Below, piece by piece: positions 1 through 50,376 of a stretch of DNA of 50,376 nucleotides; the first letter of the stretch is position 1, and every line of letters begins with the position of its first letter. The DNA is from Bdellovibrionales bacterium. Lineage in GTDB: Bacteria > Bdellovibrionota > Bdellovibrionia > Bdellovibrionales > JAMPXM01. The stretch spans positions 1-50,376 of the forward strand of contig JAYSYF010000076.1 of NCBI GenBank assembly GCA_043716655.1, in the 5' to 3' direction. A program made the position numbers and the translations under genes. Below the pieces are notes generated by a model. The model worked only from the letters and a program-made list of their open reading frames with translations. It was not told where the DNA came from and did not search any database.

Positions 1-50
1 GACACTTCGAAAGTATTCGTCGCGAAATCCAAACGATCTATGGTCGAGAC

Positions 51-1208
51 GTGTCGGCAAGTCGTCCGTTTAGAACTGAAGACATTCGGATACGCGAACT
101 CGCGAAAAGAGCAGAAGCTTTCAGTTCGCCCGACGAAAACACCCGCTATCAAGCTTTCGGCGAAACGAGCATGGACGTCCTCGAGCGGTTCTTCAATATT
201 CCAGTGGGCGGAAAACACGATGCTCATCTTCAAATTAAAAATGAACAGTTCCGTCGCGAGACAAAGACACGAATTGACGATTACCTCTACGTCACTCGCG
301 GGCGTTCTCCTGAAAAAGCGGAATACAAAGTGCGCACCGAGTGGTTGGTCACGGTACAACACGAGGAACGTCGCGAACGCAGGTGGACGCGCGATATGCC
401 GGACTCTGAGGGCCGCATTACTCGGACGGAAACATATCAAGATACATTTACGAATCGCTTCATTTCGAAGTATCCCATGGACCGACAGGACACGATGCGG
501 GTGACATACGAAGAAATGCTTCAAAACGGCGTTGTGCCGGTCGAGCACTTAGGCAAGCTTCCGCCGCTGCCTAACGCTCAAGTTCGTGGCGATCACGCAG
601 TGAGTGCATCGAACGAAAAGCCGTTCATTAATTCACACGATTCTCTGCGGACAGATATTATTTTGGGACAAGCTGCCACTGTACGCCAAACTGAAAAGTT
701 CTATCGATCGCAGATTCTTCAAATCATTTCGGTTATCGACGCCATTACTAACGACGTCTACAAAGCGACTTTAGCAAAAGGCGAAGGTGGAACGATGCTC
801 GACAAGATTGAAAATGAAGAAAAACGTCTGAACTTAATCCGCGAGCGACTTTCGCAATATCAGGCACTTGGCGCTACAGCCATCAAAGACCAATGGGCGA
901 ATGATGTTGAAAAAGACTTTCGCGATCGCAACCGCGCCCTGCTCGATGTTTACGATCATATGGCAAAACGAATCGCCCATCTCGCTGAACAAGTGAGGCG
1001 CCGAACACCATCTCTGATCGTCGAGGATTCCGTTCCTAGCTATGAAAATCAGCTCGAGCTTCTAAAAGCAGTTCACGATCGCAATAAACACCGGATACAG
1101 GACATCGCCATCGGTGCGGGACTGACCGGCGCGGCTGGTTTTACATACCAGTTTCACCCCGGAATTCTGGACGCGATTCGAACCCTGTCCGATTCGGTCA
1201 GACCTTAG
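51..1208 (+). CDS. hypothetical protein, long member of a local paralog pair
   Basis: 385-aa ORF from GTG at 51. The frame has no stop back to window position 3, so the 5' end may lie outside the window. An alternative ATG at 171 aligns with the start region of the paralog at 1923. Two colinear conserved blocks are shared with 1923..2609. No motif I recognise. Confidence 0.6.
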   Translation: MSASRPFRTEDIRIRELAKRAEAFSSPDENTRYQAFGETSMDVLERFFNIPVGGKHDAHLQIKNEQFRRETKTRIDDYLYVTRGRSPEKAEYKVRTEWLVTVQHEERRERRWTRDMPDSEGRITRTETYQDTFTNRFISKYPMDRQDTMRVTYEEMLQNGVVPVEHLGKLPPLPNAQVRGDHAVSASNEKPFINSHDSLRTDIILGQAATVRQTEKFYRSQILQIISVIDAITNDVYKATLAKGEGGTMLDKIENEEKRLNLIRERLSQYQALGATAIKDQWANDVEKDFRDRNRALLDVYDHMAKRIAHLAEQVRRRTPSLIVEDSVPSYENQLELLKAVHDRNKHRIQDIAIGAGLTGAAGFTYQFHPGILDAIRTLSDSVRP

Positions 1209-1215
1209 TCTCATT

Positions 1216-1902
1216 ATGCATCCACCCAGACTGACCTTTGGCAGTCACGCCAAACCGGTAATCGATTGTGGAAACCTGTATAAGGAACTCTGGGCGCACT
1301 CCGAAGCAGCAATGCAATCGCTCGAAAAATCGACGACATTTTTTTGGTGGCGCCGTGCGCGGGTCGCAATCGAAGCGACGCCGAACGAAAATCTCGAGCG
1401 AGTGTTTTCTAAGATGTCGAAAAAAGATTTGGAAGAGATCTACTGGTCTGTGAAGTCAGGCGAGATGAAAGCGACACATAAAGAAGATAAGATGATCGAA
1501 GAACTTTGGCACATGGTCGACGACCTTGGTGAACGACCATTCTGGGGTCCTGCACCCGATCGCGGTTATGCGATTCGAGAAGCACTGCGAACGCACGCTG
1601 CAAGACACATGTTCACGAACGATCCGGGCTTTGCAGCACAGTTGACGGACAAAGCCTTAGGCAAGACCGAACTTGAAGTTCTGTCACGCTCCCTTGCAGA
1701 ACACGAAAAAAATGCGAAGTTCCCAAATTCGAAATGGTATGACCGAATGGTTCGGTTTTTTTCACCGCATTATGACCGCGTTCAAATCGTTCTTGCCGCG
1801 AACAACTCGATACGACGACGTCTTCAGAAAATGTACGAAATGGACAAACCTTCTCTTGATGCAATCGCTCGGTTTAGGGAACTGAGAAGGAAGCGGACTT
1901 AG
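1216..1902 (+). CDS. hypothetical protein (no recognisable domain), sandwiched between the two paralogs
   Basis: 228-aa ATG ORF, 7 nt after the upstream stop and 20 nt before the next start, so probably co-transcribed. Charged, Trp-rich, no signal peptide. Confidence 0.55.
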   Translation: MHPPRLTFGSHAKPVIDCGNLYKELWAHSEAAMQSLEKSTTFFWWRRARVAIEATPNENLERVFSKMSKKDLEEIYWSVKSGEMKATHKEDKMIEELWHMVDDLGERPFWGPAPDRGYAIREALRTHAARHMFTNDPGFAAQLTDKALGKTELEVLSRSLAEHEKNAKFPNSKWYDRMVRFFSPHYDRVQIVLAANNSIRRRLQKMYEMDKPSLDAIARFRELRRKRT

Positions 1903-1922
1903 GCAAAGTCGCTGAAGGCGAC

Positions 1923-2609
1923 ATGGACACAATCGATCGCGTGGTCGGCCAAGCTTGGGGACGTAAGCACAAATCGGAAGCGGTTCTCCCCGTCGCGGAA
2001 AAACATAACGTTCATCTGCGAATACGTAATCCTCAGTATCGCCGCGAAACTCCTGAGCGACGCGCGGCTTACTTACATGTAACGGAGAATCGCACTCCAA
2101 AAAAAGCCGAGTACAACGTCAGAACAGAGTATGTCGATAGCGTCAGCAATGAAACTTACAAAGAAGCGCTGAAAAAACCTGGCGAGACTAAAAAGATTGT
2201 CGCTGCCCTTGAAACCGAAGAGAAGGCATTGCGTGGGCACAAAGAAAAACTCGAGAAGTACCTCGCCAGTGAAGCAAGCGTGGTCAAGAGCCAGTGGCAG
2301 TACGATATCGAGAAGGATTTCCGTGATCGAAACCAGCAGATGTTGGTTCGCTTCGATCACTTGATTGCGCGAACGATTCACTTGGCCGAACAAGTGCGGC
2401 GGGAAACTCCGTCGCTACTGATGGAATATACTTTGCCTGCATATGACGTTCAGTTGGCGCGTCTCAAAGCGATTCGGGATAAAAATAAGAAGATCATTGT
2501 GCGGACATCGGTCGGAGCCACGACTGCTGCTGCAGGTACTGTGGGCTTTGTTTATCGCAAAGAGATCATGGACGGAATCCGAGAACTCACGAACTCGGAT
2601 CGCCAGTGA
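1923..2609 (+). CDS. hypothetical protein, short member of the local paralog pair
   Basis: 228-aa ORF. HLRIRNPQYRRET..YLHVTENRTPKKAEYNVRTEY and KSQWQYDIEKDFRDRN..HLAEQVRRETPSL match blocks in 51..1208. Gly/Ala-rich hydrophobic patch near the C-terminus. Confidence 0.65.
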   Translation: MDTIDRVVGQAWGRKHKSEAVLPVAEKHNVHLRIRNPQYRRETPERRAAYLHVTENRTPKKAEYNVRTEYVDSVSNETYKEALKKPGETKKIVAALETEEKALRGHKEKLEKYLASEASVVKSQWQYDIEKDFRDRNQQMLVRFDHLIARTIHLAEQVRRETPSLLMEYTLPAYDVQLARLKAIRDKNKKIIVRTSVGATTAAAGTVGFVYRKEIMDGIRELTNSDRQ

Positions 2610-2611
2610 AC

Positions 2612-3265
2612 TTAGAGTCTAATGCAACGCTCGGCCTGGTAGTAGCACGGTACCATTGAAGTTGGACTTGGTGTTGGCGAGCAGTTCATTTGAACCGGCG
2701 TATCTTTTACGACTTTAAATCCTGCAGCGCAGGTTGTGGCCGCGACGGTCGAGCAGTTTGTGATTGGATAAGCGGCGGAAGTGTCGGCCGAAGTATAATT
2801 GATAGCTCCATCGGCAGAACGAAGGCAAAGACCGTAGGTTTTTCCTTTAGCGTATGCTTCAGAAGCATCGGCCCCCGCAAGTTTCACGCACTTCTGCGAC
2901 TTGAAATAGCAAGGTACGAAAGTCGACGATGGAGTTGCGGAGCAATTCATTTGTACCGGAGTTTCAGTAACGACTTGGAAACCAGGGGCACAAGTCGGTT
3001 CACCCGTTGCAGCGCAATTCTGAATTGGGAAAACCGTGTCGGGGTCGGCACCGTTGGGTGTGAAGTTCGAACCGAATTGGCGAAGGCATGATCCGTAGAT
3101 TTCTCCACGAACAAATGGAAGTGCGACAGTTGGTGTTGTGCCTGGTGCTGGAGTCGTTCCCGCGAGAGGTGCCGACGAGCCCGGACCAGCTAAGCTTGCG
3201 TTTGGTTTAGATCCAACAGGATCTTGTCCTGGAGAACAGCCCGTCAAACAAAGTACAGAAAACAT
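2612..3265 (-). CDS. Cys-rich lipoprotein with a tandemly duplicated ~75-aa domain
   Basis: Lipobox LTGC at residues 7-10, then a Pro/Gly/Thr linker, then two repeats ending PVQMNCSATPSSTFVPCYFKSQKCVKL and PVQMNCSPTPSPTSMVPCYYQAERCIRL. The start codon is uncertain (see findings). Confidence 0.65.
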   Translation of the reverse strand: MFSVLCLTGCSPGQDPVGSKPNASLAGPGSSAPLAGTTPAPGTTPTVALPFVRGEIYGSCLRQFGSNFTPNGADPDTVFPIQNCAATGEPTCAPGFQVVTETPVQMNCSATPSSTFVPCYFKSQKCVKLAGADASEAYAKGKTYGLCLRSADGAINYTSADTSAAYPITNCSTVAATTCAAGFKVVKDTPVQMNCSPTPSPTSMVPCYYQAERCIRL

Positions 3266-3481
3266 AAGTACCGCAACTGCTGCTTTGACAAGAACCCCCT
3301 CAAAATGAACCGTCCACCCGACAATCTTATGAGCAAGCCCAGAGCCGTCCCTGGACCTCGCAAAGTCATTAGCACCGTCAATTGTCTCTCTATCGTCACA
3401 TTGTTCTACAGGTGTCCAAAAGAAAACCGCGACCAGTGGTCAGGTTGCCAAGAAGGTGGTTGAGATGAACACTGTCTATAT

Positions 3482-3925
3482 ATGTGGAAAATCGCGTTGG
3501 TACTCGTGGCGTCTTGTTTCGTCTCTTCATCCGCGTCTGCCCTTCCTTCGAAGGCTGACAAACCGTTCGTTGGCTGCAACGAATTGGCGACAGTGTTTCA
3601 AAATGAGATGACGGTGCCGTTCAAAACGATCGAAGACAAGCGAGTGCGCAAATGCGTGAAGCGACAGACGGTGAATTCGTTGAACATGCCACTCTACATC
3701 GCCACCGCTTTTTATGACAAAAGTTTAAATGAGCGTGTTCGCGCGTTCAACAAGCTGAAGTCGTACTCGTGCGAATCTGAAAATACCTGCAAGAAACTTT
3801 TTGGCTTTATCGACGCTCACCTGAAAGCGACGATTCTCACAAAGACTGTCGACTCGCGCGATCTCTTTTCGCGGCTCGATTCGTTTCGCGATCAACTGCA
3901 CTATGACCTGAACGCCGACCGCTAG
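3482..3925 (+). CDS. secreted hypothetical protein
   Basis: 147-aa ORF with Sec signal MWKIALVLVASCFVSSSASA. No recognisable domain. Confidence 0.6.
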   Translation: MWKIALVLVASCFVSSSASALPSKADKPFVGCNELATVFQNEMTVPFKTIEDKRVRKCVKRQTVNSLNMPLYIATAFYDKSLNERVRAFNKLKSYSCESENTCKKLFGFIDAHLKATILTKTVDSRDLFSRLDSFRDQLHYDLNADR

Positions 3926-4203
3926 TTTTACCTAGCGCAGTTCCGTAAAAATCCACTTTGAAACGGCTTCGAGATTCTTCGCCGCTAAAGCTGTGTTGTA
4001 CGTGCGTCCACCTCCATCAAATGTTCACCCGAGCCGACCTTGACCTCGCGGTGATACTTACCGTGGCCGATGCGCAAGCCAAGGCTTGCGGTCACGAGTT
4101 CTATTGCGATTGCGATTGTGCGGCAGTCGCGACTCGCAAAAGTCTAATGCCCGAGTCGCAGTAGTATTCTCCGCACATATGACAACGGAATTCTTATTAG
4201 CAA

Positions 4204-4956
4204 CTAACGGACGAGTACTTTGGAAGCGACAAACCCGTCCGGGGTTTCGATACAACGACCAGGAAACAACTTGTCGTGACGACGGAAATCGTGCGATTCG
4301 CCGAAAATAAGAATCGCTGACTCGTCGCTAGGATACGCATCGAAGTACTTGATGATTTCTTTTAGAGCGTACTCTTCACGCACTGTTGTGACCAATCGGT
4401 ACGGGACCGAATCCGTCGTCACAATTTCTTGAGTGACGACGGACGACGAATCCTTTTCCTTCATCCCTTTTTGGATTTGATTGATGATTACATTTTGTGT
4501 CGCAACATTCGGTACTACTTTACGAAGCATGGTTACCCGACCCGTCAACAACAAGACACCCTCTGCGCCTATGTCCACTAGTTGCCGTCGTTGTTCGTAC
4601 GTAAGGTCGGCGAATCTCTCTGGGATTCCGTAGGGAAAGAGAAGCTTTGTTTGCCTCGCAACTTCTTTCGTTTCATCAGAAAGTCGATCGAAGTATACGT
4701 TCTCAAGTATTTGCTCGGAAAATATCTGGGTGTTTGGATGAGCTTCAAGATATCGGGCGGTTCGGAATTGCGACTCCGCTATTTTCCGTTCCGTGATGTC
4801 TTCAACCCCTTGCGCCAGCGCCTTTTCGTGTAGCTGCGGAAGGAAGATAATCTTATGTTTACACCGCACACCCGCACCGCGGTTCACTTGAGCTTCAGCG
4901 GCGCAAACGGTAGAGATGATGAGTAGCAAAGGTACCAAGAAAAAACTTCTGTTCAT
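4204..4956 (-). CDS. secreted hypothetical protein
   Basis: I prefer the internal ATG at 4956 (GAGG 7 nt upstream), which gives signal peptide MNRSFFLVPLLLIISTVCAAEA. The ORF track's longer start at 5013 adds a non-signal extension. Confidence 0.6.
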   Translation of the reverse strand: MNRSFFLVPLLLIISTVCAAEAQVNRGAGVRCKHKIIFLPQLHEKALAQGVEDITERKIAESQFRTARYLEAHPNTQIFSEQILENVYFDRLSDETKEVARQTKLLFPYGIPERFADLTYEQRRQLVDIGAEGVLLLTGRVTMLRKVVPNVATQNVIINQIQKGMKEKDSSSVVTQEIVTTDSVPYRLVTTVREEYALKEIIKYFDAYPSDESAILIFGESHDFRRHDKLFPGRCIETPDGFVASKVLVR

Positions 4957-5054
4957 TATAGCCTCGTGTAAACTCGCTTGAAGCCGACATAGGCTATTCA
5001 CGCGCTTACACAAGCAGACGGAGCAACCACTGCGCCATGCCGTATCATCAAATA

Positions 5055-5084
5055 GGCGAGGCGAACCCTAGGGGACGCCTCGCT
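5055..5084 (-). terminator. possible intrinsic terminator after the stress-protein gene
   Basis: GC-rich hairpin (GCGAGGCG..12-nt loop..CGCCTCGC) 16 nt downstream of the 5100 stop, followed on the minus strand by TATTTGAT. Confidence 0.4.
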
Positions 5085-5099
5085 CTAAACTAATAGTTA

Positions 5100-5687
5100 C
5101 TAAAAGTTTTTGTTTGTAACTGTGCTGGTCGATGTTCGTGGTGGAAATTTCGAATCGGCGTTCGAATCTTCCTTCACTTCGTTGCTTGAAGCGATATCGC
5201 GTGCACCAGTTGCTTCGAGGATCTTTTTAGCACGAGCCGTATCGTCAGAATTTTCCGAGTGAACTGACAACAGGATTCCGCCATCTTTCACAAATCCTTC
5301 GTAACGTTTTGCTTCATACTCGGGGATTCCCATACCGACGAGGGCGCCAGTAACGCCGCCGAGGGCACCACCCACACTTGCACCGGCAAGTGCCGCCATG
5401 ATCGGACCGGCAGCGATGAACGGGCCTACTCCGGGAATCGCGAGCGCGCCGATGCCTACGAGCCAACCGAGGCCGCCACCGAGAACTGCACCGGTTGTTG
5501 CGCCAGTCGTTGCACCTTCAGGTGCCTTCGTATCTTTTTTGTGGGCGAAATCTTGTGTGCTGTCGCTCTTTGGCATCAACACAGAGATATCTGAATGGCT
5601 GAAGCCCGCGTCTTTCAGCGAATCAACCGCACGCTCAACTTCAGTTTGTGTTCTGTAAATACCGAAAACCGCTTTTTTGTCGCTCAT
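5100..5687 (-). CDS. general-stress-type protein (YflT/GSP17M-like N-terminal domain plus Gly-zipper membrane segment)
   Basis: N-terminus KAVFGIYRTQTEVERAVDSLKDAGFSHSDISVLMP, central Gly/Ala-rich hydrophobic GAVLGGGLGWLVGIGALAIPGVGPFIAAGPIMAALAGASVGGALGG, then PEYEAKRYEGFVKDGGILLSVH. The family assignment is from memory. Confidence 0.65.
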   Translation of the reverse strand: MSDKKAVFGIYRTQTEVERAVDSLKDAGFSHSDISVLMPKSDSTQDFAHKKDTKAPEGATTGATTGAVLGGGLGWLVGIGALAIPGVGPFIAAGPIMAALAGASVGGALGGVTGALVGMGIPEYEAKRYEGFVKDGGILLSVHSENSDDTARAKKILEATGARDIASSNEVKEDSNADSKFPPRTSTSTVTNKNF

Positions 5688-5701
5688 GGAATCTCCCTTT
5701 G

Positions 5702-6103
5702 TTATTGATTAATGCTGATTTGATTGTCGACTTTAGTAACGCCCGCGACAGTCTTCGCAAGCTGCTCGGCTTTCATCTTTTCTGCGGCCGATTCAACCGG
5801 TCCCTTCAGAGTCACAACACCGTTGATCGTTACGATTTTAACGTTATCGGCATAGGTAGAAAGACCTTCCTGCTTCACGATCGCCTGACGGATCTGGCGA
5901 GTGATCTCCATATCTCGGGTGCCCGACGATTGCTGACCGGCAGTCACTTCGTGCGAAGATTGGTCGCGCTGATTCACTTTTGAATTGTCGGCGTCACGAC
6001 TTGTACCAGTCGCGGCTGACGTGTCTGTGGCCGATGCCGGGTGTGTGATGGCTGTTGCTGCGCAAAATGCGAGAGCAAGTGTTAATGCTGTTGATGTTTT
6101 CAT
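5702..6103 (-). CDS. BON-domain periplasmic protein (OsmY-like)
   Basis: Start moved to ATG 6103 (GAGGAAAAAA upstream), giving signal MKTSTALTLALAFCAATAITHPASA. C-terminal BON pattern ITRQIRQAIVKQEGLSTYADNVKIVTINGVVTLKGPVESAAEKMKAEQLAKTVAGVTKVDNQI. Confidence 0.8.
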   Translation of the reverse strand: MKTSTALTLALAFCAATAITHPASATDTSAATGTSRDADNSKVNQRDQSSHEVTAGQQSSGTRDMEITRQIRQAIVKQEGLSTYADNVKIVTINGVVTLKGPVESAAEKMKAEQLAKTVAGVTKVDNQISINQ

Positions 6104-6265
6104 TTTTTTCCTCGTTGTTCGATGAACTTGTGCTCGAGGGTTTGCAATGTTGAAACCTTGTCGAGAAACAAACAACGAGTCACTCACTCAACAGCAGCGT
6201 AGAAAACTGGTACTTAAGGGGCGCACGGACACACCGAAAAACTTCTTCGCATCGCGGCGTAGGAC

Positions 6266-7498
6266 CTATTTGCGAGTAGTTGTCGTAAGTGACCGATTTA
6301 TTTGGATCTGTAAATTTTCGAGGTCTCGGATAATCGGATCGCGCATATCATGCTGCGGCATCTTTTTTAAAAACTCGGAAAAGCCAACCGCGAGCTCGCG
6401 CGTGTACTTTAACAAATCAGTATCGAACTTTCCGCTCGCTCGTCGGGCCGAGACAATTCGAACGGCGGAACGAAGCGTCTGCGCTTGCTGAAGTTGAATA
6501 GCCAGTTTTTCCGAAGAGGTCTCATTTAGGAATTCAAAGTAGACTCCGACACTCTTTAGCATTTGCAATGCGTGAGATGTCGGCGGTGCGGCTGCTTTAA
6601 AAGTTCCAAATCGGGGATAACCTTGTGCCATGACACTAGCTTCGACAGTCGTCATGACATGGCTTCGCATAGCGCCTGGCTTCACGCCGGCGGGCATCGG
6701 AATTTCGAACGTGGGACCGAGATGCTTTCCAATGCGCGAGACGACGTCGCCAGTGACAAAGTAGTTCGTACTGAGCAACTGCATCGTTTCGATTTTTTCA
6801 ATCCCGCTCAGTGGTCTCAAGAGATCGAGCGCGCCGAAACCATTGAACGTTACGAGTTCTAGTTGTTCTGGCAACATTCGGTGAAGCATGCGCCGTGAGC
6901 GAGCTTTGAACGCGAAGGCTTGTGCGAGTCCGCCACCCAAACTATGACCCGTGATGATCCAGTTGCGGGCAGCAATCGGAACGCCTGCGCGGTCGACATT
7001 ACGACAATCGATGAAGTAGTCCGCGAACTCTTCGACCCGCTGCAGCTGTCGTCGCCCCAGGCTCACGTCAGACATCCAGTCGAGGCCCGACTGCGTCCCA
7101 GCGAATGCAAAAATCCAAGGGTCTTCCGGATTCACAGGTGCAAAAACTCCGAACTTAAGACCGGTTTCGCGATCAGAAAAATAGCGCCAATGTTCGTAGT
7201 CATTCAAAACGCGCGTTCGAAAATCGGTATATTCACGAACCAGTTGCGCGCCCGTCTTCGCGGTTTCGAGATCCGATAGTTTGTAGATGAGCTGCGAAGC
7301 CTTCATCGCCAGCCAATGACGAACATCGGTTGGAATCAACGTCAGGGCTTTACTTGAGGTACCTTTTTGCTGGGGCGTCGTTTGCGAAGTTCGGTCGTAG
7401 CAAAGACCCAAATCTTGCGCGCGCGATTCCTTCATAAGTACGAGCGACATTAAGAGAAGAGTTACGAACTTGGCGGCGACGGTCATCACGCGCTTCAC
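6266..7498 (-). CDS. secreted alpha/beta-hydrolase, class-3-lipase-like
   Basis: Signal peptide (MKRVMTVAAKFVTLLLMSLVLMKESRAQ) and nucleophile elbow ITGHSLGGGLAQAFAF (GxSxG). Confidence 0.7.
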   Translation of the reverse strand: MKRVMTVAAKFVTLLLMSLVLMKESRAQDLGLCYDRTSQTTPQQKGTSSKALTLIPTDVRHWLAMKASQLIYKLSDLETAKTGAQLVREYTDFRTRVLNDYEHWRYFSDRETGLKFGVFAPVNPEDPWIFAFAGTQSGLDWMSDVSLGRRQLQRVEEFADYFIDCRNVDRAGVPIAARNWIITGHSLGGGLAQAFAFKARSRRMLHRMLPEQLELVTFNGFGALDLLRPLSGIEKIETMQLLSTNYFVTGDVVSRIGKHLGPTFEIPMPAGVKPGAMRSHVMTTVEASVMAQGYPRFGTFKAAAPPTSHALQMLKSVGVYFEFLNETSSEKLAIQLQQAQTLRSAVRIVSARRASGKFDTDLLKYTRELAVGFSEFLKKMPQHDMRDPIIRDLENLQIQINRSLTTTTRK

Positions 7499-7624
7499 AG
7501 CAAACTCGAAGCCAAGCGTAGAGGCTCCTCACTTCTCCACATGCTGAAGTTGAATACTTATTACTCGATGCCGGTATCAACTAGCGTGCAGGGAGGAAGG
7601 CCGAGCCGGCGAGCAAGAACCCGA

Positions 7625-7789
7625 TTACAAAACAAATAATGCCACCGATGAATGGGCGCTCAACATCCGTCGCAAGAACAGTTCCCATGAAATCTTGTGC
7701 CAGGTGCAGCGGCTGAAAAGGTAGAGTCCGAACAGGGCTAGAAAACCACCGACCATCAACGCGCCCCAAAACTCTGCGTTTGTTTCCAT
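7625..7789 (-). CDS. possible 54-aa small membrane protein downstream of the prohibitin gene
   Basis: ATG at 7789 preceded by GGAGG 6 nt upstream. Encodes METNAEFWGALMVGGFLALFGLYLF... with one clear TM helix. Too short for the ORF track. A second TM-like segment sits in another frame (7581..7688). Confidence 0.35.
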   Translation of the reverse strand: METNAEFWGALMVGGFLALFGLYLFSRCTWHKISWELFLRRMLSAHSSVALFVL

Positions 7790-7833
7790 ACTGGGCCTCC
7801 ACTTGTGTTGCGTTGCAAATCCCCAGCCCGTGG

Positions 7834-8664
7834 CTACTTATGACCGCCGAGGCCCACCGGTAACAAGATGTTCGCACCCGATCCGGCGCCGACGACGAGC
7901 GGTGAAATACCGTTCCATTTCTCGACAATTTGGAGCTGGACGAGTCCAGGATTGTCTTGAACGGCGCGGCCGCGAACGCGAATCGCCTCGGCCTCACCCT
8001 TCGCACGAATGATCGCAGTTTGCGCTTCGATTTCGGCCTTAGCTTGTGTGAATTTCGCTTTTGCCGCTTCTTGCTCTTGAACCATCTTTGCTTCGATAGC
8101 GGTTTCGAGTTCTTTCGAGAGACTGACATCTTGAATTACGATGTCTTCGATCACCAGAAGTTCGCCGACTTTTGCGCGACTTGATTCAAGTGTCTTCAAT
8201 TTGATTTCTTCGCGTTTCTTTACGATTTGTTCGGCGCTCTGAACGGCTGTCGCTTCTTTCAAAGCTTCGCTCACTCGAGGCGCAAGCAAACTGTCGAACG
8301 GATCACCGTAGTAATCCTGGAACATCTTAACGATCATGTTCTCGGGGATTCGGTAGAGGACACGAACTTCGACGCTGATTTGTTGAAGGTCTGAAGAATA
8401 GCACTCGGACTTCGACACCTGCGTCTGTTGACGAACCGAAACTGGAATCACGCTCGTAACGAACGGAAGTTTGAAGCCCAAACCCTCGGGAGCAAAGACC
8501 GGAGACACTTTACCCATCGTCACTAAAATCCCGCGATGCCCCGGCTGAATGATAAACGTACTGGCAGAGATGAGCACCAGTGCCACGACAGCGAGGACGG
8601 CGAGCTTCACGAATTTGCCATTCTCTTTAAGATTCCGAGCGAACTCTTCTGCTGGTGTTTGCAC
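7834..8664 (-). CDS. SPFH/band-7 (prohibitin/HflC-like) membrane protein
   Basis: N-terminal TM (LAVLAVVALVLISASTFII), PGHRGILVTMGKV, then a long Ala/Glu-rich coiled C-terminal part (EQEAAKAKFTQAKAEIEAQTAIIRAKGEAEAIR), typical of prohibitin-family proteins. Confidence 0.85.
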   Translation of the reverse strand: MQTPAEEFARNLKENGKFVKLAVLAVVALVLISASTFIIQPGHRGILVTMGKVSPVFAPEGLGFKLPFVTSVIPVSVRQQTQVSKSECYSSDLQQISVEVRVLYRIPENMIVKMFQDYYGDPFDSLLAPRVSEALKEATAVQSAEQIVKKREEIKLKTLESSRAKVGELLVIEDIVIQDVSLSKELETAIEAKMVQEQEAAKAKFTQAKAEIEAQTAIIRAKGEAEAIRVRGRAVQDNPGLVQLQIVEKWNGISPLVVGAGSGANILLPVGLGGHK

Positions 8665-8747
8665 TTTGCTTCCTTTGGCTGCGGTTAAACGACGACTGTA
8701 GCCGGGCAGGCCGACATGTCAAAAAGGAAGTTCAAATGAAATCTGAT

Positions 8748-8984
8748 TTACCGCAGTTGCAGACGCTCAGCGATGTTACCACCAGATCGTTTCATTTCAG
8801 GAAGCCGGTAAGCATCGCCAAAGACCACCGGCGCAACAATTTGATTTAGCATATCCAATGTTGCACCTTCGACGGATTTACCCCCGGTACCCGGTGTTCG
8901 AAAATGAACCTCTCTTCCGAGATTCTCGATGGTGCGTAGCAATTCGTGCTTTCTCTCTGTGCCACTGTCGGCGAACGCTTCCAC
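8748..8984 (-). CDS. hypothetical small protein (weak call)
   Basis: The only >60-aa same-strand ORF in the 440-nt gap between the OMP and prohibitin genes. GTG start, no SD, no recognisable motif. Confidence 0.2.
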   Translation of the reverse strand: MEAFADSGTERKHELLRTIENLGREVHFRTPGTGGKSVEGATLDMLNQIVAPVVFGDAYRLPEMKRSGGNIAERLQLR

Positions 8985-9102
8985 CTCATAGAGTTGATTT
9001 ATTTTCTGCCGACGTATTTCGCTGGTGTCGGCGCGCGCGAAGATCGCGGCAAAAGGGCTAGCAACAAATGGGCTGATGATGAGCTGACGTCAAGCACATC
9101 GA

Positions 9103-10200
9103 TTAGAAGGCGTAGCTGTATTTGATCGACGCACCCATTGCGGTCGTTTTCGTCGCGACTTTGCCAGCTAATGGAAAGAACGAACTCGCCTCTTGGGCTT
9201 CCAGCGATGAATAGAAGAGCGATCCGCTCCACACACTGCCTTTATCGTTTCCATATGAAAAGTTGAACGTATTGTCGAGCCGGGGCTCTGTGTAGGAATT
9301 CGCGTAAACAAATTGGTTATAAATAAGTCTGTCGACTTCAAAAAAGCCGTCGAAATAATACCGGCCCGTATACCCGAGCAAAAACTTGCCCATGCGAAAT
9401 TCGATTGTTGCGGTTGTCCGCGTGGGCGTCATTGTTCGCATTAGAATCGGATCTTCGATCGATTTGAGGCTCCGTTCGTAACCGACTTCAAAATGAAAGT
9501 CTCGTGACGACTTTCCCAGTGCGATAGCGACGACGTCCTCGTCCTCTTTTTCTGTGTTCTCGACACCCGCATTGGTCGACTTGATGTTATCCATTCTTCG
9601 TACGAAAAAGAGTCCGAAGTCGACGGCGCCCAAGTCTTTAGCAAATCCTGCTTTGATTCCTTGAGCCGTTACATCAGTCTTAAAATCGTTAGCGAAAGGC
9701 GTTCCACCGAACGAACCGGCGAAGTTTTCTTCGTTATGATAAACGACGTGCGTATAACTCAGTCCGAAGTTTTCGAGAAATCCAACTCCGAGATAGCCCA
9801 AAACATTATTCGCGCTCGTCTTTGTCGACTGTGACTCGGTCGTCGAAGTTAGTTTATCTGTCGCGGAACCCATGTTGTAGTCGATCGACATTTCGGATGT
9901 CAGTCCGCCGCCTCTTCCGCCACGAAACACACTCACCGAATTGACTTCAATTGCTCTTTCACCCTGGCCCGTTACCGGTGCTCCCTGTGACGCATCCAGT
10001 GTGTGCTCTTTTTTAATTCGATCGGCCGCTACAATTGCCGTAATGCGTGTGCCCGTTCGTTTTCCGATCACTGCGGGATTTGTCGACTTCACATCTTCAA
10101 ACATCGACGCCGATGACATCTGCGCTTCTGAGACTGTGGCCGCTAGTGTGAAAAACAAGAGCACGGCCGAAAGGCCAGCGAGGAGGATTCTGTGAGTCAT
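9103..10200 (-). CDS. outer-membrane beta-barrel protein
   Basis: The signal MTHRILLAGLSAVLLFFTLAATVSEAQ comes from ATG 10200 (the ORF track start 10254 is also possible). Alternating-hydrophobic strands and the terminal aromatic signature SIKYSYAF. Confidence 0.65.
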   Translation of the reverse strand: MTHRILLAGLSAVLLFFTLAATVSEAQMSSASMFEDVKSTNPAVIGKRTGTRITAIVAADRIKKEHTLDASQGAPVTGQGERAIEVNSVSVFRGGRGGGLTSEMSIDYNMGSATDKLTSTTESQSTKTSANNVLGYLGVGFLENFGLSYTHVVYHNEENFAGSFGGTPFANDFKTDVTAQGIKAGFAKDLGAVDFGLFFVRRMDNIKSTNAGVENTEKEDEDVVAIALGKSSRDFHFEVGYERSLKSIEDPILMRTMTPTRTTATIEFRMGKFLLGYTGRYYFDGFFEVDRLIYNQFVYANSYTEPRLDNTFNFSYGNDKGSVWSGSLFYSSLEAQEASSFFPLAGKVATKTTAMGASIKYSYAF

Positions 10201-10316
10201 AGCATTACTATTTGCGGCGAACGTTTTACGCGCAACCACTAAAGAGCGTTCCAATACCCGAACACTGGGTGCATTTAAAAATTGTGGTGCCCGAAGTACC
10301 GCGTTAGCGTTTCTTC

Positions 10317-11027
10317 ATGAGAAAAACGTTCAGTGCAATATTTTGCGTGATGCTGGGAGCCAGCGCAGCGTTCGCCGAAGAAACGACGCCGTCTGAAACC
10401 ACGACGGTCGGTGAATTCGCAGATCGCGATCCAGCACAGGAGCCTAACAAATCTCCTAAGAAACCTGACACGGGTCTTGGCTCGCGCTCGACATCAGACA
10501 CCGAGGTACGTCGCTATCAACTTTCAGTCATGGGCGGAATCGCGATCGCGGGCCGCAGAGATTTCGATACCAGAATTTATAAACATGATCCTGCCCGTTC
10601 TCCCGTCGGTCGATTCGCTTGGCAGGTCGCGTTTATTCCGGAAAGCGATTTTCAATTTCTGTTAGGCGTCGAAGGTCTCGCAATACAAACCGTCGCAGCC
10701 GCAACATCCTCGCTGGCGACCGCGACCTACACTTCTGACGATGTATATGCGGGTCCATCGATTGGCTTCGGCTGGTCACCGTCTGGCCCAGGCACGCCGT
10801 TTCAACTTCAGGCGATACTAGTTACCGGTTGGGAATATTCGCACATTGGAAAACTCGAATCACCCGGCTTTACGACGGCGGTAAAAGACAACTCTCTGAC
10901 GTCTTTCACAATTTGGGGCGGCTTGTACGGATCTTATTCGGTGACTCCAGCGTTTCGCCTTACTGGTGGATTCGCTTACTTGAACAATACGCGGCCGTTT
11001 ATGATGGGAGTTGCATATGCCTTTTAG
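10317..11027 (+). CDS. outer-membrane beta-barrel protein
   Basis: Signal MRKTFSAIFCVMLGASAAFA, beta-strand-like Gly/aromatic pattern, C-terminal MGVAYAF. Confidence 0.65.
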   Translation: MRKTFSAIFCVMLGASAAFAEETTPSETTTVGEFADRDPAQEPNKSPKKPDTGLGSRSTSDTEVRRYQLSVMGGIAIAGRRDFDTRIYKHDPARSPVGRFAWQVAFIPESDFQFLLGVEGLAIQTVAAATSSLATATYTSDDVYAGPSIGFGWSPSGPGTPFQLQAILVTGWEYSHIGKLESPGFTTAVKDNSLTSFTIWGGLYGSYSVTPAFRLTGGFAYLNNTRPFMMGVAYAF

Positions 11028-11409
11028 CAAATCCCGATATTCAAATCTGTTTGCGATCTTTTGCTTGATGGGAACGGTGTGGACCGTTGTCGCAACATCG
11101 ACAAGCAAGGGAAGTCTTTTTGGCACATATCAAGTAAAGTCGGATTGTGTCGTGCCTGCTATTCAAGGACTGACGATTTCTGTTTCGAATTCAACGATCA
11201 CCTCGCCAGCAAGTACGACGTTTACGACTCTCGGATTTCCAAATTCGACACTGACGATCGGAGAATCGAACACCGGTACATTCGGCGCAGCCACTCGAGT
11301 TTGCGAGATCGCTTTCCGCACTGAATTTGGCTTAACGGATAGCTATCTGTACGCTTGCGCCGACAACGGTCAGTTTGTTTGCAATATTTTTCTCGACACG
11401 CCCTACTAA
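11017..11409 (+). CDS. secreted hypothetical protein
   Basis: ATG at 11017 with GGGAG 8 nt upstream, overlapping the previous stop. N-terminal hydrophobic segment LFAIFCLMGTVWTVVA. Ser/Thr-rich. Confidence 0.5.
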   Translation: MPFSKSRYSNLFAIFCLMGTVWTVVATSTSKGSLFGTYQVKSDCVVPAIQGLTISVSNSTITSPASTTFTTLGFPNSTLTIGESNTGTFGAATRVCEIAFRTEFGLTDSYLYACADNGQFVCNIFLDTPY

Positions 11410-11879
11410 CCTGTTCGCGAAGCTTCTTCGCGAATCTGTTTTCGTACATACATCCAAGTCAGAACGTTCATCACAAGCGCGATCAAATCGGTCGCGTCGG
11501 GCGTGACGTGTGACGGAAAACCAATCGAGTCCATTGTCCGCACGTAAAAATCTCGGACCGAAGGTACGAGCTTAACTGTGACAAAAATCAAATCAGTCAC
11601 TGCTATTGCGACGGCAGTTTGCCGCATCGTGATCCACTGAAATCTTTCGCGCGACCGCAAATCATTAATCAAGTTCCAGCCGAGATTCCAAAGAGCGCAA
11701 AGAAAAATCGGAAAAAAGAACACACCTGCAAGGTCGCTCAGTTTTCCCGTAAGAAAGGATGGATACTTCGTTTTGAGAAAGTGATCGTTCAGCGCCAAGA
11801 GCGCGACCGCAAAAAGCGGAATCGGATGTATGAAATATCCGACTCCGAGAAACCGATGCATCATGATTCTAGTTAGCAC
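11406..11879 (-). CDS. integral membrane protein, unknown function
   Basis: 157 aa with 4-5 hydrophobic helices (PIPLFAVALLALN, LAGVFFFPIFLCALW, AVAIAVTDLIFV, LIALVMNVLTW). Confidence 0.55.
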   Translation of the reverse strand: MLTRIMMHRFLGVGYFIHPIPLFAVALLALNDHFLKTKYPSFLTGKLSDLAGVFFFPIFLCALWNLGWNLINDLRSRERFQWITMRQTAVAIAVTDLIFVTVKLVPSVRDFYVRTMDSIGFPSHVTPDATDLIALVMNVLTWMYVRKQIREEASRTG

Positions 11880-11914
11880 GGCTTGCGAGATTAGCGCAGA
11901 ACTTCTGTCAAAAC

Positions 11915-12587
11915 TTAGTTACCTTGGAACTCGAGAGTCTGGCGTCCGTCACCGAGGTTCGCAGATCCGCAGTCTCGACGATCGCGCATACACTTCACGG
12001 CCCAGAGATCAGATATGATTGGATCCCATCCGTTCACCCAATCGCCATGCAACGAGTAACCCGCTGGTAAACTCTTGTCGTAGTGATCCGATGACAATCT
12101 CCAGTTCGCTGTGCTGTTTGTAACCGTCACGTTGTACTGCACGATGAAAGTGATCTTTGGCAAAACAACTGGGTGAGTTGTTGGGCAACGATATTGACGT
12201 GCCGGATCGCCAGTCCAAAATAAATGAGGAGACTTTTCGGTGCGAGCGGTTTCGAAGTCGCAGTATCGATCATCGAAGGAACCCAGTAGCCACTTAAGTT
12301 GATCGTACCGCCGCGACAAGTCGCGTTTCCGCGCGAACGAATTTTCTCGGATGTCGTTGTGTAATCGATCGCGGTGTTTCCGAAAAACGTGTGGTGGTGA
12401 GCCGCGCCTTGCTGGCCCGGGTATACAATCGGATCGTCGAAATTCATCCCCGAAAAATTGCAAACCAGGCGGAATGCTCCGTCATGCTCCCAGTCCTCTA
12501 CGGAGGCCACAGGTGGAATCGAACCAGTTTGGAAAAGCCATTCTGTGCTGTCGGCCAGTTGCTCGGATCGACATAAGGCCCCCGCTT
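11915..12587 (-). pseudogene. frameshifted DUF1996-like gene remnant
   Basis: Two overlapping ORFs in different frames (12127..12510 and 11915..12463) read as one protein. The first gives FDDPIVYPGQQGAAHHHTFFGN...GYWVPSMID. After a shift near 12215..12245 the second gives WTGDPARQYRCP...LHGDWVNGWDP. The DPIVxPG..HxHxFxG string is what I remember as the DUF1996 signature. There is no signal peptide and no ATG upstream, and the frame closes at a stop at 12586..12588. Confidence 0.6.
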
Positions 12588-12668
12588 ACATTCGAACTCA
12601 CCATTCCAACGTAGGATCGAACAATTGGTGGCCGGTCTTGCTTACCCGCCTGAGACCAATCAATCTAT

Positions 12669-13391
12669 ATGGCAATGAACACACGACGCGTTTCAAAGCT
12701 GTATTCGCTCTTTGCTCTCACTGTGCTTGCGACTGGTTGTCACTCGCTTATGGAATCATCCAGCGATTCGTATAAAACGACGAATCAAGATGGCGAGACG
12801 GTTTACCGTCGCACGACTCCCGCGTACGGCACCCCCTATTATCCTCCGACGCCCCACCCTAGATATCCGGTCTATTCCCAACCGATTGTGATCGCTCCAT
12901 CGAGCGATTCGACGGCGAGCAAACCGAGCGCCGGCGCAAGTGCGGACGCCGCAAAAGTTTCTGACGAACCTTCACGTGGATCCGGTCACGTTGAAATTGC
13001 GTGGGTCGACGGACATTGGCATCTCGGCGGTCACGTTGGATACAATGTCTATGATTGGCTCATGCCGCGAATCGGTGCGTCGATGTTTATTTCGAAGGAT
13101 GTTTATCTTGGGTTTGATCTCTCGACACGATTCATCGCGCCGCTCGGCTATTTCAAACCGTACGTAGGAATCGGTGGTTATTTCGGCGACACAAAAAGTT
13201 GCTCGCGCCGGTACAACACGACGTTCGGATACACAGAAGACGTTTGCGACAAAAAGTTTCTAACTGCGGGCTATGGAGAAGTCGGTGTCGAATTCGGACA
13301 AGCTTCGATCTTCGTTCGCGACTACCGCTTGATGCGCGCGGGGCTAAGTATCCCGACCGATATTTTTATCGGTCTCGGCCTTCGTTTCTAA
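12669..13391 (+). CDS. lipoprotein with Pro/Tyr-rich linker and beta-rich C-terminal domain
   Basis: Lipobox LFALTVLATGC. Linker PAYGTPYYPPTPHPRYPVYSQP. C-terminal Gly/aromatic alternation ending IFIGLGLRF. Confidence 0.65.
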   Translation: MAMNTRRVSKLYSLFALTVLATGCHSLMESSSDSYKTTNQDGETVYRRTTPAYGTPYYPPTPHPRYPVYSQPIVIAPSSDSTASKPSAGASADAAKVSDEPSRGSGHVEIAWVDGHWHLGGHVGYNVYDWLMPRIGASMFISKDVYLGFDLSTRFIAPLGYFKPYVGIGGYFGDTKSCSRRYNTTFGYTEDVCDKKFLTAGYGEVGVEFGQASIFVRDYRLMRAGLSIPTDIFIGLGLRF

Positions 13392-13478
13392 TCTTCGATC
13401 AGCGTTCAAAAGTCATACAGTCACGTAACTTGGACAATGTTGATGGATACTAAATTCGGAATGAGTTAAACTTCGCAC

Positions 13479-13580
13479 ATGATTATGAAAATCGCTTTGG
13501 CCGCATTGTTATTAGTCTTCGCCACTGGCTGTAAACAAAGCGCGACCGTTATCATCAACGCTCCGATCGAAACAGACTGA
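13479..13580 (+). CDS. possible 33-aa mini-lipoprotein
   Basis: ATG ORF MIMKIALAALLLVFATGCKQSATVIINAPIETD with a canonical lipobox (FATGC). Below the ORF-track cutoff. Confidence 0.35.
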   Translation: MIMKIALAALLLVFATGCKQSATVIINAPIETD

Positions 13581-13620
13581 ACTCACTTTTTCCTCTAAAG
13601 CTGCGAACGCGAACGAAGTC

Positions 13621-13800
13621 ATGTCCCAGCTTTCTTTCAGCGAAATCTTCAAATTTTTTTTACTACAACAAGAGTCCGCAGAAATTGTTCAGAAGAACGT
13701 CGAAAACATAAAGCTCCTCATCGAGAACCCAAACGTTCCCGAAGCCGACCTTCATCCCTTCATGGTCGATGATAATGAGCACTTTGATATCGTGAAGTAA
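13621..13800 (+). CDS. possible 59-aa hypothetical protein
   Basis: ATG ORF MSQLSFSEIFKFF...DIVK. No motif and no clear SD. Confidence 0.25.
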   Translation: MSQLSFSEIFKFFLLQQESAEIVQKNVENIKLLIENPNVPEADLHPFMVDDNEHFDIVK

Positions 13801-13852
13801 CGTCACGATCGGCGACGAGACTCCCGCGTTGTCTCAAACGTTATCGCTCGAC

Positions 13853-14017
13853 CTAAATCGCGATTTCGTAAATAGAAGCCAGACGAGAAATGGGCACTCG
13901 GCGATAACGCCGCCAATGCCGACTAACAAATACTTTGGATGGAACGTAGAGAATTGAAAACGGACCGAGAATCGCAATCGCGAGTAGGATGAGTCCGGCC
14001 ATGCGTGTCTGATTCAT
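13853..14017 (-). CDS. 54-aa ORF with one TM helix, possibly a remnant
   Basis: MNQTRMAGLILLAIAILGPFSILYVPSK..., 11 nt downstream of the TPMT-like remnant. A second hydrophobic piece (YLLVGIGGVIAECPFLVWLLF) is readable only in another frame, which suggests decay. Confidence 0.25.
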   Translation of the reverse strand: MNQTRMAGLILLAIAILGPFSILYVPSKVFVSRHWRRYRRVPISRLASIYEIAI

Positions 14018-14027
14018 TTCGAGTCCC

Positions 14028-14627
14028 TTATTGTTTGTTGATCCAATACACAGTTTCTATGAGGTCGACCGAGTGAAGCTTCGGGTGGTTTTTCGAAAAC
14101 TTCTCTTCTTTACCCGAATGAATAATCTGAATTTCGAACTGTTCGTAGATCTCGCTAACTTCGTTTTTCAAAACCGAAAATGGCGGGCCATCGAGCGCCC
14201 CCTCTGCATATTCGAAGGTAATCAGCAATATCTCTGAGCGACTTCGACTGCGCCTAGCGGTTTCGTTAGCGTACTTGCGGCGAACATCTTTAGGTAACGC
14301 GACCAGTGCGGCCCGATCGTAAATCCCTCCGACATTTTCCCAAACGTGATCTGGGAGTTCGAAAAAGTCGCCGCACCACAACGTTATCTTATCTGAATGA
14401 TAAATAACAAAATTCCCGTGAGTTTTCTCGACAAACGGAATTCCCGTTTCTTCGAAGAAGCTTCTGCAGGCTACCGGACTACGAAACTTGTTATGCCCGT
14501 TTCAGTGGCGTGGCTTCCGGCCAACGAAAATCCGTTGTTAAAAAGTTTCCTGAGTTTCGTTTCCGAGAATGCGATTTTGGGCGGTCAAAAGCCCGAATGC
14601 CTTGCAGACCTGATGCGCCCCCAACCG
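14028..14627 (-). pseudogene. thiopurine-S-methyltransferase-family (TPMT/Tmt) gene, disrupted N-terminal half
   Basis: 14028..14501 is one open frame (FFEETGIPFVEKTHGNFVIYHSDKITLWCGDFFELP...YDRAALVALP...) with no start, closed upstream by TGA 14502..14504. The SAM-binding N-terminal piece (GAHQVCKAFGLLTAQNRILGNETQETF) is recognisable only in another frame (14538..14627) and is degenerate. Confidence 0.6.
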
Positions 14628-14644
14628 TTATGACCTTGGGTAAA

Positions 14645-14884
14645 CTAAAACTTCCAGCCGATATTGAATTCTCCAGTAATAGTAGAATCAATTTCGTCTT
14701 TATATTGAGTGCCCGAAGTATCCTTCATACGGATCGGCGATTGATTCGACACCATCGCGGCTAAGTTCATATTAAACTTGTTCCAAAACCAGTGATATCC
14801 AACGCCGGCCGATGCCGAACCCCTCACTCTTCCCGTGTACCTTGTGCCTTCCAATTGATGACCCGTTGAATTCGGCATTGCCAA
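14645..14884 (-). pseudogene. C-terminal fragment of a small OM beta-barrel protein
   Basis: 79-aa ORF ending TITGEFNIGWKF (OMP C-terminal signature) but with no signal peptide. A short signal-like start (MKQLLAAIAVKIGNA) lies in a different frame upstream (within 14772..14999). Confidence 0.35.
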
Positions 14885-14929
14885 TCTTCACCGCTATCGC
14901 TGCCAGAAGTTGTTTCATTTGAGTTCCCC

Positions 14930-17074
14930 CTAGAATTGGTACTGAAGTCCTGCGCCCAAACTGTGTTCCGTAAGCTTTAATCCGAACGCCCAAGCCCACG
15001 ATGGACCGTACATAAGCGAAACCGAAACTTCATTTCCGAGTGCAACATCCTGCCGCCAAGTGTACTCGACCTCGCTGAACACTGAACTCGTCCACTGAAA
15101 ATGCTTTTCTAAATCAACGCGTAGCTTTCCTTTGTGATCGATTAAGAGATTCGTGTGAATCAACATCGGCAGGATGTAACCGATGCCAAGTTCCGCTCTT
15201 GTATCGCCGTGAACGACCGAAGCGCCGCCAATGAAACTTAGATAGTTGTCGACCCATCTTCGGTAAAATAAATCGCCTTCGCCTGCCCAATTTTCGTCTT
15301 TGCGGGTTTCAGCTTTGATTACGATTTCATCCCAAGTTCGCATAAGGCGAAACCGAGCCTCTGCATGATTACTCGCGGCCTTTAGCTGAGTGTGCGTATA
15401 GAGATGCTCATGCAAGTGCGGATCGTGTTGATCATGTGCGGCCATTTCCGGTGTTAACTTAAAGTCGTTATAACGAACCACTCGGGCCATGCCCGTTTTC
15501 ATATGATAGAGATTGTGACAGTGAAGCATCCACTGACCCGGCTCGTTCGCGTAGAATTCGATCGTGCGTGAGCCATGCGGAGGGACATCGACTGTGTGCT
15601 TCAGCGGCGACTTGTCGCCTTGGGCATTAACGACGCGAAAGAAGTGACCATGCAAATGCATCGGATGATGCATCATCGTTTCATTCTCAAAGATGAAGCG
15701 AACAACTTCACCCTGGTTAATATTGATAAGCCGGTCTTGGCTGATTGCTTTCCCGTTGATGTGCCAAACGTATCGCTCCATGTCGCCGCCGAGTACGAGC
15801 TTAAGCTCGTGCACCTTGGCATCTTTTGGAAGGGTTGTTGGTGAAATGGCCGTCAGAGCATCCACACTTAAACTGTCAAGCACGTCTGATGCAGAAGTCT
15901 TGAGATCGCGGCTCGCGGCGTTTTGGCGAAGCATTGGATCTGACTGTGTGCTCCAATCGATTGCTGATGGAGTTTGATGGCCCCCGTGGCCTGCGTGAGC
16001 TGCATGGTCGGCTTGCTCACTATGGTCCATTCCTGGCATTGAACCGCCCCCGTGGCCGGCGTGATCCATTGAAGCGTACATGTCTGGAAGCGGTTTGTTC
16101 GGAGCGGGAACTTTTTCTCCCATACCAATCCAAGCCGATGCAAAGCCGGTTACGTCTTGCACGGTGGCTCGCAATTCATAGTTCTTGTGCTCAGGAACCG
16201 TGAACAGCACATCATACGTTTCAGCCATTCCCATAAGAATTTCCTTAGTCTGAACGGGCTTCACATCAACGCCGTCAGCGGAAATCACAGTCATCGGTAC
16301 ACCCATCGAAACGTAAAAGTAACTCGATGCTCCAGCGTTGATGATTCGAAGTCTGACCTTTTCTCCCGGGTGCGCAGTAATCAGCTGAGAATCCCGCTTA
16401 CCATTGATTAGGAACGCGTCGTATCCGACGTCAGAAAGATCCATTCCTCCCATCCGTGTCCATTCATTCTGAAGATGAGTTTTCAATGCTCCAGCGCGAA
16501 CGGCACCGAAGTAAGAGCGCATCGAATTTTTTTTAAATAAGTAATAGTCTCCGTCCTTACGAAGATTTCGAATGATCTGGTCCGCGTTTTCATCAGACCA
16601 ATCGCTCAAAACTAAAACTGCGTCCTTGTCGTACTGAATGGCTTTTTTCTTCGGGTGAATAATGAAAGCTCCGTACACACCTTTTTGTTCTTGGACCATG
16701 GTGTGCGAGTGGTACCAGTAGGTTCCATTTTGTCTGATCTTGAATTTGAAGAGCCGCTCTTTGCCTGCAAATATGGGAGGAGTATTGACGTACGCGACGC
16801 CGTCCTCTTCAGCAGGAAGAAGAATGCCATGCCAGTGAATCGAGACTTCCTCGTTCGGAAGTTTGTTCCGAACGAGAATCTCTGCATCATCGCCCTCGGT
16901 GAACTCGAGCGTCGGTGCAGGTATCCCACCATTTACCGTGAGAGCGAAGTCGACTTCTTTGTTCCCGCTCATGTTTAAGCGTTTATTTTCAACCGTGAGT
17001 TCATACTTCACAGTTTTCGCGTGTGCGAGTGTCGTGAAAAGTAAAACCGGGAATAACAGAGTGAGAAATTTCAT
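14930..17074 (-). CDS. multicopper oxidase (CopA/PcoA type) fused to a C-terminal CopB/PcoB-like beta-barrel domain
   Basis: All four MCO copper-ligand motifs are present: SIHWHG, WYHSH, HPMHLHGH, HCHNLYHMKTGM. There is a Met/His-rich loop MDHAGHGGGSMPGMDHSEQADHAAHAGHGGH. The last ~170 aa (DLFYRRWVDNYLSFIGGASV...ELGIGYILPMLIHTNLLIDHKGKLRVDLE...GAGLQYQF) fit the CopB family pattern and end in an OMP-type Phe. Sec-type signal MKFLTLLFPVLLFTTLAHA. Confidence 0.9.
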   Translation of the reverse strand: MKFLTLLFPVLLFTTLAHAKTVKYELTVENKRLNMSGNKEVDFALTVNGGIPAPTLEFTEGDDAEILVRNKLPNEEVSIHWHGILLPAEEDGVAYVNTPPIFAGKERLFKFKIRQNGTYWYHSHTMVQEQKGVYGAFIIHPKKKAIQYDKDAVLVLSDWSDENADQIIRNLRKDGDYYLFKKNSMRSYFGAVRAGALKTHLQNEWTRMGGMDLSDVGYDAFLINGKRDSQLITAHPGEKVRLRIINAGASSYFYVSMGVPMTVISADGVDVKPVQTKEILMGMAETYDVLFTVPEHKNYELRATVQDVTGFASAWIGMGEKVPAPNKPLPDMYASMDHAGHGGGSMPGMDHSEQADHAAHAGHGGHQTPSAIDWSTQSDPMLRQNAASRDLKTSASDVLDSLSVDALTAISPTTLPKDAKVHELKLVLGGDMERYVWHINGKAISQDRLININQGEVVRFIFENETMMHHPMHLHGHFFRVVNAQGDKSPLKHTVDVPPHGSRTIEFYANEPGQWMLHCHNLYHMKTGMARVVRYNDFKLTPEMAAHDQHDPHLHEHLYTHTQLKAASNHAEARFRLMRTWDEIVIKAETRKDENWAGEGDLFYRRWVDNYLSFIGGASVVHGDTRAELGIGYILPMLIHTNLLIDHKGKLRVDLEKHFQWTSSVFSEVEYTWRQDVALGNEVSVSLMYGPSWAWAFGLKLTEHSLGAGLQYQF

Positions 17075-17099
17075 AATTTGTTACGCTCTCTCAAAAAAA

Positions 17100-17486
17100 T
17101 TACTGGGCCAGTCCGTCGATGATCGGGCAATCGGGTCTCTGGTCGCCGTGACAGTTGCGAGCAAGGTGCTTCAGCGTTTTAATCATCGCTTGAAGCTCAT
17201 CAACCTTCTGCTCCATTTCTTTTACGTGCTCTGAAGCTAATGCCTTTACATCGGCGCTAACTCTTGAGCGGTTGCGCCAAAGGCCGACAAGCTTTTTAAT
17301 TTCCTTCATCGAGAAACCCAGCTTGCGTGCTCGTCTCACAAATCTAAGGGAATGCACGTCGCTCTCGGAATACACGCGGTATCCGGAGTCTGTGCGGCTC
17401 GCCTTTGGAATAATACCAAGCGACTCGTAGTGACGGATAAGTTTTGCATTTACACCCGAGACTTTCGCTGCTTCACCTATATTCAT
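17100..17486 (-). CDS. cueR: MerR-family Cu(I)-responsive regulator CueR
   Basis: MNIGEAAKVSGVNAKLIRHYESLGII HTH, coiled dimerisation helix, and C-terminal CHGDQRPDCPIIDG (CueR Cys-x7-Cys metal loop). 25 nt upstream of the MCO gene on the same strand. Confidence 0.9.
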   Translation of the reverse strand: MNIGEAAKVSGVNAKLIRHYESLGIIPKASRTDSGYRVYSESDVHSLRFVRRARKLGFSMKEIKKLVGLWRNRSRVSADVKALASEHVKEMEQKVDELQAMIKTLKHLARNCHGDQRPDCPIIDGLAQ

Positions 17487-17492
17487 GTCGCC

Positions 17493-17523
17493 AGTATGAA
17501 CCTGCCCTCTATTGGAAGGTCAA
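17493..17523 (-). promoter_or_regulatory. MerR-type promoter with CueR box driving cueR-MCO
   Basis: Minus strand reads TTGACC (17523..17518), a 19-nt spacer, then CATACT (17498..17493). The spacer holds the dyad ACCTTCC-N7-GGCAGGT. The -10 ends 6 nt before the cueR ATG. Confidence 0.6.
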
Positions 17524-17601
17524 GCCCATGGCCCTCCTCCGCGTTCAATCTATTGAAAACAAGGGGCTTTGGCGCAACCTTACAATTAACTAGAATGTTC
17601 A

Positions 17602-17632
17602 TTGACCTTCCAACCATTGGAAGGCCGATGAT
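17602..17632 (+). promoter_or_regulatory. MerR-type promoter with CueR box driving the copper ATPase
   Basis: TTGACC (17602..17607), a 19-nt spacer, then GATGAT. The spacer holds the dyad ACCTTCC-N7-GGAAGGC, whose inner part CCTTCCAA-cca-TTGGAAGG is a perfect 8-3-8 repeat. This is the same architecture as the E. coli copA promoter as I remember it. Confidence 0.65.
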
Positions 17633-17674
17633 AGTTCTAAGGTTCTAAAAACTATGGCAGAAACGGCTTAAACA

Positions 17675-20113
17675 ATGAATCAGGATGAAACAGACCAACA
17701 CAAGACTGAAAGCTGCTGCTCGGTGAAACCGACGAAACAACCGGAAAACCATGAGCACTGCACTATAGATCAACACGGCCACCATCATCACGCCCAGCCG
17801 ACAGACATCAAGGTCAAAGACCCGGTGTGCGGAATGCTGATTGATCCCGCAACGGCCAAAGGTGGAAAAAGCACCTTCGGGGGTCAGGATTTTTTCTTCT
17901 GCAATCCAAAGTGCAAGACGAAATTCGATGCGGATCCAAACGCCTATCTTGCTAAAGCGAGTCCTACAAAAGAGGTAAGCTCCGCCGATAAAGAGAAAAT
18001 CTACACCTGCCCGATGCATCCCGAGGTTCGCCAGCAGGGTCCGGGCAATTGTCCCATTTGCGGGATGGCGTTGGAACCAGAAGAAGTGAGCCTCGTCGAA
18101 GAAGAAAACCCAGAGCTTGTTGATTTCACGAAGCGACTCAAGGTCAGTATTCCGCTGACGATTCCGCTTCTGCTGTTGGCCATGTCAGACCTAATTCCTG
18201 GACAGCCCGTGCAGCACGCAATTCCTTCTTGGATCAATGCAGCAATTCAGTTTGTACTCGCGACTCCCGTCGTACTCTGGGGCGGCTTGCCGTTCTTCGA
18301 GCGAGGTTGGTCTTCGCTGAAAACTAGAAATTTTAATATGTTCACGCTGATCGCGCTCGGCACTGGAGTCGCCTACCTATTTAGTCTGGTTGGAACGTTC
18401 TTCCCTTCACTCTTTCCCGAAAGCTTAAAAGTTCATGGCGGTATGGTGCCTCTTTATTTCGAAGCTGCTGCCGTCATCACGACACTCGTCCTTTTAGGAC
18501 AAGTGCTTGAGCTCCGCGCTCGAAGCAAAACTGGGAACGCAATTCGCGCATTATTAGGACTCGCTCCGAAGACGGCAAAAATTGTTCGTGCAGATGGGTC
18601 CGAAGAAGATATTCCGGTGGAACACATTCATGTCGGCGATCTTCTTCGAGTGCGCCCTGGAGAGAAAGTGCCCGTTGACGGCGTGGTCACCGAAGGCCGA
18701 AGCCTTATCGATGAATCAATGGTTACGGGCGAACCGGTTGCTGTCGAAAAGAATCAAGACGATTCCGTGACCGGCGCAACCGTGAATGGGACTGGAAGCT
18801 TCGTGATGAAAGCAACGAAGGTTGGATCGGATACGCTACTCTCACAGATCGTAAAAATGGTTTCACAAGCGCAGAGAAGCCGCGCTCCGATTCAACAGTT
18901 AGCTGACAAAGTGGCTGGGTACTTTGTTCCCGGAGTGGTTTTGATCGCGGTCGCCACTGCGCTGGTTTGGTTTTTCGTCGGACCAGAGCCGCAGCTGACA
19001 TATGCGATCGTGAATGCCGTTGCCGTTCTCATCATTGCGTGTCCCTGTGCGCTTGGCCTCGCGACTCCAATGTCGATCATGGTGGGAGCCGGCAAAGGTG
19101 CCGGCTTAGGAGTGTTAATTAAGAACGCCGAAGCACTAGAAGGCATGCAAAAGATCACGACTCTTGTCGTTGATAAAACTGGGACCTTAACTCTCGGAAA
19201 ACCGAAGTTGTCTGTTGTGAAAACGCTACCGGGCTTCGACGAACATGAAACGCTCGCGCTGGTTGCGGCTCTCGAAAAATCGAGTGAACACCCATTGGCC
19301 GAAGCGATCGTTGATGGCGCTCTCGAACGAAAACTTACCATCCAATCAGTAGAAAACTTTGAATCCATCACAGGGATGGGAGTTAAAGGTACTGTCCACG
19401 GTCGCACGGTCCTTGTCGGCAATCGAAAACTTTTAGAAAAGTATGGTGTCGACACGACCGCGCTCTCCGCAATCGCGCAAGAGCTTCAGAGTACCGGCCA
19501 CGGTGCGATGCTGTCTGCGATTGATGGGAAACCCGCTGCTGTTATTGCCGTAAGAGATCCAATCAAAGAATCTTCAAAGCCTGCGATCAGTTACTTTCAC
19601 TCAAAAGGTATCGAAGTCATAATGCTAACCGGCGACAGTCGGCACACAGCTGAAGTCGTGGCGAGAGAAATGGGCATTGATCGCTTCGAAGCCGAAGTTC
19701 TTCCCGAGCAAAAGAACGAAGTAATCAAGCGTCTACAGGCACAAGGAAAAATCGTCGCAATGGCTGGTGACGGTATCAACGACGCTCCCGCCTTGGCTCA
19801 GGCAGACATCGGTATCGCTATGGGCACCGGAACTGACGTCGCGATGGAGAGCGCAAGTGTGACGCTAGTAAAGGGCGATTTGACAGGGATCGTGCGCGCC
19901 CACCGCCTAAGCCAGGCGACAATGCGAAACATCAAACAGAATCTAGTTTTTGCATTCGGGTACAACGCCCTCGGTGTTCCGCTAGCAGCCGGCGTGCTTT
20001 ATCCGTTTTTTGGAATTCTCTTGAGCCCGATGATAGCGAGCATTGCTATGAGTTTAAGTTCTGTCTCGGTTGTGGTGAATGCGCTTAGGCTTGGACGAGT
20101 GCGCCTCGACTGA
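17675..20113 (+). CDS. copA: Cu(I)-exporting P1B-type ATPase
   Basis: CPC in TM6 ([13 protein letters not shown]), [29 protein letters not shown]-terminus is His-rich ([14 protein letters not shown]), with a TRASH/YHS-like segment ([11 protein letters not shown]...[12 protein letters not shown]) and CPMHPEV...CPICGM. Confidence 0.95.
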
Positions 20114-20133
20114 GCTACCTGATCTCGTAACAA

Positions 20134-20534
20134 ATGGCTTTGACTGCTGAAGCATTCTCTATGGGGTCTAAAGTGCCACTGATTCTAGAAGTTTTAACTC
20201 TCGGTTTAGTCCTCTCCGTCGATTCGTTTTCTGCAGCGGTCGCCATGGGCAGCAAGCGATTTCGTACCAAGGAAATGCTAGCGTTTGCTTTTGCCTCTGG
20301 TGGCGGCGAAGCGCTTGCAACCCTTGTTGGTTTCTTCGCAGGTTCCAAAATCATTTCTTTGATTTCCGAGTACGATCATTGGTTCGCCTTTACGCTCTTA
20401 CTCGGTATCTCCCTGCATATGGCTTACGAGGGTCTTCAGGGCCTCCTGGGAAATCTTCTCCACGATTGCCGGTCTTTATGCTCATCGCAGCCGCGGTTCT
20501 CGGCTTTATGGCCGTTCAGATGTTGAAGATCTAA
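20134..20534 (+). pseudogene. mntP: mntP (DUF204 Mn efflux) remnant with internal deletion and frameshift
   Basis: The first ~105 aa fit MntP (LGLVLSVDSFSAAVAMG...EYDHWFAFTLLLGISLHMAYEGL). The frame then runs into non-membrane sequence. The expected C-terminal helix (PVFMLIAAAVLGFMAVQMLKI*) is readable only in another frame ending at 20534, and the second DUF204 repeat is missing. Confidence 0.55.
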
Positions 20535-20872
20535 CACGTGGTTCTTTCGGCGTGGGCATGTGGGTGTGACTTCTTATGGTGGCACTGTCCCTGCTCATAA
20601 GAGTGGTTAGAACGCTCTTGTACAGTCAGGCTGGTCTGTCGCGAAACATCGGGACAAACAGTCAAACTTTGAGACTAAACGACCCGAGCAGGTCCTTTCG
20701 ACGGGAGATAAATGAAAATTTATCAGTACGTGTCAAATGCCTGAAGTAAATCAGATCAATCCATTGCGAATTGAGAATTCCCTGGCTAGGGCCGAAAACT
20801 TTTTGACCACAGCCGAAGCAGCAATGAAGTTGCTCGCTAAATATATTCCTGAATGTTGCAGGTCCGGCCTTC

Positions 20873-22297
20873 ATGGCGGCTGATATTAAGAAATTCTTAT
20901 TCCGGGCCCTCCCGCTTATATTCGTTTGCCCGACGATCACTTTTGGCGAATCGCTAAGTGAGTTCGTCGCTTCCGTTAAACAATCGAACCCAGAACTTGA
21001 CGCACAAAAGAAACTAACCCAAGCCGAGAAGTTTCGAGCGAATGCTTCCGGGTACTGGGATGATCCCTTCATTGCCGTGGGCCCCGATGAAGTGCCTACA
21101 TCGGACCGACATGCCGGCATGATGCGCTACCAGATCAGTCAAACAATTCCGTTCCCTGGCCGTAAGGGCGCTCAAAAAGACGCAGCTGTTGCTAGGGCGA
21201 ACGCTTCAGAAGCATCGTCGGTTTCTGCGGAGCGCGAACTAACCGTCATCGCAGCACAACTCTATGCTCGTGCGTTCTATAGTCAGGCAGCGACAACGAC
21301 CAATCGCGAACAGCAGAAGTTGCTGACCGAAGTTTTAAGCAGTACTCGCTCGAGATACAAAACGGGAACAGGCGGTCATCACGAGTTGCTTCTAGCGCAA
21401 TTGGAGATCTCCACTCTCGAGGCCGAGTATCTGCGCCTCTCTCGTGAACTCAAGGTGTTAAAGGCGAAGATGAATGAACTAAAGTCAGCTCCGCCATCGA
21501 GCCCAATATCTTTGGAAAACGTTGTTCTTTCAGATTCTGTTCCGAAAACGTTCGACGAGGCCATGAATGGTCAGCCTGAGTTAATTGCAGCGGAAGCCGC
21601 ACTGTCGGCGTCCGGCTCGGAGCTAAGAAGCGCAAAGTTCTCTTACTTTCCTGATCTTGTTTTTCAGGGAATGTACATGCAGCCGCGCGGTCAGCCGATG
21701 ACGGACGGTATGGGCGGTACTGCACCAGCTGCGTCGTCTTCATACGGGATCATGCTTGGCGTATCACTCCCCGTCTTCTTCTTCGGGAAGCAATCCAATC
21801 TTTCTTCCGCCGCCCGAGCAACTCGTGATGCAAATTCGGTCCAACGCCGTGCGCTTGAAAACAGACTTCGGACTGAGTGGCTTGAGGCAACTGCGCAGGA
21901 AGAGACCGCTGAGGATTTGCTCCGTCTCTATAAAAAAGAGATTATTCCAAATACAGAGCTAGCTGCAAAGACGGGTCGATCCGCTTATGTCGCAAGAAGG
22001 CTTCCCCTAAGCCAATTCGTTGAAATCATGCGTGCGCAACGAACGCAGTCTCTCGAGAAGACCGCCGCCGAGATCGACGTCGCAATGGCAAAACTACGAA
22101 AAACTTATTTGCTCAGTCGCGCACCACAACTACGTTTAGCCCCCATGCGGCCGACACTATTTGGAGGCGCATCGATGGGTGCGATGGACGAATCAAGCTC
22201 TGACGCTGTGAACATGGGATCTGGGATGCGCTCTCCAGTTATTCAGAAAAAAACCGAGTCTCAGCAAAATAGCTCGAGCGGTATGGAGGGAATGTGA
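20873..22297 (+). CDS. cusC: outer-membrane efflux factor (TolC/CusC family)
   Basis: 474 aa, signal-like N-terminus, two long helix-rich repeats typical of OEP proteins, Met-rich C-tail. First gene of an operon with MFP and CusA genes. Confidence 0.8.
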   Translation: MAADIKKFLFRALPLIFVCPTITFGESLSEFVASVKQSNPELDAQKKLTQAEKFRANASGYWDDPFIAVGPDEVPTSDRHAGMMRYQISQTIPFPGRKGAQKDAAVARANASEASSVSAERELTVIAAQLYARAFYSQAATTTNREQQKLLTEVLSSTRSRYKTGTGGHHELLLAQLEISTLEAEYLRLSRELKVLKAKMNELKSAPPSSPISLENVVLSDSVPKTFDEAMNGQPELIAAEAALSASGSELRSAKFSYFPDLVFQGMYMQPRGQPMTDGMGGTAPAASSSYGIMLGVSLPVFFFGKQSNLSSAARATRDANSVQRRALENRLRTEWLEATAQEETAEDLLRLYKKEIIPNTELAAKTGRSAYVARRLPLSQFVEIMRAQRTQSLEKTAAEIDVAMAKLRKTYLLSRAPQLRLAPMRPTLFGGASMGAMDESSSDAVNMGSGMRSPVIQKKTESQQNSSSGMEGM

Positions 22298-23460
22298 TCT
22301 TAGGAAACGTCGTCATCACTCTATTCTTAAGCGTGGCTCCAGCGCAGCAGCAGCAGCAGTCGGTGCATGCCCCTGCTCAGCCGACGGCGCCTCAACCACC
22401 CAGCAAACCAGCTTTGGTTACCGCTACAAAAAAGCCGATCGCCGATGAGGCTCGAGTAACAGTGAAGGTACCTCAGTCGGAGCAAGGAAAAATCGGGTTG
22501 AAGACGGCAAAAGCCGAAAGTTCAAAGCTCAATTTCACAATACGTACTGTTGGTTCTATATCAGCAGATCAAGGGCGACAAGCTCATGTGCACACAAGGC
22601 TTAACGGATGGATCGAGCGAATCTTTGTCGATGCCATTGGCAAACCAGTAAAGAAGGGTGAAGTCCTTTTCGAGCTATACAGTCCCGACTTAGTTTCCAC
22701 CCAGGAAGAATATCTTGCGGCCCGAAACGGAAGCGTAACCGGCAAAGAGATCGCCGCGGCGGCACTCGAGCGCTTGCGTGGATGGAGTGTTCCTGAATCT
22801 GAGATTCGTCGCTTGAAATCTTCTGGCAAAATGAAAAGAACGATTTCTTTTGAATCACCAGTGACGGGTTTCGTGGTGAATAAAACTGCGATTCAAGGGA
22901 TGTACATTACTCCGGACATGGAGCTCTATCATATAGCCGATCTCGCACGAGTCTGGATTGTTGTTACACTTTATGAGTCTGATATTAACTCGATTAAAAC
23001 CGGCGACACTGCGGTCATTAAGCTTCCCTACGACGAGTCGCGAACCTTTCAGGCTCCGATTTCATATATTTATCCCGAACTAGATGTTGAGACGCGCACC
23101 TCGAAGGCGCGGATCGAACTTGATAATAAGACGCAGGCCTTGAAGCCAGGGATGTTTGTGAATGTCGAAATTGCAAAAAGTCTAGGTGAAGCAATCACCG
23201 TTCCTGATGATGCCGTGATCGATACCGGAATTCGAAAATTAGTATTCCTGAAAAAATCGGACACCGAATTTGAACCACGAGAAATCAAAGTGGGGCCGCG
23301 GGTTGAAGGCCGCGTAGCTGTTTTGTCCGGACTCTCAGTAGGAACCGAAGTCGTCGTTAGTGCGCACTTCCTTCTCGATGCAGAAAGCAAAGTACAGGCG
23401 GCTCTGCAGAAGGGTTCCGCGACGCAACCTGGGCACGAGTCACATGGGAAGAAAAAATGA
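22294..23460 (+). CDS. cusB: RND periplasmic adaptor (CusB-like membrane-fusion protein)
   Basis: GTGA overlap with the upstream stop. N-terminal anchor, then RQAHVHTRLNGWIERIFVDAIGKPVKKGEVLFELYSPDL (lipoyl/barrel-sandwich motif), and VWIVVTLYESD and PGMFVNVEI beta-barrel motifs. Confidence 0.85.
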   Translation: MILGNVVITLFLSVAPAQQQQQSVHAPAQPTAPQPPSKPALVTATKKPIADEARVTVKVPQSEQGKIGLKTAKAESSKLNFTIRTVGSISADQGRQAHVHTRLNGWIERIFVDAIGKPVKKGEVLFELYSPDLVSTQEEYLAARNGSVTGKEIAAAALERLRGWSVPESEIRRLKSSGKMKRTISFESPVTGFVVNKTAIQGMYITPDMELYHIADLARVWIVVTLYESDINSIKTGDTAVIKLPYDESRTFQAPISYIYPELDVETRTSKARIELDNKTQALKPGMFVNVEIAKSLGEAITVPDDAVIDTGIRKLVFLKKSDTEFEPREIKVGPRVEGRVAVLSGLSVGTEVVVSAHFLLDAESKVQAALQKGSATQPGHESHGKKK

Positions 23461-26400
23461 TCGGCGCGATCATAACCTATTGCAGTCGAAACTCTCGACT
23501 CACGATCGCGTTAGCTCTAGCTCTTGCCCTTTGGGGTGGGTACTGCCTCAACAAAATGCGGATCGACGCAATCCCCGATCTCTCTGACACTCAAGTCATC
23601 ATCTTTACCGAGTGGATGGGGCGAAGCCCAGAGCTCGTCGAAGAACAAGTCACGTACCCACTCGTTACGTCAATGCTTGCATCGCCCAACGTTTCATTAG
23701 TTCGCGGCCAATCAATGTTCGGAATGTCTTTTGTGTATGTCGTCTTCGAGGACGGCACGGATTTATATTGGGCAAGATCTCGAGTTCTTGAATCTTTATC
23801 CAAGTTGTCGGGAAGTTTACCTCAAGGCATCAGTCCCTCGATTGGACCCGATGCCTCTGGCGTTGGCTGGGTCTATCAGTATGCTCTGGTTGATCCATCG
23901 GGTAAGCTTGGCCTTCAGCAAATCCGCACTTTTCAAGATTGGTATTTGAAGTACTGGCTTTCGTCGGTTCCAGGAGTTGCGGAAGTCGCATCGATTGGTG
24001 GATTTGAAAAGCAATACCAAGTGGAGATTGATCCAAACAAGCTTTCGGCACTTAAAATTCCAATCGAAAGAGTCATCGCGGCAATTCGAGAGAGTAACCG
24101 AGATGTAGGAGGAAGAACGCTCGAGATTAGCGAACGAGAATTTTATGTTCGTGGCCGCGGTTATATAAAAAGTCCTCAAGACCTCGAAGATGTCACGATT
24201 ACCACGGCCGGAGGCGGAGTTCCGATACGGATTTCTGATATTGGACGTGTGACAATTGGACCTCAAATACGAAGAGGTGTTACGGACTTCAACGGGGACG
24301 GCGATACCGTCGGCGGCGTAGTCGTTATGCGACAAGGGGCTGATGTCTCCAATACGATCGCTGCGGTTAAAAAGAAAATCGAGGAAGTTCAGCGTGCATT
24401 TCCGGCCGGGCTTGAAATTCGACCGGTCTACGATCGGTCAGGACTCATCAAAGAAGCTGTTTCTACACTTCGAAATAATATTGTCGAGGAAATGATCTTG
24501 GTCACGCTGGTTATCCTCGTTTTTCTTTTTCACGTGCGGAGCGCACTCGTCGTGGCTATCACGATGCCGCTCGCCATCCTGATCTCGCTCATCCCCATGT
24601 ATTACTTCAAGATCAGCCTAAACATCATGAGTATGGGCGGCATCATTTTGGCTATCGGAGATATCGTCGACGGCATCGTTATCTTCATCGAAAATAGCCA
24701 TAAGAAAATTTCGGAGTTTCCGTCACGCCCACGCAACGAACTGATTATCGAGGCCTGCAAAGAAATGGGACCGTCGATTTTTAGTGCGCTGCTGATCATC
24801 GCCGTATCTTTCCTTCCAATTTTCGCTCTCCAAGCCCAAGAAGGAAAACTCTTTCACCCGCTCGCCTACACGAAAACATTTGCGATGTTGGCGGCAGCAC
24901 TGGTGACGATTACCGTGACCGCTCCGTTGATAATTCTGTTCGTCAAAGGCCGAATCCGGTCTGAAACTGAGAATCCAGTCAATCGTCTACTTGCTAAGAT
25001 CTATGAACCGATCTTGAGGTTTAGTCTTCGTCGGCGAAAACTTGTTCTCGCACTTCTTGCCGCAGTCGTCGTTCTCACGGGCGCTGCATTCACGAGATTG
25101 GGTTCTGAGTTCATGCCACCGCTTTGGGAAGGCGACCTTCTGTATATGCCCATTACGGTGCCAGGAATGTCGATAACTGCCGCCGCAGACTTGGTGCAAC
25201 GGCAGGGAAAAGCCATCCGCTCGATTCCAGAAGTTGAAAGCGTATTCGGAAAAGCCGGAAGATATGAAACCCCTACTGATGCGGCACCGCTTTCGATGTT
25301 TGAATATACGGTACGCTTAAAGCCTCGAGATCAGTGGCGAGAAGGTCTTGATGAAGAGCGTCTCCTCAAGGAACTCGACACCGCTGTCGCTGTTCCAGGA
25401 ATCAACCGAGCGTGGACGAAACCGATTCGGGGGCGGATCGATATGCTTTCAACGGGTATTCGTACGCCGGTCGGAATTAAAGTTTTTGCGCCCACCCTGC
25501 CCGCTATCGAAAAAATCGGACTCGAGCTCGAAGCAGCACTTGTTAATGTCCCCGGTACTCGAAGCGTGTACGCCGAACGTCTGGGCGGCGGCTCGTATCT
25601 AGATTTCGATCCTGATCGAAAGTCACTGCAAAGATACGGACTTAATGTCGGTGATGCTCTCAACGTCATAGAGACGGCGATTGGCGGAATGGAAGTGAGT
25701 CAGACCGTTGAGGGTCGTGAGCGCTACACGATCAATGTGCGCTACCCGAGAGAGTTGCGAGATACGATTGAAAAAGTCGGACGTATCCTTGTTGCGACGT
25801 CGACCGGTGCACAAGTACCATTGAGCCAGCTTGGAAAACTTTCGACGCAGTCTGGAGCACCGATGATCTTCAACGAAAATGGTTCGCTCGTGGGTTACGT
25901 TTACATCGACCTAGAGGGCCGTGATCCTGGAAGCTACGTTAAAGATGCTAAAGAAGCCGTAGCAAAGGCAGTAAGTCTTCCGCAGGGATCTTACATAAAG
26001 TGGACTGGGCAATACGAGAATTTGGCTCGCATGCAAGAGCGGATGAAGATCATCCTTCCGTTAACATTAGTCCTCATATTCGCGTTTCTATATTTTGGCG
26101 TTCGGTCGCTCTCGAAAACGATCATGATCATGGTCTCTGTGCCGCTATCTCTCATCGGCGGAATTCTTTTGATGTGGACTCTTGGGTACAACACGAGTGT
26201 TGCTGTATGGGCAGGCGCGATTGCTCTCATTGGTGTCGCAGTAGAAACAGCAGCGATCATGATTGTCTTTCTTGATCGCGCTTGGAAGTACAGGGCTGAA
26301 AGCAACAAGCTCAATACAGGATCAGATTTCATTGAGGCCACAATAAGTGGCGCGCAAGGAAGTCTTCGACCGGTCCTCATGGCTGTATCGATGAACATAT

Positions 26401-26576
26401 TTGGTCTAATGCCTGTGATGTTGGCTACAGGAATCGGTGCGGACGTCATGAAGCGAATAACGTCGCCGATGTTTGGCGGTTTGATCACGCTAGCGGTTTT
26501 AACACTCATTATTTTACCGATTATTTACATGATGAATGAAACCCGTCATAACCACCGTTCGAGGAAAATATCATGA
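23457..26576 (+). CDS. cusA: HME-RND Cu(I)/Ag(I) efflux pump CusA
   Basis: 1039 aa, 12-TM RND. The stretch EFMPPLWEGDLLYMPITVPGMSI...APLSMFEY...RGRIDMLSTGIRTPVGIKV aligns with E. coli CusA, including all three Met of the M573/M623/M672 cluster. ATGA overlap with cusB. Confidence 0.95.
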   Translation: MIGAIITYCSRNSRLTIALALALALWGGYCLNKMRIDAIPDLSDTQVIIFTEWMGRSPELVEEQVTYPLVTSMLASPNVSLVRGQSMFGMSFVYVVFEDGTDLYWARSRVLESLSKLSGSLPQGISPSIGPDASGVGWVYQYALVDPSGKLGLQQIRTFQDWYLKYWLSSVPGVAEVASIGGFEKQYQVEIDPNKLSALKIPIERVIAAIRESNRDVGGRTLEISEREFYVRGRGYIKSPQDLEDVTITTAGGGVPIRISDIGRVTIGPQIRRGVTDFNGDGDTVGGVVVMRQGADVSNTIAAVKKKIEEVQRAFPAGLEIRPVYDRSGLIKEAVSTLRNNIVEEMILVTLVILVFLFHVRSALVVAITMPLAILISLIPMYYFKISLNIMSMGGIILAIGDIVDGIVIFIENSHKKISEFPSRPRNELIIEACKEMGPSIFSALLIIAVSFLPIFALQAQEGKLFHPLAYTKTFAMLAAALVTITVTAPLIILFVKGRIRSETENPVNRLLAKIYEPILRFSLRRRKLVLALLAAVVVLTGAAFTRLGSEFMPPLWEGDLLYMPITVPGMSITAAADLVQRQGKAIRSIPEVESVFGKAGRYETPTDAAPLSMFEYTVRLKPRDQWREGLDEERLLKELDTAVAVPGINRAWTKPIRGRIDMLSTGIRTPVGIKVFAPTLPAIEKIGLELEAALVNVPGTRSVYAERLGGGSYLDFDPDRKSLQRYGLNVGDALNVIETAIGGMEVSQTVEGRERYTINVRYPRELRDTIEKVGRILVATSTGAQVPLSQLGKLSTQSGAPMIFNENGSLVGYVYIDLEGRDPGSYVKDAKEAVAKAVSLPQGSYIKWTGQYENLARMQERMKIILPLTLVLIFAFLYFGVRSLSKTIMIMVSVPLSLIGGILLMWTLGYNTSVAVWAGAIALIGVAVETAAIMIVFLDRAWKYRAESNKLNTGSDFIEATISGAQGSLRPVLMAVSMNIFGLMPVMLATGIGADVMKRITSPMFGGLITLAVLTLIILPIIYMMNETRHNHRSRKIS

Positions 26577-27634
26577 GAGAAAACAAAATGAAGGCTTTGG
26601 TATTTGTTGCTCCCGGCAAGATTGAACTTGTTGAGAAATCCGTACCGCGCGCAGGTCCCACAGACGCGGTCATACGCATCACCACCACTACGATTTGTGG
26701 TACGGACGTACATATTGTCAAAGGCGAGTACCCAGTTCATGCGGGTCTTACAATTGGTCACGAACCGGTCGGAGTTATCACTGAGCTTGGCACAGCGGTG
26801 ACGGGATATGAAATCGGTCAGCGAGTCATAGCAGGCGCGATTACTCCGTGTGGGCAGTGTGGGTCTTGCCTTGAGGGCACCCACTCGCAATGCGGCGGAA
26901 AACCGATGGGTGGATGGCGATTTGGCAATACGATTGACGGCGCTCAAGCCGAGTTTCTTCTTGTCCCAAATGCGATGGCGAATTTAGCTCTCGTGCCCGA
27001 CCACTTAAGCGATGAAGAAGTTCTGATGTGCCCGGACATCATGAGTACCGGCTTTAGCGGAGCGGAAAGCGGCAAAGTTAAAATCGGTGACTCGGTCGCT
27101 ATCTTCGCACAAGGGCCGATCGGTCTCTGTGCTACTGCAGGTGCTCGATTAAGTGGAGCAAGTTTAATTATCGTTGTCGACAATATAGAGGGCCGACTGA
27201 AGATGGCGCGACAAGTGGGCGCCGACATTACGATTAACTTTAAAGAGAAAGATCCCGTGAAAGCTATTTTGGAAGCCACCAACGGACGTGGAGTTGACGT
27301 TGCGATTGAGGCCTTGGGAACGGAAGCAACTTTTCAACACTGTATGCAGGTTCTTAAACCAGGCGGAACACTTTCAAGCCTCGGCGTGTATGCAAACGAC
27401 ATTCATATCCCGGTGAGTGCATTCAGCGCTGGCCTTAGTGACCTGAAAATAATTACGACGTTGTGCCCGGGTGGAAAAGAACGGATGAGGCGACTTATGA
27501 GTGTGATCGACAGCAAACGAGTCGAGCTTAAACCGATGGTCACGCATCGTTTTAAGCTCGACCAAATCATTGAAGCTTACGACATTTTCGCCAATCAAAG
27601 AGATGGCGTCCTAAAGGTCGCGATAACACCGTGA
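26573..27634 (+). CDS. Zn-dependent medium-chain alcohol dehydrogenase (TbADH/CbADH-like)
   Basis: ICGTDVH, GHEPVG, CGQCGSCLEG, GGWRFGNTIDGAQAEF, GPIGL Rossmann motif, LCPGGKERM. ATGA overlap with the cusA stop (alternative start ATG 26588). Confidence 0.9.
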   Translation: MRENKMKALVFVAPGKIELVEKSVPRAGPTDAVIRITTTTICGTDVHIVKGEYPVHAGLTIGHEPVGVITELGTAVTGYEIGQRVIAGAITPCGQCGSCLEGTHSQCGGKPMGGWRFGNTIDGAQAEFLLVPNAMANLALVPDHLSDEEVLMCPDIMSTGFSGAESGKVKIGDSVAIFAQGPIGLCATAGARLSGASLIIVVDNIEGRLKMARQVGADITINFKEKDPVKAILEATNGRGVDVAIEALGTEATFQHCMQVLKPGGTLSSLGVYANDIHIPVSAFSAGLSDLKIITTLCPGGKERMRRLMSVIDSKRVELKPMVTHRFKLDQIIEAYDIFANQRDGVLKVAITP

Positions 27635-30051
27635 CCACAGATACGGGAATTGTGGGGCTCACGAGCGTAGCTGCTGGCGAACTATTAAAGCAATATGGAT
27701 CAAACGAAATTAGTAGGGAAAAAGCGCGCCCCGCCTGGTATCTACTAATAGATCAGTTTAAAAGTCCGCTTGTTGTCATTTTGATTTTCGCCTGCATTAT
27801 TTCAGCTGTTTTACGTGAAACAGTGGACGCCATAGCAATCGGCGCAATTCTTCTCCTAAATGCGCTTATTGGTTTTTTTCAAGAGTACCGCGCTGAGAAC
27901 GCGATCACAGCATTGCAAAAGATGACTTCGCCTCGAGCGCGTGTGTCTCGAGACGGCCGACAGCTTGTCATATTGGCTCAAGACGTTGTGCCTGGTGACA
28001 TACTGTTACTTGAATCAGGCGATATCGTTGCCGCCGACGCTCGAATCCTTCAGTTGGCTCACTTCCAAGTTAATGAAGCCGTTTTGACAGGAGAAAGTCT
28101 TCCTGCGACGAAAGCCTTATCGGGCGCCACGAAGTCAGTTTCAGCGATTAGTCGAGAAGACTTTGTTTTCATGGGAACATCAGTGACAACTGGGACCGCA
28201 AGTGCGTGCGTGACTGCGACCGGCATGAAAACTGAGCTTGGAAAAATAGCGCATCTAATTTCGACAGCCCAGGTCGAGCCTACACCACTTCAAGCGCAAC
28301 TTGCAGGATTGGGAAAATCATTATTAATCGTATGCCTGTTTGTCGTCGCACTTGTAGCGGGAATCGGTATCTTGCAGGGACGACCTTGGCTCGAACTTCT
28401 TCTCTTTTCGGTGTCACTCGCTGTCGCCGCAGTGCCAGAAGGCATGCCTGCGATCGTTACTGTTTCACTTGCTCTAGGAGTGCAACGTCTTGCAAAGCGG
28501 AACGCTTTAGTCCGCAAACTGCCAAGTGTGGAAACCCTAGGAAGCGTATCGGTCATTTGCACTGACAAAACAGGAACGCTAACAACCGGAAATATGCGAG
28601 TTCGCGAACTTTGGGGAAACGACCACCAGATATTGCTTGAGGCCGCCGCATCCTGCTGCGATTCGGAATTGAATCCGAACGGCGATGGCGGCACCGGCGA
28701 CCCGACGGAACTAGCTATACTTATCGCGGCTCAAGAAAAAGAAATTAAGCTTGCTGCAATTGAAGAAAAGAATCCACGCACTAGCACCGTGCCCTTTGAT
28801 ACTGAGACTCGGCGGATGTCTGTCACACGTGCTGACGGTAAAAATTATTTCAAAGGAGCAATGGAGAGCATTTTATCGCTTAGTAAACCGAGTGAAGAAA
28901 TCGCCGATGCGATAACAAAGGCTGGGCGCGAGATGGCCAGCCGAGGCTTAAGAGTTTTAGCAGTCGCGATTGGGCAAGGTAGTAGTCTTTCAAATATCAA
29001 CATACTGGGGCTAGTCGGAATCGCTGATCCACCCCGCGCGGAAGCGATGGAAGCAATCAAAGAAGCCAGAAGCGCTGGGATCAAAACTGTGATGATTACT
29101 GGTGACCATCCAGAAACGGCAGCGGCCATCGCTAGGGAACTTGGACTTGTTCTCGAGGGTGAGTCCTTAGAAAATCGCGTTCACGCGCGAGCAACCCCGG
29201 AAGACAAATTAAAACTAGTACGTTCCTGGAAATCCCAAGGTGCGATCGTCGCTATGACGGGCGACGGAGTTAACGATGCCCCGGCGTTAAAGGAAGCCCA
29301 CATTGGTATTGCCATGGGTAAAGCAGGAACTGAAGTCACTCGGCAGGCTGCGGACTTAGTTTTAGCTGACGACAACTTCGCTACAATCGTTGCAGCAGTC
29401 GGTGAGGGCCGCGGAATATTTTTAAATATACGAAAGGCCATCACCTATTTGCTCACTGGCAATTTTGCTGAAGTTGCACTTGTTCTCGGAGCGATCGCGT
29501 TCGGATTACCAATTCCTCTGCTGGCCGCGCACTTGTTATGGATAAATCTCGTCACTGACGCGCTTCCTGCACTGACTCTTATAGCCGAGACACTTCCGCC
29601 AGGGATCATGAAGCTGCCACCGCGCAAATCGGATGAGAAGATCATGGGTCGCCCGGAATGGACTCAGGTCGTTTGGGTAGGACTTCTTGAAGCATCAGTA
29701 GCGCTTCTCTTGTACCGGCACTTGCTGAATGAGGACGAGGCTTCTGCACGTAACATTGTATTTACAACTTTAGTGATAAGCCAAATTCTGCGCGCCTTCG
29801 GAGCAAGATCGAGTACGCTACTTCACTGGGAAATTGGCCATCTTAAGAATTTGTGGCTGCTAGGGGTTTGCGTTGTTACTGGCGCTCTGCAACTGAGTCT
29901 TCATTTCATTCCGTTTTCTCAGAAAATATTTGGCCTCAGCCCATTAACATCGACGGATCTGTTGATGATTATCCCGGCTGCTCTAATTCCGATTTCGGTC
30001 GTTGAAATAAATAAACTCATTCAAAGGGCTCGATCGAAGGTAGCGTTATGA
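27631..30051 (+). CDS. P2-type cation-transporting ATPase (Ca2+/Mg2+-ATPase-like)
   Basis: PEGMPAIVTVSLALG (TM4 PEGxP), ICTDKTGTLTTGNM, MITGDHPETA, TGDGVNDAPALKEAHIGIAMG. No CPx motif. GTGA overlap with the ADH stop. Confidence 0.9.
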   Translation: MTTDTGIVGLTSVAAGELLKQYGSNEISREKARPAWYLLIDQFKSPLVVILIFACIISAVLRETVDAIAIGAILLLNALIGFFQEYRAENAITALQKMTSPRARVSRDGRQLVILAQDVVPGDILLLESGDIVAADARILQLAHFQVNEAVLTGESLPATKALSGATKSVSAISREDFVFMGTSVTTGTASACVTATGMKTELGKIAHLISTAQVEPTPLQAQLAGLGKSLLIVCLFVVALVAGIGILQGRPWLELLLFSVSLAVAAVPEGMPAIVTVSLALGVQRLAKRNALVRKLPSVETLGSVSVICTDKTGTLTTGNMRVRELWGNDHQILLEAAASCCDSELNPNGDGGTGDPTELAILIAAQEKEIKLAAIEEKNPRTSTVPFDTETRRMSVTRADGKNYFKGAMESILSLSKPSEEIADAITKAGREMASRGLRVLAVAIGQGSSLSNINILGLVGIADPPRAEAMEAIKEARSAGIKTVMITGDHPETAAAIARELGLVLEGESLENRVHARATPEDKLKLVRSWKSQGAIVAMTGDGVNDAPALKEAHIGIAMGKAGTEVTRQAADLVLADDNFATIVAAVGEGRGIFLNIRKAITYLLTGNFAEVALVLGAIAFGLPIPLLAAHLLWINLVTDALPALTLIAETLPPGIMKLPPRKSDEKIMGRPEWTQVVWVGLLEASVALLLYRHLLNEDEASARNIVFTTLVISQILRAFGARSSTLLHWEIGHLKNLWLLGVCVVTGALQLSLHFIPFSQKIFGLSPLTSTDLLMIIPAALIPISVVEINKLIQRARSKVAL

Positions 30052-31322
30052 TGTTAGAGTGGAAGACAGCAGAAGAAGCTATCGGACTTATCGCGACTGG
30101 AGCGCGAGTATTCGTGCATGGCGGCGCAGCCACCCCTAACGTTTTACTAGCAGAGCTCGTGAACCAATCGGCTCGCCTTACTGATGTATCTTTGATCCAT
30201 TTACATACGGAGGGACCGGCGCTCTATGCCGATCCTCAGTTTCAAAATAGTTTTCGCGTTATTAATCTTTTCGTTGGGCAAAATCTTCGCCATCGCCTGG
30301 ACTACGACCGTATTGATTATCTCCCGTGCTTTCTTTCGGAGATTCCCGAGCTTTTTCGCTCGAGGAAATGTCCGCTCGATGTTGCACTACTGCATGTTTC
30401 TCCGCCTGATCGATATGGATATTGTAGCCTCGGCGTTAGCGTTGACATCGCCAAAGCTGCTGCCGATGCGGCGGTCATCCTGATCGCACAGGTAAACCCG
30501 AAGATGCCGAGGGTACACGGAGATGGATTCCTCCACGTTAGCCAATTCGACGCGTTGGTGGAGGTGGACGAACCTCTTCCGGAAACCAAACAATCTCCAT
30601 CAACAGACGAAGAAAAAGCAATTGCTAAACACATTTCTGATTTAATCGAGGACGGATCGACCTTACAAATGGGAATCGGCTCTATTCCCAATGCGGTGAC
30701 ACGCCAACTGTTAGATCGCAAAGACTTAGGTGTCCATACGGAAATGTGGTCCGACGGCACTCTCGAACTTATTCAAGCAGGAGTCGTTACCAACTCGAAA
30801 AAGAAAGTCCACCGAGGAAAATGTGTGTCTGGATTTTTAACGGGAACTCGAAAACTTTACGACTTCGTTAACGACAATCCCGCAATTCTCCAACTGGAAA
30901 TGGACTATGTTAACAATCCAAATACGATTGCTCGCAATCCAAAAGTAGTCGCTATCAATTCAGCCGTAGAAATCGATTTGACAGGCCAGGTTGTTGCAGA
31001 CTCAATCGGTCATCACATGATTTCTGGCGTCGGCGGTCAAATGGATTTCATGAGGGGCGCAGCACTATCAGAAGGCGGAAAGCCAATCATTGCACTAGGT
31101 AGCCTGACGAGAAACGGTCGATCAAAAATTGTCGCCGAGCTTCAAGCAGGTGCTGGGGTCGTGAGCACCCGCGCCCATGTGCATTACGTCGTAACCGAAT
31201 TTGGTACGGCATATCTCCATGGAAAAACACTCGGAGAGCGGGCTCGAGAAATGATTAAAATTGCCCATCCAAATCACCGCGAACAATTGGCACGCGATCT
31301 CGCTTCAGCTCACAAAAAATAG
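30048..31322 (+). CDS. acetyl-CoA hydrolase/transferase family protein (4-hydroxybutyrate CoA-transferase-like)
   Basis: 424 aa. LQMGIGSIPNAV, EMWSDG, INSAVEIDLTGQV...SGVGGQMDF, HYVVTEFG are typical of this family. ATGA overlap with the ATPase stop. Confidence 0.9.
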   Translation: MMLEWKTAEEAIGLIATGARVFVHGGAATPNVLLAELVNQSARLTDVSLIHLHTEGPALYADPQFQNSFRVINLFVGQNLRHRLDYDRIDYLPCFLSEIPELFRSRKCPLDVALLHVSPPDRYGYCSLGVSVDIAKAAADAAVILIAQVNPKMPRVHGDGFLHVSQFDALVEVDEPLPETKQSPSTDEEKAIAKHISDLIEDGSTLQMGIGSIPNAVTRQLLDRKDLGVHTEMWSDGTLELIQAGVVTNSKKKVHRGKCVSGFLTGTRKLYDFVNDNPAILQLEMDYVNNPNTIARNPKVVAINSAVEIDLTGQVVADSIGHHMISGVGGQMDFMRGAALSEGGKPIIALGSLTRNGRSKIVAELQAGAGVVSTRAHVHYVVTEFGTAYLHGKTLGERAREMIKIAHPNHREQLARDLASAHKK

Positions 31323-31337
31323 GACTACTAGCTCATT

Positions 31338-31379
31338 AGCACGGGCCAGATGAGTCTTTCGACTCATCTGGCCCGTGCT
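31338..31379 (+). terminator. perfect 19-bp-stem hairpin after the six-gene operon
   Basis: AGCACGGGCCAGATGAGTC-tttc-GACTCATCTGGCCCGTGCT, 16 nt after the stop. No U-tract follows on either strand. Confidence 0.5.
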
Positions 31380-31686
31380 ACGGTTCGGAGTTTGCTTACC
31401 GAGGCACAACGAAACCAAAAAAATTCTTACATTTCTCATATTTGGCGCGCTGATAATATCTGGATGTGCACACTCTGCAAAGAAAGGCAGCGTCGCGATG
31501 AAGGTGAGCGACTCGGAGGCGCACGTTTGCCTGGACAAAGCGAAGGTTGGCGATCGATTGACGTTGTTCAGAAATAGCTGTCCGACTAAGGATACAACGT
31601 TGCGAGGGAGCAGCAACTTAGGGATGTGTGAAAAAGTACGTGTTGGCCAAGGAACCGTGTACCGATCGAAGAAGGTAACTTCGTAG
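31375..31686 (+). CDS. small lipoprotein, unknown function (start uncertain)
   Basis: The frame encodes KKILTFLIFGALIISGC (lipobox). The only in-frame start is GTG 31375, inside the hairpin, and it would give a 31-aa signal. Four further Cys in the mature part. Confidence 0.45.
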   Translation: MLRFGVCLPRHNETKKILTFLIFGALIISGCAHSAKKGSVAMKVSDSEAHVCLDKAKVGDRLTLFRNSCPTKDTTLRGSSNLGMCEKVRVGQGTVYRSKKVTS

Positions 31687-31704
31687 AATAGAGCGAAATT
31701 ATGC

Positions 31705-32268
31705 TCATTCTCTGGCGAGATTCAAATTCATCCGCGTTTTGATTGTAATCTCGTCAGCAACTTTAATCCCCATATATGTAGGCACCGCGATCTGATAGTC
31801 GGACACCAGAACTTTGAATTCTGTCGAGACGCTGGGCGTATCTTTGTTAGTGTCGACTTCCGCAGTTCCCTTCACCGGCCTCTCGACACCGTGTAGACTT
31901 AATTTTCCCTGAAACGGAACATTCGAATAAACTTTCTTTGTTTTTAAAAAGTCGGCTGGCAGGTCGATGTTCTCAATTTCAATCCAAGCCTCTGCATACT
32001 TCGCAGTCTCCAAATACTTTTCTTTCATGTGCTGATCGCGAAGCGAGACGCCAGTTGTGAAAGCATCCATTTTCACACCAAAGCGCCCCTTCACTTTATT
32101 ATCTTCGAGCTCGAAGTTTCCGCTGAGCTTTCCGCCGGTTCCTTTGATTTTTAAAAAGCTCGGCTTCCCCACAGCGTGAAACTCAACCTCCGACGTTTGC
32201 TTCGAAAGATCGACTTGCTGTACGGCTCCCCAGGACATCGGTAACAATAACAATAGTATTTTCAGCAT
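31705..32268 (-). CDS. YceI-family periplasmic protein
   Basis: Start at ATG 32268 gives signal MLKILLLLLPMSWGA. SEVEFHAVGKPSFLKIKGTGGKLSG..., GVSLRDQHMKEKYLE and GKLSLHGVERPV are typical YceI motifs. Confidence 0.85.
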   Translation of the reverse strand: MLKILLLLLPMSWGAVQQVDLSKQTSEVEFHAVGKPSFLKIKGTGGKLSGNFELEDNKVKGRFGVKMDAFTTGVSLRDQHMKEKYLETAKYAEAWIEIENIDLPADFLKTKKVYSNVPFQGKLSLHGVERPVKGTAEVDTNKDTPSVSTEFKVLVSDYQIAVPTYMGIKVADEITIKTRMNLNLARE

Positions 32269-32276
32269 TTCGCCCC

Positions 32277-33452
32277 TTACTTTACGATGAGTTGTCCGGT
32301 TGAAAAGCCGCTGCTTCCGTGAAATCCACAAGTGAAAGAAAAACTGCCAGCGCTTTCAAGCTGAACCACTTGCGAGGTCTTCGATCCACGATCGGCCATC
32401 AAATCGAGATCCAGTTCGCCAGAATCGAATTTAAACATTTTGTCTGTTGCGGTAAGGACGATTTCGATCGTCTGACCTTCTTTCGCTTCGACAACGAGAG
32501 GCGAGCAAGTGCCGTCGGCTTGACCTGCGATATCGATGGTCACGTCTGGAATGCGAACAAGATTGATCACGCGCTCTTTCTGCCACTGCTTCGCAATGTC
32601 GAACGCTGTTTGACCTTTTCTATTTTTAAGTCGTCGATCCGGTCGAGCCAGCAAAATATCTTTTACTGTCCAGTCGTCTCCGTAAGACGTTGCCCACATG
32701 AGCGGCGTCATTCCCTGGCTATCTTGAAAATCAAAATTAGCTTCGGCGGCGATGAACGAGTCATAGACGTCACGCACTTCATGCTTCGCGGCTTTCAAAA
32801 GAGCAGTTTCTTTTTTCATCGGATCCACGATGTCGACAAATGCGCCCGCCGAAATGAGCTTGTCCACGATTTGTGGGAGGCTCGTTAGCGAGTGAGGCGC
32901 TGGCGTCATGTTGCCCCCGCAATTTCCATCGATAGCGTAAAGCAGCGGCGTGCAACCGTATTTATCCGTGAAGTTCACATCTGCGCCACATCCCAATTGA
33001 TAATTCACGGCTTGCAACGATTGATAGAAACGACCTTCACGAAGAACTGTAATCAACTGTTCGCTCGGGTTTTTTCCGCATGACGGTGCGGTCGGAATGG
33101 TGCCGTTGATTTTGCACTCGAGCTCGGTGCCCGCAAAATAAAGCCCATGCGTGAAAGCGTTCCTCTTCACACTCCCCTGCTCAATTAAGAAATCAAGGTG
33201 TGACATTCCACTTGAGTCCGAATACCGCAAAGTATTTGGCGCCGGATACGAAACTCTGGTCAGCTTCAAACCCTGGGTCACAGAACCACTGGGACTAATA
33301 AACCGAATATCACCTTTGTTTTTTTGCGGCAGAATCGTAAGTACGACTCGAGTCTTCTGACTCGAGTCGGTGTAGCCCGTGCACGAAACGGTTTCAGCCT
33401 TCGCGCTGACTGTGGCGGTCAAAATCGCTCCCAAAATCAAAACTGGTTTCAT
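32277..33452 (-). CDS. exported ankyrin-repeat protein with C-terminal cupredoxin-like domain
   Basis: Signal MKPVLILGAILTATVSAKA. Ankyrin repeats (GADVNFTDKYGCTPLLYAI, GAFVDIVDPMKKETALLKAAKH, ANFDFQDSQGMTPLMWAT, NRKGQTAFDIAKQ). The last ~85 aa follow the cupredoxin pattern (VVEAKEGQTIEIVLTATD...AGSFSFTCGFHGSSGFSTGQLIVK). Confidence 0.8.
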   Translation of the reverse strand: MKPVLILGAILTATVSAKAETVSCTGYTDSSQKTRVVLTILPQKNKGDIRFISPSGSVTQGLKLTRVSYPAPNTLRYSDSSGMSHLDFLIEQGSVKRNAFTHGLYFAGTELECKINGTIPTAPSCGKNPSEQLITVLREGRFYQSLQAVNYQLGCGADVNFTDKYGCTPLLYAIDGNCGGNMTPAPHSLTSLPQIVDKLISAGAFVDIVDPMKKETALLKAAKHEVRDVYDSFIAAEANFDFQDSQGMTPLMWATSYGDDWTVKDILLARPDRRLKNRKGQTAFDIAKQWQKERVINLVRIPDVTIDIAGQADGTCSPLVVEAKEGQTIEIVLTATDKMFKFDSGELDLDLMADRGSKTSQVVQLESAGSFSFTCGFHGSSGFSTGQLIVK

Positions 33453-33469
33453 GTTCCCCCCGGCTACGG

Positions 33470-34150
33470 CTAATTCGCGCCGTTACTTATCCACTCTCTA
33501 ATAATTCTAATTTGCTCCGGCGCGAGCGCCGAATAACCTTCTTCAGCTAACGGCATTCGTTTATGGTCGGTCCGCTCAAGTGCGATCAATAATCCCGATT
33601 CGTCGACGTTTACGAGATCGATTAACATAAGTGGCGAATCCAGCAGCGACTGACGATCAAGCAAAATCTGTTTTCCAGTTCCCGTCGGATGATGGCAGGT
33701 CAGGCAGACCGGTTCGAAAATGTGTTGTCGAATCGATTCATAAGTTGCAACTAGCGGTTCGACCATAGGCGGTGGCTTTGGGCTGTTGAGTGGTGCGCCA
33801 GCGCGCAGCCAGTTGCCTAGCCATCTTCGTTCGTCATCTCGAAGCTGCCCACGCTTCGGCATCGTTTGCTCGACAAAAACGGCTTTGTCGATCGTAGCCA
33901 GTTGCGAAAACACGCTCTCGTAAGTTTCGAGATTCACCTTCTCACCGGCGCGATGACAGCTCACACATCTTGGCTGAAGAACTCGCGAGTTGATGAAACC
34001 GTAGTTCATCATGCTCGCCTTTTCTTCTGGCAACAGCTCACCGTAACTTCGAGCGCTTGCGTCCCCGGTGCCTTTCAACACCGAGTAATTGCAGGAACTC
34101 AAGGTGCCAATGACCGCCACCGAAATGAGAGTGCGAACTAAGAAATGCAC
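33470..34150 (-). CDS. dihaem c-type cytochrome lipoprotein
   Basis: Lipobox GTLSSC and two CxxCH motifs (CVSCH, CLTCH), each in a repeat resembling the planctomycete-type cytochrome c domain (VLQPRCVSCHR...LETYE / IFEPVCLTCHH). Confidence 0.8.
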   Translation of the reverse strand: MHFLVRTLISVAVIGTLSSCNYSVLKGTGDASARSYGELLPEEKASMMNYGFINSRVLQPRCVSCHRAGEKVNLETYESVFSQLATIDKAVFVEQTMPKRGQLRDDERRWLGNWLRAGAPLNSPKPPPMVEPLVATYESIRQHIFEPVCLTCHHPTGTGKQILLDRQSLLDSPLMLIDLVNVDESGLLIALERTDHKRMPLAEEGYSALAPEQIRIIREWISNGAN

Positions 34151-34158
34151 CCTAATTC

Positions 34159-34731
34159 TTAAGGTACAATGGCTGTGGAATTTAGAGACCCGTCCAGATT
34201 GACGTACACATTAAGCGTCTGAGTCTGGGCCGAAGAACGAACCTGAAGAACTGCGACGTCCTTACCGCCTAGCGAACCTTTGACAAGATCGAGGCTTGAG
34301 AAATCCTTGAAGTAAGGAGCAATGGTAGCGTCCGTGCCATTGTCCAAGACAAAGTGCATTCCGTTTTCGACAAGTTCTCCAGCATTCTTTGGCGCCCAAC
34401 CCACGTCAGGTCCGGCGACTCCGCCCGTTGAAGCTTTGAAAGATAGCGGTTTGCCATCCTTATCGAATTGCAACTCGAGTTGAATTGCTTGACCTGAAGT
34501 TGGTTGAGTCTGAGACGAGACCGATTTGAACGCCACCGGCGCCGGACCCGAGACTTCGGTGACCTCGATTTTTGACAGTCGCTTCTGAAACGAACCATCG
34601 ATCTTCCCGAGCGTTACGAGCCGATCGATTCGATGTGCTGAGAGTTCACCTATCTTCGCTTTCGAGACCGACTGCGCCATCGCAACTTGTGAACCTAAAA
34701 GTACCGACGCGAACAACAGTGCAAATTTCAT
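34159..34731 (-). CDS. exported hypothetical protein
   Basis: Signal MKFALLFASVLLGSQVAMAQ. 24 nt downstream of csoR. No recognisable motif. Confidence 0.65.
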   Translation of the reverse strand: MKFALLFASVLLGSQVAMAQSVSKAKIGELSAHRIDRLVTLGKIDGSFQKRLSKIEVTEVSGPAPVAFKSVSSQTQPTSGQAIQLELQFDKDGKPLSFKASTGGVAGPDVGWAPKNAGELVENGMHFVLDNGTDATIAPYFKDFSSLDLVKGSLGGKDVAVLQVRSSAQTQTLNVYVNLDGSLNSTAIVP

Positions 34732-34755
34732 ATTCCCCCCTTGAAACTGTGATTC

Positions 34756-35094
34756 TTAGAAAACTAATTTAATGATCTCTTGGATTTTCTCTTCGGACTT
34801 GAACGCATCCTTGCTTGCTAAGGCCGTACTGACACAGCCTCGTAAATGCGCCTTTAAGACTTCTGCTTCCGTCGCGCGAAGTCCTGCCGATGCCGCTTTC
34901 AGCTGCGCGATGATGTCAGGGCAGTATCTTCGGTCAAGAATCATTCGCTCGATCCCCTCGATTTGCCCTTTAACTCGGTTAAGCCTCTTAATGTGTTCCG
35001 AATGGTCCGGATGTTCATGTGCAACGGAACTGAGTGCGTTCGCTCTCGGTTGCACTTTTTTTACTTTTGCTCGCGCCGTCTGCTTTTCTAACAT
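34756..35094 (-). CDS. csoR: CsoR-family Cu(I)-sensing repressor
   Basis: DUF156 core RLNRVKGQIEGIERMI, with ligand pattern Cys (RRYCPDI) plus His-x3-Cys (KAHLRGC), which is the CsoR x-C-H-C fingerprint. His-rich N-tail HEHPDHSEH. Confidence 0.9.
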   Translation of the reverse strand: MLEKQTARAKVKKVQPRANALSSVAHEHPDHSEHIKRLNRVKGQIEGIERMILDRRYCPDIIAQLKAASAGLRATEAEVLKAHLRGCVSTALASKDAFKSEEKIQEIIKLVF

Positions 35095-35128
35095 CGCTCG
35101 TCATCCATCCATAATCGTTGTTGGAGAT

Positions 35129-35166
35129 TTGACACATACCCTACCGGGGCATAGTTTAGCCGTCAA
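35129..35166. promoter_or_regulatory. overlapping divergent promoters sharing a CsoR-type operator
   Basis: Plus strand: TTGACA (35129..35134), 17 nt, TAGTTT (35152..35157). Minus strand: TTGACG (35166..35161), 17 nt, TAGGGT (35143..35138). Between them lies ATACCCTACCGGGGCATA (35136..35153), which resembles the ATACCC..GGGGTAT CsoR boxes I remember from Bacillus and Listeria. Confidence 0.6.
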
Positions 35167-35187
35167 CATACTTTAAAAAGGGTGACG

Positions 35188-35949
35188 ATGAAACATTTTG
35201 GAATTCTTCTGGGACTTGGGGTCATTGCTTTATGGGGACAGCCATCGTCTGCGCATGGGACACAGGAAAGTCGTGTCGAGATCGAGCCGGTCGCGACATC
35301 GACCGTCGCCGGTACCACGCAGTATGCGTTTCAACTCGTGGATACGAGCAAAAGCAGTCTCATTGGCGACGTGGAACTTAACATCTCACACGAAATGAAA
35401 CTTCATTTGATTGTTTATGATCCGTCGCTCGGCGAATTCCAGCACGTGCATCCCGAATTCGACGGAACCAACTGGATGGTGACACTGCAATTTGCGGTCA
35501 ATGGAAATTACTGGGTTTGGGCGCAGGGGGAGCTTGCGGTCGACGGCGAAAAATTTTCTTCTTCAACAAGACTTGATGTCACGAATGGAGCCGCACAGCT
35601 GCCCGCGCCACCGGTGCTCGGTGACCGGCGATTGGGAAGCCTCGGAGTTTCAGCCGTTGATATCGGCAAAACAAAAATCACGGCAGGCAAGATGGTAATG
35701 CTGGACTTAAAGATGTCGCGAACAGACGGCACGTCTCCGCAACTTGCACCATACTTGGGAGCATTTGCACACATCATCGCGACAACCTCAGACGGTGACG
35801 AACTCATTCACGTTCATCCGATGGGGACCACCGCTACTGCCGGAATGATCCACGCGACATTCCCAGCAGCCGGTGACTATCGCCTGTGGGTCCAATATAT
35901 AGATGGCGGCAACCTGATCACGATACCCTTATCGGTCAAAGTTAATTGA
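35188..35949 (+). CDS. exported protein with two tandem beta-rich domains, each carrying an HVHP motif
   Basis: ATG 35188 (AAGGG upstream) gives signal MKHFGILLGLGVIALWGQPSSAHG. Repeat 1 is ...KLHLIVYDPSLGEFQHVHPEF...NGNYWVWAQ. Repeat 2 is ...AFAHIIATTSDGDELIHVHPMG...AGDYRLWVQY. Confidence 0.7.
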   Translation: MKHFGILLGLGVIALWGQPSSAHGTQESRVEIEPVATSTVAGTTQYAFQLVDTSKSSLIGDVELNISHEMKLHLIVYDPSLGEFQHVHPEFDGTNWMVTLQFAVNGNYWVWAQGELAVDGEKFSSSTRLDVTNGAAQLPAPPVLGDRRLGSLGVSAVDIGKTKITAGKMVMLDLKMSRTDGTSPQLAPYLGAFAHIIATTSDGDELIHVHPMGTTATAGMIHATFPAAGDYRLWVQYIDGGNLITIPLSVKVN

Positions 35950-36073
35950 TCCCAAACTCAGGAACGCGACACGCTTCATCTCGATACACCGGTTCCGCTA
36001 GTGAATCGCTCAAAGAAATGTCGCGAAGGATTAGATTGAAATCGTGAAGATTAGATGGTGTCATAATAGAACG

Positions 36074-36445
36074 ATGCGTGTGCTGATATACTTTTTTTGC
36101 ATTTCGATTTTTGCTCTAAGCGGGCTAATGCCCGCATCGGCACTCGCACATGCGGATAGCGCCTCACACGTCGCTATCATTGTCGTAGTAACTCACTCCC
36201 ATGAGCACGTCCACGAAGCACACCATCACACAGATTCGAAACACTCTGCACCAGCGGAAGGACATCATTCCGACCAACACTCGCATGAGCATTTTGTTTC
36301 TTGCGCTCATCCAATTTGGCTTGAGGCCTCGCGTTTTGAAACAGCAGCAATCGAGTTTATCAACCCGCACTCGTTTATTTTTAAACGTTCAGTGCCGGCG
36401 ACTCGAGCCCTAGGCTCAATTTTCCGCCCTCCGATCCACGCTTAG
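36074..36445 (+). CDS. small His-rich exported/membrane protein
   Basis: ATG 36074 gives signal MRVLIYFFCISIFALSGLMPASALA. The mature part has about 20 His (THSHEHVHEAHHHTDSKHS...GHHSDQHSHEH). It lies immediately upstream of the RND gene. Confidence 0.55.
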   Translation: MRVLIYFFCISIFALSGLMPASALAHADSASHVAIIVVVTHSHEHVHEAHHHTDSKHSAPAEGHHSDQHSHEHFVSCAHPIWLEASRFETAAIEFINPHSFIFKRSVPATRALGSIFRPPIHA

Positions 36446-36549
36446 TCCCCTCCTCTAATAAAATTTTTCCCACAAAATCTTTCGTTTTGTAATCATCGGC
36501 CGTTCTACGTGCGTAATCATACGACACGTCGAACGGTCAGGAGAAAACC

Positions 36550-39500
36550 ATGCTGAACGCGCTCATCCGCTTTTCGCTGAAGAAGCGACTCTTAGTCGGT
36601 CTCATTGCACTTGCACTTTGTGTTTACGGAGCATGGCTGCTGCAGAGCCTGCCCGTCGACGTGTTTCCAAATTTGAACCGACCAACAGTCACAGTCCTTA
36701 CGGAAGCGCATGGGCTTGCTCCGGAAGAAGTGGAAACGCTCGTGACCCTTCAGATCGAAACGGTCCTGAACGGAACTCCCGGAGTCTTGCGACTTCGATC
36801 GAGCAGCGGAATCGGCATTTCGATCGTCTACATCGAGTTTGACTGGGGAACCGAAATATTTCGAAATCGACAACTAGTTGCAGAGAGACTTCAGCTTTTG
36901 GAAGGAAGGCTGCCGCCACGGATGCAGCCCGTAATGGGACCGGTCACGTCGATCATGGGAGAAATCCAGTTTGTTGGTGTCACGAGCCCCGACGATAAGA
37001 TTTCACCGATGGAGCTTCGAACACTCGCCGACTGGACGCTTCGCCCACGGTTGATGACAATTCCAGGCATCAGCCAAGTTGTCGTTATGGGCGGCGAAGT
37101 GAAACAATACCAAATTCACATCTCCAACGAAAAGCTTCAGCGAAAAAACGTATCGCTCGAAGACCTCAAAGAAACGCTGGCTAAAATCAGCGAGAATACG
37201 ACCGGCGGTTTCATCGACATCGGAGAAAAGGAATTTTTAATTCGGCCCATCGGTCGGGCGTTAACTCTCGAGGATATCGAAAACTCTCTCGTGGCAATGC
37301 ACTTTGGTAAACCGGTGCTCGTCAAAGATGTCGCCGAAGTTAAGATCGCTGCAAAACCCAAACGCGGCGAAGGTAGCATCAACGGCAAGCACTCAGTCAT
37401 CATGACACTTCAAAAACAACCAAGTGCGAGCACTATTGAGCTTACACGCGCGATCGAACGCGAACTAAAGGCGATGGAAAAGTCTTTGCCAGCAGGAGCG
37501 AAACTCGAAACCGACCTGTTTAAGCAGTCGCATTTTATCGAATCCGCCATTGGCAATGTGGAAGAAGCGCTTCGTGATGGAATCATCATGGTCGCCATCA
37601 TTCTATTTTTATTTCTAATGAACTTCCGAACCACTGGGATCACGCTCGTCGCTATCCCCTTGAGCCTTCTCATCACCGCAATTATTTTCCACATTTTCGG
37701 TATTACGATCAACACGATGACGCTTGGAGGTCTTGCCATCGCCATCGGCGAGTTGGTCGACGACGCGATTGTCGATGTTGAAAACGTTTTTAGACGGCTT
37801 CGCGAGAACCGCACTGCCGGATCGCCGAAAGGAAACTTGCGAGTCATCTATGAAGCTTCGAGCGAGGTTCGAAATTCAATCGTGCTCTCGACGATCATCG
37901 TAGTTCTCGTATTCATTCCGCTTTTCGCTCTAGGCGGAATCGAAGGGCGATTGTTTGTTCCACTCGGCGTGGCGTATATCATCTCGATTCTCGCTTCACT
38001 TTTTGTTTCGCTAACGGTGACCCCCATTCTCTGTTCGTATCTGTTACCGAACTCGAAGGCCGTACACGATCAGAACGATGGCCGACTGGTTCGAGGCCTG
38101 AAGCGCTTCGCAGTGAAAATTCTAGATTGGACACTGCCACGACCGATTTTAATCCTCGGCCTCGCTGCGCTCTTGCTTGCATTGAGTCTTGCGCTCTTAC
38201 CAATGATGGGTCGAAATTTTCTGCCCGATTTTAACGAAGGCACTGCGACGATAGGAATCGCTGCGGCACCAGGCATTTCGCTAGCCGCGTCGGACAAGCT
38301 TGGAATCAAAATCGAAGAGGCTATACTCTCGGTTCCGGAAGTGAAATCCACGGTTCGTCGAACCGGACGCGCCGAAATGGACGAGCACGCAGAAGGAGTC
38401 CACTGGCACGAGGTTGATGTCGATTTCAAACCGGATGGTCGCGATCGTGAAGTCGTCCTTCAAGAGATTCGAGAAAAGATCGAAAAAGTGGGCGACGTTT
38501 CCGTCAACCTCGGTCAACCCATCAGTCATCGTCTGGATCACCTGCTTTCTGGCGTGCGAGCCCAGATCGCAATTAAAATTTTCGGGCCCGACCTCGGCGA
38601 ACTTCGCCGTCTTGGTGGCGAGACTTTCGATGCACTTCAAGGAATCGATGGCGTTGTAGATCTACAGACCGAGCCACTCGTCCTAATTCCGCAATTAAAA
38701 ATTGCGATCGATCGGGAAGGTGGAAGTAAACTCGGAATCCGAAGCGGCAGTCTCGCGGAAGATTTGGAAATTGCCCTCAACGGTGCCACGGTCGCGCAGA
38801 TTCTCGAAAATCAAAGGATGTTCGACGTCACCGTGCGGCTCGACGAAAGCTCTCGCGCGACGCCAGAACGAATTTCGGAAACTCTCGTCAAGTTCCTACC
38901 GACGGCGCAAGCAGTACGGCTGGGGGAGGTTGCGAATGTGTATGAAGGCACTGGGCCAAACATGATCAATCGAGAGGACATGCAACGGAGGATCGTGATT
39001 TCGGCAAACACACACGGTCGCGATTTGGGCAGTGTCGTGGGCGACATTAAAACAGCGCTCGACACGAAAATTAAATTGAGTGAAGGCTACTTCATTAAAC
39101 TTGGTGGGCAATTCGAAAGCCAGCAAGCCGCTTCCAAGCGAATTTTTTGGCTGGGACTGCTTGCAGTGTTGGGAATTTTCTTTGTTCTTTTCGTGCACTT
39201 CAAGTCCACCATTTTGAGTCTTCAGGTCATGATGAACATTCCGCTCGCGCTGATTGGCAGTATCGTCGCGATCTTTATTACAGAGAGAACGCTTTCCGTG
39301 GCGACTCTCGTTGCCTTCATCACCCTCTGCGGAATTTCGACTCGAAACGGAATTTTGTTGATCAGCCACTACCTGCACTTGATGAAGGAAGAAGGCGAAG
39401 AGTTTGACGCGAAGATGGTCATTCGCGGCTCGCTCGAGAGAATGGTGCCTGTGCTTATGACGGCTTCAACGGCAGCGTTAGCACTTGTTCCGCTACTTCT

Positions 39501-39684
39501 GTCCAGAGGCCAGCCTGGCAAAGAGATTCTATATCCTGTCGCAGTCGTAATCGTAGGAGGTCTCGTATCGTCGACGTTACTCGATCTCGTCGTAACGCCG
39601 ACCGTTTTCTTGAGATTTGGTAAGAAGGCCGTTTCAAAGTATTTAAAGGACAGTCCACAACACGAACAAGGAGAATGGAAATGA
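36550..39684 (+). CDS. HME-RND heavy-metal efflux pump (CzcA/CusA superfamily, not the Cu(I) Met-cluster type)
   Basis: 1044 aa, AGGAGA SD, 12-TM RND layout. TM4 motif GGLAIAIGELVDDAIVDVEN. The positions equivalent to the CusA Met triad are not Met (FNEGTATIGIA...). Confidence 0.95.
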   Translation: MLNALIRFSLKKRLLVGLIALALCVYGAWLLQSLPVDVFPNLNRPTVTVLTEAHGLAPEEVETLVTLQIETVLNGTPGVLRLRSSSGIGISIVYIEFDWGTEIFRNRQLVAERLQLLEGRLPPRMQPVMGPVTSIMGEIQFVGVTSPDDKISPMELRTLADWTLRPRLMTIPGISQVVVMGGEVKQYQIHISNEKLQRKNVSLEDLKETLAKISENTTGGFIDIGEKEFLIRPIGRALTLEDIENSLVAMHFGKPVLVKDVAEVKIAAKPKRGEGSINGKHSVIMTLQKQPSASTIELTRAIERELKAMEKSLPAGAKLETDLFKQSHFIESAIGNVEEALRDGIIMVAIILFLFLMNFRTTGITLVAIPLSLLITAIIFHIFGITINTMTLGGLAIAIGELVDDAIVDVENVFRRLRENRTAGSPKGNLRVIYEASSEVRNSIVLSTIIVVLVFIPLFALGGIEGRLFVPLGVAYIISILASLFVSLTVTPILCSYLLPNSKAVHDQNDGRLVRGLKRFAVKILDWTLPRPILILGLAALLLALSLALLPMMGRNFLPDFNEGTATIGIAAAPGISLAASDKLGIKIEEAILSVPEVKSTVRRTGRAEMDEHAEGVHWHEVDVDFKPDGRDREVVLQEIREKIEKVGDVSVNLGQPISHRLDHLLSGVRAQIAIKIFGPDLGELRRLGGETFDALQGIDGVVDLQTEPLVLIPQLKIAIDREGGSKLGIRSGSLAEDLEIALNGATVAQILENQRMFDVTVRLDESSRATPERISETLVKFLPTAQAVRLGEVANVYEGTGPNMINREDMQRRIVISANTHGRDLGSVVGDIKTALDTKIKLSEGYFIKLGGQFESQQAASKRIFWLGLLAVLGIFFVLFVHFKSTILSLQVMMNIPLALIGSIVAIFITERTLSVATLVAFITLCGISTRNGILLISHYLHLMKEEGEEFDAKMVIRGSLERMVPVLMTASTAALALVPLLLSRGQPGKEILYPVAVVIVGGLVSSTLLDLVVTPTVFLRFGKKAVSKYLKDSPQHEQGEWK

Positions 39685-40127
39685 AGAGTCTCATCATGTT
39701 TTTGATATTAGGTATTGCAAGCTTGGCTCAGGCACATGACGAAGGCCATGGACCGAAGCTTGCCGACACCGGAAAGTATGGAGGCCTCGTGTCGGCCGTC
39801 GTTTTGAAAGCCGATGCGACGAAAGGTGCGGCCGCAACGCTTGTCTACAAAGCCGAACTTGTAAGATCAGCGGATGGAACGACGCGTGTTTATCTTTACG
39901 ACACGGCAATGAAGCCGGTCGATTCGAAAGGCTTCGACGCTAAAGGTTCGGCATCGCTTGCCGCAAAGGTAAAGGGCAAGTGGAAGTCAGTCGATTTTCC
40001 CATGGTTCTTAAAGATAAATCGTTTGTCGGCACCATGCCGAAACCAGAAGCGAAACCATATAATATCGACGTCACGTTAAAGCATGACGGCAAAGAGCTA
40101 CTCACGGCGTTCGACAATCTCGACTAA
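39681..40127 (+). CDS. small exported protein between the RND and OMF genes (unknown family)
   Basis: ATG 39681 (AAGGAG 7 nt upstream, ATGA overlap with the RND stop) gives signal MKSLIMFLILGIASLAQA. The mature N-terminus is HDEGHGPK, the protein is beta-rich, and there is no coiled coil. Confidence 0.65.
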   Translation: MKSLIMFLILGIASLAQAHDEGHGPKLADTGKYGGLVSAVVLKADATKGAAATLVYKAELVRSADGTTRVYLYDTAMKPVDSKGFDAKGSASLAAKVKGKWKSVDFPMVLKDKSFVGTMPKPEAKPYNIDVTLKHDGKELLTAFDNLD

Positions 40128-40138
40128 GGAGTTTTAAA

Positions 40139-41407
40139 ATGAAGTCACAGACCGCTCTCATCATCTCGGTTTTGACCGGATTAACTCTGGCGACATCGGT
40201 CGGCGAAGCGCTTTCGATTCGATTCGAAGATCTTCCTCGCCTCGTCACTGAGAAAAATGAAAACGTCAAAGCGTCGGCATTTGCCATGAAAGCACAGTCG
40301 GAACGAACGGGTTTTTTGGCCCGTTCGTTTCTTCCTCAGCTGTCGGCCTCACTGGGGCAGGAGGAATTCAAAACCGGATCGTCACCGTCCGCTCAACAAG
40401 AGTATTGGCGAATTGAAGGTTCACTGAATTTATACCGAGGCGGTCGTGACAAACTTGAAAATCAAATTCGAAACGGACAACGCGAGTTAGCGGGACTCAA
40501 TCACTCGAGCGAAATACAAAGAGAGTTACGGGAAGCCAAGCGAGCGTATTGGCAGGTGCTGGCAATCGCCAAATTGATCGCAGAGCGAAAAGAGGCTCGC
40601 GATAAAAATGAAGCCAATCTCAAGTCTGCACGTCGGCGAGCGGGGGCCGGGATAACAACAACTGCGGACGCCGCGCAGTTCGAACTCCACAAGTTAACGC
40701 TCGAGCGTGATATTAAGAGGTTAGGTCTCGAACACCACCGCATTGTGAACCTGTTGAGCGTCGCGCTCGCTCTGGACGAACACGAGAATATCGAGGTGGT
40801 TGGAGATTTTCCAGCTATAGAAAGCGCGACGCCTGTGAAAACACTGGAAGTCGGGAAGCAGATCGAGGTTCGGAATTACCAAGAGCTTCAACGAGTCGAC
40901 GAACTAAGAGCGTCAAGATTGGCGCGCTGGTTCTTACCAAGACTCGATCTGTACACAAGTTATGGATTGCCGTCGCTAACAGACGAATACGACAGAGCGC
41001 TGCGAAAACAGCAGGAGTGGACCGCAGGAGTTCGAGTCACCATTGATCTCGGCCAAAGCATTGAAGAGCGAAGGGAGGCAGGCGCTCGATCTGCGGATGC
41101 TAGTGCTGCGCAAATGCGGGGCGCGCACAGACTTCGTGAAGTCATCGCCAATGACCACGATTTGCGACAGGACATTGCGGTAACCGCCGATTTGATCAAG
41201 GACTCTGAAAACGCCGTTGCCCAAGCGCAGAAGTTTTTAAAACTCACGGAGGCTGAGTATTCGCGAGGAGCCAAAAATGGACCGGATCTTCTCGAGGCTT
41301 TTCGGACTTACTTCGAGTTTCGCGAGCGTCGAATCGATTACCTTCGCGAATACTTCGAAACGAAGGCGCAACTTGAAAGTTTAGTGGCTGGAGCTGAACC
41401 TTCGTGA
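40139..41407 (+). CDS. outer-membrane efflux factor (TolC family)
   Basis: AAGGAG SD, signal MKSQTALIISVLTGLTLATSVGEA, two helix-rich OEP repeats (e.g. LYRGGRDKLENQIR, AQKFLKLTEAEYSRGAKNGPDLLEA). Confidence 0.85.
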   Translation: MKSQTALIISVLTGLTLATSVGEALSIRFEDLPRLVTEKNENVKASAFAMKAQSERTGFLARSFLPQLSASLGQEEFKTGSSPSAQQEYWRIEGSLNLYRGGRDKLENQIRNGQRELAGLNHSSEIQRELREAKRAYWQVLAIAKLIAERKEARDKNEANLKSARRRAGAGITTTADAAQFELHKLTLERDIKRLGLEHHRIVNLLSVALALDEHENIEVVGDFPAIESATPVKTLEVGKQIEVRNYQELQRVDELRASRLARWFLPRLDLYTSYGLPSLTDEYDRALRKQQEWTAGVRVTIDLGQSIEERREAGARSADASAAQMRGAHRLREVIANDHDLRQDIAVTADLIKDSENAVAQAQKFLKLTEAEYSRGAKNGPDLLEAFRTYFEFRERRIDYLREYFETKAQLESLVAGAEPS

Positions 41408-42714
41408 AAAAGCTTTCCTTAACTTCTCGGATGTTGCTCGGCCGATTGCTCACGCGGTCGGGCGATCAGGCGTGGGACTTTGCGGTTCCGATCGTGCTCT
41501 TGCATTTGATGCCTGGCGAACTTCGCGTGGCCGCCCTCTATTTTTTGCTTATTAGAATTGCGACAGTCATCTTTCTCCCGCGTCTCTCAATGTTGATCGA
41601 TCGCTTCGACCGCATGAAGTCAGTGTCGTTAGGTATCGTTCTTCAACTTGCTGGCGTCGTTGGAGGCTTCGTTAGCGTCGGTTTTCTCCCGACCGGAAAC
41701 GTCGACTATTTACAGTCCATGAACTTCATCATCATGTTCACACTTCTGGTCCTCAGCGGAATCGTAAGTCAGCTTGGTTCAAGCTTTATGGACATTGCGA
41801 TTGCGAATGATCTTGTACCGTCGACTTTCCAAGGAACGGCACTCACAAAATTCAATAGCCGCCTCCGACAAGTGGACCTAGCAACCGAAGTGGGTTCACC
41901 GATCGTCACGGGACTTTTGCTACTCGTATCGACCACTGCCTATCCCCTACTTGGCTTCGCACTTGTTGCTCTTTGGAACGTGCTTTCGTTTTTCCCAGAG
42001 TATTTGATATTAAAATCGGTATTCACAGAAAGAACCGACCTCAAGGAAAAACCAATTCTCTTAGATCCGTCGAAAACAAAACCGATCTTAGTAAAGATGC
42101 GCGACGGATGGCGTTCGTTTTTTCGTCAGCCTATCGCTCCGGTTATGCTTGCGTACGCGGTTCTCTGGCTTTCAGTTTTAAGCCCGCACGGCGTGCTTCT
42201 TACGGCGTTTTTGAAAGACGGCTGGCGTTTGCCGGAATGGTCGATCGGTGTATTTCGCGGACTCGGCGCTGTTTTCGGGCTGATGGCAACGCTGCTCGTA
42301 CCGATTTTAGCAAAACGCATGTCGATTGAAAAATCGAGTCTTGTATTCCTCGCCATTCAATCGGTCAGCCTGATGATAGCACTTGGGTTCTTCTTCGTCG
42401 GCGACACCGTTGGGCAAATCGGTTTTCTGGTGGCTGTCTTGTTCTCGCGGATAGGGCTCTACGGATTTAGTCTTGGAGAGATGCAGATTCGACAAACAGC
42501 GATTCCCACGAATGCGCGCGGAGAAATCAACGGTTTCGCGTCCTCTCTAACTGCACTCGCAACGATCGGGCTATATTCTGCGGGCGTCGGAATACCGTCG
42601 ACTAGCGATTTCAAGTATCTGATTGTTTTGTCAGTGGGTTTTGTCTTGAGTGCACTCGCCGTGTACACCGTGTGGTATCTTAAAAAAACCGATGAACGCG
42701 CTATTTTAAAGTAA
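41404..42714 (+). CDS. ferroportin-like (SLC40/FPN family) MFS divalent-metal exporter
   Basis: GTGA overlap with the OMF stop. About 12 TM helices. The N-terminal RSGDQAWDFAVPIVL matches the ferroportin GDxxWxFAv signature. Size is similar to the characterised Bdellovibrio ferroportin homologue (from memory). Confidence 0.75.
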   Translation: MKKLSLTSRMLLGRLLTRSGDQAWDFAVPIVLLHLMPGELRVAALYFLLIRIATVIFLPRLSMLIDRFDRMKSVSLGIVLQLAGVVGGFVSVGFLPTGNVDYLQSMNFIIMFTLLVLSGIVSQLGSSFMDIAIANDLVPSTFQGTALTKFNSRLRQVDLATEVGSPIVTGLLLLVSTTAYPLLGFALVALWNVLSFFPEYLILKSVFTERTDLKEKPILLDPSKTKPILVKMRDGWRSFFRQPIAPVMLAYAVLWLSVLSPHGVLLTAFLKDGWRLPEWSIGVFRGLGAVFGLMATLLVPILAKRMSIEKSSLVFLAIQSVSLMIALGFFFVGDTVGQIGFLVAVLFSRIGLYGFSLGEMQIRQTAIPTNARGEINGFASSLTALATIGLYSAGVGIPSTSDFKYLIVLSVGFVLSALAVYTVWYLKKTDERAILK

Positions 42715-43309
42715 ATAGACCGTATAAGAAATCCTGCTCGGTCGCCCAGGGCGTTTCGTGAGTTTTCCGCTCGAGTCGAGCGACCTCGAATCCCGCGCCA
42801 ACTTCTTTCACCAAACTACTTTCGTCATATCGCATCACTTCAAGCCCACTGCATTTGTTAGGTCCCGATTCGGAAAATGTGGCCAAAATAAGTTTTCCGT
42901 TCGGAAGCAGTGAGGAGCGCATCGATTCGAAGTATTGCTTTCTTGAATTCGCGTCGGTTAGAAAATGAAAGACGGCTCGGTCGTGCCAAAGCGCAAACGG
43001 TCGCGGTGCAGTGAACGCCGTGACGTCTCCTTCAATCCACTCAACTAGAGACTTGCGTGCACCTAATCGCATTTTTGACTGTTGCAACGCGGCCGTGGAA
43101 ATATCCATCACCGCCGGAAGTTTGTAGCCTGCGTCCAAAAGATGATCGACGAGTATTGAGGTTCCCCCGCCAACATCGACGACGGCACCATTTCGATCGG
43201 GAACACATTCCAGGATCCAGTCGATCGATGGTGATGGAGTCGATTGGGTCCAACTCGTTTGCGCCGATGACTTCTTTGCGTAAACCTTATCCCAATACGC
43301 TTTATTCAT
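42701..43309 (-). CDS. class I SAM-dependent methyltransferase
   Basis: ATG 43309 (GGAG upstream) gives MNKAYWDKVY. Motif I is VVDVGGGTSILVDHLLDAGY. The 3' end overlaps the ferroportin-like gene convergently by 14 nt. Confidence 0.85.
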   Translation of the reverse strand: MNKAYWDKVYAKKSSAQTSWTQSTPSPSIDWILECVPDRNGAVVDVGGGTSILVDHLLDAGYKLPAVMDISTAALQQSKMRLGARKSLVEWIEGDVTAFTAPRPFALWHDRAVFHFLTDANSRKQYFESMRSSLLPNGKLILATFSESGPNKCSGLEVMRYDESSLVKEVGAGFEVARLERKTHETPWATEQDFLYGLFTLK

Positions 43310-43358
43310 AAAGATCGCTCCACCAATCCGTGAATCAACATGGCAAATTCGTTGCAAG

Positions 43359-43431
43359 CATTGCGATGAGCTTAAGTTCGGTCTCGGTTGTGGTAAACGC
43401 GCTGAGGCTTGGACGAGCTCGAGTGGACTGA
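43359..43431 (+). pseudogene. orphan 3'-terminal fragment of a copA-like P1B ATPase gene
   Basis: My hand alignment to 20041..20113 gives 62/73 identical nt, same strand, including the stop. It encodes [24 protein letters not shown] versus cop[25 protein letters not shown]. No ATPase sequence lies upstream of it. Confidence 0.8.
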
Positions 43432-45096
43432 ACTTGCTTCGTGGCTTCCTATCGGAGGGGCGCTTCCCTGTATTGGATGCAGGCGTTCAAGCAGCGCCAA
43501 TAGCTCTTTCCGATCGATCGGTTTCGTCAGGAAATGAGTGAAGCCAGACTCAACGGCACGTAACCGTTCTTCCTTCATGGCGTGGGCCGTCAGTGCCACG
43601 ATCGGACCATTGTACCCTTTAGTACGAAGTGCGCGAACTGCTTGGTGACCGTCCATTTCTGGCATCTGAATATCCATTAAGATAACATCATAAGGCCGAA
43701 GCAACGCCTGTCGAACGCCTTCGACCCCGTCATTTGCGAAATAAGTTTTCGCGTCGGTTTTTCGCAACATCATCTCGATCAGCACTTGGTTGTCCGCCGA
43801 GTCGTCGACCACTAGAATTTCGCAGCCATCTAAATGGACACTATACGAATGGGAAGCAGGTCTAATTGCCGACGGTGTATTAAAGTATTCTCGCGAAAGT
43901 GTTCCCGTCTTTTCAGATGGCGTGATCGTTATGCTCGCCTCGAACGTGCTCCCTTTACCGATTTCGCTTTCGACGAGGAAAAAATCGCCGCCCAACGCTT
44001 CGGATAATTTTTTGGTTAATACGAGACCGAGCCCGCTTCCCCCGAATTTTCTCGTGATCGACGAATCCGCCTGGGCAAATGCTTGAAAGAGACGAGCGCG
44101 TTGGTCCGACGATATACCGTGGCCAGTATCGGTGATTCGAAAATTTAGTCTGGAGTTTTCGAGACCAACCGTGAGTTCAACATGACCGTGCTCGGTAAAT
44201 TTGACTGCGTTGCCGACGATGTTCAAAAGAATCTGACGAATTCTTGTTGGATCCGAAATTACAAATTCCGGAAGATCAGTTTCGATTTTAAGCATGAAGT
44301 CGATCCCACGGTCTTTGGCCCTGAGTTCCATGAAAGATGAAAATTCCTTGAGAAATTCACCAAGCGAAAACTCGATATGTTCGACGACTAGTTTGCCAGA
44401 TTCCACCTTCGCGAGATCCAAAATGTCGTCGATGATATTCATAAGATGTTGTGAATTGCGGTCGATGATTCCCAGGTATTTAGAGCGCTCTGCGTTCGGA
44501 AGTTCGGGCTCTTGAAGAAGTCCAACGAATCCCATGATTGCACCCAGCGGAGTTCGAATTTCATGCGACATGTTGGTTAGAAAAGCCGATTTTGCATGGT
44601 TCGCTTGTTCAGCTTCCGTTTTCGCTTCAGCCAATTCTCGCGTATCAGCCTCTTTACGCTTGAGCTCGAGTTCGGTAAATTTCACCGCGCCCTTTCGAAT
44701 CCCGCGATCTATGAATTCGTGTATGATCCGCCGCGCTTCTGCGTCTACTGCCCCTTTCGCATCCAGCCTTTTAATGACGACTGAGCGAAGGATGTGAAAC
44801 TCGTAAATAACTTCGTCTAAGGTGTATTCGGGTTGGTTCGCGCGGTCCTCACCGTGCTCTCTAGCTACTTCAGCATTTTTGTCGGCCTGCACTTTGGGAT
44901 CTTCACAGCACAAAGTATCTGCGAGGTGATCTAGAAATTCTGGCAGTGAATCACGGAGTGCCCGCCGAGTTTGAGCGTCAGCGGCTGGTACCTCCGCTCG
45001 TGAAAGGTCTTCCCATTCTTTCAAAACTTCGGCTTTGACCAATTTGACGAGTTTCGACACTTCATGGCGATTCAATGAATTGGTTGTAACGGTCAT
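43372..45096 (-). CDS. hybrid sensor histidine kinase/response regulator (soluble, RsbRD-N-like sensor domain)
   Basis: H-box FLTNMSHEIRTPL. N/G boxes (ILLNIVGNAVKFT, DTGHGIS, GGSGLGLVL). C-terminal REC (ILVVDDSADNQ...VILMDIQMPEMDG...LTKP). I prefer ATG 45096 over TTG 45129. Confidence 0.9.
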   Translation of the reverse strand: MTVTTNSLNRHEVSKLVKLVKAEVLKEWEDLSRAEVPAADAQTRRALRDSLPEFLDHLADTLCCEDPKVQADKNAEVAREHGEDRANQPEYTLDEVIYEFHILRSVVIKRLDAKGAVDAEARRIIHEFIDRGIRKGAVKFTELELKRKEADTRELAEAKTEAEQANHAKSAFLTNMSHEIRTPLGAIMGFVGLLQEPELPNAERSKYLGIIDRNSQHLMNIIDDILDLAKVESGKLVVEHIEFSLGEFLKEFSSFMELRAKDRGIDFMLKIETDLPEFVISDPTRIRQILLNIVGNAVKFTEHGHVELTVGLENSRLNFRITDTGHGISSDQRARLFQAFAQADSSITRKFGGSGLGLVLTKKLSEALGGDFFLVESEIGKGSTFEASITITPSEKTGTLSREYFNTPSAIRPASHSYSVHLDGCEILVVDDSADNQVLIEMMLRKTDAKTYFANDGVEGVRQALLRPYDVILMDIQMPEMDGHQAVRALRTKGYNGPIVALTAHAMKEERLRAVESGFTHFLTKPIDRKELLALLERLHPIQGSAPPIGSHEASSVHSSSSKPQRVYHNRDRT

Positions 45097-45419
45097 CCGG
45101 CCCCACTCTCTTCCGCAGTCGAGATACAAAGTGTCTCTACTTTGACAACGTTCGAGCCTCCGTGTCGAGTTCGCCGGACGAGTTTTTAGTGTCCAGCTAA
45201 AAGTAGCGCTTCGTAGCGGGGGTTCGCTGTCCCGTCAGCAAAGACGAGTTTCGAAGCGACGCGCCCACGCGGGTAAGTCTAAATAACGAAAATGAAAATG
45301 CGGTCCCACTCTTTACAACAGCCGGAAAAGTACAACCCCACGATACCATTAGCATTCCCGGACTCACGGGTGACGGAATTAAATCTGAAATCATCCCGCT
45401 TTACGAAGCCCAGCACTCT

Positions 45420-45896
45420 TTGCCCGAGATTTCTCGCATCACCGGAATTTCGCGCACGCGCGTTCGAAGTGCGCTGATCGAAGCCGGCGTGTACCTGACG
45501 GCATCACCGAAGGGCACCAACGCTTCAGCGCGAAGACCCGCGGGCCAAGTCCGATGGAACTCGCCTTACGGGTTTAAGTACCAGCGCGGCCGGCTCGTGC
45601 CCCATCCACAAGAGTTCGGGACACTGCGGCTGATCTTGAAGTGGGCAAAGTCCGAATCGTCTTTCGAGGAGATGTCTTCTCGACTGAATGACCAAAAGCT
45701 TCGGCCAAGAAAGGCTGCGGCCTGGACCCGATTTACCGTGCGGCAAATCTTGAAGTGGCACGAAGCGCATCCCGAAGTACTTCGCACGCGCGAAGGCAAT
45801 GTGGTTACCCACGAGCCGTGGAAGACATCCGATGAAATGAAAAAGACTTTGATCCGTAAACCAAAAGCCAAAGGAAAAAAACGTGGGACTCGATAA
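45420..45896 (+). mobile_element. serine-recombinase-family fragment (HTH plus Recombinase domain, no catalytic domain)
   Basis: PYGFKYQRGRLVPHPQEFGTLRLILKWAKSESSFEEMSSRLNDQKLRPRKAAAWTRFTVRQILKW fits the Recombinase-domain pattern of large serine recombinases, and it is preceded by an HTH (LPEISRITGISRTRVRSAL). The frame is open back to a stop at 45204 with no ATG/GTG; the first start is TTG 45420. The Ser-nucleophile resolvase domain is absent. Confidence 0.5.
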
Positions 45897-46086
45897 CATC
45901 ATCAGAATCGCGGCGGCAATGACGATAGCCGCCGCATTGACTGGTCAGCTGCCGCGCATAACCAATGAAGTTCGCAAAGCACAACTAAAGCTGCTGCAGG
46001 AATCGAGGCGAGCAGCTGGGGAAAACTAGTCGTTGCAAAAAAGCGATGCAAAGAGCCTTAGGACTTTGCAGGTTGCAAAAGCGATC

Positions 46087-46506
46087 ATGCGCAGATTGTT
46101 TTCACCCCGTGAGCCTCAAGACAGCCAAATGTTGCGCGGCCTCAAGTTGCTTCTCGTCGAGGATTCACCGGACAACCAAATGCTAATCACTCTATATTTG
46201 AATAAAGTTGGAGCCGAAGTAAAGGTCGCTTCTGATGGCGCTACTGGGGTTGAGCTTGCTTTGGCAGAAAACTTTGATGCTGTGCTGATGGATGTTCAAA
46301 TGCCCATCCTCGATGGTCATGAAGCCACACGGAAGCTCCGCAACTTGAAATACTCGAAACCGATCATTGCTCTAACAGCCCATGCACTGAAAGAAGAGCG
46401 GGCAAAATGCTTTGAATCCGGGTTCACAGAATTTCTAACCAAACCCATTCAGCGGGATCTGCTGATTGAAGTGTTGTCACGTTACGTGAAAAAAGTAGGA
46501 GTTTAG
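46087..46506 (+). CDS. single-domain response regulator (REC)
   Basis: LLLVEDSPDNQ...AVLMDVQMPILDGHE...IIALTAHA...LTKP. I prefer ATG 46087 over the TTG at 46033. Confidence 0.8.
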   Translation: MRRLFSPREPQDSQMLRGLKLLLVEDSPDNQMLITLYLNKVGAEVKVASDGATGVELALAENFDAVLMDVQMPILDGHEATRKLRNLKYSKPIIALTAHALKEERAKCFESGFTEFLTKPIQRDLLIEVLSRYVKKVGV

Positions 46507-46524
46507 TTGAACGACAGACTTGGA

Positions 46525-46983
46525 TTAATTTTTGAGCTCCCTTTTCTGCCGGTAAAGCTCAATGAAGATGTTGACCTTGCTCTTGACCGCTTCGGGATCG
46601 AGTGGCTTGAGGAGAAAATCCACCGCGCCGACTTCATACCCCTCAAACCAGAAGCTCTGGCTATTGGCGTTCGCAGTCACAAAGATAATCGGGATGTCTT
46701 TGGTCTTTTTCGGCCCTCGCATGAGTTCAGCGAGTTCAAATCCGCTCATGCCGGGCATTTGGACATCGATGAGCGCTACGGCAATTTCATGGGAAAACAT
46801 GAATTCCAATGCCTGGGTTCCGGAATTGGCTTTGAAAACAGTGACGTCATCCCTCTTGAGTAGTGCATCTAAGGCAAGAAGATTGTCCTTCCGATCATCG
46901 ACGAGGAGAAGCTTGATCTGATCGGACCTGTTCCGGTACTTGGGTTTCTTAAGATCTGATTCTTTCGGGCTTGGGCTCATCAT
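46525..46983 (-). CDS. CheY-like response regulator
   Basis: LLLVDDRKDNL...ALIDVQMPGMSGFE...IIFVTA...LLKP. Overlaps the cheB stop by 4 nt. Confidence 0.85.
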   Translation of the reverse strand: MMSPSPKESDLKKPKYRNRSDQIKLLLVDDRKDNLLALDALLKRDDVTVFKANSGTQALEFMFSHEIAVALIDVQMPGMSGFELAELMRGPKKTKDIPIIFVTANANSQSFWFEGYEVGAVDFLLKPLDPEAVKSKVNIFIELYRQKRELKN

Positions 46984-47642
46984 AGCGCGTTCGTTCCCGT
47001 CTTTTCTTGAGTGGCGAGCAGCACGCCGTCACCACCTTTAAGTCTCAAAAGAAAATGTGCAATTTCATCGAGCGATAGAACCTGTTCAACTGAGGGGGAA
47101 AGTAAAGCGCATGCCGCTTCGGGCATAGAGCGAACTTGAGCGGTGGCAGGGTCTTGGATTAATGCAAGACCCCCCGCCTCTTGAATTCGCTTCAGTCCCG
47201 CGGCCCCGTCCTGATTGGCTCCCGTGAGAAGCACTCCCACCAATTGGCTACCAAAGGAATCTGCAGCTGATTCAAACAAGACATCAATGGACGGGCGTGC
47301 GTACTGCACGGGATCTTCCTGAGATAGCGAGAGGGTCAGGTCGCGCTCAACGAGAAGATGATAGCCGGGACACGCAAAGTAAACCGTCCCTGGCTGAAGT
47401 GCCTCTTTCTCGTCAGCGTCTTTGACTCGAAGTTCGGTTTTTGATCCAAAAAGTTCCGAAAGAAGGCTCGGCTGGTCGCTAGGTATGTGAAGCACGATGA
47501 TAATGGGGAGAGGATAATACTTTGGCAAACGAGGTAGGATCTTTGCCAAGGCGTCAATGCCTCCTGCGGACGCTCCAATGACAACTGCCTTGAATCGGCC
47601 TAAGGAAGTGATCTCCCCTTTTATTTCTTCATTCATCTGCAC
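46980..47642 (-). CDS. cheB: CheB-type protein-glutamate methylesterase (catalytic domain only, no REC)
   Basis: VVIGASAGGIDAL, IIIVLHIP, VYFACPGYHL, ARPSIDVLFESAA, LLTGANQDGAAGL. Confidence 0.9.
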   Translation of the reverse strand: MQMNEEIKGEITSLGRFKAVVIGASAGGIDALAKILPRLPKYYPLPIIIVLHIPSDQPSLLSELFGSKTELRVKDADEKEALQPGTVYFACPGYHLLVERDLTLSLSQEDPVQYARPSIDVLFESAADSFGSQLVGVLLTGANQDGAAGLKRIQEAGGLALIQDPATAQVRSMPEAACALLSPSVEQVLSLDEIAHFLLRLKGGDGVLLATQEKTGTNAL

Positions 47643-47654
47643 TCTCTCCAGCGA

Positions 47655-48515
47655 TTACTTCTTTTGAAAAATTCGATCCGCTTTCACGAAGGGATCAAAG
47701 TATTTTTCGTGTTGTGAAAACTGAATTGTTTCTTTGGAGCCCAAACCTAAAAAACCTTTGCGGCAAAGCGACTCGTGGAAAAGGCCAAACGCCCTGTCCT
47801 GAAGCTCGCGATCAAAATAGATGAGAACATTTCGGCAAGAAATTAGGTGTGTTTCTGAAAACACCGCATCGGTCGCTAGGCTATGATTCGCGAAGGTGAT
47901 ATTTTTTTTTAAAGCGCCTTTGAATTTCACCGAATCAGAATCAGCCGTGTAGTAGTCCGAAAGCGAGCTTTTTCCCCCGGACTTTTGATAGTTCCGAGTG
48001 AACTTCTGGATATCTTCCAAATCAAAAATGCCTTTTTCAGCCTTATCAAGACTTCTTTGGTTGATATCGGTTGCGTACAGGATCGTGCGGTCGAGCAGCT
48101 GTTCTTCTTGAAGTAAGACAGCCAGAGAATAGACCTCTTCTCCCGTGCTGCATCCGGCGACCCAAATCTTTAGCGAAGGATAGGTCTTTAGGACCGGAAT
48201 CACCCTTTCTCGAAGTGCGAGAAAATAAGAGGGATCGCGATACATCTCGCTGACTGGAATCGTTAGCAATTGAAGCAGATCATAAAAGCACTCCGAATCC
48301 TGGAGGACTTTTTCTTGAAGCATCAAGAGGTTCGGGCACTTCATTCGATTCATCGCCTGAACCAGCCTCCGCTTCATCGAAGCTTGCGAGTAGTGCCGAA
48401 AATCGTAGCTATACTTGAGGTTAATCGCTTCCAGTAGGAGCTTCAGTTCAATGTCAAATTCCCGGGTGAGAGTACGCTCCATGAACCTTAATCTCTTCCC
48501 AATTTTGGCATCCAA
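47655..48515 (-). CDS. cheR: CheR-type protein-glutamate O-methyltransferase
   Basis: IWVAGCSTGEEVYSLAVLL, ILYATDIN, NVLIYFD. Overlaps the upstream kinase gene by 28 nt. Confidence 0.9.
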   Translation of the reverse strand: MDAKIGKRLRFMERTLTREFDIELKLLLEAINLKYSYDFRHYSQASMKRRLVQAMNRMKCPNLLMLQEKVLQDSECFYDLLQLLTIPVSEMYRDPSYFLALRERVIPVLKTYPSLKIWVAGCSTGEEVYSLAVLLQEEQLLDRTILYATDINQRSLDKAEKGIFDLEDIQKFTRNYQKSGGKSSLSDYYTADSDSVKFKGALKKNITFANHSLATDAVFSETHLISCRNVLIYFDRELQDRAFGLFHESLCRKGFLGLGSKETIQFSQHEKYFDPFVKADRIFQKK

Positions 48516-50376
48516 ACTCGAATGAGCGAGAAGAGCTGATGAAGATCGATGGGCTTAGCGAGGTAATCATTCACGCCTGCTTCCATGCAAAGCGCTTGAT
48601 CGCTCTTCGTGGCTTTAGCAGTCACGGCGATGATGGGAAGTCTTGCGAATCGTTTTTGTTTTCGAATTTCGCGGGTTGCTTGAAAGCCATCCATCTCGGG
48701 CATCATGATGTCCATGAGGACGAGATCAATGCGAGGATCTTCTTCCAGTTTCGCGAGTGCTTCCTTACCATTTCTCGCGACCACAACATTGGCACTTTTT
48801 TGCTCCAAGGCCGCAGTGAGCGCAAAGATGTTCCTGATATCATCATCGACGACGAGAATCTTCCTGGCCTCGAAGTCATTTTCTCTATTGCGCACAGTTT
48901 TTAGCATCTGTCGCCTTTCGGGCGAAAGTTGAGATTCGACACGGTGAAGAAAAAGGCTGACTTCGTCGAGAAGTCTCTCGGGGGACTTGGCTCCTTTAAT
49001 GATGATCGCGCGAGAATACTTCCTAAGCTCGTCTTCTTCGTCACGAGAAAGTGAGCGCCCGGTATAGACGATGACAGGCGGGAAGGAGGCCAGTTCTTCT
49101 TGCTCAGTCATTTTTCCGAGGAGCTGTTCGCCTGACATATCCGGGAGTTTTAGATCAATCACCATGCAGTCGTAGATCGTCTTCTTGAGAGCATCGAGAG
49201 CCTCGCTCGCGAGGCCCACAGCAGTGATCTCGACATCAGGATCATTGATAAGTTTCACCATGCTTTCTCTTTGAAGCTTGTCGTCCTCGACGATCAAAAC
49301 CCGCTTCATTTTCTGGGACAGCTTGGATTCGATCTTGGCAAAAGCTTCTTTAAGTTCCTCGCGTTTGGCGGGCTTCATGACGTACCCAATCGCTCCCATC
49401 CGAAGGGCTTTTTCCATGTAGTCATGAGCGGACGCGATATGGACCGGAATGTGCCTTGTCGTTGGATCTTCTTTGAGCTGATCGAGGACCGTCAGCCCCG
49501 AATGATCGGGAAGCTGCATATCGAGTAAAATCGCATCTGGAAGAAGACCTTGAGCCAGCTCAAGTCCCTCTTCAGCGCTTTGCGCGACCACACACTTGTA
49601 ATGAAACTCGTGGGCTAGCTCAAAAAGAATCTTAGCAAACTGCGGCTCATCTTCGATCACCAAAAGCGTGCGCCCAGGCGAGCGAGAAGGACGAGCAAGA
49701 GCGCCTCGATCATCCGAGAAAGGCGCAGGCTTGGCGCGCTTGACTTGCGGCTTCGGCACTACTTGCGGCTCCGCCGTGTCTGCGGAAGAAATGGAGCCCG
49801 TAGCGGCGGTTGATGATGAGTAGACTTTCGGAGAAGCGGCCTCAATGCAGGACTCGTCATAGGTCTCAGGCAAGAAAAGGGTGAAACGGCTTCCTTCACC
49901 GGGCCTGCTTTCGACCTCAACAGTTCCGCCGAGGAGTCTTGCTAGATCTCGCGAGATTGAAAGCCCAAGGCCCGTGCCCCCGTATTTTCGGTTCGTCATT
50001 CCATCGGCTTGACGAAACGCCTCAAAGATCACTTCTTGCTGGGCCTTTGGGACGCCGATACCGGTATCGCTCACCGAAAACGACAGTCTTTTTTCAGGGC
50101 TTTTTTCAGGGCTTTTTTCAGGGCTGCCGTCGGGGACCCGAGATATGTGAAGCGTGACCTCGCCCTTTTCCGTGAACTTAATCGCATTGGAAAGCAGGTT
50201 CTTTAGGATTTGCTCCAGTCGTTGACGATCCGTGAGCATCGTCTCAGGTAGGCCAGGGTCGGTCTTGATTTGAAACTTGAGATTCTTTTCAATCGCGAAA
50301 GGTCGGAAGGTGTTCTCTAGGCTTTTTAAAACCTTGGGAAGAAAAACGCTTTCCGGCCTGATCTCAAGCTTTCCGA
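48488..50376 (-). CDS. hybrid histidine kinase, C-terminal part (HATPase plus three REC domains); 5' end outside the window
   Basis: The frame is open to the window edge. N-box LKNLLSNAIKFT, DTGIGV, GGTGLGLSI. Three receivers follow (LLVIEDEPQ..LLDMQLPD, VLIVEDDKL..VIDLKLPD, ILVVDDDIR..LMDIMMPEMDG). Confidence 0.9.
   Translation of the reverse strand, partial: GKLEIRPESVFLPKVLKSLENTFRPFAIEKNLKFQIKTDPGLPETMLTDRQRLEQILKNLLSNAIKFTEKGEVTLHISRVPDGSPEKSPEKSPEKRLSFSVSDTGIGVPKAQQEVIFEAFRQADGMTNRKYGGTGLGLSISRDLARLLGGTVEVESRPGEGSRFTLFLPETYDESCIEAASPKVYSSSTAATGSISSADTAEPQVVPKPQVKRAKPAPFSDDRGALARPSRSPGRTLLVIEDEPQFAKILFELAHEFHYKCVVAQSAEEGLELAQGLLPDAILLDMQLPDHSGLTVLDQLKEDPTTRHIPVHIASAHDYMEKALRMGAIGYVMKPAKREELKEAFAKIESKLSQKMKRVLIVEDDKLQRESMVKLINDPDVEITAVGLASEALDALKKTIYDCMVIDLKLPDMSGEQLLGKMTEQEELASFPPVIVYTGRSLSRDEEDELRKYSRAIIIKGAKSPERLLDEVSLFLHRVESQLSPERRQMLKTVRNRENDFEARKILVVDDDIRNIFALTAALEQKSANVVVARNGKEALAKLEEDPRIDLVLMDIMMPEMDGFQATREIRKQKRFARLPIIAVTAKATKSDQALCMEAGVNDYLAKPIDLHQLFSLIRVWMPKLGRD
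50089..50124. repeat. perfect 12-nt tandem repeat x3 inside the kinase ATPase domain
   Basis: TTTTTTCAGGGC x3 on the plus strand, which encodes (SPEK)x3 in the ATP-lid region (GSPEKSPEKSPEKRLSF). Confidence 0.9.

Follow-up and report, generated by a model that had tools for sequence, protein, structure and literature searches.

An orphan copA 3' end in a Bdellovibrionales metal-resistance cluster: a probable relic of a second copA allele

In the window, by which we mean the whole 50,376-nt contig of a Bdellovibrionales bacterium that was analysed here, the end of the copper ATPase gene copA appears twice, once as the terminus of an intact gene and once, 23,318 nt away on the same strand, as an orphan that has no gene body (Table 1). 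The explanation that we favour, with a probability of roughly 60%, is that the orphan is the non-functional relic of a second copA allele, which once lay between a block of RND2, ferroportin and methyltransferase genes and a histidine kinase gene. The direct repeat would then probably reflect ordinary homology between the intact copA and the relic of another copy, and not a recombination site. What we observe is the repeat with its substitution pattern, two breakpoints, a synteny that is mosaic and an absence of mobility genes; from these we infer that a full-length copA2 was formerly present at this place in this lineage, and also the order of events.

Table 1. Positions of the two repeat copies, the neighbouring genes and the modules between the copies
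Feature	Position	Strand	Remarks
Multicopper oxidase (MCO) gene, divergent from copA	14930..17074	-	
cueR-like merR gene, divergent from copA	17100..17486	-	
copA, P1B Cu+-ATPase, intact, 812 aa	17675..20113	+	Pfam E1-E2_ATPase, Hydrolase, HMBD, YHS
Left repeat copy: end of the intact copA (last 26 codons and the stop) plus 3 nt	20036..20116	+	
Module a: frameshifted mntP, OEP-CusB-CusA efflux operon, Zn-ADH, P2-type ATPase, CoA-transferase	20114..~31400	+	Pfam
P2-type ATPase, not a P1B pump	27631..30051		Pfam Cation_ATPase_N/C
Module b: decayed lipoprotein gene, yceI, ankyrin-cupredoxin, cytochrome c, hyp190, csoR; then hyp255	31375..35949	yceI to csoR -; hyp255 +	Pfam
Small lipoprotein gene, decayed	31375..31686		ATG>ACG and frameshifting deletion
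Module c: CopL-like hyp133, RND2, hyp150, OEP2, ferroportin-like MFS gene, convergent methyltransferase	36044..43313	+	
SAM-dependent methyltransferase gene, 202 aa from ATG at 43309	42704..43309	-	Pfam Methyltransf_25/11/12
40-nt spacer between methyltransferase start codon and orphan	43314..43353		Left illegitimate junction
Orphan copA 3' end: 25 sense codons, TGA, 3 nt; no start codon, no gene body	43354..43434	+	Read as pseudogene relic
Hybrid histidine kinase/receiver gene	43372..45129	-	Pfam HisKA, HATPase_c, Response_reg
158-aa ORF, marginal Recombinase-domain match	45420..45896	+	Pfam PF07508, E 2e-4, positions 2-50 of 102

The two ends of copA

When the window is compared with itself, the two copies match over 81 nt with 68 identical positions (84%). 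At E<1e-3 no other self-match exists in the 50 kb window; with E 9e-18, the repeat is far beyond chance. The first-pass annotation had aligned 73 nt by hand (20041..20113 with 43359..43431), and a recount gives the same 62/73 identities and the same identical runs, GTCTCGGTTGTGGT and AGGCTTGGACGAG; the self-comparison only moves the limits slightly outwards. The longest identical runs between the copies are 14 and 13 nt and the differences are scattered along the repeat. It was also right that the orphan codes for a nearly identical peptide, with 23 of 25 residues the same, and that it closes with its own TGA (43429..43431). Upstream, its frame meets an in-frame stop at 43309..43311. Similarity to copA was not found to the left of 43354, nor was any other copA fragment found in the window. 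Promoter and terminator scans at both copies gave nothing above the shuffled expectation.

The way in which the copies differ tells something of their history. Among the 78 coding bases there are 12 differences, 10 of them at third codon positions (binomial P for at least 10 of 12, ~5e-4), and 8 of the 10 differing codons are synonymous; the two replacements lie in the C-terminal tail, which is variable among orthologs (VRLD, LRVD, IRVD, VRLE, AFKD). From this it follows that purifying selection acted on the orphan during most of the time in which it diverged and that the differences are older than the truncation. The orphan has two features of a pseudogene relic: copA homology in the correct frame with neither start codon nor gene body, and a divergence pattern of purifying selection. 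It matches the window copA at 68/81 positions and the copA genes of three other Bdellovibrionales loci (L064, L065 and L071) at 69/81. With L064 and L071 it has the final 14 nt (CGAGTGGACTGAAC) in common. Because the orphan is equally close to other Bdellovibrionales copA genes, it may be seen as the end of a separate, once functional copA allele and not as a fresh duplication, although the assignment to a distinct allele is statistically weak, given that it uses 81 nt only.

The product of the intact copA is 100% identical to database protein P0121. It has CopA orthologs in L001, L064 and L066 with 90-92% amino-acid identity, and a CopA search of genome contigs gave a best match of 91% in amino acids and found no conspecific genome. 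The left repeat copy is identical to the orthologs at 66/81 (L001) and 67/81 (L066) positions and the remainder of copA at about 84%; since its divergence equals that of the remaining gene, the left copy appears native to the window copA. The MCO-CueR-CopA module is conserved with L064 and L067 at 81-89% nucleotide identity. In L064, copA is followed by the TrbC, VirB4/TraC, TrbI and TraG genes of a type IV secretion system (T4SS), and in L067 an IS3-family transposase lies near the module. In all relatives the synteny is lost at 0-3 nt from the copA stop codon and the downstream genes differ each time; the copA end thus behaves as a module boundary.

Two junctions and a mosaic interval

To the left of the orphan, the homology to L088-L090 ends at about 43313, and the spacer, which begins 4 nt from the methyltransferase ATG, has no match in the 1.47 Mb of fetched loci. 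The spacer may supply a GGAG-type ribosome-binding site for the methyltransferase. The methyltransferase gene is convergent with the ferroportin-like gene and overlaps it by 14 nt, and a 202-aa ortholog is found in L088-L091 in the same overlapping arrangement. This true ortholog (76% amino-acid identity) was reached only by way of its ferroportin neighbour; a scan of metagenome contigs with the methyltransferase itself gave only relatives at <=50% identity.

To the right, the kinase has lost its native stop codon at about 43438, and ~30 extra codons are read antisense through the orphan. Kinase orthologs have 543-553 aa and end in '...RESHV*'; the nucleotide identity to L062 and L063 is 76-77%, and the sequence that these two loci have in common downstream of the kinase is absent from the window. 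The 3' end of the kinase gene marks the right illegitimate junction. None of the three kinase contexts in relatives includes copA. Two kinds of insertion were considered and rejected, one next to the kinase, for which the native upstream and downstream neighbours of the kinase were sought elsewhere in the window, and one that splits copA2, for which a 5' copA fragment was sought in the same way; neither was found.

The genes that had been listed between the copies in the first-pass annotation are confirmed by Pfam, with one correction: the ATPase of module a is of the P2 type and not a P1B pump. By comparison with relatives, the 23.3 kb interval reads as a mosaic of at least three metal-resistance modules with separate histories and not as one unit. 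Module a has a perfect 20-bp hairpin (31337..31380) at its end. The two nearest relatives, L001 and L038, do not have this module behind copA; there, the distance from copA to the lipoprotein gene is ~150 nt in L038 and is taken up by ~1.4 kb of other genes in L001. The left part of module b is linked to copA in these same two loci at 80-81% nucleotide identity; L037 has the yceI-to-csoR block linked with the RND2 operon, and L003 has it linked with copA. Module c, in which the CopL_fam match of hyp133 is weak, is one conserved block with L088, at 76.7% nucleotide identity over 7,069 nt (window 36251..43312); in L088 it continues into phosphatase genes, with neither copA nor a copA relic, and L092 and L093 have the block without the methyltransferase. 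Other relics in the window are the frameshifted mntP, the decayed lipoprotein gene, a TPMT fragment, a split DUF1996 gene and the recombinase fragment.

Three more distant relatives (L037, L004 and L005) have the orthologous RND2-OEP2 operon followed, after 0.1-1.3 kb, by a full-length copA with the same orientation. In the window the distance from OEP2 down to the orphan is 2.0 kb, and the orphan is oriented as copA is in these loci. L088-L093, which are closest to the window in that block, have no full copA after RND2-OEP2, and no relative examined was found to have a full-length copA next to the kinase or immediately behind the methyltransferase.

The events that we propose are the following. 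The second copA allele would have been a member of the same narrow copA clade of Bdellovibrionales, with a tail like that of the L064 allele, which lies beside conjugation genes. An illegitimate deletion or rearrangement may then have removed the body of this gene together with the sequence upstream of the body. This would have left 78 coding bases with a joint on either side, 40 unmatched bases at the left one and the lost kinase stop at the right one. A simple deletion in place is not parsimonious, because two or more separate breakpoints within about 130 nt would be needed to produce the relic. Also counter to the relic are the phosphatase genes in L088, the closest relative for module c, the three kinase contexts without copA, and the lack, in the relatives examined, of a full copA at the kinase or the methyltransferase.

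Other possible origins of the orphan

The first-pass annotation had offered two explanations, and of these it is the almost wholly deleted second copA that is favoured, by the third-position pattern, the distinct allele and the copA genes after RND2-OEP2 in the three distant relatives; the phosphatase genes of L088, and the fact that no relative was found with a full-length copA at the kinase, leave it short of proof. The other one, an island in the 3' end of copA with the two gene ends as attL and attR, can be put in a form that is more favourable to it: an island carrying a mimic of the copA end would have integrated, through a site-specific recombinase or a single crossover of a circle, into the part of copA that codes for the last helix, and the original end would have been displaced to 43.4 kb, with the integrase lost or located elsewhere. 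The repeats are indeed direct, on the same strand, each with a terminal stop codon, and they flank metal-resistance cargo with copies of a gene end (81 nt, 84% identical); each relative has other genes behind copA, and islands that insert into the ends of protein-coding genes and restore them are well known (PMC2297512, PMC4482086). Yet we consider this origin improbable. Integrase, transposase, T4SS and tRNA genes were not detected in the window, and Pfam and NCBIfam searches of ORFs >=80 aa in 20114..43353 and its flanks gave no integrase, recombinase or excisionase other than one marginal fragment. This fragment had been noted before as a serine-recombinase fragment 2 kb to the right, and a Recombinase-domain match is present there, although it is marginal (21.9 bits where the cutoff is 21.1; E 2e-4); the ORF lacks a catalytic domain and any NCBIfam match, and lies outside the repeats, beyond the kinase. 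The interval is not present or absent as a unit, as only 20114..~31400 is missing in L001 and L038, and L088 has 36251..43312 in another context without the copA relic. An empty site, in which copA is followed by the kinase, was not seen in 12 copA and three kinase contexts, no conspecific being among them, and the interval does not differ from its flanks in GC or tetranucleotide composition; both comparisons had been proposed as checks of the island. The right flank is a truncated kinase whose orthologs never adjoin copA, and not the native downstream region of copA. A foreign mimic at the end of the intact copA was rejected, since these 81 nt, which give little power, are as diverged from the orthologs as the remaining gene. 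A single crossover by homologous integration was rejected too: an identity of 84% and a longest identical run of 14 nt are too low for RecA, and the differences pre-date the truncation. In the literature, no report was found of copA as an island attachment site.

An alphaproteobacterial locus bears on the same question. The MAG L033 independently has an orphan end of copA whose left limit lies only 3-4 codons from that of the window, and the same architecture around a DUF305 gene, with a core of 64/67 identical positions and divergent tails. This agrees with the att-like origin and may point to a process that is more systematic than decay at random. It could be extended to the idea that the copA stretch coding for the last transmembrane helix is a recurrent point of recombination or insertion, where cargo is slotted in behind copA and a displaced orphan end with its own stop is left each time, the window (23.3 kb) and L033 (a 0.67-kb DUF305 insert) being two independent cases; we regard this idea as improbable.

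Another hypothesis is that the fragment was never a complete gene here. It could be the terminal scrap of an imported segment, such as an L064-like conjugative or mobile metal-resistance module, or filler DNA that was captured when a double-strand break was repaired in the rearrangement that brought module c to the kinase. The illegitimate joints on both sides within ~130 nt, with 40 nt and ~5 nt of unmatched, filler-like sequence, would suit such an origin, as would the orphan tail that matches the L064/L071 allele, the T4SS genes behind the L064 copA, the module boundary at the copA end and the fact that no relative has a full copA at this spot. However, no other piece of an L064-like element, such as the sigma-like gene or the T4SS genes, is found in the window, and the full copA after RND2-OEP2 in L037, L004 and L005 fits decay in place. 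With the sequences at hand this origin looks the same as the relic, and we hold it to be unlikely, if less so than the island. An assembly artefact, in which a chimeric join was made in the MAG contig at a copA k-mer common to co-occurring strains, has to be considered because the window is an entire MAG contig and because environmental samples contain related copA alleles side by side. We find it very hard to credit, since the orphan and the contig's own copA share no more than 14 identical bases, which are too few to seed a graph join, and two different junctions lie 81 nt apart, both of which ordinary short reads would be expected to span. The flanking genes are also coherent, with 76.7% nucleotide identity to L088 in the methyltransferase block and 76-77% to L062/L063 in the kinase.

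Comparison with known systems

SGI1 inserts at the 3' end of trmE/thdF (PMC2297512), and dusA-specific islands insert into the end of dusA, which is also a protein-coding gene (PMC4482086); such integrative elements have imperfect direct repeats at their flanks. The window resembles such elements in that its repeats match a conserved gene end, the target gene is intact and resistance cargo lies in between. It differs from them in having no integrase, no interval that behaves as a unit and no empty site among the contexts compared, in a distal flank that is a broken, unrelated gene, and in repeats that are 84% identical with a pattern of synonymous differences rather than an evident crossover core, although a short core may exist. 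Caution is therefore needed with direct repeats of a gene end around resistance genes, which resemble att sites and here probably pair an intact gene with a relic. In an annotation, 43354..43434 is best labelled a copA pseudogene fragment, and the 30-codon tail of the kinase as read-through caused by the junction.

A second comparison is with copper modules of cueR, copA and a multicopper oxidase that conjugative or other mobile elements carry as cargo. The window is set apart from them in that genes for conjugation, transposition or integration were not detected anywhere in its 50 kb, whereas its MCO-CueR-CopA genes are 81-89% identical in nucleotides to those of L064, where they abut a T4SS, and of L067, with its IS3-family transposase nearby, and the synteny ends at the copA stop. 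Orphan copA 3' ends that start at nearly the same codon were seen in 2 of the 62 copA loci examined; if a broad survey confirmed this pattern, it would suggest the conserved copA terminus as a preferred joint for the assembly of copper-resistance clusters.

The preferred reading of the orphan as a relic places it with the gene remnants that are left in bacterial resistance regions after the loss of a redundant paralog or a displaced xenolog. It departs from these in that its full-length counterpart is seen only in the distant L037, L004 and L005 and not in the closest relative, L088, and in that it is now read antisense as a C-terminal extension of a kinase gene. As in such remnants, the orphan is an in-frame terminal piece without a start codon, its substitutions are of a kind that was once under selection, and it lies among decayed genes in a mosaic resistance cluster.

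The copA repeat and its gene neighborhood

It was found that 20036..20116 and 43354..43434 match each other on the same strand over 81 nt with 84% identity. This pair is the only self-match of the window at E<1e-3 (E 9e-18, self-BLAST), and the repeat finder gives it as its top family. The first-pass annotation had described a 73-nt repeat, which is present within these longer limits (62/73 identities; two identical stretches, 14 and 13 nt long). The left copy forms the end of the intact P1B Cu+-ATPase gene copA; the right copy, the orphan, stands apart, and no copA similarity was found left of 43354.

The gene content that had been listed from the sequence is borne out by Pfam and NCBIfam scans. 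A multicopper oxidase gene (-), a cueR-like merR gene (-) and copA (+) are followed by a frameshifted mntP, OEP-CusB-CusA, Zn-ADH, P2-type ATPase and CoA-transferase genes, a small lipoprotein gene, then yceI, an ankyrin-cupredoxin gene, a cytochrome c gene, hyp190 and csoR (all -), hyp255, the CopL-like hyp133, RND2, hyp150 and OEP2 (working names), and a ferroportin-like MFS gene. Next come a convergent methyltransferase gene (-), the orphan and the gene of a hybrid histidine kinase (-), beyond which lie a 158-aa ORF with a marginal Recombinase-domain match, response regulators and cheB/cheR. The Pfam and NCBIfam scans and a tRNA search found no integrase, transposase, conjugation gene or tRNA in the whole window.

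The operon behind cusCBA is unusual in its make-up, with a Zn-dependent alcohol dehydrogenase, a P2-type cation ATPase that is not of the heavy-metal type and an acetyl-CoA hydrolase/transferase; its stop and start codons overlap. The inverted repeat directly 3' of the CoA-transferase gene is probably a terminator hairpin. Further right, a 33-nt inverted repeat (82% complementary) reflects the paralogy of the kinase receiver domain and a stand-alone response regulator (52% aa), which flank the recombinase-like fragment in opposite orientation.

Features of the window, with coordinates
Feature	Position	Strand	Remarks
ORF series	1-13400		10 consecutive ORFs, 130-385 aa, without Pfam or NCBIfam match
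DUF1996 gene	11915-12510		split, two overlapping ORFs
TPMT fragment	14028-14381		first ~100 residues missing
copA	17675..20113	+	812 aa; YHS and HMBD metal-binding domains (Pfam)
Left copy of repeat	20036..20116	+	26 terminal codons, stop and 3 nt
mntP	20134-20870		~105 intact codons, then frameshift
Operon behind cusCBA	26573-31322		
Inverted repeat	31337-31380		perfect, 20 bp, 4-nt loop; right edge of the 11.3-kb segment missing from L001/L038
Lipoprotein gene	31375-31686		ATG to ACG; 3-nt deletion near start; ~49-nt frameshifting deletion removes C-terminal 30 residues
hyp133 to methyltransferase	36251..43312		
Orphan	43354..43434	+	25-residue peptide, own TGA; upstream in-frame stop at 43309..43311
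Hybrid histidine kinase	43372..45129	-	
33-nt inverted repeat	43777-43809 / 46156-46188		
Response regulator	46033..46506		

Composition of the 23.3-kb interval

Comparison with loci fetched from relatives (L-numbers) shows that the interval is a mosaic and not one unit. The nearest copA relatives are L001 (~84% nt) and L038, in which cueR-copA is followed by the lipoprotein, yceI and ankyrin-cupredoxin genes after a gap of ~150 nt (L038) or 1.4 kb of other genes (L001). The lipoprotein, yceI and ankyrin-cupredoxin genes are the counterparts of window 31.4-33.1 kb, with 80-81% identity, near copA's own, and the segment missing from both loci is only 20114..~31400. L088-L091 have everything from hyp133 to the methyltransferase in one block (76.7% nt identity), with the 14-nt ferroportin-like/methyltransferase overlap kept; the genes that follow the block there code for phosphatases and phosphoesterases, and a copA relic is absent. 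The block of L092/L093 has no methyltransferase gene, and its neighbor is a phage-type integrase; at L092:1-4158 it adjoins integrase, HTH_17, DUF3987 and terminase genes from a prophage or an integrative element. L037 carries the yceI-to-csoR block and the RND2-OEP2 operon, then cueR and a full copA, and in L004/L005 a full copA directly follows RND2-OEP2.

Downstream of copA all the relatives differ, with T4SS genes in L064, nhaC in L066, an MCP gene in L067, a ferredoxin gene in L069, hypotheticals in L070 and a sigma-like gene in L071, and in the relatives compared homology always stops 0-3 nt from the stop codon. At L064:12852-22353, MCO-CueR-CopA (CopA 90% identical) is directly followed by a sigma-70 region-4-like gene, a neighbor shared with L071, and by conjugative T4SS genes (TrbC, TraC/VirB4, TrbI, TraG), which places the copper module on a conjugative element in these relatives.

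Origin and edges of the orphan

A 21-residue peptide encoded here is restricted to a narrow copA clade (the window, L001, L038, L002 and L064-L071). Over 81 nt the orphan is identical to the window's own copA at 68 positions, to L064, L065 and L071 at 69, to L066 at 66 and to L001 at 63, and its final 14 nt, including 2 nt beyond the stop (CGAGTGGACTGAAC), equal L064/L071 exactly. These ordinary between-species distances indicate that the orphan is a separate copA allele and no copy of the resident gene. The window makes up a whole NCBI MAG contig of 50,376 nt, and no conspecific genome of its organism (Bdellovibrionales / Pseudobdellovibrionaceae) was found in the searched collections.

Between the orphan and the intact copA there are 12 differences in 78 coding bases, 10 of them at third positions (P ~5e-4 for at least 10/12, binomial). 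Ten codons differ, eight of them synonymously, and both replacements lie in the tail, which is freely variable among orthologs; 2 first- or second-position changes are observed against ~14 expected under neutral drift for a comparable time. This bias implies that nearly all the divergence accrued inside a working copA and that the truncation is recent relative to it.

On the left, homology to L088-L090 stops at ~43313, which is 4 nt upstream of the start codon (ATG) of the methyltransferase gene, and the 40 nt at 43314..43353 have no match among the fetched sequences. On the right, kinase homology stops at ~43439: orthologs (80-81% aa, 553 aa) end in '...RESHV*' and L062 and L063 share conserved downstream sequence; the stop codon and this downstream sequence are gone in the window, where the frame reads ~30 extra codons antisense across the orphan to a stop at 43372. 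In none of the three kinase contexts does copA adjoin the kinase, and their neighbor genes were not found elsewhere in the window. The orphan is thus an isolated 81-nt piece with an illegitimate joint on either side.

Competing readings and known systems

The best-supported reading, with a probability of about 0.6, takes the orphan for the pseudogene relic of another copA allele, distinct from the resident one, the body of which would have been removed by deletion or rearrangement. In L037, L004 and L005 a full copA stands at the corresponding place behind RND2-OEP2 and in the same orientation, and several other genes in the region are decayed (mntP, TPMT, DUF1996, the recombinase fragment and the lipoprotein gene, conserved behind copA in L001/L038). 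An almost entirely deleted second copA, as proposed earlier, is thus favored though not proven. In L001 only scraps of the multicopper oxidase gene are left. A close variant, less probable, is that the scrap arrived already truncated, either at the border of an imported DNA segment or as filler where a break was repaired; the resemblance of its tail to the allele beside the conjugation genes in L064 points this way.

The island with attL/attR, also proposed from the sequence, is not supported and is improbable. The repeat geometry and a parallel in L033 are all that speaks for att sites, but the integrase, unit-element and empty-site tests came out negative, what lies right of the orphan is a broken kinase gene and not copA's native downstream region, and the expected contrast with the flanks is absent: interval GC is 0.49-0.51, and GC and tetranucleotide usage stay within the range of arbitrary window chunks. 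With 84% identity, at most 14 identical nt in a row and a signature of selection, integration by a single homologous crossover is excluded. A chimera of the assembly is very unlikely, as it needs two distinct junctions within ~81 nt, a span that ordinary short reads should cover, and each flank is coherent.

A scan of 62 copA loci for the motif AMSLSSVSV preceded by only a short frame turned up one further orphan, in the alphaproteobacterial MAG locus L033. There L033:10855-10921 and L033:11526-11592 share a 67-nt core (64/67 identical); the orphan lies 671 nt downstream of the corresponding stretch in the intact copA and has a divergent tail (RAVKL* against KTMKL*) and its own stop. The copies bracket a DUF305 gene, and here too the frame of the neighboring gene continues across the orphan. 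The left limits of both orphans are only 3-4 codons apart. That the conserved end of copA is a favored junction point is improbable; coincidence, with small relics as the last stage of decay, fits the two cases equally.

SGI1 integrates at a gene end, in trmE (PMC2297512), as do the dusA islands (PMC4482086). The geometry of the window repeat is alike, but on the defining features tested it does not belong with them. The orphan is an ordinary kind of object, a gene remnant within a mosaic cluster of resistance genes.

Follow-up and report, generated by a model that had tools for sequence, protein, structure and literature searches.

What does a CsoR repressor govern when the genes behind it encode four exported proteins, among them a c-type cytochrome and a protein with a cupredoxin-like domain? 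The question is raised by a locus in a stretch of Bdellovibrionales DNA of 50,376 nucleotides (the window; GCA_043716655.1 JAYSYF010000076.1:1-50376), which a preliminary description read as a candidate periplasmic copper-handling and redox module. ORF and domain calls recovered the five minus-strand genes of that description with the same coordinates, export signals, domains and gaps (24, 8, 17 and 8 nt), and they form one tight gene string on one strand, headed by csoR:

34756-35094, minus strand: csoR, 112 aa, PF02583 8e-24
34159-34731, minus strand: U190, a 190-aa ORF, exported, predicted new family
33470-34150, minus strand: dihaem c-type cytochrome lipoprotein, 226 aa, GTG start
32277-33452, minus strand: AnkCup, ankyrin/cupredoxin protein, Ank_2 1.7e-13 and Cupredoxin_1 7e-08
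31705-32268, minus strand: YceI-family exported protein, 187 aa, PF04264 4e-19, accessory last gene

The combination had not been recognised as a described system, and a literature search found no description of the csoR-U190-cytochrome-AnkCup set either.

Conservation and genomic context

The genes csoR, U190, cytochrome and AnkCup keep the same order in about 26 related loci, where the identity of AnkCup falls as low as 33-38%. These loci come from distinct metagenome-assembled genomes, every source being uncultured, and the recurrence of the gene order across them makes the arrangement conserved far beyond chance. Nearly all named sources are Bdellovibrionota; the set has so far been found only there and in unclassified metagenome contigs, and the U190, cytochrome and AnkCup families share this narrow distribution. 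YceI is present in only a subset of the loci, mainly in closer relatives, and by its distribution is accessory rather than core. The conserved neighbourhood proposed earlier is thus borne out for the first four genes, with YceI to be set apart from them.

Related loci are always surrounded by genes for copper handling (those of RND pumps, CopA-type ATPases, multicopper oxidases or CopC/YtkA), and even distant members adjoin csoR, RND pumps, CopA-type ATPases, multicopper oxidases, YceI, CopC and YtkA. The preliminary description had allowed that database matches might place the unknown proteins in a non-metal pathway; no such pathway was found among the matches. The copper reading of the operon is strongly supported by this comparison, and electron transfer by the exported proteins and induction of the operon by copper are predicted.

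CsoR and its operator

The CsoR protein carries the PF02583 four-helix-bundle domain (84 bits against a cut-off of 22.8). Among PDB matches it aligned with Streptomyces lividans CsoR (4adz) at 1.6e-14 with YC...HLRxC kept, and C58, H83 and C87 align with the YC...H...C residues of the S. lividans and Geobacillus proteins. The best matches are Cu-CsoRs and RicR, and FrmR and RcnR appear as weak matches only. The x-Cys-His-Cys fingerprint is present and, judged by sequence, the csoR product is a Cu(I)-type CsoR/RcnR-family repressor.

The stretch proposed earlier for EMSA, 35129-35166, contains a CsoR-type box, and a possible promoter element lies beside it:

35137-35151, no strand assigned: predicted CsoR-type operator TACCC-N5-GGGCA, a pseudo-palindrome, TACCCTACCGGGGCA
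35161-35166, minus strand: possible -35 hexamer TTGACG of the csoR operon, read from the sequence

A spacer of 87 bp separates csoR from the divergent gene for a 255-aa protein (U255); the box lies in this intergenic region and is the sole exact match in the window. In 18 of the 26 loci a related box is found no more than 300 bp upstream of csoR. Regions upstream of csoR hold 22 of the 39 box matches in 517 kb, yet make up only ~1.5% of that sequence. A GC-rich pseudo-palindromic operator at the repressor's own promoter, as expected of the CsoR family, is present here, and it presumably agrees with the CsoR operator described for copZA-type operons. At the putative csoR promoter the box would fall across the spacer and the -10 region; a consensus scanner called no good sigma-70 promoter upstream of csoR, and TTGACG was not called.

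The divergent RND operon and other copper genes

The box region also heads a divergent plus-strand operon encoding a heavy-metal RND pump:

35182-35949, plus strand: U255, exported, 255 aa, first gene of the divergent operon sharing the CsoR box
36044-36445, plus strand: His-rich CopL-like exported protein, 133 aa, CopL_fam 2.2e-05, DUF2946 0.0021
36550-39684, plus strand: RND2, CusA/CzcA-family heavy-metal RND pump, TIGR00914
39675-40127, plus strand: U150, exported, 150 aa, predicted mature N-terminus HDEGHG, conserved after the pump
40139-41407, plus strand: outer-membrane efflux protein (OEP/TolC family), PF02321 1.2e-20

In most loci, distant ones included, U255 is encoded next to csoR in the opposite direction; it has two H-x-H-P motifs, a predicted N-terminal His after cleavage and no match in Pfam or PDB. 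The NCBIfam CopL_fam match of the 133-aa protein falls below its cut-off. U150 has a homologue of 48% identity in one related locus (L005), and unannotated ORFs of 130-147 aa occupy its position in L002, L004 and L005. Several exported proteins of the island start with His after the predicted cleavage site, and such mature N-termini would suit Cu(II).

RND2 belongs to the CusA/CzcA family (TIGR00914, 766.6 bits against a cut-off of 701.45). It is not a Met-triad pump of the CusA type, as the positions of M573, M623 and M672 are G, W and H. The His motifs HAEGVH and SHRLDH were found in all ten RND2-type pumps aligned to Escherichia coli CusA (RND2 and nine related sequences); such a site fits not only Cu(II) but also Zn, Ni or Co. 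ORFs in 35182-42714 gave no HlyD-family match to a CusB/HlyD membrane-fusion protein, and likewise in L002, L004 and L005. Elsewhere in the window are a classical CusCBA (20873-26576), whose pump keeps the M/M/M triad and is accompanied by CusB and CusC, and a CueR-CopA-multicopper oxidase set, with a multicopper oxidase at 14930-17074.

The CsoR regulon is accordingly less exotic than had been claimed: its operator region also heads the CusA/CzcA-family operon, and the csoR operon of relatives continues with a YHS/HMBD P1B ATPase gene. In the window CopA has its own CueR. The divergent operon at the shared box, the reduced ligand set of the cupredoxin described below and the accessory status of YceI were all missed by the earlier reading.

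The exported proteins

U190 has an AxA-type signal peptide, as read from its sequence, and is modelled as two helix-plus-four-strand domains containing no Cys (AF2, pLDDT 89.7). Residues H33, R34, W112, E122 and H126 are invariant. No relatives were found in Pfam, NCBIfam or PDB, and similarity between the two halves was not detectable. An assignment as PepSY-like or DUF6488 was rejected: DUF6488 scored 14.4 bits against a cut-off of 27, no profile or fold match was significant, and the best Foldseek match was 6.6e-03 with a TM of about 0.3. PF20098 is recorded on some homologues. By these comparisons U190 is a new family, comprising 215 cluster representatives. Among the best 150 of these, U190 is fused in distant relatives to PSCyt1 domains (ten cases, the PSCyt1 domains scoring up to 40.6 bits) or to a cupredoxin (two cases, both with the AnkCup-like signature C-x-P..MF..M..CGxH). 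Since natural fusions link U190 with either a haem-c domain or the variant cupredoxin, U190, the cytochrome and AnkCup probably act together.

The cytochrome consists of two PSCyt1-like repeats, each of the form CxxCH...MP(K/P)...WI..GA. Both CxxCH and both distal MP(K/P) motifs are kept in 22 sequences (the cytochrome and 21 homologues), giving it the haem attachment site and distal Met of a c-type cytochrome. Its Pfam matches are weak (Cytochrome_CBB3/PSCyt1); PF07635 scored 14.5 bits against a cut-off of 22, and most homologues are recorded with this domain. One gene caller placed the start at Met48, giving 179 aa. The longer GTG ORF is supported because the lipobox region (TLSS|C, read from the sequence) includes a 'CNY' conserved in 21 homologues.

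AnkCup, which also has an AxA-type signal peptide, is divided into three domains:

33078-33395, minus strand: N-terminal beta domain, aa 20-125, invariant C24 and C113
32556-33077, minus strand: ankyrin-repeat domain, aa 126-299, Ank_2 1.7e-13
32277-32555, minus strand: variant cupredoxin domain, aa 300-391 and stop codon, Cupredoxin_1 7e-08

The N-terminal domain is modelled with ten strands (AF2, pLDDT about 90), and no sequence relative was found for it in PDB. The ankyrin domain resembles DARPins (Foldseek, target-normalised TM 0.8-0.88), and C125, C155, C167 and C178 are listed as invariant for this segment. The C-terminal domain matches Cupredoxin_1 at 32.9 bits against a cut-off of 27 and, by profile, the Bacillus anthracis cupredoxin 4hcf at 6.6e-06; its model is a Greek-key beta-sandwich of eight strands (AF2, pLDDT above 90). 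Cupredoxin_1 domains are also present in the iron-uptake protein EfeO, and EfeO-type cupredoxins are among the weak PDB matches of this domain.

The conserved cupredoxin residues are C316, M339, F340, M352, C375 and H378. In the alignment C375 and H378 fall on the copper-binding Cys and His of 4hcf and plastocyanins, C316 stands in for the Phe of the F-x-P motif, and M339 and M352 are nearly invariant. The domain does not have the His...Cys-x(n)-His-x(n)-Met set of a type-1 (blue) copper site, of which only C375 and H378 are kept; F340 (or M339) occupies the place of the N-terminal His, and the residue at the axial Met position varies. With two of the four classical ligands missing, the domain may bind copper without redox cycling, and C316 and C375 could simply form a disulfide. 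A divergent homologue (P0085) keeps both Cys and has lost M339, M352 and H378, and orphan paralogues lacking the partner genes occur in L022 and L023. Periplasmic electron transfer between cytochrome and cupredoxin, as suggested in the preliminary description, gains from the U190 fusions as regards joint action, but the cupredoxin does not have the classical blue-copper site of an electron-transfer protein.

The start of YceI is an ATG 63 nt inside a longer TTG ORF, and a short hydrophobic stretch was read by eye at its N-terminus. The PF04264 lipocalin-like domain is present at 69.9 bits against a cut-off of 23.7. YceI-family proteins are isoprenoid or quinone binders.

Proposed function

The operon may encode a copper-induced envelope defence unit in which periplasmic Cu(I) is oxidised via haem c and Cu(II) is passed to a pump, a scheme that could equally well prove right or wrong. 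CsoR, with its Cu(I)-type Cys-His-Cys site, would occupy one box in the shared divergent promoter and release both transcription units when cytoplasmic Cu(I) rises. The minus-strand unit would form a periplasmic relay of U190, whose two domains carry conserved His, Arg, Glu and Trp residues, the membrane-anchored dihaem cytochrome with predicted His/Met ligation, and AnkCup, whose blue-copper site appears rebuilt as a soft Cys/His/Met site (with a second Cys) held by the ankyrin scaffold. Periplasmic Cu(I) would be captured at this soft site and then oxidised, the electron leaving via the haems towards the respiratory chain. The exported His-rich proteins encoded on the plus strand would then bind the Cu(II), and the His-site RND pump and the outer-membrane channel would expel it; YceI would be an optional addition that may bind a lipid or quinone. 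Gene content, conservation, fusions, the conserved operator and the ligand patterns are observed; from sequence comparison we infer that copper induces the operon and is bound by its products, which way the electrons flow, and that the pump receives the Cu(II). The preliminary copper-handling and redox interpretation stands in part, upheld by the conserved neighbourhood and the fusions and corrected as to YceI as a core gene, the regulon and the cupredoxin site.

The direction from Cu(I) to Cu(II) is favoured because the csoR-linked pump lacks the Met triad of CusA and has conserved His motifs. A bolder form of the proposal, which we consider doubtful, is that U190, the dihaem cytochrome and the rebuilt cupredoxin constitute a new haem-linked copper oxidoreductase, a cuprous oxidase with neither a multicopper cluster nor direct O2 binding, wiring Cu(I) oxidation to the respiratory chain and delivering Cu(II) to an RND pump of a new type, with a His site and no membrane-fusion protein. 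If true, a haem-linked cuprous oxidase would be a complete alternative pathway of copper detoxification and could conserve energy. In either form of the proposal a second cuprous oxidase would be redundant, because the window already has a multicopper oxidase and a classical CusCBA.

Electron flow may instead be reversed, the module acting as a periplasmic Cu(II) reductase in which electrons pass from the respiratory chain or quinol pool through the dihaem cytochrome to Cu(II), perhaps at the His and Glu residues of U190, and Cu(I) is held at the cupredoxin before transfer to an efflux pump. The soft cupredoxin ligands would suit Cu(I) carriage, and U190, with conserved His and acidic residues and no Cys, would suit Cu(II); the tight linkage to an RND pump, the Met-triad CusCBA in the same window and the quinone or isoprenoid binding of the YceI family also agree with reduction. 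We nevertheless think it unlikely: the csoR-linked pump carries His where a Met triad would bind Cu(I), CopA already brings Cu(I) to the periplasm so that reduction is not obviously needed, and producing more of the more toxic species would be a risky form of detoxification.

Copper redox chemistry may also be absent altogether, with AnkCup and U190 serving as buffers or chaperones (a sponge like CusF, CopC or CopI) and the cytochrome as a copper-tolerant replacement carrier or a protected respiratory component under copper stress. The incomplete cupredoxin site is compatible with this, as are the findings that copper targets the assembly of c-type cytochromes in the periplasm (PMC4600104) and that CopI is a modular copper buffer, as recently described (PMC13308877). 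That U190 is repeatedly found covalently joined with a haem-c domain or a cupredoxin argues instead for a joint catalytic or electron-transfer unit, and the Cys and His ligands are strictly conserved, making simple buffering quite improbable. That the inducer or substrate is not copper at all, CsoR sensing persulfide, Ni/Co or an aldehyde, or the module handling Fe(II), Ag or Zn, would accord with the non-copper sensors in the CsoR/RcnR family (FrmR and RcnR being weak matches here), with the EfeO-type matches of the cupredoxin and with a RND2 His site that is not copper-specific. It is very improbable in view of the Cu(I) triad and best matches of the regulator, a box that presumably fits the copZA-type operator, and neighbours that are consistently YHS/HMBD ATPases of the CopA type, multicopper oxidases, CopC and CueR.

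Comparison with known systems

The oxidative scheme can be set beside several known systems. As in the CsoR-copZA and cso regulons of Bacillus subtilis and Mycobacterium tuberculosis, a Cys-His-Cys CsoR lies by a GC-rich pseudo-palindromic box, consistent with autoregulation, and CsoR is described in a review as occurring particularly in species lacking CueR (PMC7558416). The operon of relatives likewise ends in a P1B copper ATPase, whereas the cargo here is four exported proteins and a divergent RND pump, and copA has its own CueR in the window. In CusCFBA too, small metal-binding proteins of the periplasm accompany a heavy-metal RND pump and an outer-membrane channel, but in the csoR-linked pump His motifs stand for the Met triad, and neither a CusB-type adaptor nor CusF is recognisable.

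CopI of Rubrivivax gelatinosus resembles AnkCup in its periplasmic location, plastocyanin-like fold and setting in copper resistance; either protein may come into play where oxygen-dependent oxidases are limited, and CopI has a full H70/C125/H130/M135 motif with His-rich and His/Met-rich regions (PMC4600104, PMC13308877). AnkCup differs in lacking the first His and the Met, in adding C316, M339, M352, the N-terminal beta domain and the ankyrin repeats, and in being accompanied by a dedicated cytochrome and U190; with an incomplete motif and no His/Met-rich stretch it does not belong to the CopI family. The multicopper oxidases CueO, PcoA and CopA, and CopG, share with the module a proposed periplasmic conversion of Cu(I) to Cu(II) beside copA and cus genes; CopG is a proposed Cu(I) oxidiser that aids anaerobic copper resistance and is linked to cusCBA (PMC7558416). 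The module has neither a trinuclear copper cluster nor a thioredoxin-fold CxCC cluster, and its electron sink would be haem c, in contrast to O2 at the copper cluster of multicopper oxidases.

AnkB of Pseudomonas aeruginosa is a periplasmic ankyrin protein needed for the activity of the catalase KatB. Like AnkCup it is an exported bacterial ankyrin-repeat protein, and it supports a redox/haem enzyme; the likeness is by shared repeat type, and AnkB has no cupredoxin domain or copper context. In the rus operon of Acidithiobacillus ferrooxidans, rusticyanin and the dihaem cytochrome c4 Cyc1 form a periplasmic wire from a metal ion to the respiratory chain, and no homology to U190 or the ankyrin fusion is known there. 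Rusticyanin has a full type-1 site, its substrate is Fe(II) oxidised for energy, and regulation is different, but the pairing of a cupredoxin with a dihaem c-type cytochrome is common to both.

The csoR operon

The five open reading frames at 31705-35094 on the minus strand are separated by intergenic gaps of 24, 8, 17 and 8 nt, and their coordinates and domain matches agree with the genes, order and spacing given in the preliminary description.

Genes of the csoR operon (positions in the window, strand, product; a slash marks predicted cleavage)
34756-35094, minus: csoR, 112 aa; PF02583, 8e-24
34159-34731, minus: U190, exported protein, 190 aa; AxA signal peptide; no Pfam or NCBIfam match
33470-34150, minus: CytC, dihaem c-type cytochrome lipoprotein, 226 aa; GTG start; lipobox TLSS/C; two CxxCH
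32277-33452, minus: AnkCup, ankyrin and variant cupredoxin protein, 391 aa; signal peptide; Ank_2, 1.7e-13; Cupredoxin_1, 7e-08
31705-32268, minus: YceI-family protein, 187 aa; PF04264, 4e-19

In one public gene call the start of the cytochrome is placed at Met48. The lipobox 'CNY' is kept in 21 homologues, so the longer, GTG-initiated frame originally chosen is the right one. Terminator-like matches inside the five-gene string number 6 against a shuffle expectation of 6.0 and therefore give no argument against a single transcript; a promoter scan of the csoR upstream region called none. Base composition is even over the window (GC 0.47-0.54) which, with the synteny described below, rules out chance adjacency or recent foreign insertion. 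Convergent to yceI are two overlapping small ORFs at 31350-31686 (+), where one public gene call chose a 75-aa frame and a 103-aa frame carries a lipobox-like IISGC. Most ORFs at 1-14000 have no Pfam match, the exceptions bearing YflT/ActD-like, BON, SPFH and DUF1996 domains.

Regulator and operator

CsoR aligns with solved copper-sensing CsoRs (4adz, 1.6e-14; also 4m1p, 3aai and 2hh7) and retains the Cu(I) ligand triad C58, H83 and C87. This Cys-His-Cys triad speaks against a non-copper sensor of the same family, and nothing sets the regulator apart from an ordinary CsoR. The sequence TACCCTACCGGGGCA, at 35137-35151, lies within the 87-bp region separating csoR from the divergent gene at 35182 and is the sole exact match to a CsoR-type pattern in the 50 kb searched. 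A relaxed pattern run over 517 kb (the window plus related loci) gave 39 matches, 22 of them no more than 300 bp upstream of csoR; 18 of 26 loci have a box in this position, and some have two in the divergent region. This clustering is evidence that CsoR regulates its own gene and both divergent units, which would be predicted to respond to copper.

Conservation and gene fusions

AnkCup has about 87 full-length relatives, and all source names that bear a taxon are Bdellovibrionales, Pseudobdellovibrionaceae or Bdellovibrio. A scan with one genome per species yielded 29 loci, 28 labelled Bdellovibrionota and one 'Pseudomonadota bacterium'. When the window proteins were compared with these loci by tblastn, csoR-U190-CytC-AnkCup proved collinear wherever the flank suffices, down to 33-38% AnkCup identity, which bears out the expectation that the neighbourhood is conserved. 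YceI follows AnkCup only in closer relatives and a few others. The five-gene module first proposed thus stands as a four-gene core, but YceI is ruled out as a core component and is better regarded as accessory.

The surroundings vary. In several relatives the operon extends further, through a gene for a 366-aa protein, to one for a YHS/HMBD P1B ATPase. One locus has a monohaem cytochrome. At the most distant locus U190-CytC is divergent from AnkCup, with a multicopper oxidase 3' of AnkCup. The genes that recur on the other side of csoR are the divergent one for a 255-aa protein and those for a small His-rich protein, an RND pump, a protein of 130-150 aa and an outer-membrane efflux protein (OEP). 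Orphan AnkCup paralogues, away from csoR, U190 and cytochrome, occur in two loci (L022, 5348-6547; L023, 1634-2833), and at least one of their genomes (isolate GFS_6366, the source of L022) also has a U190-cytochrome-AnkCup cluster (L031). Many relatives (L002, 7123-8665; L041, 2924-4467; L042, 7409-8979; and the locus of protein P0324) carry an unannotated gene pair (about 201-211 and 305-312 aa) between csoR and U190 that is missing from the window.

A U190 family profile retrieved 215 cluster representatives at E<=1e-3 among 1.84 billion proteins. Among the best 150 of these, U190 is C-terminally fused to a PSCyt1 haem-c domain in 10 and fused to a Cupredoxin_1 domain in 2. The fused cupredoxin bears the AnkCup signature C-x-P ... 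MF ... M ... C-G-x-H, and the fused genes lie 3' of csoR or adjoin AnkCup, monohaem PSCyt1 genes, RND pumps, CopA-type ATPases or multicopper oxidases. An unfused distant member, labelled Oligoflexia in NCBI nr and Methylotenera sp. in its MAG record, sits amid csoR, a large cytochrome, YceI, a multicopper oxidase, YtkA and CopC. The fusions are the strongest new evidence, and they indicate that U190, cytochrome and cupredoxin work as a single functional unit. The core chemistry does not involve the ankyrin domain, which is a scaffold specific to this lineage.

The exported proteins

U190 is confidently modelled (pLDDT 89.7) as two helix-plus-four-strand domains. It has no Cys, and H33, R34, W112, E122 and H126 are invariant. 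A PDB profile search gave no match and a fold search none at E<=1e-3 (best, double hot-dog and DUF2874 folds, TM about 0.3); alignment of its two halves with hhalign gave no significant internal repeat. CytC has two repeats of CxxCH ... MP(K/P) ... WI..GA, a PSCyt1-type arrangement that includes a distal Met, and a PDB sequence search returned no useful match.

The AnkCup model is also confident (pLDDT 90): an N-domain of ten strands is followed by ankyrin repeats and a cupredoxin of eight strands. The protein has eight invariant Cys, consistent with an oxidising compartment. A fold search matched only ankyrin designs and neither end domain, and a PDB sequence search with the N-domain found nothing useful; the cupredoxin profile matches the Bacillus anthracis cupredoxin 4hcf (6.6e-06). 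C375 and H378 align with the copper-binding Cys and His, F340 (or M339) takes the position of the N-terminal His, and a variable position that of the axial Met. The invariant C316 replaces the Phe of the F-x-P motif, which in cupredoxin structures packs beside the axial position. In a weak alignment (E 0.07), the nearly invariant M352 adjoins the Glu ligand position of nitrosocyanin. Because only Cys and His of the ligand set are kept, this is no blue-copper centre, and a classical blue-copper protein is ruled out. The residues could form a soft Cys/His/Met(/Cys) site that would favour Cu(I), or else C316 and C375 could pair in a disulfide. Divergent homologue P0085 keeps both Cys and has lost M339, M352 and H378.

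The linked pump and other copper genes

The window also holds a second copper regulon at 14930-20113 and a classical Cus system.

Other copper genes of the window
14930-17074: multicopper oxidase, CopA-type, adjoining the CueR/CopA set
17100-17486: CueR; TIGR02044, 1.1e-52
17675-20113: CopA-type ATPase, YHS/HMBD, divergent from CueR
20873-26576: classical CusCBA

Two cytoplasmic copper sensors are thus present in one organism, a notable combination, since CsoR is reported especially from species without CueR (PMC7558416).

The CusA methionine triad is kept in the CusCBA pump, whereas the csoR-linked CusA/CzcA-family pump (RND2) has G, W and H at these positions, with HAEGVH and SHRLDH kept in 10/10 sequences compared. 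At 36550-41407 in the window and in L002, L004 and L005, genes for small conserved exported proteins lie on both sides of this pump, and no membrane-fusion (CusB/HlyD) gene was recognisable beside it. It appears to be a subtype of heavy-metal RND pump that has not been described. A ferroportin-like MFS gene (41404-42714, +; PF06963 FPN1, 2.4e-62) overlaps the OEP stop codon, an arrangement suggestive of co-transcription with the pump genes.

His is the first residue after predicted cleavage in U255 (first gene of the divergent operon), U150 (the 150-aa protein after the pump), a CopL-like protein and some U190 homologues. The predicted junctions are SSA/HGT, ALA/HADSASH and AQA/HDEGHG for the exported proteins of 35182-35949, 36044-36445 and 39675-40127, respectively. 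By a crude pattern count, an AxA/H junction occurs in about 24 of the 150 best U190-family representatives; the window's U190 has no such His (predicted AMA/QSV). U255 contains the H-x-H-P motif twice and lacks relatives in the databases; a PDB sequence search, too, gave no useful match. Both His-based sites and an N-terminal His favour Cu(II) over Cu(I).

Proposed function

It is very probable that the locus encodes a copper-induced periplasmic copper-handling unit working with the adjacent pump. Synteny and fusions strengthen the original reading as a copper module, but YceI at its core is not upheld, nor is the cupredoxin-like domain as a classical electron carrier, its blue-copper ligand set being incomplete. 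Likewise, the regulon was first set apart from copZA-type systems; an exported set does lie under csoR, but the pump is included and, in relatives, also CopA.

For the mechanism, our best model is a Cu(I) oxidation relay via the haems with hand-off of Cu(II) to the pump, which we consider an evenly balanced proposition as a whole. Cytoplasmic Cu(I) would take CsoR off the shared box, and periplasmic Cu(I) would be captured by the relay at the soft cupredoxin site. The electron would then pass via the two haems to the respiratory chain, and Cu(II) via the His-rich exported proteins to the His-site pump for expulsion. Both the redox step and the direction assigned to it are inferred; the reverse reaction through the same components is unlikely. 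Non-redox buffering, with the cytochrome as the protected component, is slightly less probable again. A substrate other than copper, set against the CsoR triad and the copper genes around U190, seems very improbable.

Comparison with known systems

How the oxidation state of periplasmic copper is controlled without working multicopper oxidases, as at low oxygen, is poorly understood. To our knowledge, only CopI and CopG have been partly characterised as alternatives to these enzymes. The locus is a genetically well-defined candidate for this task, backed by synteny and gene fusions and comprising a regulator with its operator, a cytochrome-containing three-part exported unit, a rebuilt cupredoxin and a matched pump with His replacing the Met triad. 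Each component is small, soluble or lipid-anchored and so amenable in vitro. It gives a first functional context to the relative-less U190 family and to a rare exported ankyrin architecture, and copper handling is relevant to predatory Bdellovibrio-like bacteria of metal-rich waters and wastewater.

A literature search on Bdellovibrio copper resistance and CsoR, DUF6488, YceI and ankyrin-cupredoxin proteins found no relevant description. As far as that literature goes, the U190 family, the Ank-cupredoxin architecture, the rebuilt copper site, the fusions and the adaptor-less His-site pump are undescribed. CopI has a full H70/C125/H130/M135 motif (PMC4600104), whereas AnkCup has an incomplete ligand set and is therefore not a CopI. 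The job proposed for the csoR-linked unit nevertheless resembles that of CueO, PcoA, CopG and CopI, and the rus operon likewise pairs a cupredoxin with a dihaem cytochrome.

Follow-up and report, generated by a model that had tools for sequence, protein, structure and literature searches.

The described systems closest to the locus reported here, CusCFBA of E. coli (Cu/Ag) and the divalent-metal systems ZneCAB and CzcCBA, combine a heavy-metal RND pump (HME-RND) with a TolC-family outer-membrane channel (OMF) and an adaptor (PAP or MFP), namely CusB, ZneB or CzcB, and next to the pump there is an exporter of the inner membrane that supplies the periplasm; in CusCFBA, a small secreted metal-handling protein, CusF, is also encoded inside the operon. 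PAPs are held to be obligatory architects of every tripartite efflux pump, and all solved RND tripartite pumps contain one, as reviewed in PMC4446572 and PMC8277102. The H. pylori system CrdA-CrdB-CzcB-CzcA, in which a CopC-like beta-sandwich protein (CrdA) is encoded with an OMF and an HME-RND, retains its PAP (CzcB). The known precedent of a reduced adaptor is the hairpin-less BesA of Borrelia BesABC, a system that was argued to need direct RND-OMF contact (PMC4446572).

The window analysed here, a whole stretch of 50,376 nucleotides from a Bdellovibrionales bacterium, contains an operon (Table 1) that shares with these systems the HME-RND and the TolC-family OMF, a small secreted protein (p148) encoded inside the operon, and an adjoining inner-membrane exporter, a ferroportin homologue (FPN), that would feed the periplasm. 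No counterpart of CusB, ZneB or CzcB is present in it, nor of the PAP that H. pylori retains, and whereas BesA keeps lipoyl, beta-barrel and MP domains, the cassette is without any PAP domain. It is plausible, with a probability of about 0.55, that the operon is a copy of a four-gene heavy-metal efflux cassette which is conserved and self-contained, has spread horizontally and has lost the canonical PAP.

Table 1. Coordinates of the efflux locus and its flanking features in the window.
Feature	Position	Strand	Description
p255	35182-35949	+	ORF; secreted; tandem repeats
His-rich protein	36044/36074-36445	+	first gene of conserved cassette
RND pump	36550-39684	+	1044 aa; HME-RND, inner-membrane
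p148	39681-40127	+	148 aa; secreted
OMF	40139-41407	+	422 aa; TolC-type
Ferroportin-like MFS (FPN)	41404-42714	+	436 aa
CsoR/RcnR-family repressor	34756-35094	-	PF02583; divergent transcription
Operator-like inverted repeat TACCCTACCGGGGC	35137-35150	+	GC-rich; between repressor gene and p255

Gene layout and the search for an adaptor

The operon order and its tight or overlapping junctions, as described in the original prediction, were recovered with all ORFs and all three junctions. The RND stop overlaps the p148 start in the ATGA at 39681-39684, with GGAGAA upstream, p148 and the OMF gene are separated by 11 nt with GGAG inside the gap, and the OMF gene overlaps the FPN gene in the GTGA at 41404-41407. 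The exported protein encoded after the pump, previously counted as 149 aa, is present but has 148 aa. Between 35188 and 42714, no further ORF longer than 160 aa occurs on either strand except shadow ORFs within known genes, which agrees with the claim that an adaptor-sized ORF is absent from this region.

In Pfam and NCBIfam, no protein of the operon matched a PAP/MFP family, and the proposed lack of a recognisable adaptor is thereby borne out. The profile searches that had been suggested for the three small proteins (p255, the His-rich protein and p148) returned no HlyD, Biotin_lipoyl, CusF, YtkA or CopC match at E <= 0.1 in these databases, the PAP domains HlyD_D23, HlyD_3 and Biotin_lipoyl_2 included, and none of the three scores as an MFP family member. 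For distant p148 members, PAP domains were not found even at E <= 1, and CopC and YtkA gave no Pfam match to p148 or to these members. The MFP encoded at 22294-23460 in the window, which served as a positive control, was detected by HlyD_D23 with E 7e-74. Comparison of p148 with this MFP by hhalign gave a probability of 0.2%, and no PAP chain was present among the top 50 Foldseek PDB matches of p148.

Related loci were considered as 20-kb stretches, and the adaptor search covered their 10-kb flanks. A phmmer search with the window MFP against 506 flanking ORFs gave a best E of 0.14, no HlyD family was identified among 20 immediate neighbours of at least 200 aa, and an ad hoc PAP HMM applied to all ORFs of at least 150 aa recovered only the window MFP and the MFP of locus L017. 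A PAP gene in or adjacent to the operon, as in a canonical tripartite RND system, was thus found neither in the window nor in the related loci examined. Because those loci also lack an adjacent PAP, the absence of the adaptor is a conserved trait, neither an annotation gap nor a local deletion, and the conceivable case in which relatives carry a normal MFP gene that was merely deleted here does not apply to the loci examined.

Distribution and origin of the cassette

The co-occurrence of the gene order in relatives, a check that had been proposed, was confirmed, as the RND, p148 and OMF genes are adjacent in 82 of the 87 loci holding a p148 homologue, and more than 80 genomes encode a p148-type small secreted protein, of a metal-binding type, between RND and OMF genes. 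The cassette is distributed in Bdellovibrionota, Elusimicrobiota, Marinamargulisbacteria and Myxococcota, one of the loci with adjacent genes being on a complete Elusimicrobiota chromosome, and the order holds in the very distant loci L088-L090, where p148 identity is 28-31%. The ATGA overlap between RND and p148 was identified in 59 of 79 loci, and the OMF gene follows p148 in nearly all loci. In approximately 52 of 61 loci, the RND gene is preceded on the same strand by an ORF of 105-175 aa that ends in (I/L)(F/L)RPPI(A/S), the His-rich gene, and the cassette therefore comprises four genes, encoding the His-rich protein, the RND, p148 and the OMF. As for the operon proposed as a unit, RND-p148-OMF is conserved, but p255 and FPN do not belong to the conserved unit.

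The RND is 57-97% identical across phyla, and p148 is conserved much better (40-90%) than the fast-diverging OMF (21-92%, mostly below 35%). One locus, L013, is in decay: the RND is absent, p148 is truncated and the OMF is split, which speaks for functional constraint. Neighbouring genes in related loci encode CsoR repressors, FPN, CDF or CNNM proteins, or else Cu oxidase, CopB, Csp and Cu-ATPase, and the context of L007 is copper-rich. Further RND-OMF operons within the same loci are also without a PAP.

The nearest RNDs outside the clade share 53-56% identity and the same signature motifs with the window RND, the TM4 and SHRLDH motifs being identical, and are encoded in TolC-PAP-RND operons on plasmids of Magnetospirillum, Hymenobacter and Haliscomenobacter. 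These sister operons contain canonical PAPs, whereas the window cassette has none, which argues that adaptor loss is a derived trait of the clade. Aligned with the sisters from Magnetospirillum and Haliscomenobacter, the window RND shows no indels, and the Hymenobacter sister carries a 9-residue insertion after position 630 together with C-terminal extras. In addition, the sister operons encode a secreted beta-sandwich module with the mature N-terminus AH..(E/D)HG; this module either carries a membrane anchor or forms an N-terminal fusion with the PAP, whereas p148 is a stand-alone protein. CrdA is the top match of the equivalent protein in the sister Hymenobacter operons. The p148 profile aligned to this CrdA-like Hymenobacter family with 92.6% probability when signal peptides were included but with about 1% without them, and homology of p148 to the module is hence not significant after signal peptide removal.

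The pump, the small secreted protein, the channel and accessory genes

The RND belongs to the HME-RND family, whose members are 12-TM RNDs with two large periplasmic loops (full-length match to TIGR00914 CusA/CzcA, 766.6 bits against a cut-off of 701; Pfam ACR_tran, E 2.5e-258), and is colinear with CusA (E 4e-140) and ZneA (E 7e-133). The predicted lack of the CusA Met triad was verified, M573/M623/M672 of CusA being aligned to G569/W619/H664, and each of the 60 aligned sequences (the window RND and 59 orthologues) has these three residues unchanged; the RND therefore lacks the triad that marks a CusA-type Cu(I)/Ag(I) pump (HME4). The TM4 signature of CzcA/CnrA-type pumps (HME1/2) is DFG-X3-DGA-X3-VEN (PMC3637150), and this signature is absent as well, the TM4 of the cassette RND, which reads AIGELVDDAIVDVEN with extra acidic residues, being of neither type. 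Two periplasmic motifs, GRAEMDEHAEGVHW(H/S)E and QPISHRLDHLLSG, contain His and acidic residues, and both they and TM4 are invariant or nearly so in the 60 sequences, position 620 varying between S and H. On this alignment, the RND is under strong constraint and represents a distinct HME-RND subfamily with a putative His/acidic periplasmic site. The replacement of the Met triad by His/Trp/Gly together with the extra acidic residues of TM4 points to a divalent metal as the substrate, and the protein looks like the divalent-cation pump that had been suggested; Ni, Co, Zn, Cu(II) and Fe(II) are all possible and are indistinguishable here.

In the small secreted protein p148, the signal peptide has an AxA site, the mature protein starts at His1 with H-D-E-G-H-G-P, and AFDNLD is found at the C-terminus. 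It belongs to an unannotated family without a Pfam or NCBIfam match. The 499 homologues found form 112 clusters at 50% identity, which are stand-alone proteins of approximately 130-190 aa except for short fragments and four long repeat proteins. The AF2 model (pLDDT 85.7) predicts an eight-strand Ig-like beta-sandwich with a flexible N-terminus, for which Foldseek returned only weak Ig-fold matches (E >= 0.01), including Tp34/HftA and CrdA (9ll4; E 0.037, TM 0.37/0.47). Among 61 diverse members, H19 and H23 (near-invariant H1 and H5 of the mature protein) are at least 90% conserved, and no conserved Met or Trp ligands were found. The hallmark of CusF is an OB-like five-strand barrel with an H-M-M-W site. 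A CusF metallochaperone was accordingly rejected for p148, given the missing Pfam match, the predicted Ig-like sandwich instead of an OB-like barrel and the lack of Met/Trp ligands; a PAP was rejected too, the predicted fold being a single eight-strand beta-sandwich as opposed to the lipoyl, alpha-hairpin, beta-barrel and MP domains of that family. The similarity of p148 to CrdA is weak and structural, with no sequence similarity, and CrdA was crystallised with Ag(I), whereas the N-terminal motif of p148 is His-only.

Judging from its overlapping start, p148 is co-translated with the RND, and each of the paralogous RNDs (53-55% identity) of L086 and L048 has a p148-like gene of its own behind it, again with an overlap. 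From its sequence and model, p148 looks like a metal-binding Ig-fold protein that weakly resembles H. pylori CrdA and CopC, and its assignment as a small periplasmic partner of a new kind appears supported. The suggestion that one of the small proteins is a new adaptor or chaperone therefore stands with regard to a new type of periplasmic partner; an adaptor role of any of them is at most a possibility.

The OMF has two OEP repeats (PF02321, E 1.2e-20) and a plain signal peptide without a lipobox. A single-sequence search of the PDB found nothing; a profile of 25 orthologues matched TolC over residues 87-405 (E 2e-15), and the protein is thus assigned to the TolC family. The TolC gate residues D153/Y362/R367/D371, which are opened by PAP hairpins, align by eye to conserved D/Y/K/D, and the OMF appears to keep a TolC-type gate, which would fit a PAP supplied in trans. 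By contrast, these residues have been lost from BesC, which serves as OMF for the hairpin-less adaptor of BesABC (PMC4446572).

Ferroportin membership of FPN is evident from PF06963 (E 2.4e-62, 211 bits, cut-off 24.6), and it is a clear homologue of BbFPN (structure 5aym, E 2.5e-104), the characterised Fe/Co/Mn/Ni exporter of Bdellovibrio bacteriovorus (Bd2019). A two-step route by way of an inner-membrane exporter and an RND is the standard model for metal RND systems. FPN, through which it was proposed to run here, lies outside the conserved unit: its gene comes right after that of the OMF in only 14 of 69 loci, and the protein is an add-on to the cassette, an inner-membrane partner that is optional. 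BbFPN transports Fe2+, Co2+, Mn2+ and Ni2+ in liposomes (PMC4633820); while the window FPN gene overlaps the OMF gene, that structural paper reports no RND association, and its text contains neither 'RND' nor 'operon'.

The His-rich protein has a signal peptide or anchor, a His/Asp/Glu-rich middle and the C-terminus ...SIFRPPIHA. It is distantly CopL-like, its full-length match to CopL_fam (NF033807; E 2.2e-5, 25.1 bits) being below the family cut-off of 40; orthologues scored 17 bits or less, also below this cut-off, and DUF2946 was matched with E 2e-3. The mature p255 likewise begins with a His (SSA|HG) and contains two tandem repeats of approximately 100 aa, each with an HVHP motif, without any Pfam, NCBIfam or PDB sequence match; its homologues are confined to two further loci, L022 and L028, and the gene is accessory and outside the conserved cassette. 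The divergently transcribed regulator is a CsoR/RcnR-family member (PF02583, E 8e-24, 84.3 bits, cut-off 22.8), its NCBIfam matches to RicR (2.9e-16) and RcnR (7.8e-6) both being below cut-offs. It has a His-rich N-terminal extension and, by eye, a C-H-C ligand pattern that fits Cu(I) as well as Ni(II), and CsoR-family genes also adjoin the cassette in L003/L004 and L005. The inverted repeat at 35137-35150, which we take to resemble CsoR operators, is only a lead as a candidate CsoR-type operator; its loose pattern occurs twice in the window against 2.65 occurrences expected and is not rarer than chance.

Proposed mechanism, alternatives and significance

If the operon is a self-contained cassette without a PAP, the substrate exported by the pump would be a divalent cation of a transition metal, drawn from the periplasm. 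Its uptake would take place in the periplasmic cleft, where a His/Asp/Glu site stands in for the Met triad of CusA. A dedicated periplasmic partner of the RND, p148 may capture the metal with its flexible His-rich N-terminus and hand it to the pump, a role likened to that of CusF/CusB-N or CrdA in other systems. Because the cassette travels without a PAP, the RND and OMF would probably be in direct contact, and p148 might stabilise or gate this contact; the CsoR-family repressor would control the window operon, and the appended ferroportin homologue would feed cytoplasmic metal into the periplasm. It is more tentatively conceivable that efflux across the envelope is adaptor-free altogether, with p148 as a coupling subunit of a new class between the RND and the TolC-type channel. 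In that role it would clamp a direct RND-OMF junction or open the gate there, or else shuttle the metal in soluble form from pump exit to channel.

The apparent retention of TolC-like gate residues, normally opened by PAP hairpins, would suit an ordinary tripartite pump whose PAP is supplied in trans, either by the neighbouring CusB-like gene (22294-23460) or by an orphan PAP gene elsewhere in the genome, and for which p148 is only a CusF-like chaperone, as would the CrdA-like small proteins that accompany PAPs in sister operons. Such borrowing is known for AcrD, which uses AcrA (PMC8446912), and there is a canonical OMF-PAP-RND operon at a distance of 10 kb on the upstream side in the window and of 3.6 kb on the downstream side in L017, the one other locus with this CusB-like adaptor operon nearby. 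It is absent, however, from the 10-kb flanks of all remaining loci, and PAP-RND pairing is normally specific; the adjacent adaptor is real, but its RND (23457-26576) is 28% identical to the cassette RND and of the CusA type, with Met at all three triad positions, which makes the suggested borrowing of this adaptor unlikely. Furthermore, four phyla or more carry the cassette, in unrelated genomic contexts and with RNDs that are at least 57% identical, which implies transfer as a self-sufficient unit, as the need for a host PAP would hinder such spread, and other RND-OMF operons in the same loci likewise lack a PAP. A PAP acting in trans is on the whole rather unlikely.

A doubtful alternative is that p148 itself is a new minimal structural adaptor, an oligomer around the RND-OMF junction that seals or opens the conduit in place of the PAP. 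The position of its gene between those of RND and OMF, translationally coupled to the former, its presence without an adjacent PAP in every locus examined, its conservation relative to the OMF and the co-diverged p148-like genes of paralogous RNDs are all in keeping with this role, but one Ig domain of approximately 110 residues cannot reproduce the four-domain PAP architecture, p148 lacks a membrane anchor and is not homologous to any domain of a PAP, and its best-conserved feature is a disordered His motif typical of metal capture. As to a decaying or non-functional remnant that lost its adaptor gene, for which L013 might serve as a model, the window genes are all intact with ribosome-binding sites, and the PAP-less layout recurs in more than 80 loci with conserved catalytic motifs; this reading appears effectively refuted by conservation and is extremely improbable.

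The cassette newly defines the unannotated p148 family, with its 112 clusters, and an HME-RND subfamily set apart by its His/acidic periplasmic site, and gives a first connection, at the genomic level, of bacterial ferroportin homologues with efflux across the outer membrane. PAPs are pursued as drug targets. A widely conserved and mobile PAP-less cassette would be a natural test in the long-standing debate on direct-docking versus tip-to-tip assembly and bears on the minimal parts able to open a TolC-type gate. If a PAP acts in trans, the paradigm stands, but the accessory protein and the pump subfamily are new even then. The three-part pump model may not cover every case, and if the adaptor-free reading is true, these bacteria would have another architecture in place of the three-part RND paradigm; because other RND-OMF operons in the same loci are also without a PAP, adaptor-free RND-OMF systems may be common among members and relatives of the Bdellovibrionota and Elusimicrobiota.

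The operon and its conserved cassette

The operon in the window comprises genes for a secreted 255-aa protein with HVHP repeats (p255), a His-rich protein, an HME-RND pump, a secreted 148-aa protein (p148), a TolC-family OMF (outer-membrane factor) plus a ferroportin homologue (FPN). The gene order and junctions of the original prediction were recovered in the ORF map and by direct reading of the sequence (ATGA overlap of RND and p148, 11-nt gap between p148 and OMF, GTGA overlap of OMF and FPN), except that the exported protein given as 149 aa is actually 148 aa long. The last gene matches the solved Bdellovibrio BbFPN with E 2.5e-104. All remaining ORFs in the operon span, on either strand, are shadow ORFs of at most 160 aa. 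The proposed lack of a periplasmic adaptor (PAP, or membrane-fusion protein) was also borne out by profile searches, as p255, the His-rich protein and p148 gave no HlyD, Biotin_lipoyl, CusF, YtkA or CopC match in Pfam and NCBIfam and none of them scores as an adaptor; the positive control, the CusB-like PAP encoded elsewhere in the window at 22294-23460, was recognized as HlyD_D23 (E 7e-74).

Features of the window and of related loci (L-numbers denote related loci)
Feature	Location	Strand	Basis or remark
P1B-type ATPase with YHS and HMBD domains	17675-20113		
Truncated MntP-like ORF	20134-20526		
Canonical OMF-PAP-RND operon	20873-26576		
YceI-like protein	31705-32331	-	
Ankyrin-repeat and cupredoxin protein	32277-33452	-	
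Two-CXXCH cytochrome c-like protein	33470-34150	-	
190-aa secreted protein	34159-34731	-	No family
Operator-like repeat TACCCTACCGGGGC	35137-35150		Between CsoR-family gene and p255
p255	35182-35949	+	ORF map
His-rich protein	36074-36445 (longest ORF start 36044)	+	ORF map
RND pump, 1044 aa	36550-39684	+	ORF map; TIGR00914 CusA/CzcA-family HME pump, 766 bits
p148, 148 aa	39681-40127	+	ORF map; exported
OMF	40139-41407	+	ORF map; OEP, E 1e-20
Ferroportin-like MFS	41404-42714	+	ORF map; FPN1, E 2e-62
Sister PAPs with ~240-aa N-terminal extension (Magnetospirillum, Haliscomenobacter)	L092:3351-4994, L094:9380-11089		
Stand-alone Hymenobacter 209-aa homologue of PAP extension	L093:2560-3189		
OMF-RND operons	L064:1030-5478, L051:13477-18028 (-), L089:4290-8635		
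OMF-small-RND small proteins	L069:13687-14079, L072:14518-14904, L075:15914-16426 (-), L091:2371-2991 (-)		128-206 aa

Homologues of p148 number 499 in a large protein collection and form 112 clusters at 50% identity; leaving out short fragments and four long repeat proteins, each stands alone, is about 130-190 aa long and has no Pfam domain. The four long matches, considered as possible fusions with larger proteins (Rosetta stone), are Big_7 and Flg_new repeat proteins and were judged to be repeat-driven. A genome scan with one representative per species, for which alignment A1 was taken since A2, a diverse one, varied too much, yielded 80 loci spanning Bdellovibrionales, Bacteriovoracales, Oligoflexia, Elusimicrobiota, Marinamargulisbacteria, Myxococcota and candidate phyla, including a complete Elusimicrobiota chromosome (L076); metagenomic loci were added, and a plasmid search for p148 gave no match. 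The RND, p148 and OMF genes are adjacent on one strand in 82 of these 87 loci, with identities to the window of 57-97%, 40-90% and 21-92%, respectively. The RND stop and p148 start share the ATGA overlap in 59/79 loci and are mostly at most 20 nt apart in the rest, and distant p148 members (28-31% identity) retain the triad with junctions of 1-4 nt. The order is OMF-RND-p148 in two loci (L079, L087), and a decayed cassette is found at L013:8604-11706, where no RND lies upstream, the first 12 codons of p148 are missing and the OMF has broken into ORFs of 152 aa and 232 aa. An explanation by pseudogene formation or decay is excluded by the conservation of the triad.

Other arrangements were also observed. 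At L086:1092-11696 the whole cassette is tandemly duplicated (small protein, RND, p148-like, OMF, twice), and at L048:838-11209 a second RND and p148-like pair, on the opposite strand and without its own OMF, converges on the OMF gene of the first cassette. A distant 143-aa p148 member at L091:7048-8432 is not beside an RND and overlaps the end of a DUF6607 gene; on the other strand of this locus, an RPPIS-type small protein heads an operon in which a small gene lies between OMF and RND.

No adaptor gene adjoins the triad. The best phmmer hit of the window PAP among 506 flanking ORFs had an E-value of 0.14, a Pfam scan of 20 immediate same-strand neighbours of at least 200 aa detected no HlyD family, and when all ORFs of at least 150 aa in all loci were searched with an ad hoc HMM made from four diverse PAPs, only the window PAP and its orthologue in L017 were recovered. 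Had a normal adaptor gene simply been deleted in this genome, relatives should carry it; none adjoins the cassette in the related loci examined, so that local deletion is ruled out. The first observation, of a pump and OMF operon with no recognizable adaptor, is confirmed and strengthened.

Accessory genes, regulation and other metal genes

The conserved cassette opens with the gene for the His-rich protein, which has a counterpart of 105-175 aa in about 52 of 61 loci. These proteins carry a signal peptide or anchor, are rich in His/Asp/Glu in the middle and end in (I/L)(F/L)RPPI(A/S); the window protein resembles CopL, but below the cut-off of that family (25 bits vs 40). FPN and p255 are accessories, FPN directly following the OMF in 14/69 loci and p255 having homologues in two other loci, near the cassette (L022) and directly after the OMF (L028). 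p255 consists of two tandem repeats of about 100 aa, each with an HVHP motif, without a family or PDB match, and its predicted mature N-terminus starts with His (SSA|HG), as in p148. At L001:11760-13638, an IS200/IS605-type insertion carrying OrfB/TnpB and a Y1 transposase has truncated the FPN gene, which lies downstream of the OMF, after about 46 codons; in the near-identical L002 this gene is intact.

A CsoR-family repressor gene is divergently transcribed from the operon. The repeat TACCCTACCGGGGC, which we take to resemble CsoR operators, is only a lead as a candidate operator, the loose operator pattern being no rarer than chance in the window. The run of exported proteins beside the repressor gene (31705-34731, minus strand) may represent periplasmic copper or redox accessories. 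A copper module separate from the cassette lies upstream (17675-26576), and its RND (23457-26576) has Met at all three CusA triad positions and is of genuine CusA type; the window thus amounts to a metal-resistance island that holds two RND systems of very different kinds.

The pump, p148 and the sister operons

As originally predicted, the cassette RND lacks the CusA Met triad, whose positions align to G569, W619 and H664. Among 60 aligned RNDs (the window and 59 orthologues), the segments AEMDEHAEGVHW(S/H)E(I/V)D and QPISHRLDHLLSG, as well as a TM4 motif with three extra acidic residues, are invariant or nearly so, and the C-terminal half resembles CusA less than it does the Zn pump ZneA. 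Replacement of the Met triad, retention of the acidic motifs and the ZneA-like C-terminal half favour a borderline or hard divalent cation as the probable substrate. Neighbouring genes in other loci vary, including CsoR-family repressors, a CDF, CNNM and, in L007, a full copper set, and BbFPN moves Fe2+, Co2+, Mn2+ and Ni2+ (PMC4633820); these data are compatible with several metals.

The AF2 model of p148 (23-sequence alignment, pLDDT 85.7) comprises a signal peptide, about 10 disordered residues, an eight-strand beta-sandwich and one short helix. Cleavage at an AxA site is predicted to leave His at mature position 1; within the motif H-D-E-G-H-G-P, conservation of H1 and H5 reaches at least 90% among 61 diverse members, and the C-terminal AFDNLD is likewise strongly conserved. 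Foldseek against the PDB returned only weak Ig-fold matches (E >= 0.01), including the periplasmic metal binders CrdA (9ll4) and Tp34/HftA, with no PAP chain among them. Paralogous RNDs in L086 and L048 (53-55% identity) are each followed by their own overlapping p148-like gene of 132-133 aa (hhalign 97%), so that the pairing predates the clade and its members co-diverge. This speaks for a direct functional partnership of RND and p148.

The nearest RNDs outside the clade (53-56% identity) are located on plasmids of Magnetospirillum, Hymenobacter and Haliscomenobacter. Adaptor loss is derived, because these sisters carry exactly the signatures of the triad clade (TM4 AIGELVDDAIVDVEN, GRAE.DEHA and QPISHRLDHLLSG) and are encoded in operons with annotated, Pfam-confirmed PAPs. 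The triad RND aligns with the sisters from Magnetospirillum and Haliscomenobacter without insertions or deletions, and therefore nothing was added to the pump in compensation; the Hymenobacter sister has a 9-residue insertion and C-terminal extras. The DN and DC docking regions, considered as a possible sign of a new interface, are least similar to the PAP-bearing sisters (0.44 and 0.36 identity vs 0.5-0.74 elsewhere), with approximate boundaries and in domains that vary in all RNDs.

In Hymenobacter, a gene between TolC and the PAP encodes a 209-aa protein with a signal peptide, a mature N-terminus AHGGEDHG and, in the AF2 model, an eight-strand sandwich as well as a TM helix at the C-terminus. 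Its fold resembles that of H. pylori CrdA, the top Foldseek match (E 1.5e-3, TM 0.67). The PAPs of Magnetospirillum and Haliscomenobacter carry a homologous module as their N-terminal extension (hhalign 97-99%), as though a CrdA-like metal module had been fused to a PAP. Homology of p148 to this module was considered but is not supported, as the hhalign probability of 92.6% fell to 0.9-1.4% once signal peptides were trimmed. The two run parallel only in architecture, as secreted, His-tipped beta-sandwiches within HME-RND operons; neither homology nor descent of p148 from a PAP N-terminal domain is claimed.

Proposed coupling without an adjoining adaptor

The reading that we favour, with a probability of roughly 0.55, is a self-sufficient, horizontally spread cassette. 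p148 would capture periplasmic metal on its His-tipped N-terminus and hand it to the His/acidic cleft of the RND, and RND and OMF would engage in the absence of a PAP. Self-sufficiency is argued mainly from distribution: this four-gene set is found across at least four phyla, its surroundings are unrelated and RND identity does not fall below 57%, a spread hard to account for if a host-specific PAP were required. The main rival, that a PAP is supplied in trans, as AcrA serves AcrD, seems rather unlikely. It is consistent with the OMF, a normal-length TolC-type protein (profile vs TolC E 2e-15 over residues 87-405) in which the TolC gate residues D153/Y362/R367/D371 align, as read by eye, to conserved D/Y/K/D and are seemingly retained; in BesC, the OMF of the hairpin-less BesABC, they are lost (PMC4446572). 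However, the one PAP close by is that of an RND 28% identical to the cassette RND, and L017 is the only other locus in which this operon lies near the cassette. A reading of p148 as a minimal structural adaptor in its own right is less probable still; it would fit the perfect association, in related loci, of p148 presence with PAP absence, and the place of the gene between RND and OMF. As a degenerate PAP, p148 is ruled out by Pfam/NCBIfam, its predicted fold, Foldseek and hhalign (0.2% probability against the window PAP). The earlier interpretation, a borrowed adaptor or a small protein acting as a new adaptor or chaperone, is partly supported.

These loci also encode further RNDs with about 30% identity to the cassette RND; at least one of them, the L089 copy, has the CzcA DFG...DGA in TM4. 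In the operons of L064, L051 and L089 a TolC-family OMF gene directly precedes or overlaps the RND with no small gene between, and in L069, L072, L075 and L091 a small gene intervenes; none of the seven contains a Pfam-detectable PAP, so adaptors may often be reduced or missing in these lineages. The intervening small proteins constitute one family with the motif GDE(V/I)..G...LR..E and a C-terminal His, some with long His/Glu-rich N-terminal regions. They weakly resemble the C-terminal membrane-proximal part of PAPs (11.8 bits, ad hoc PAP HMM), with no PAP match in PDB or Pfam, and may be minimal adaptors ('mini-PAP'), as a lead only.

Reviews hold the PAP to be essential and cite hairpin-less BesA as an extreme case (PMC4446572). 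Full-text literature searches turned up neither an account of RND-OMF operons lacking a PAP nor a connection of a ferroportin homologue with an RND, Bdellovibrio included. The system described here is an HME-RND/OMF system without an adaptor and with a new accessory family. A truly adaptor-free or p148-coupled architecture is a tentative proposition, with the odds against it, and would be of high interest.
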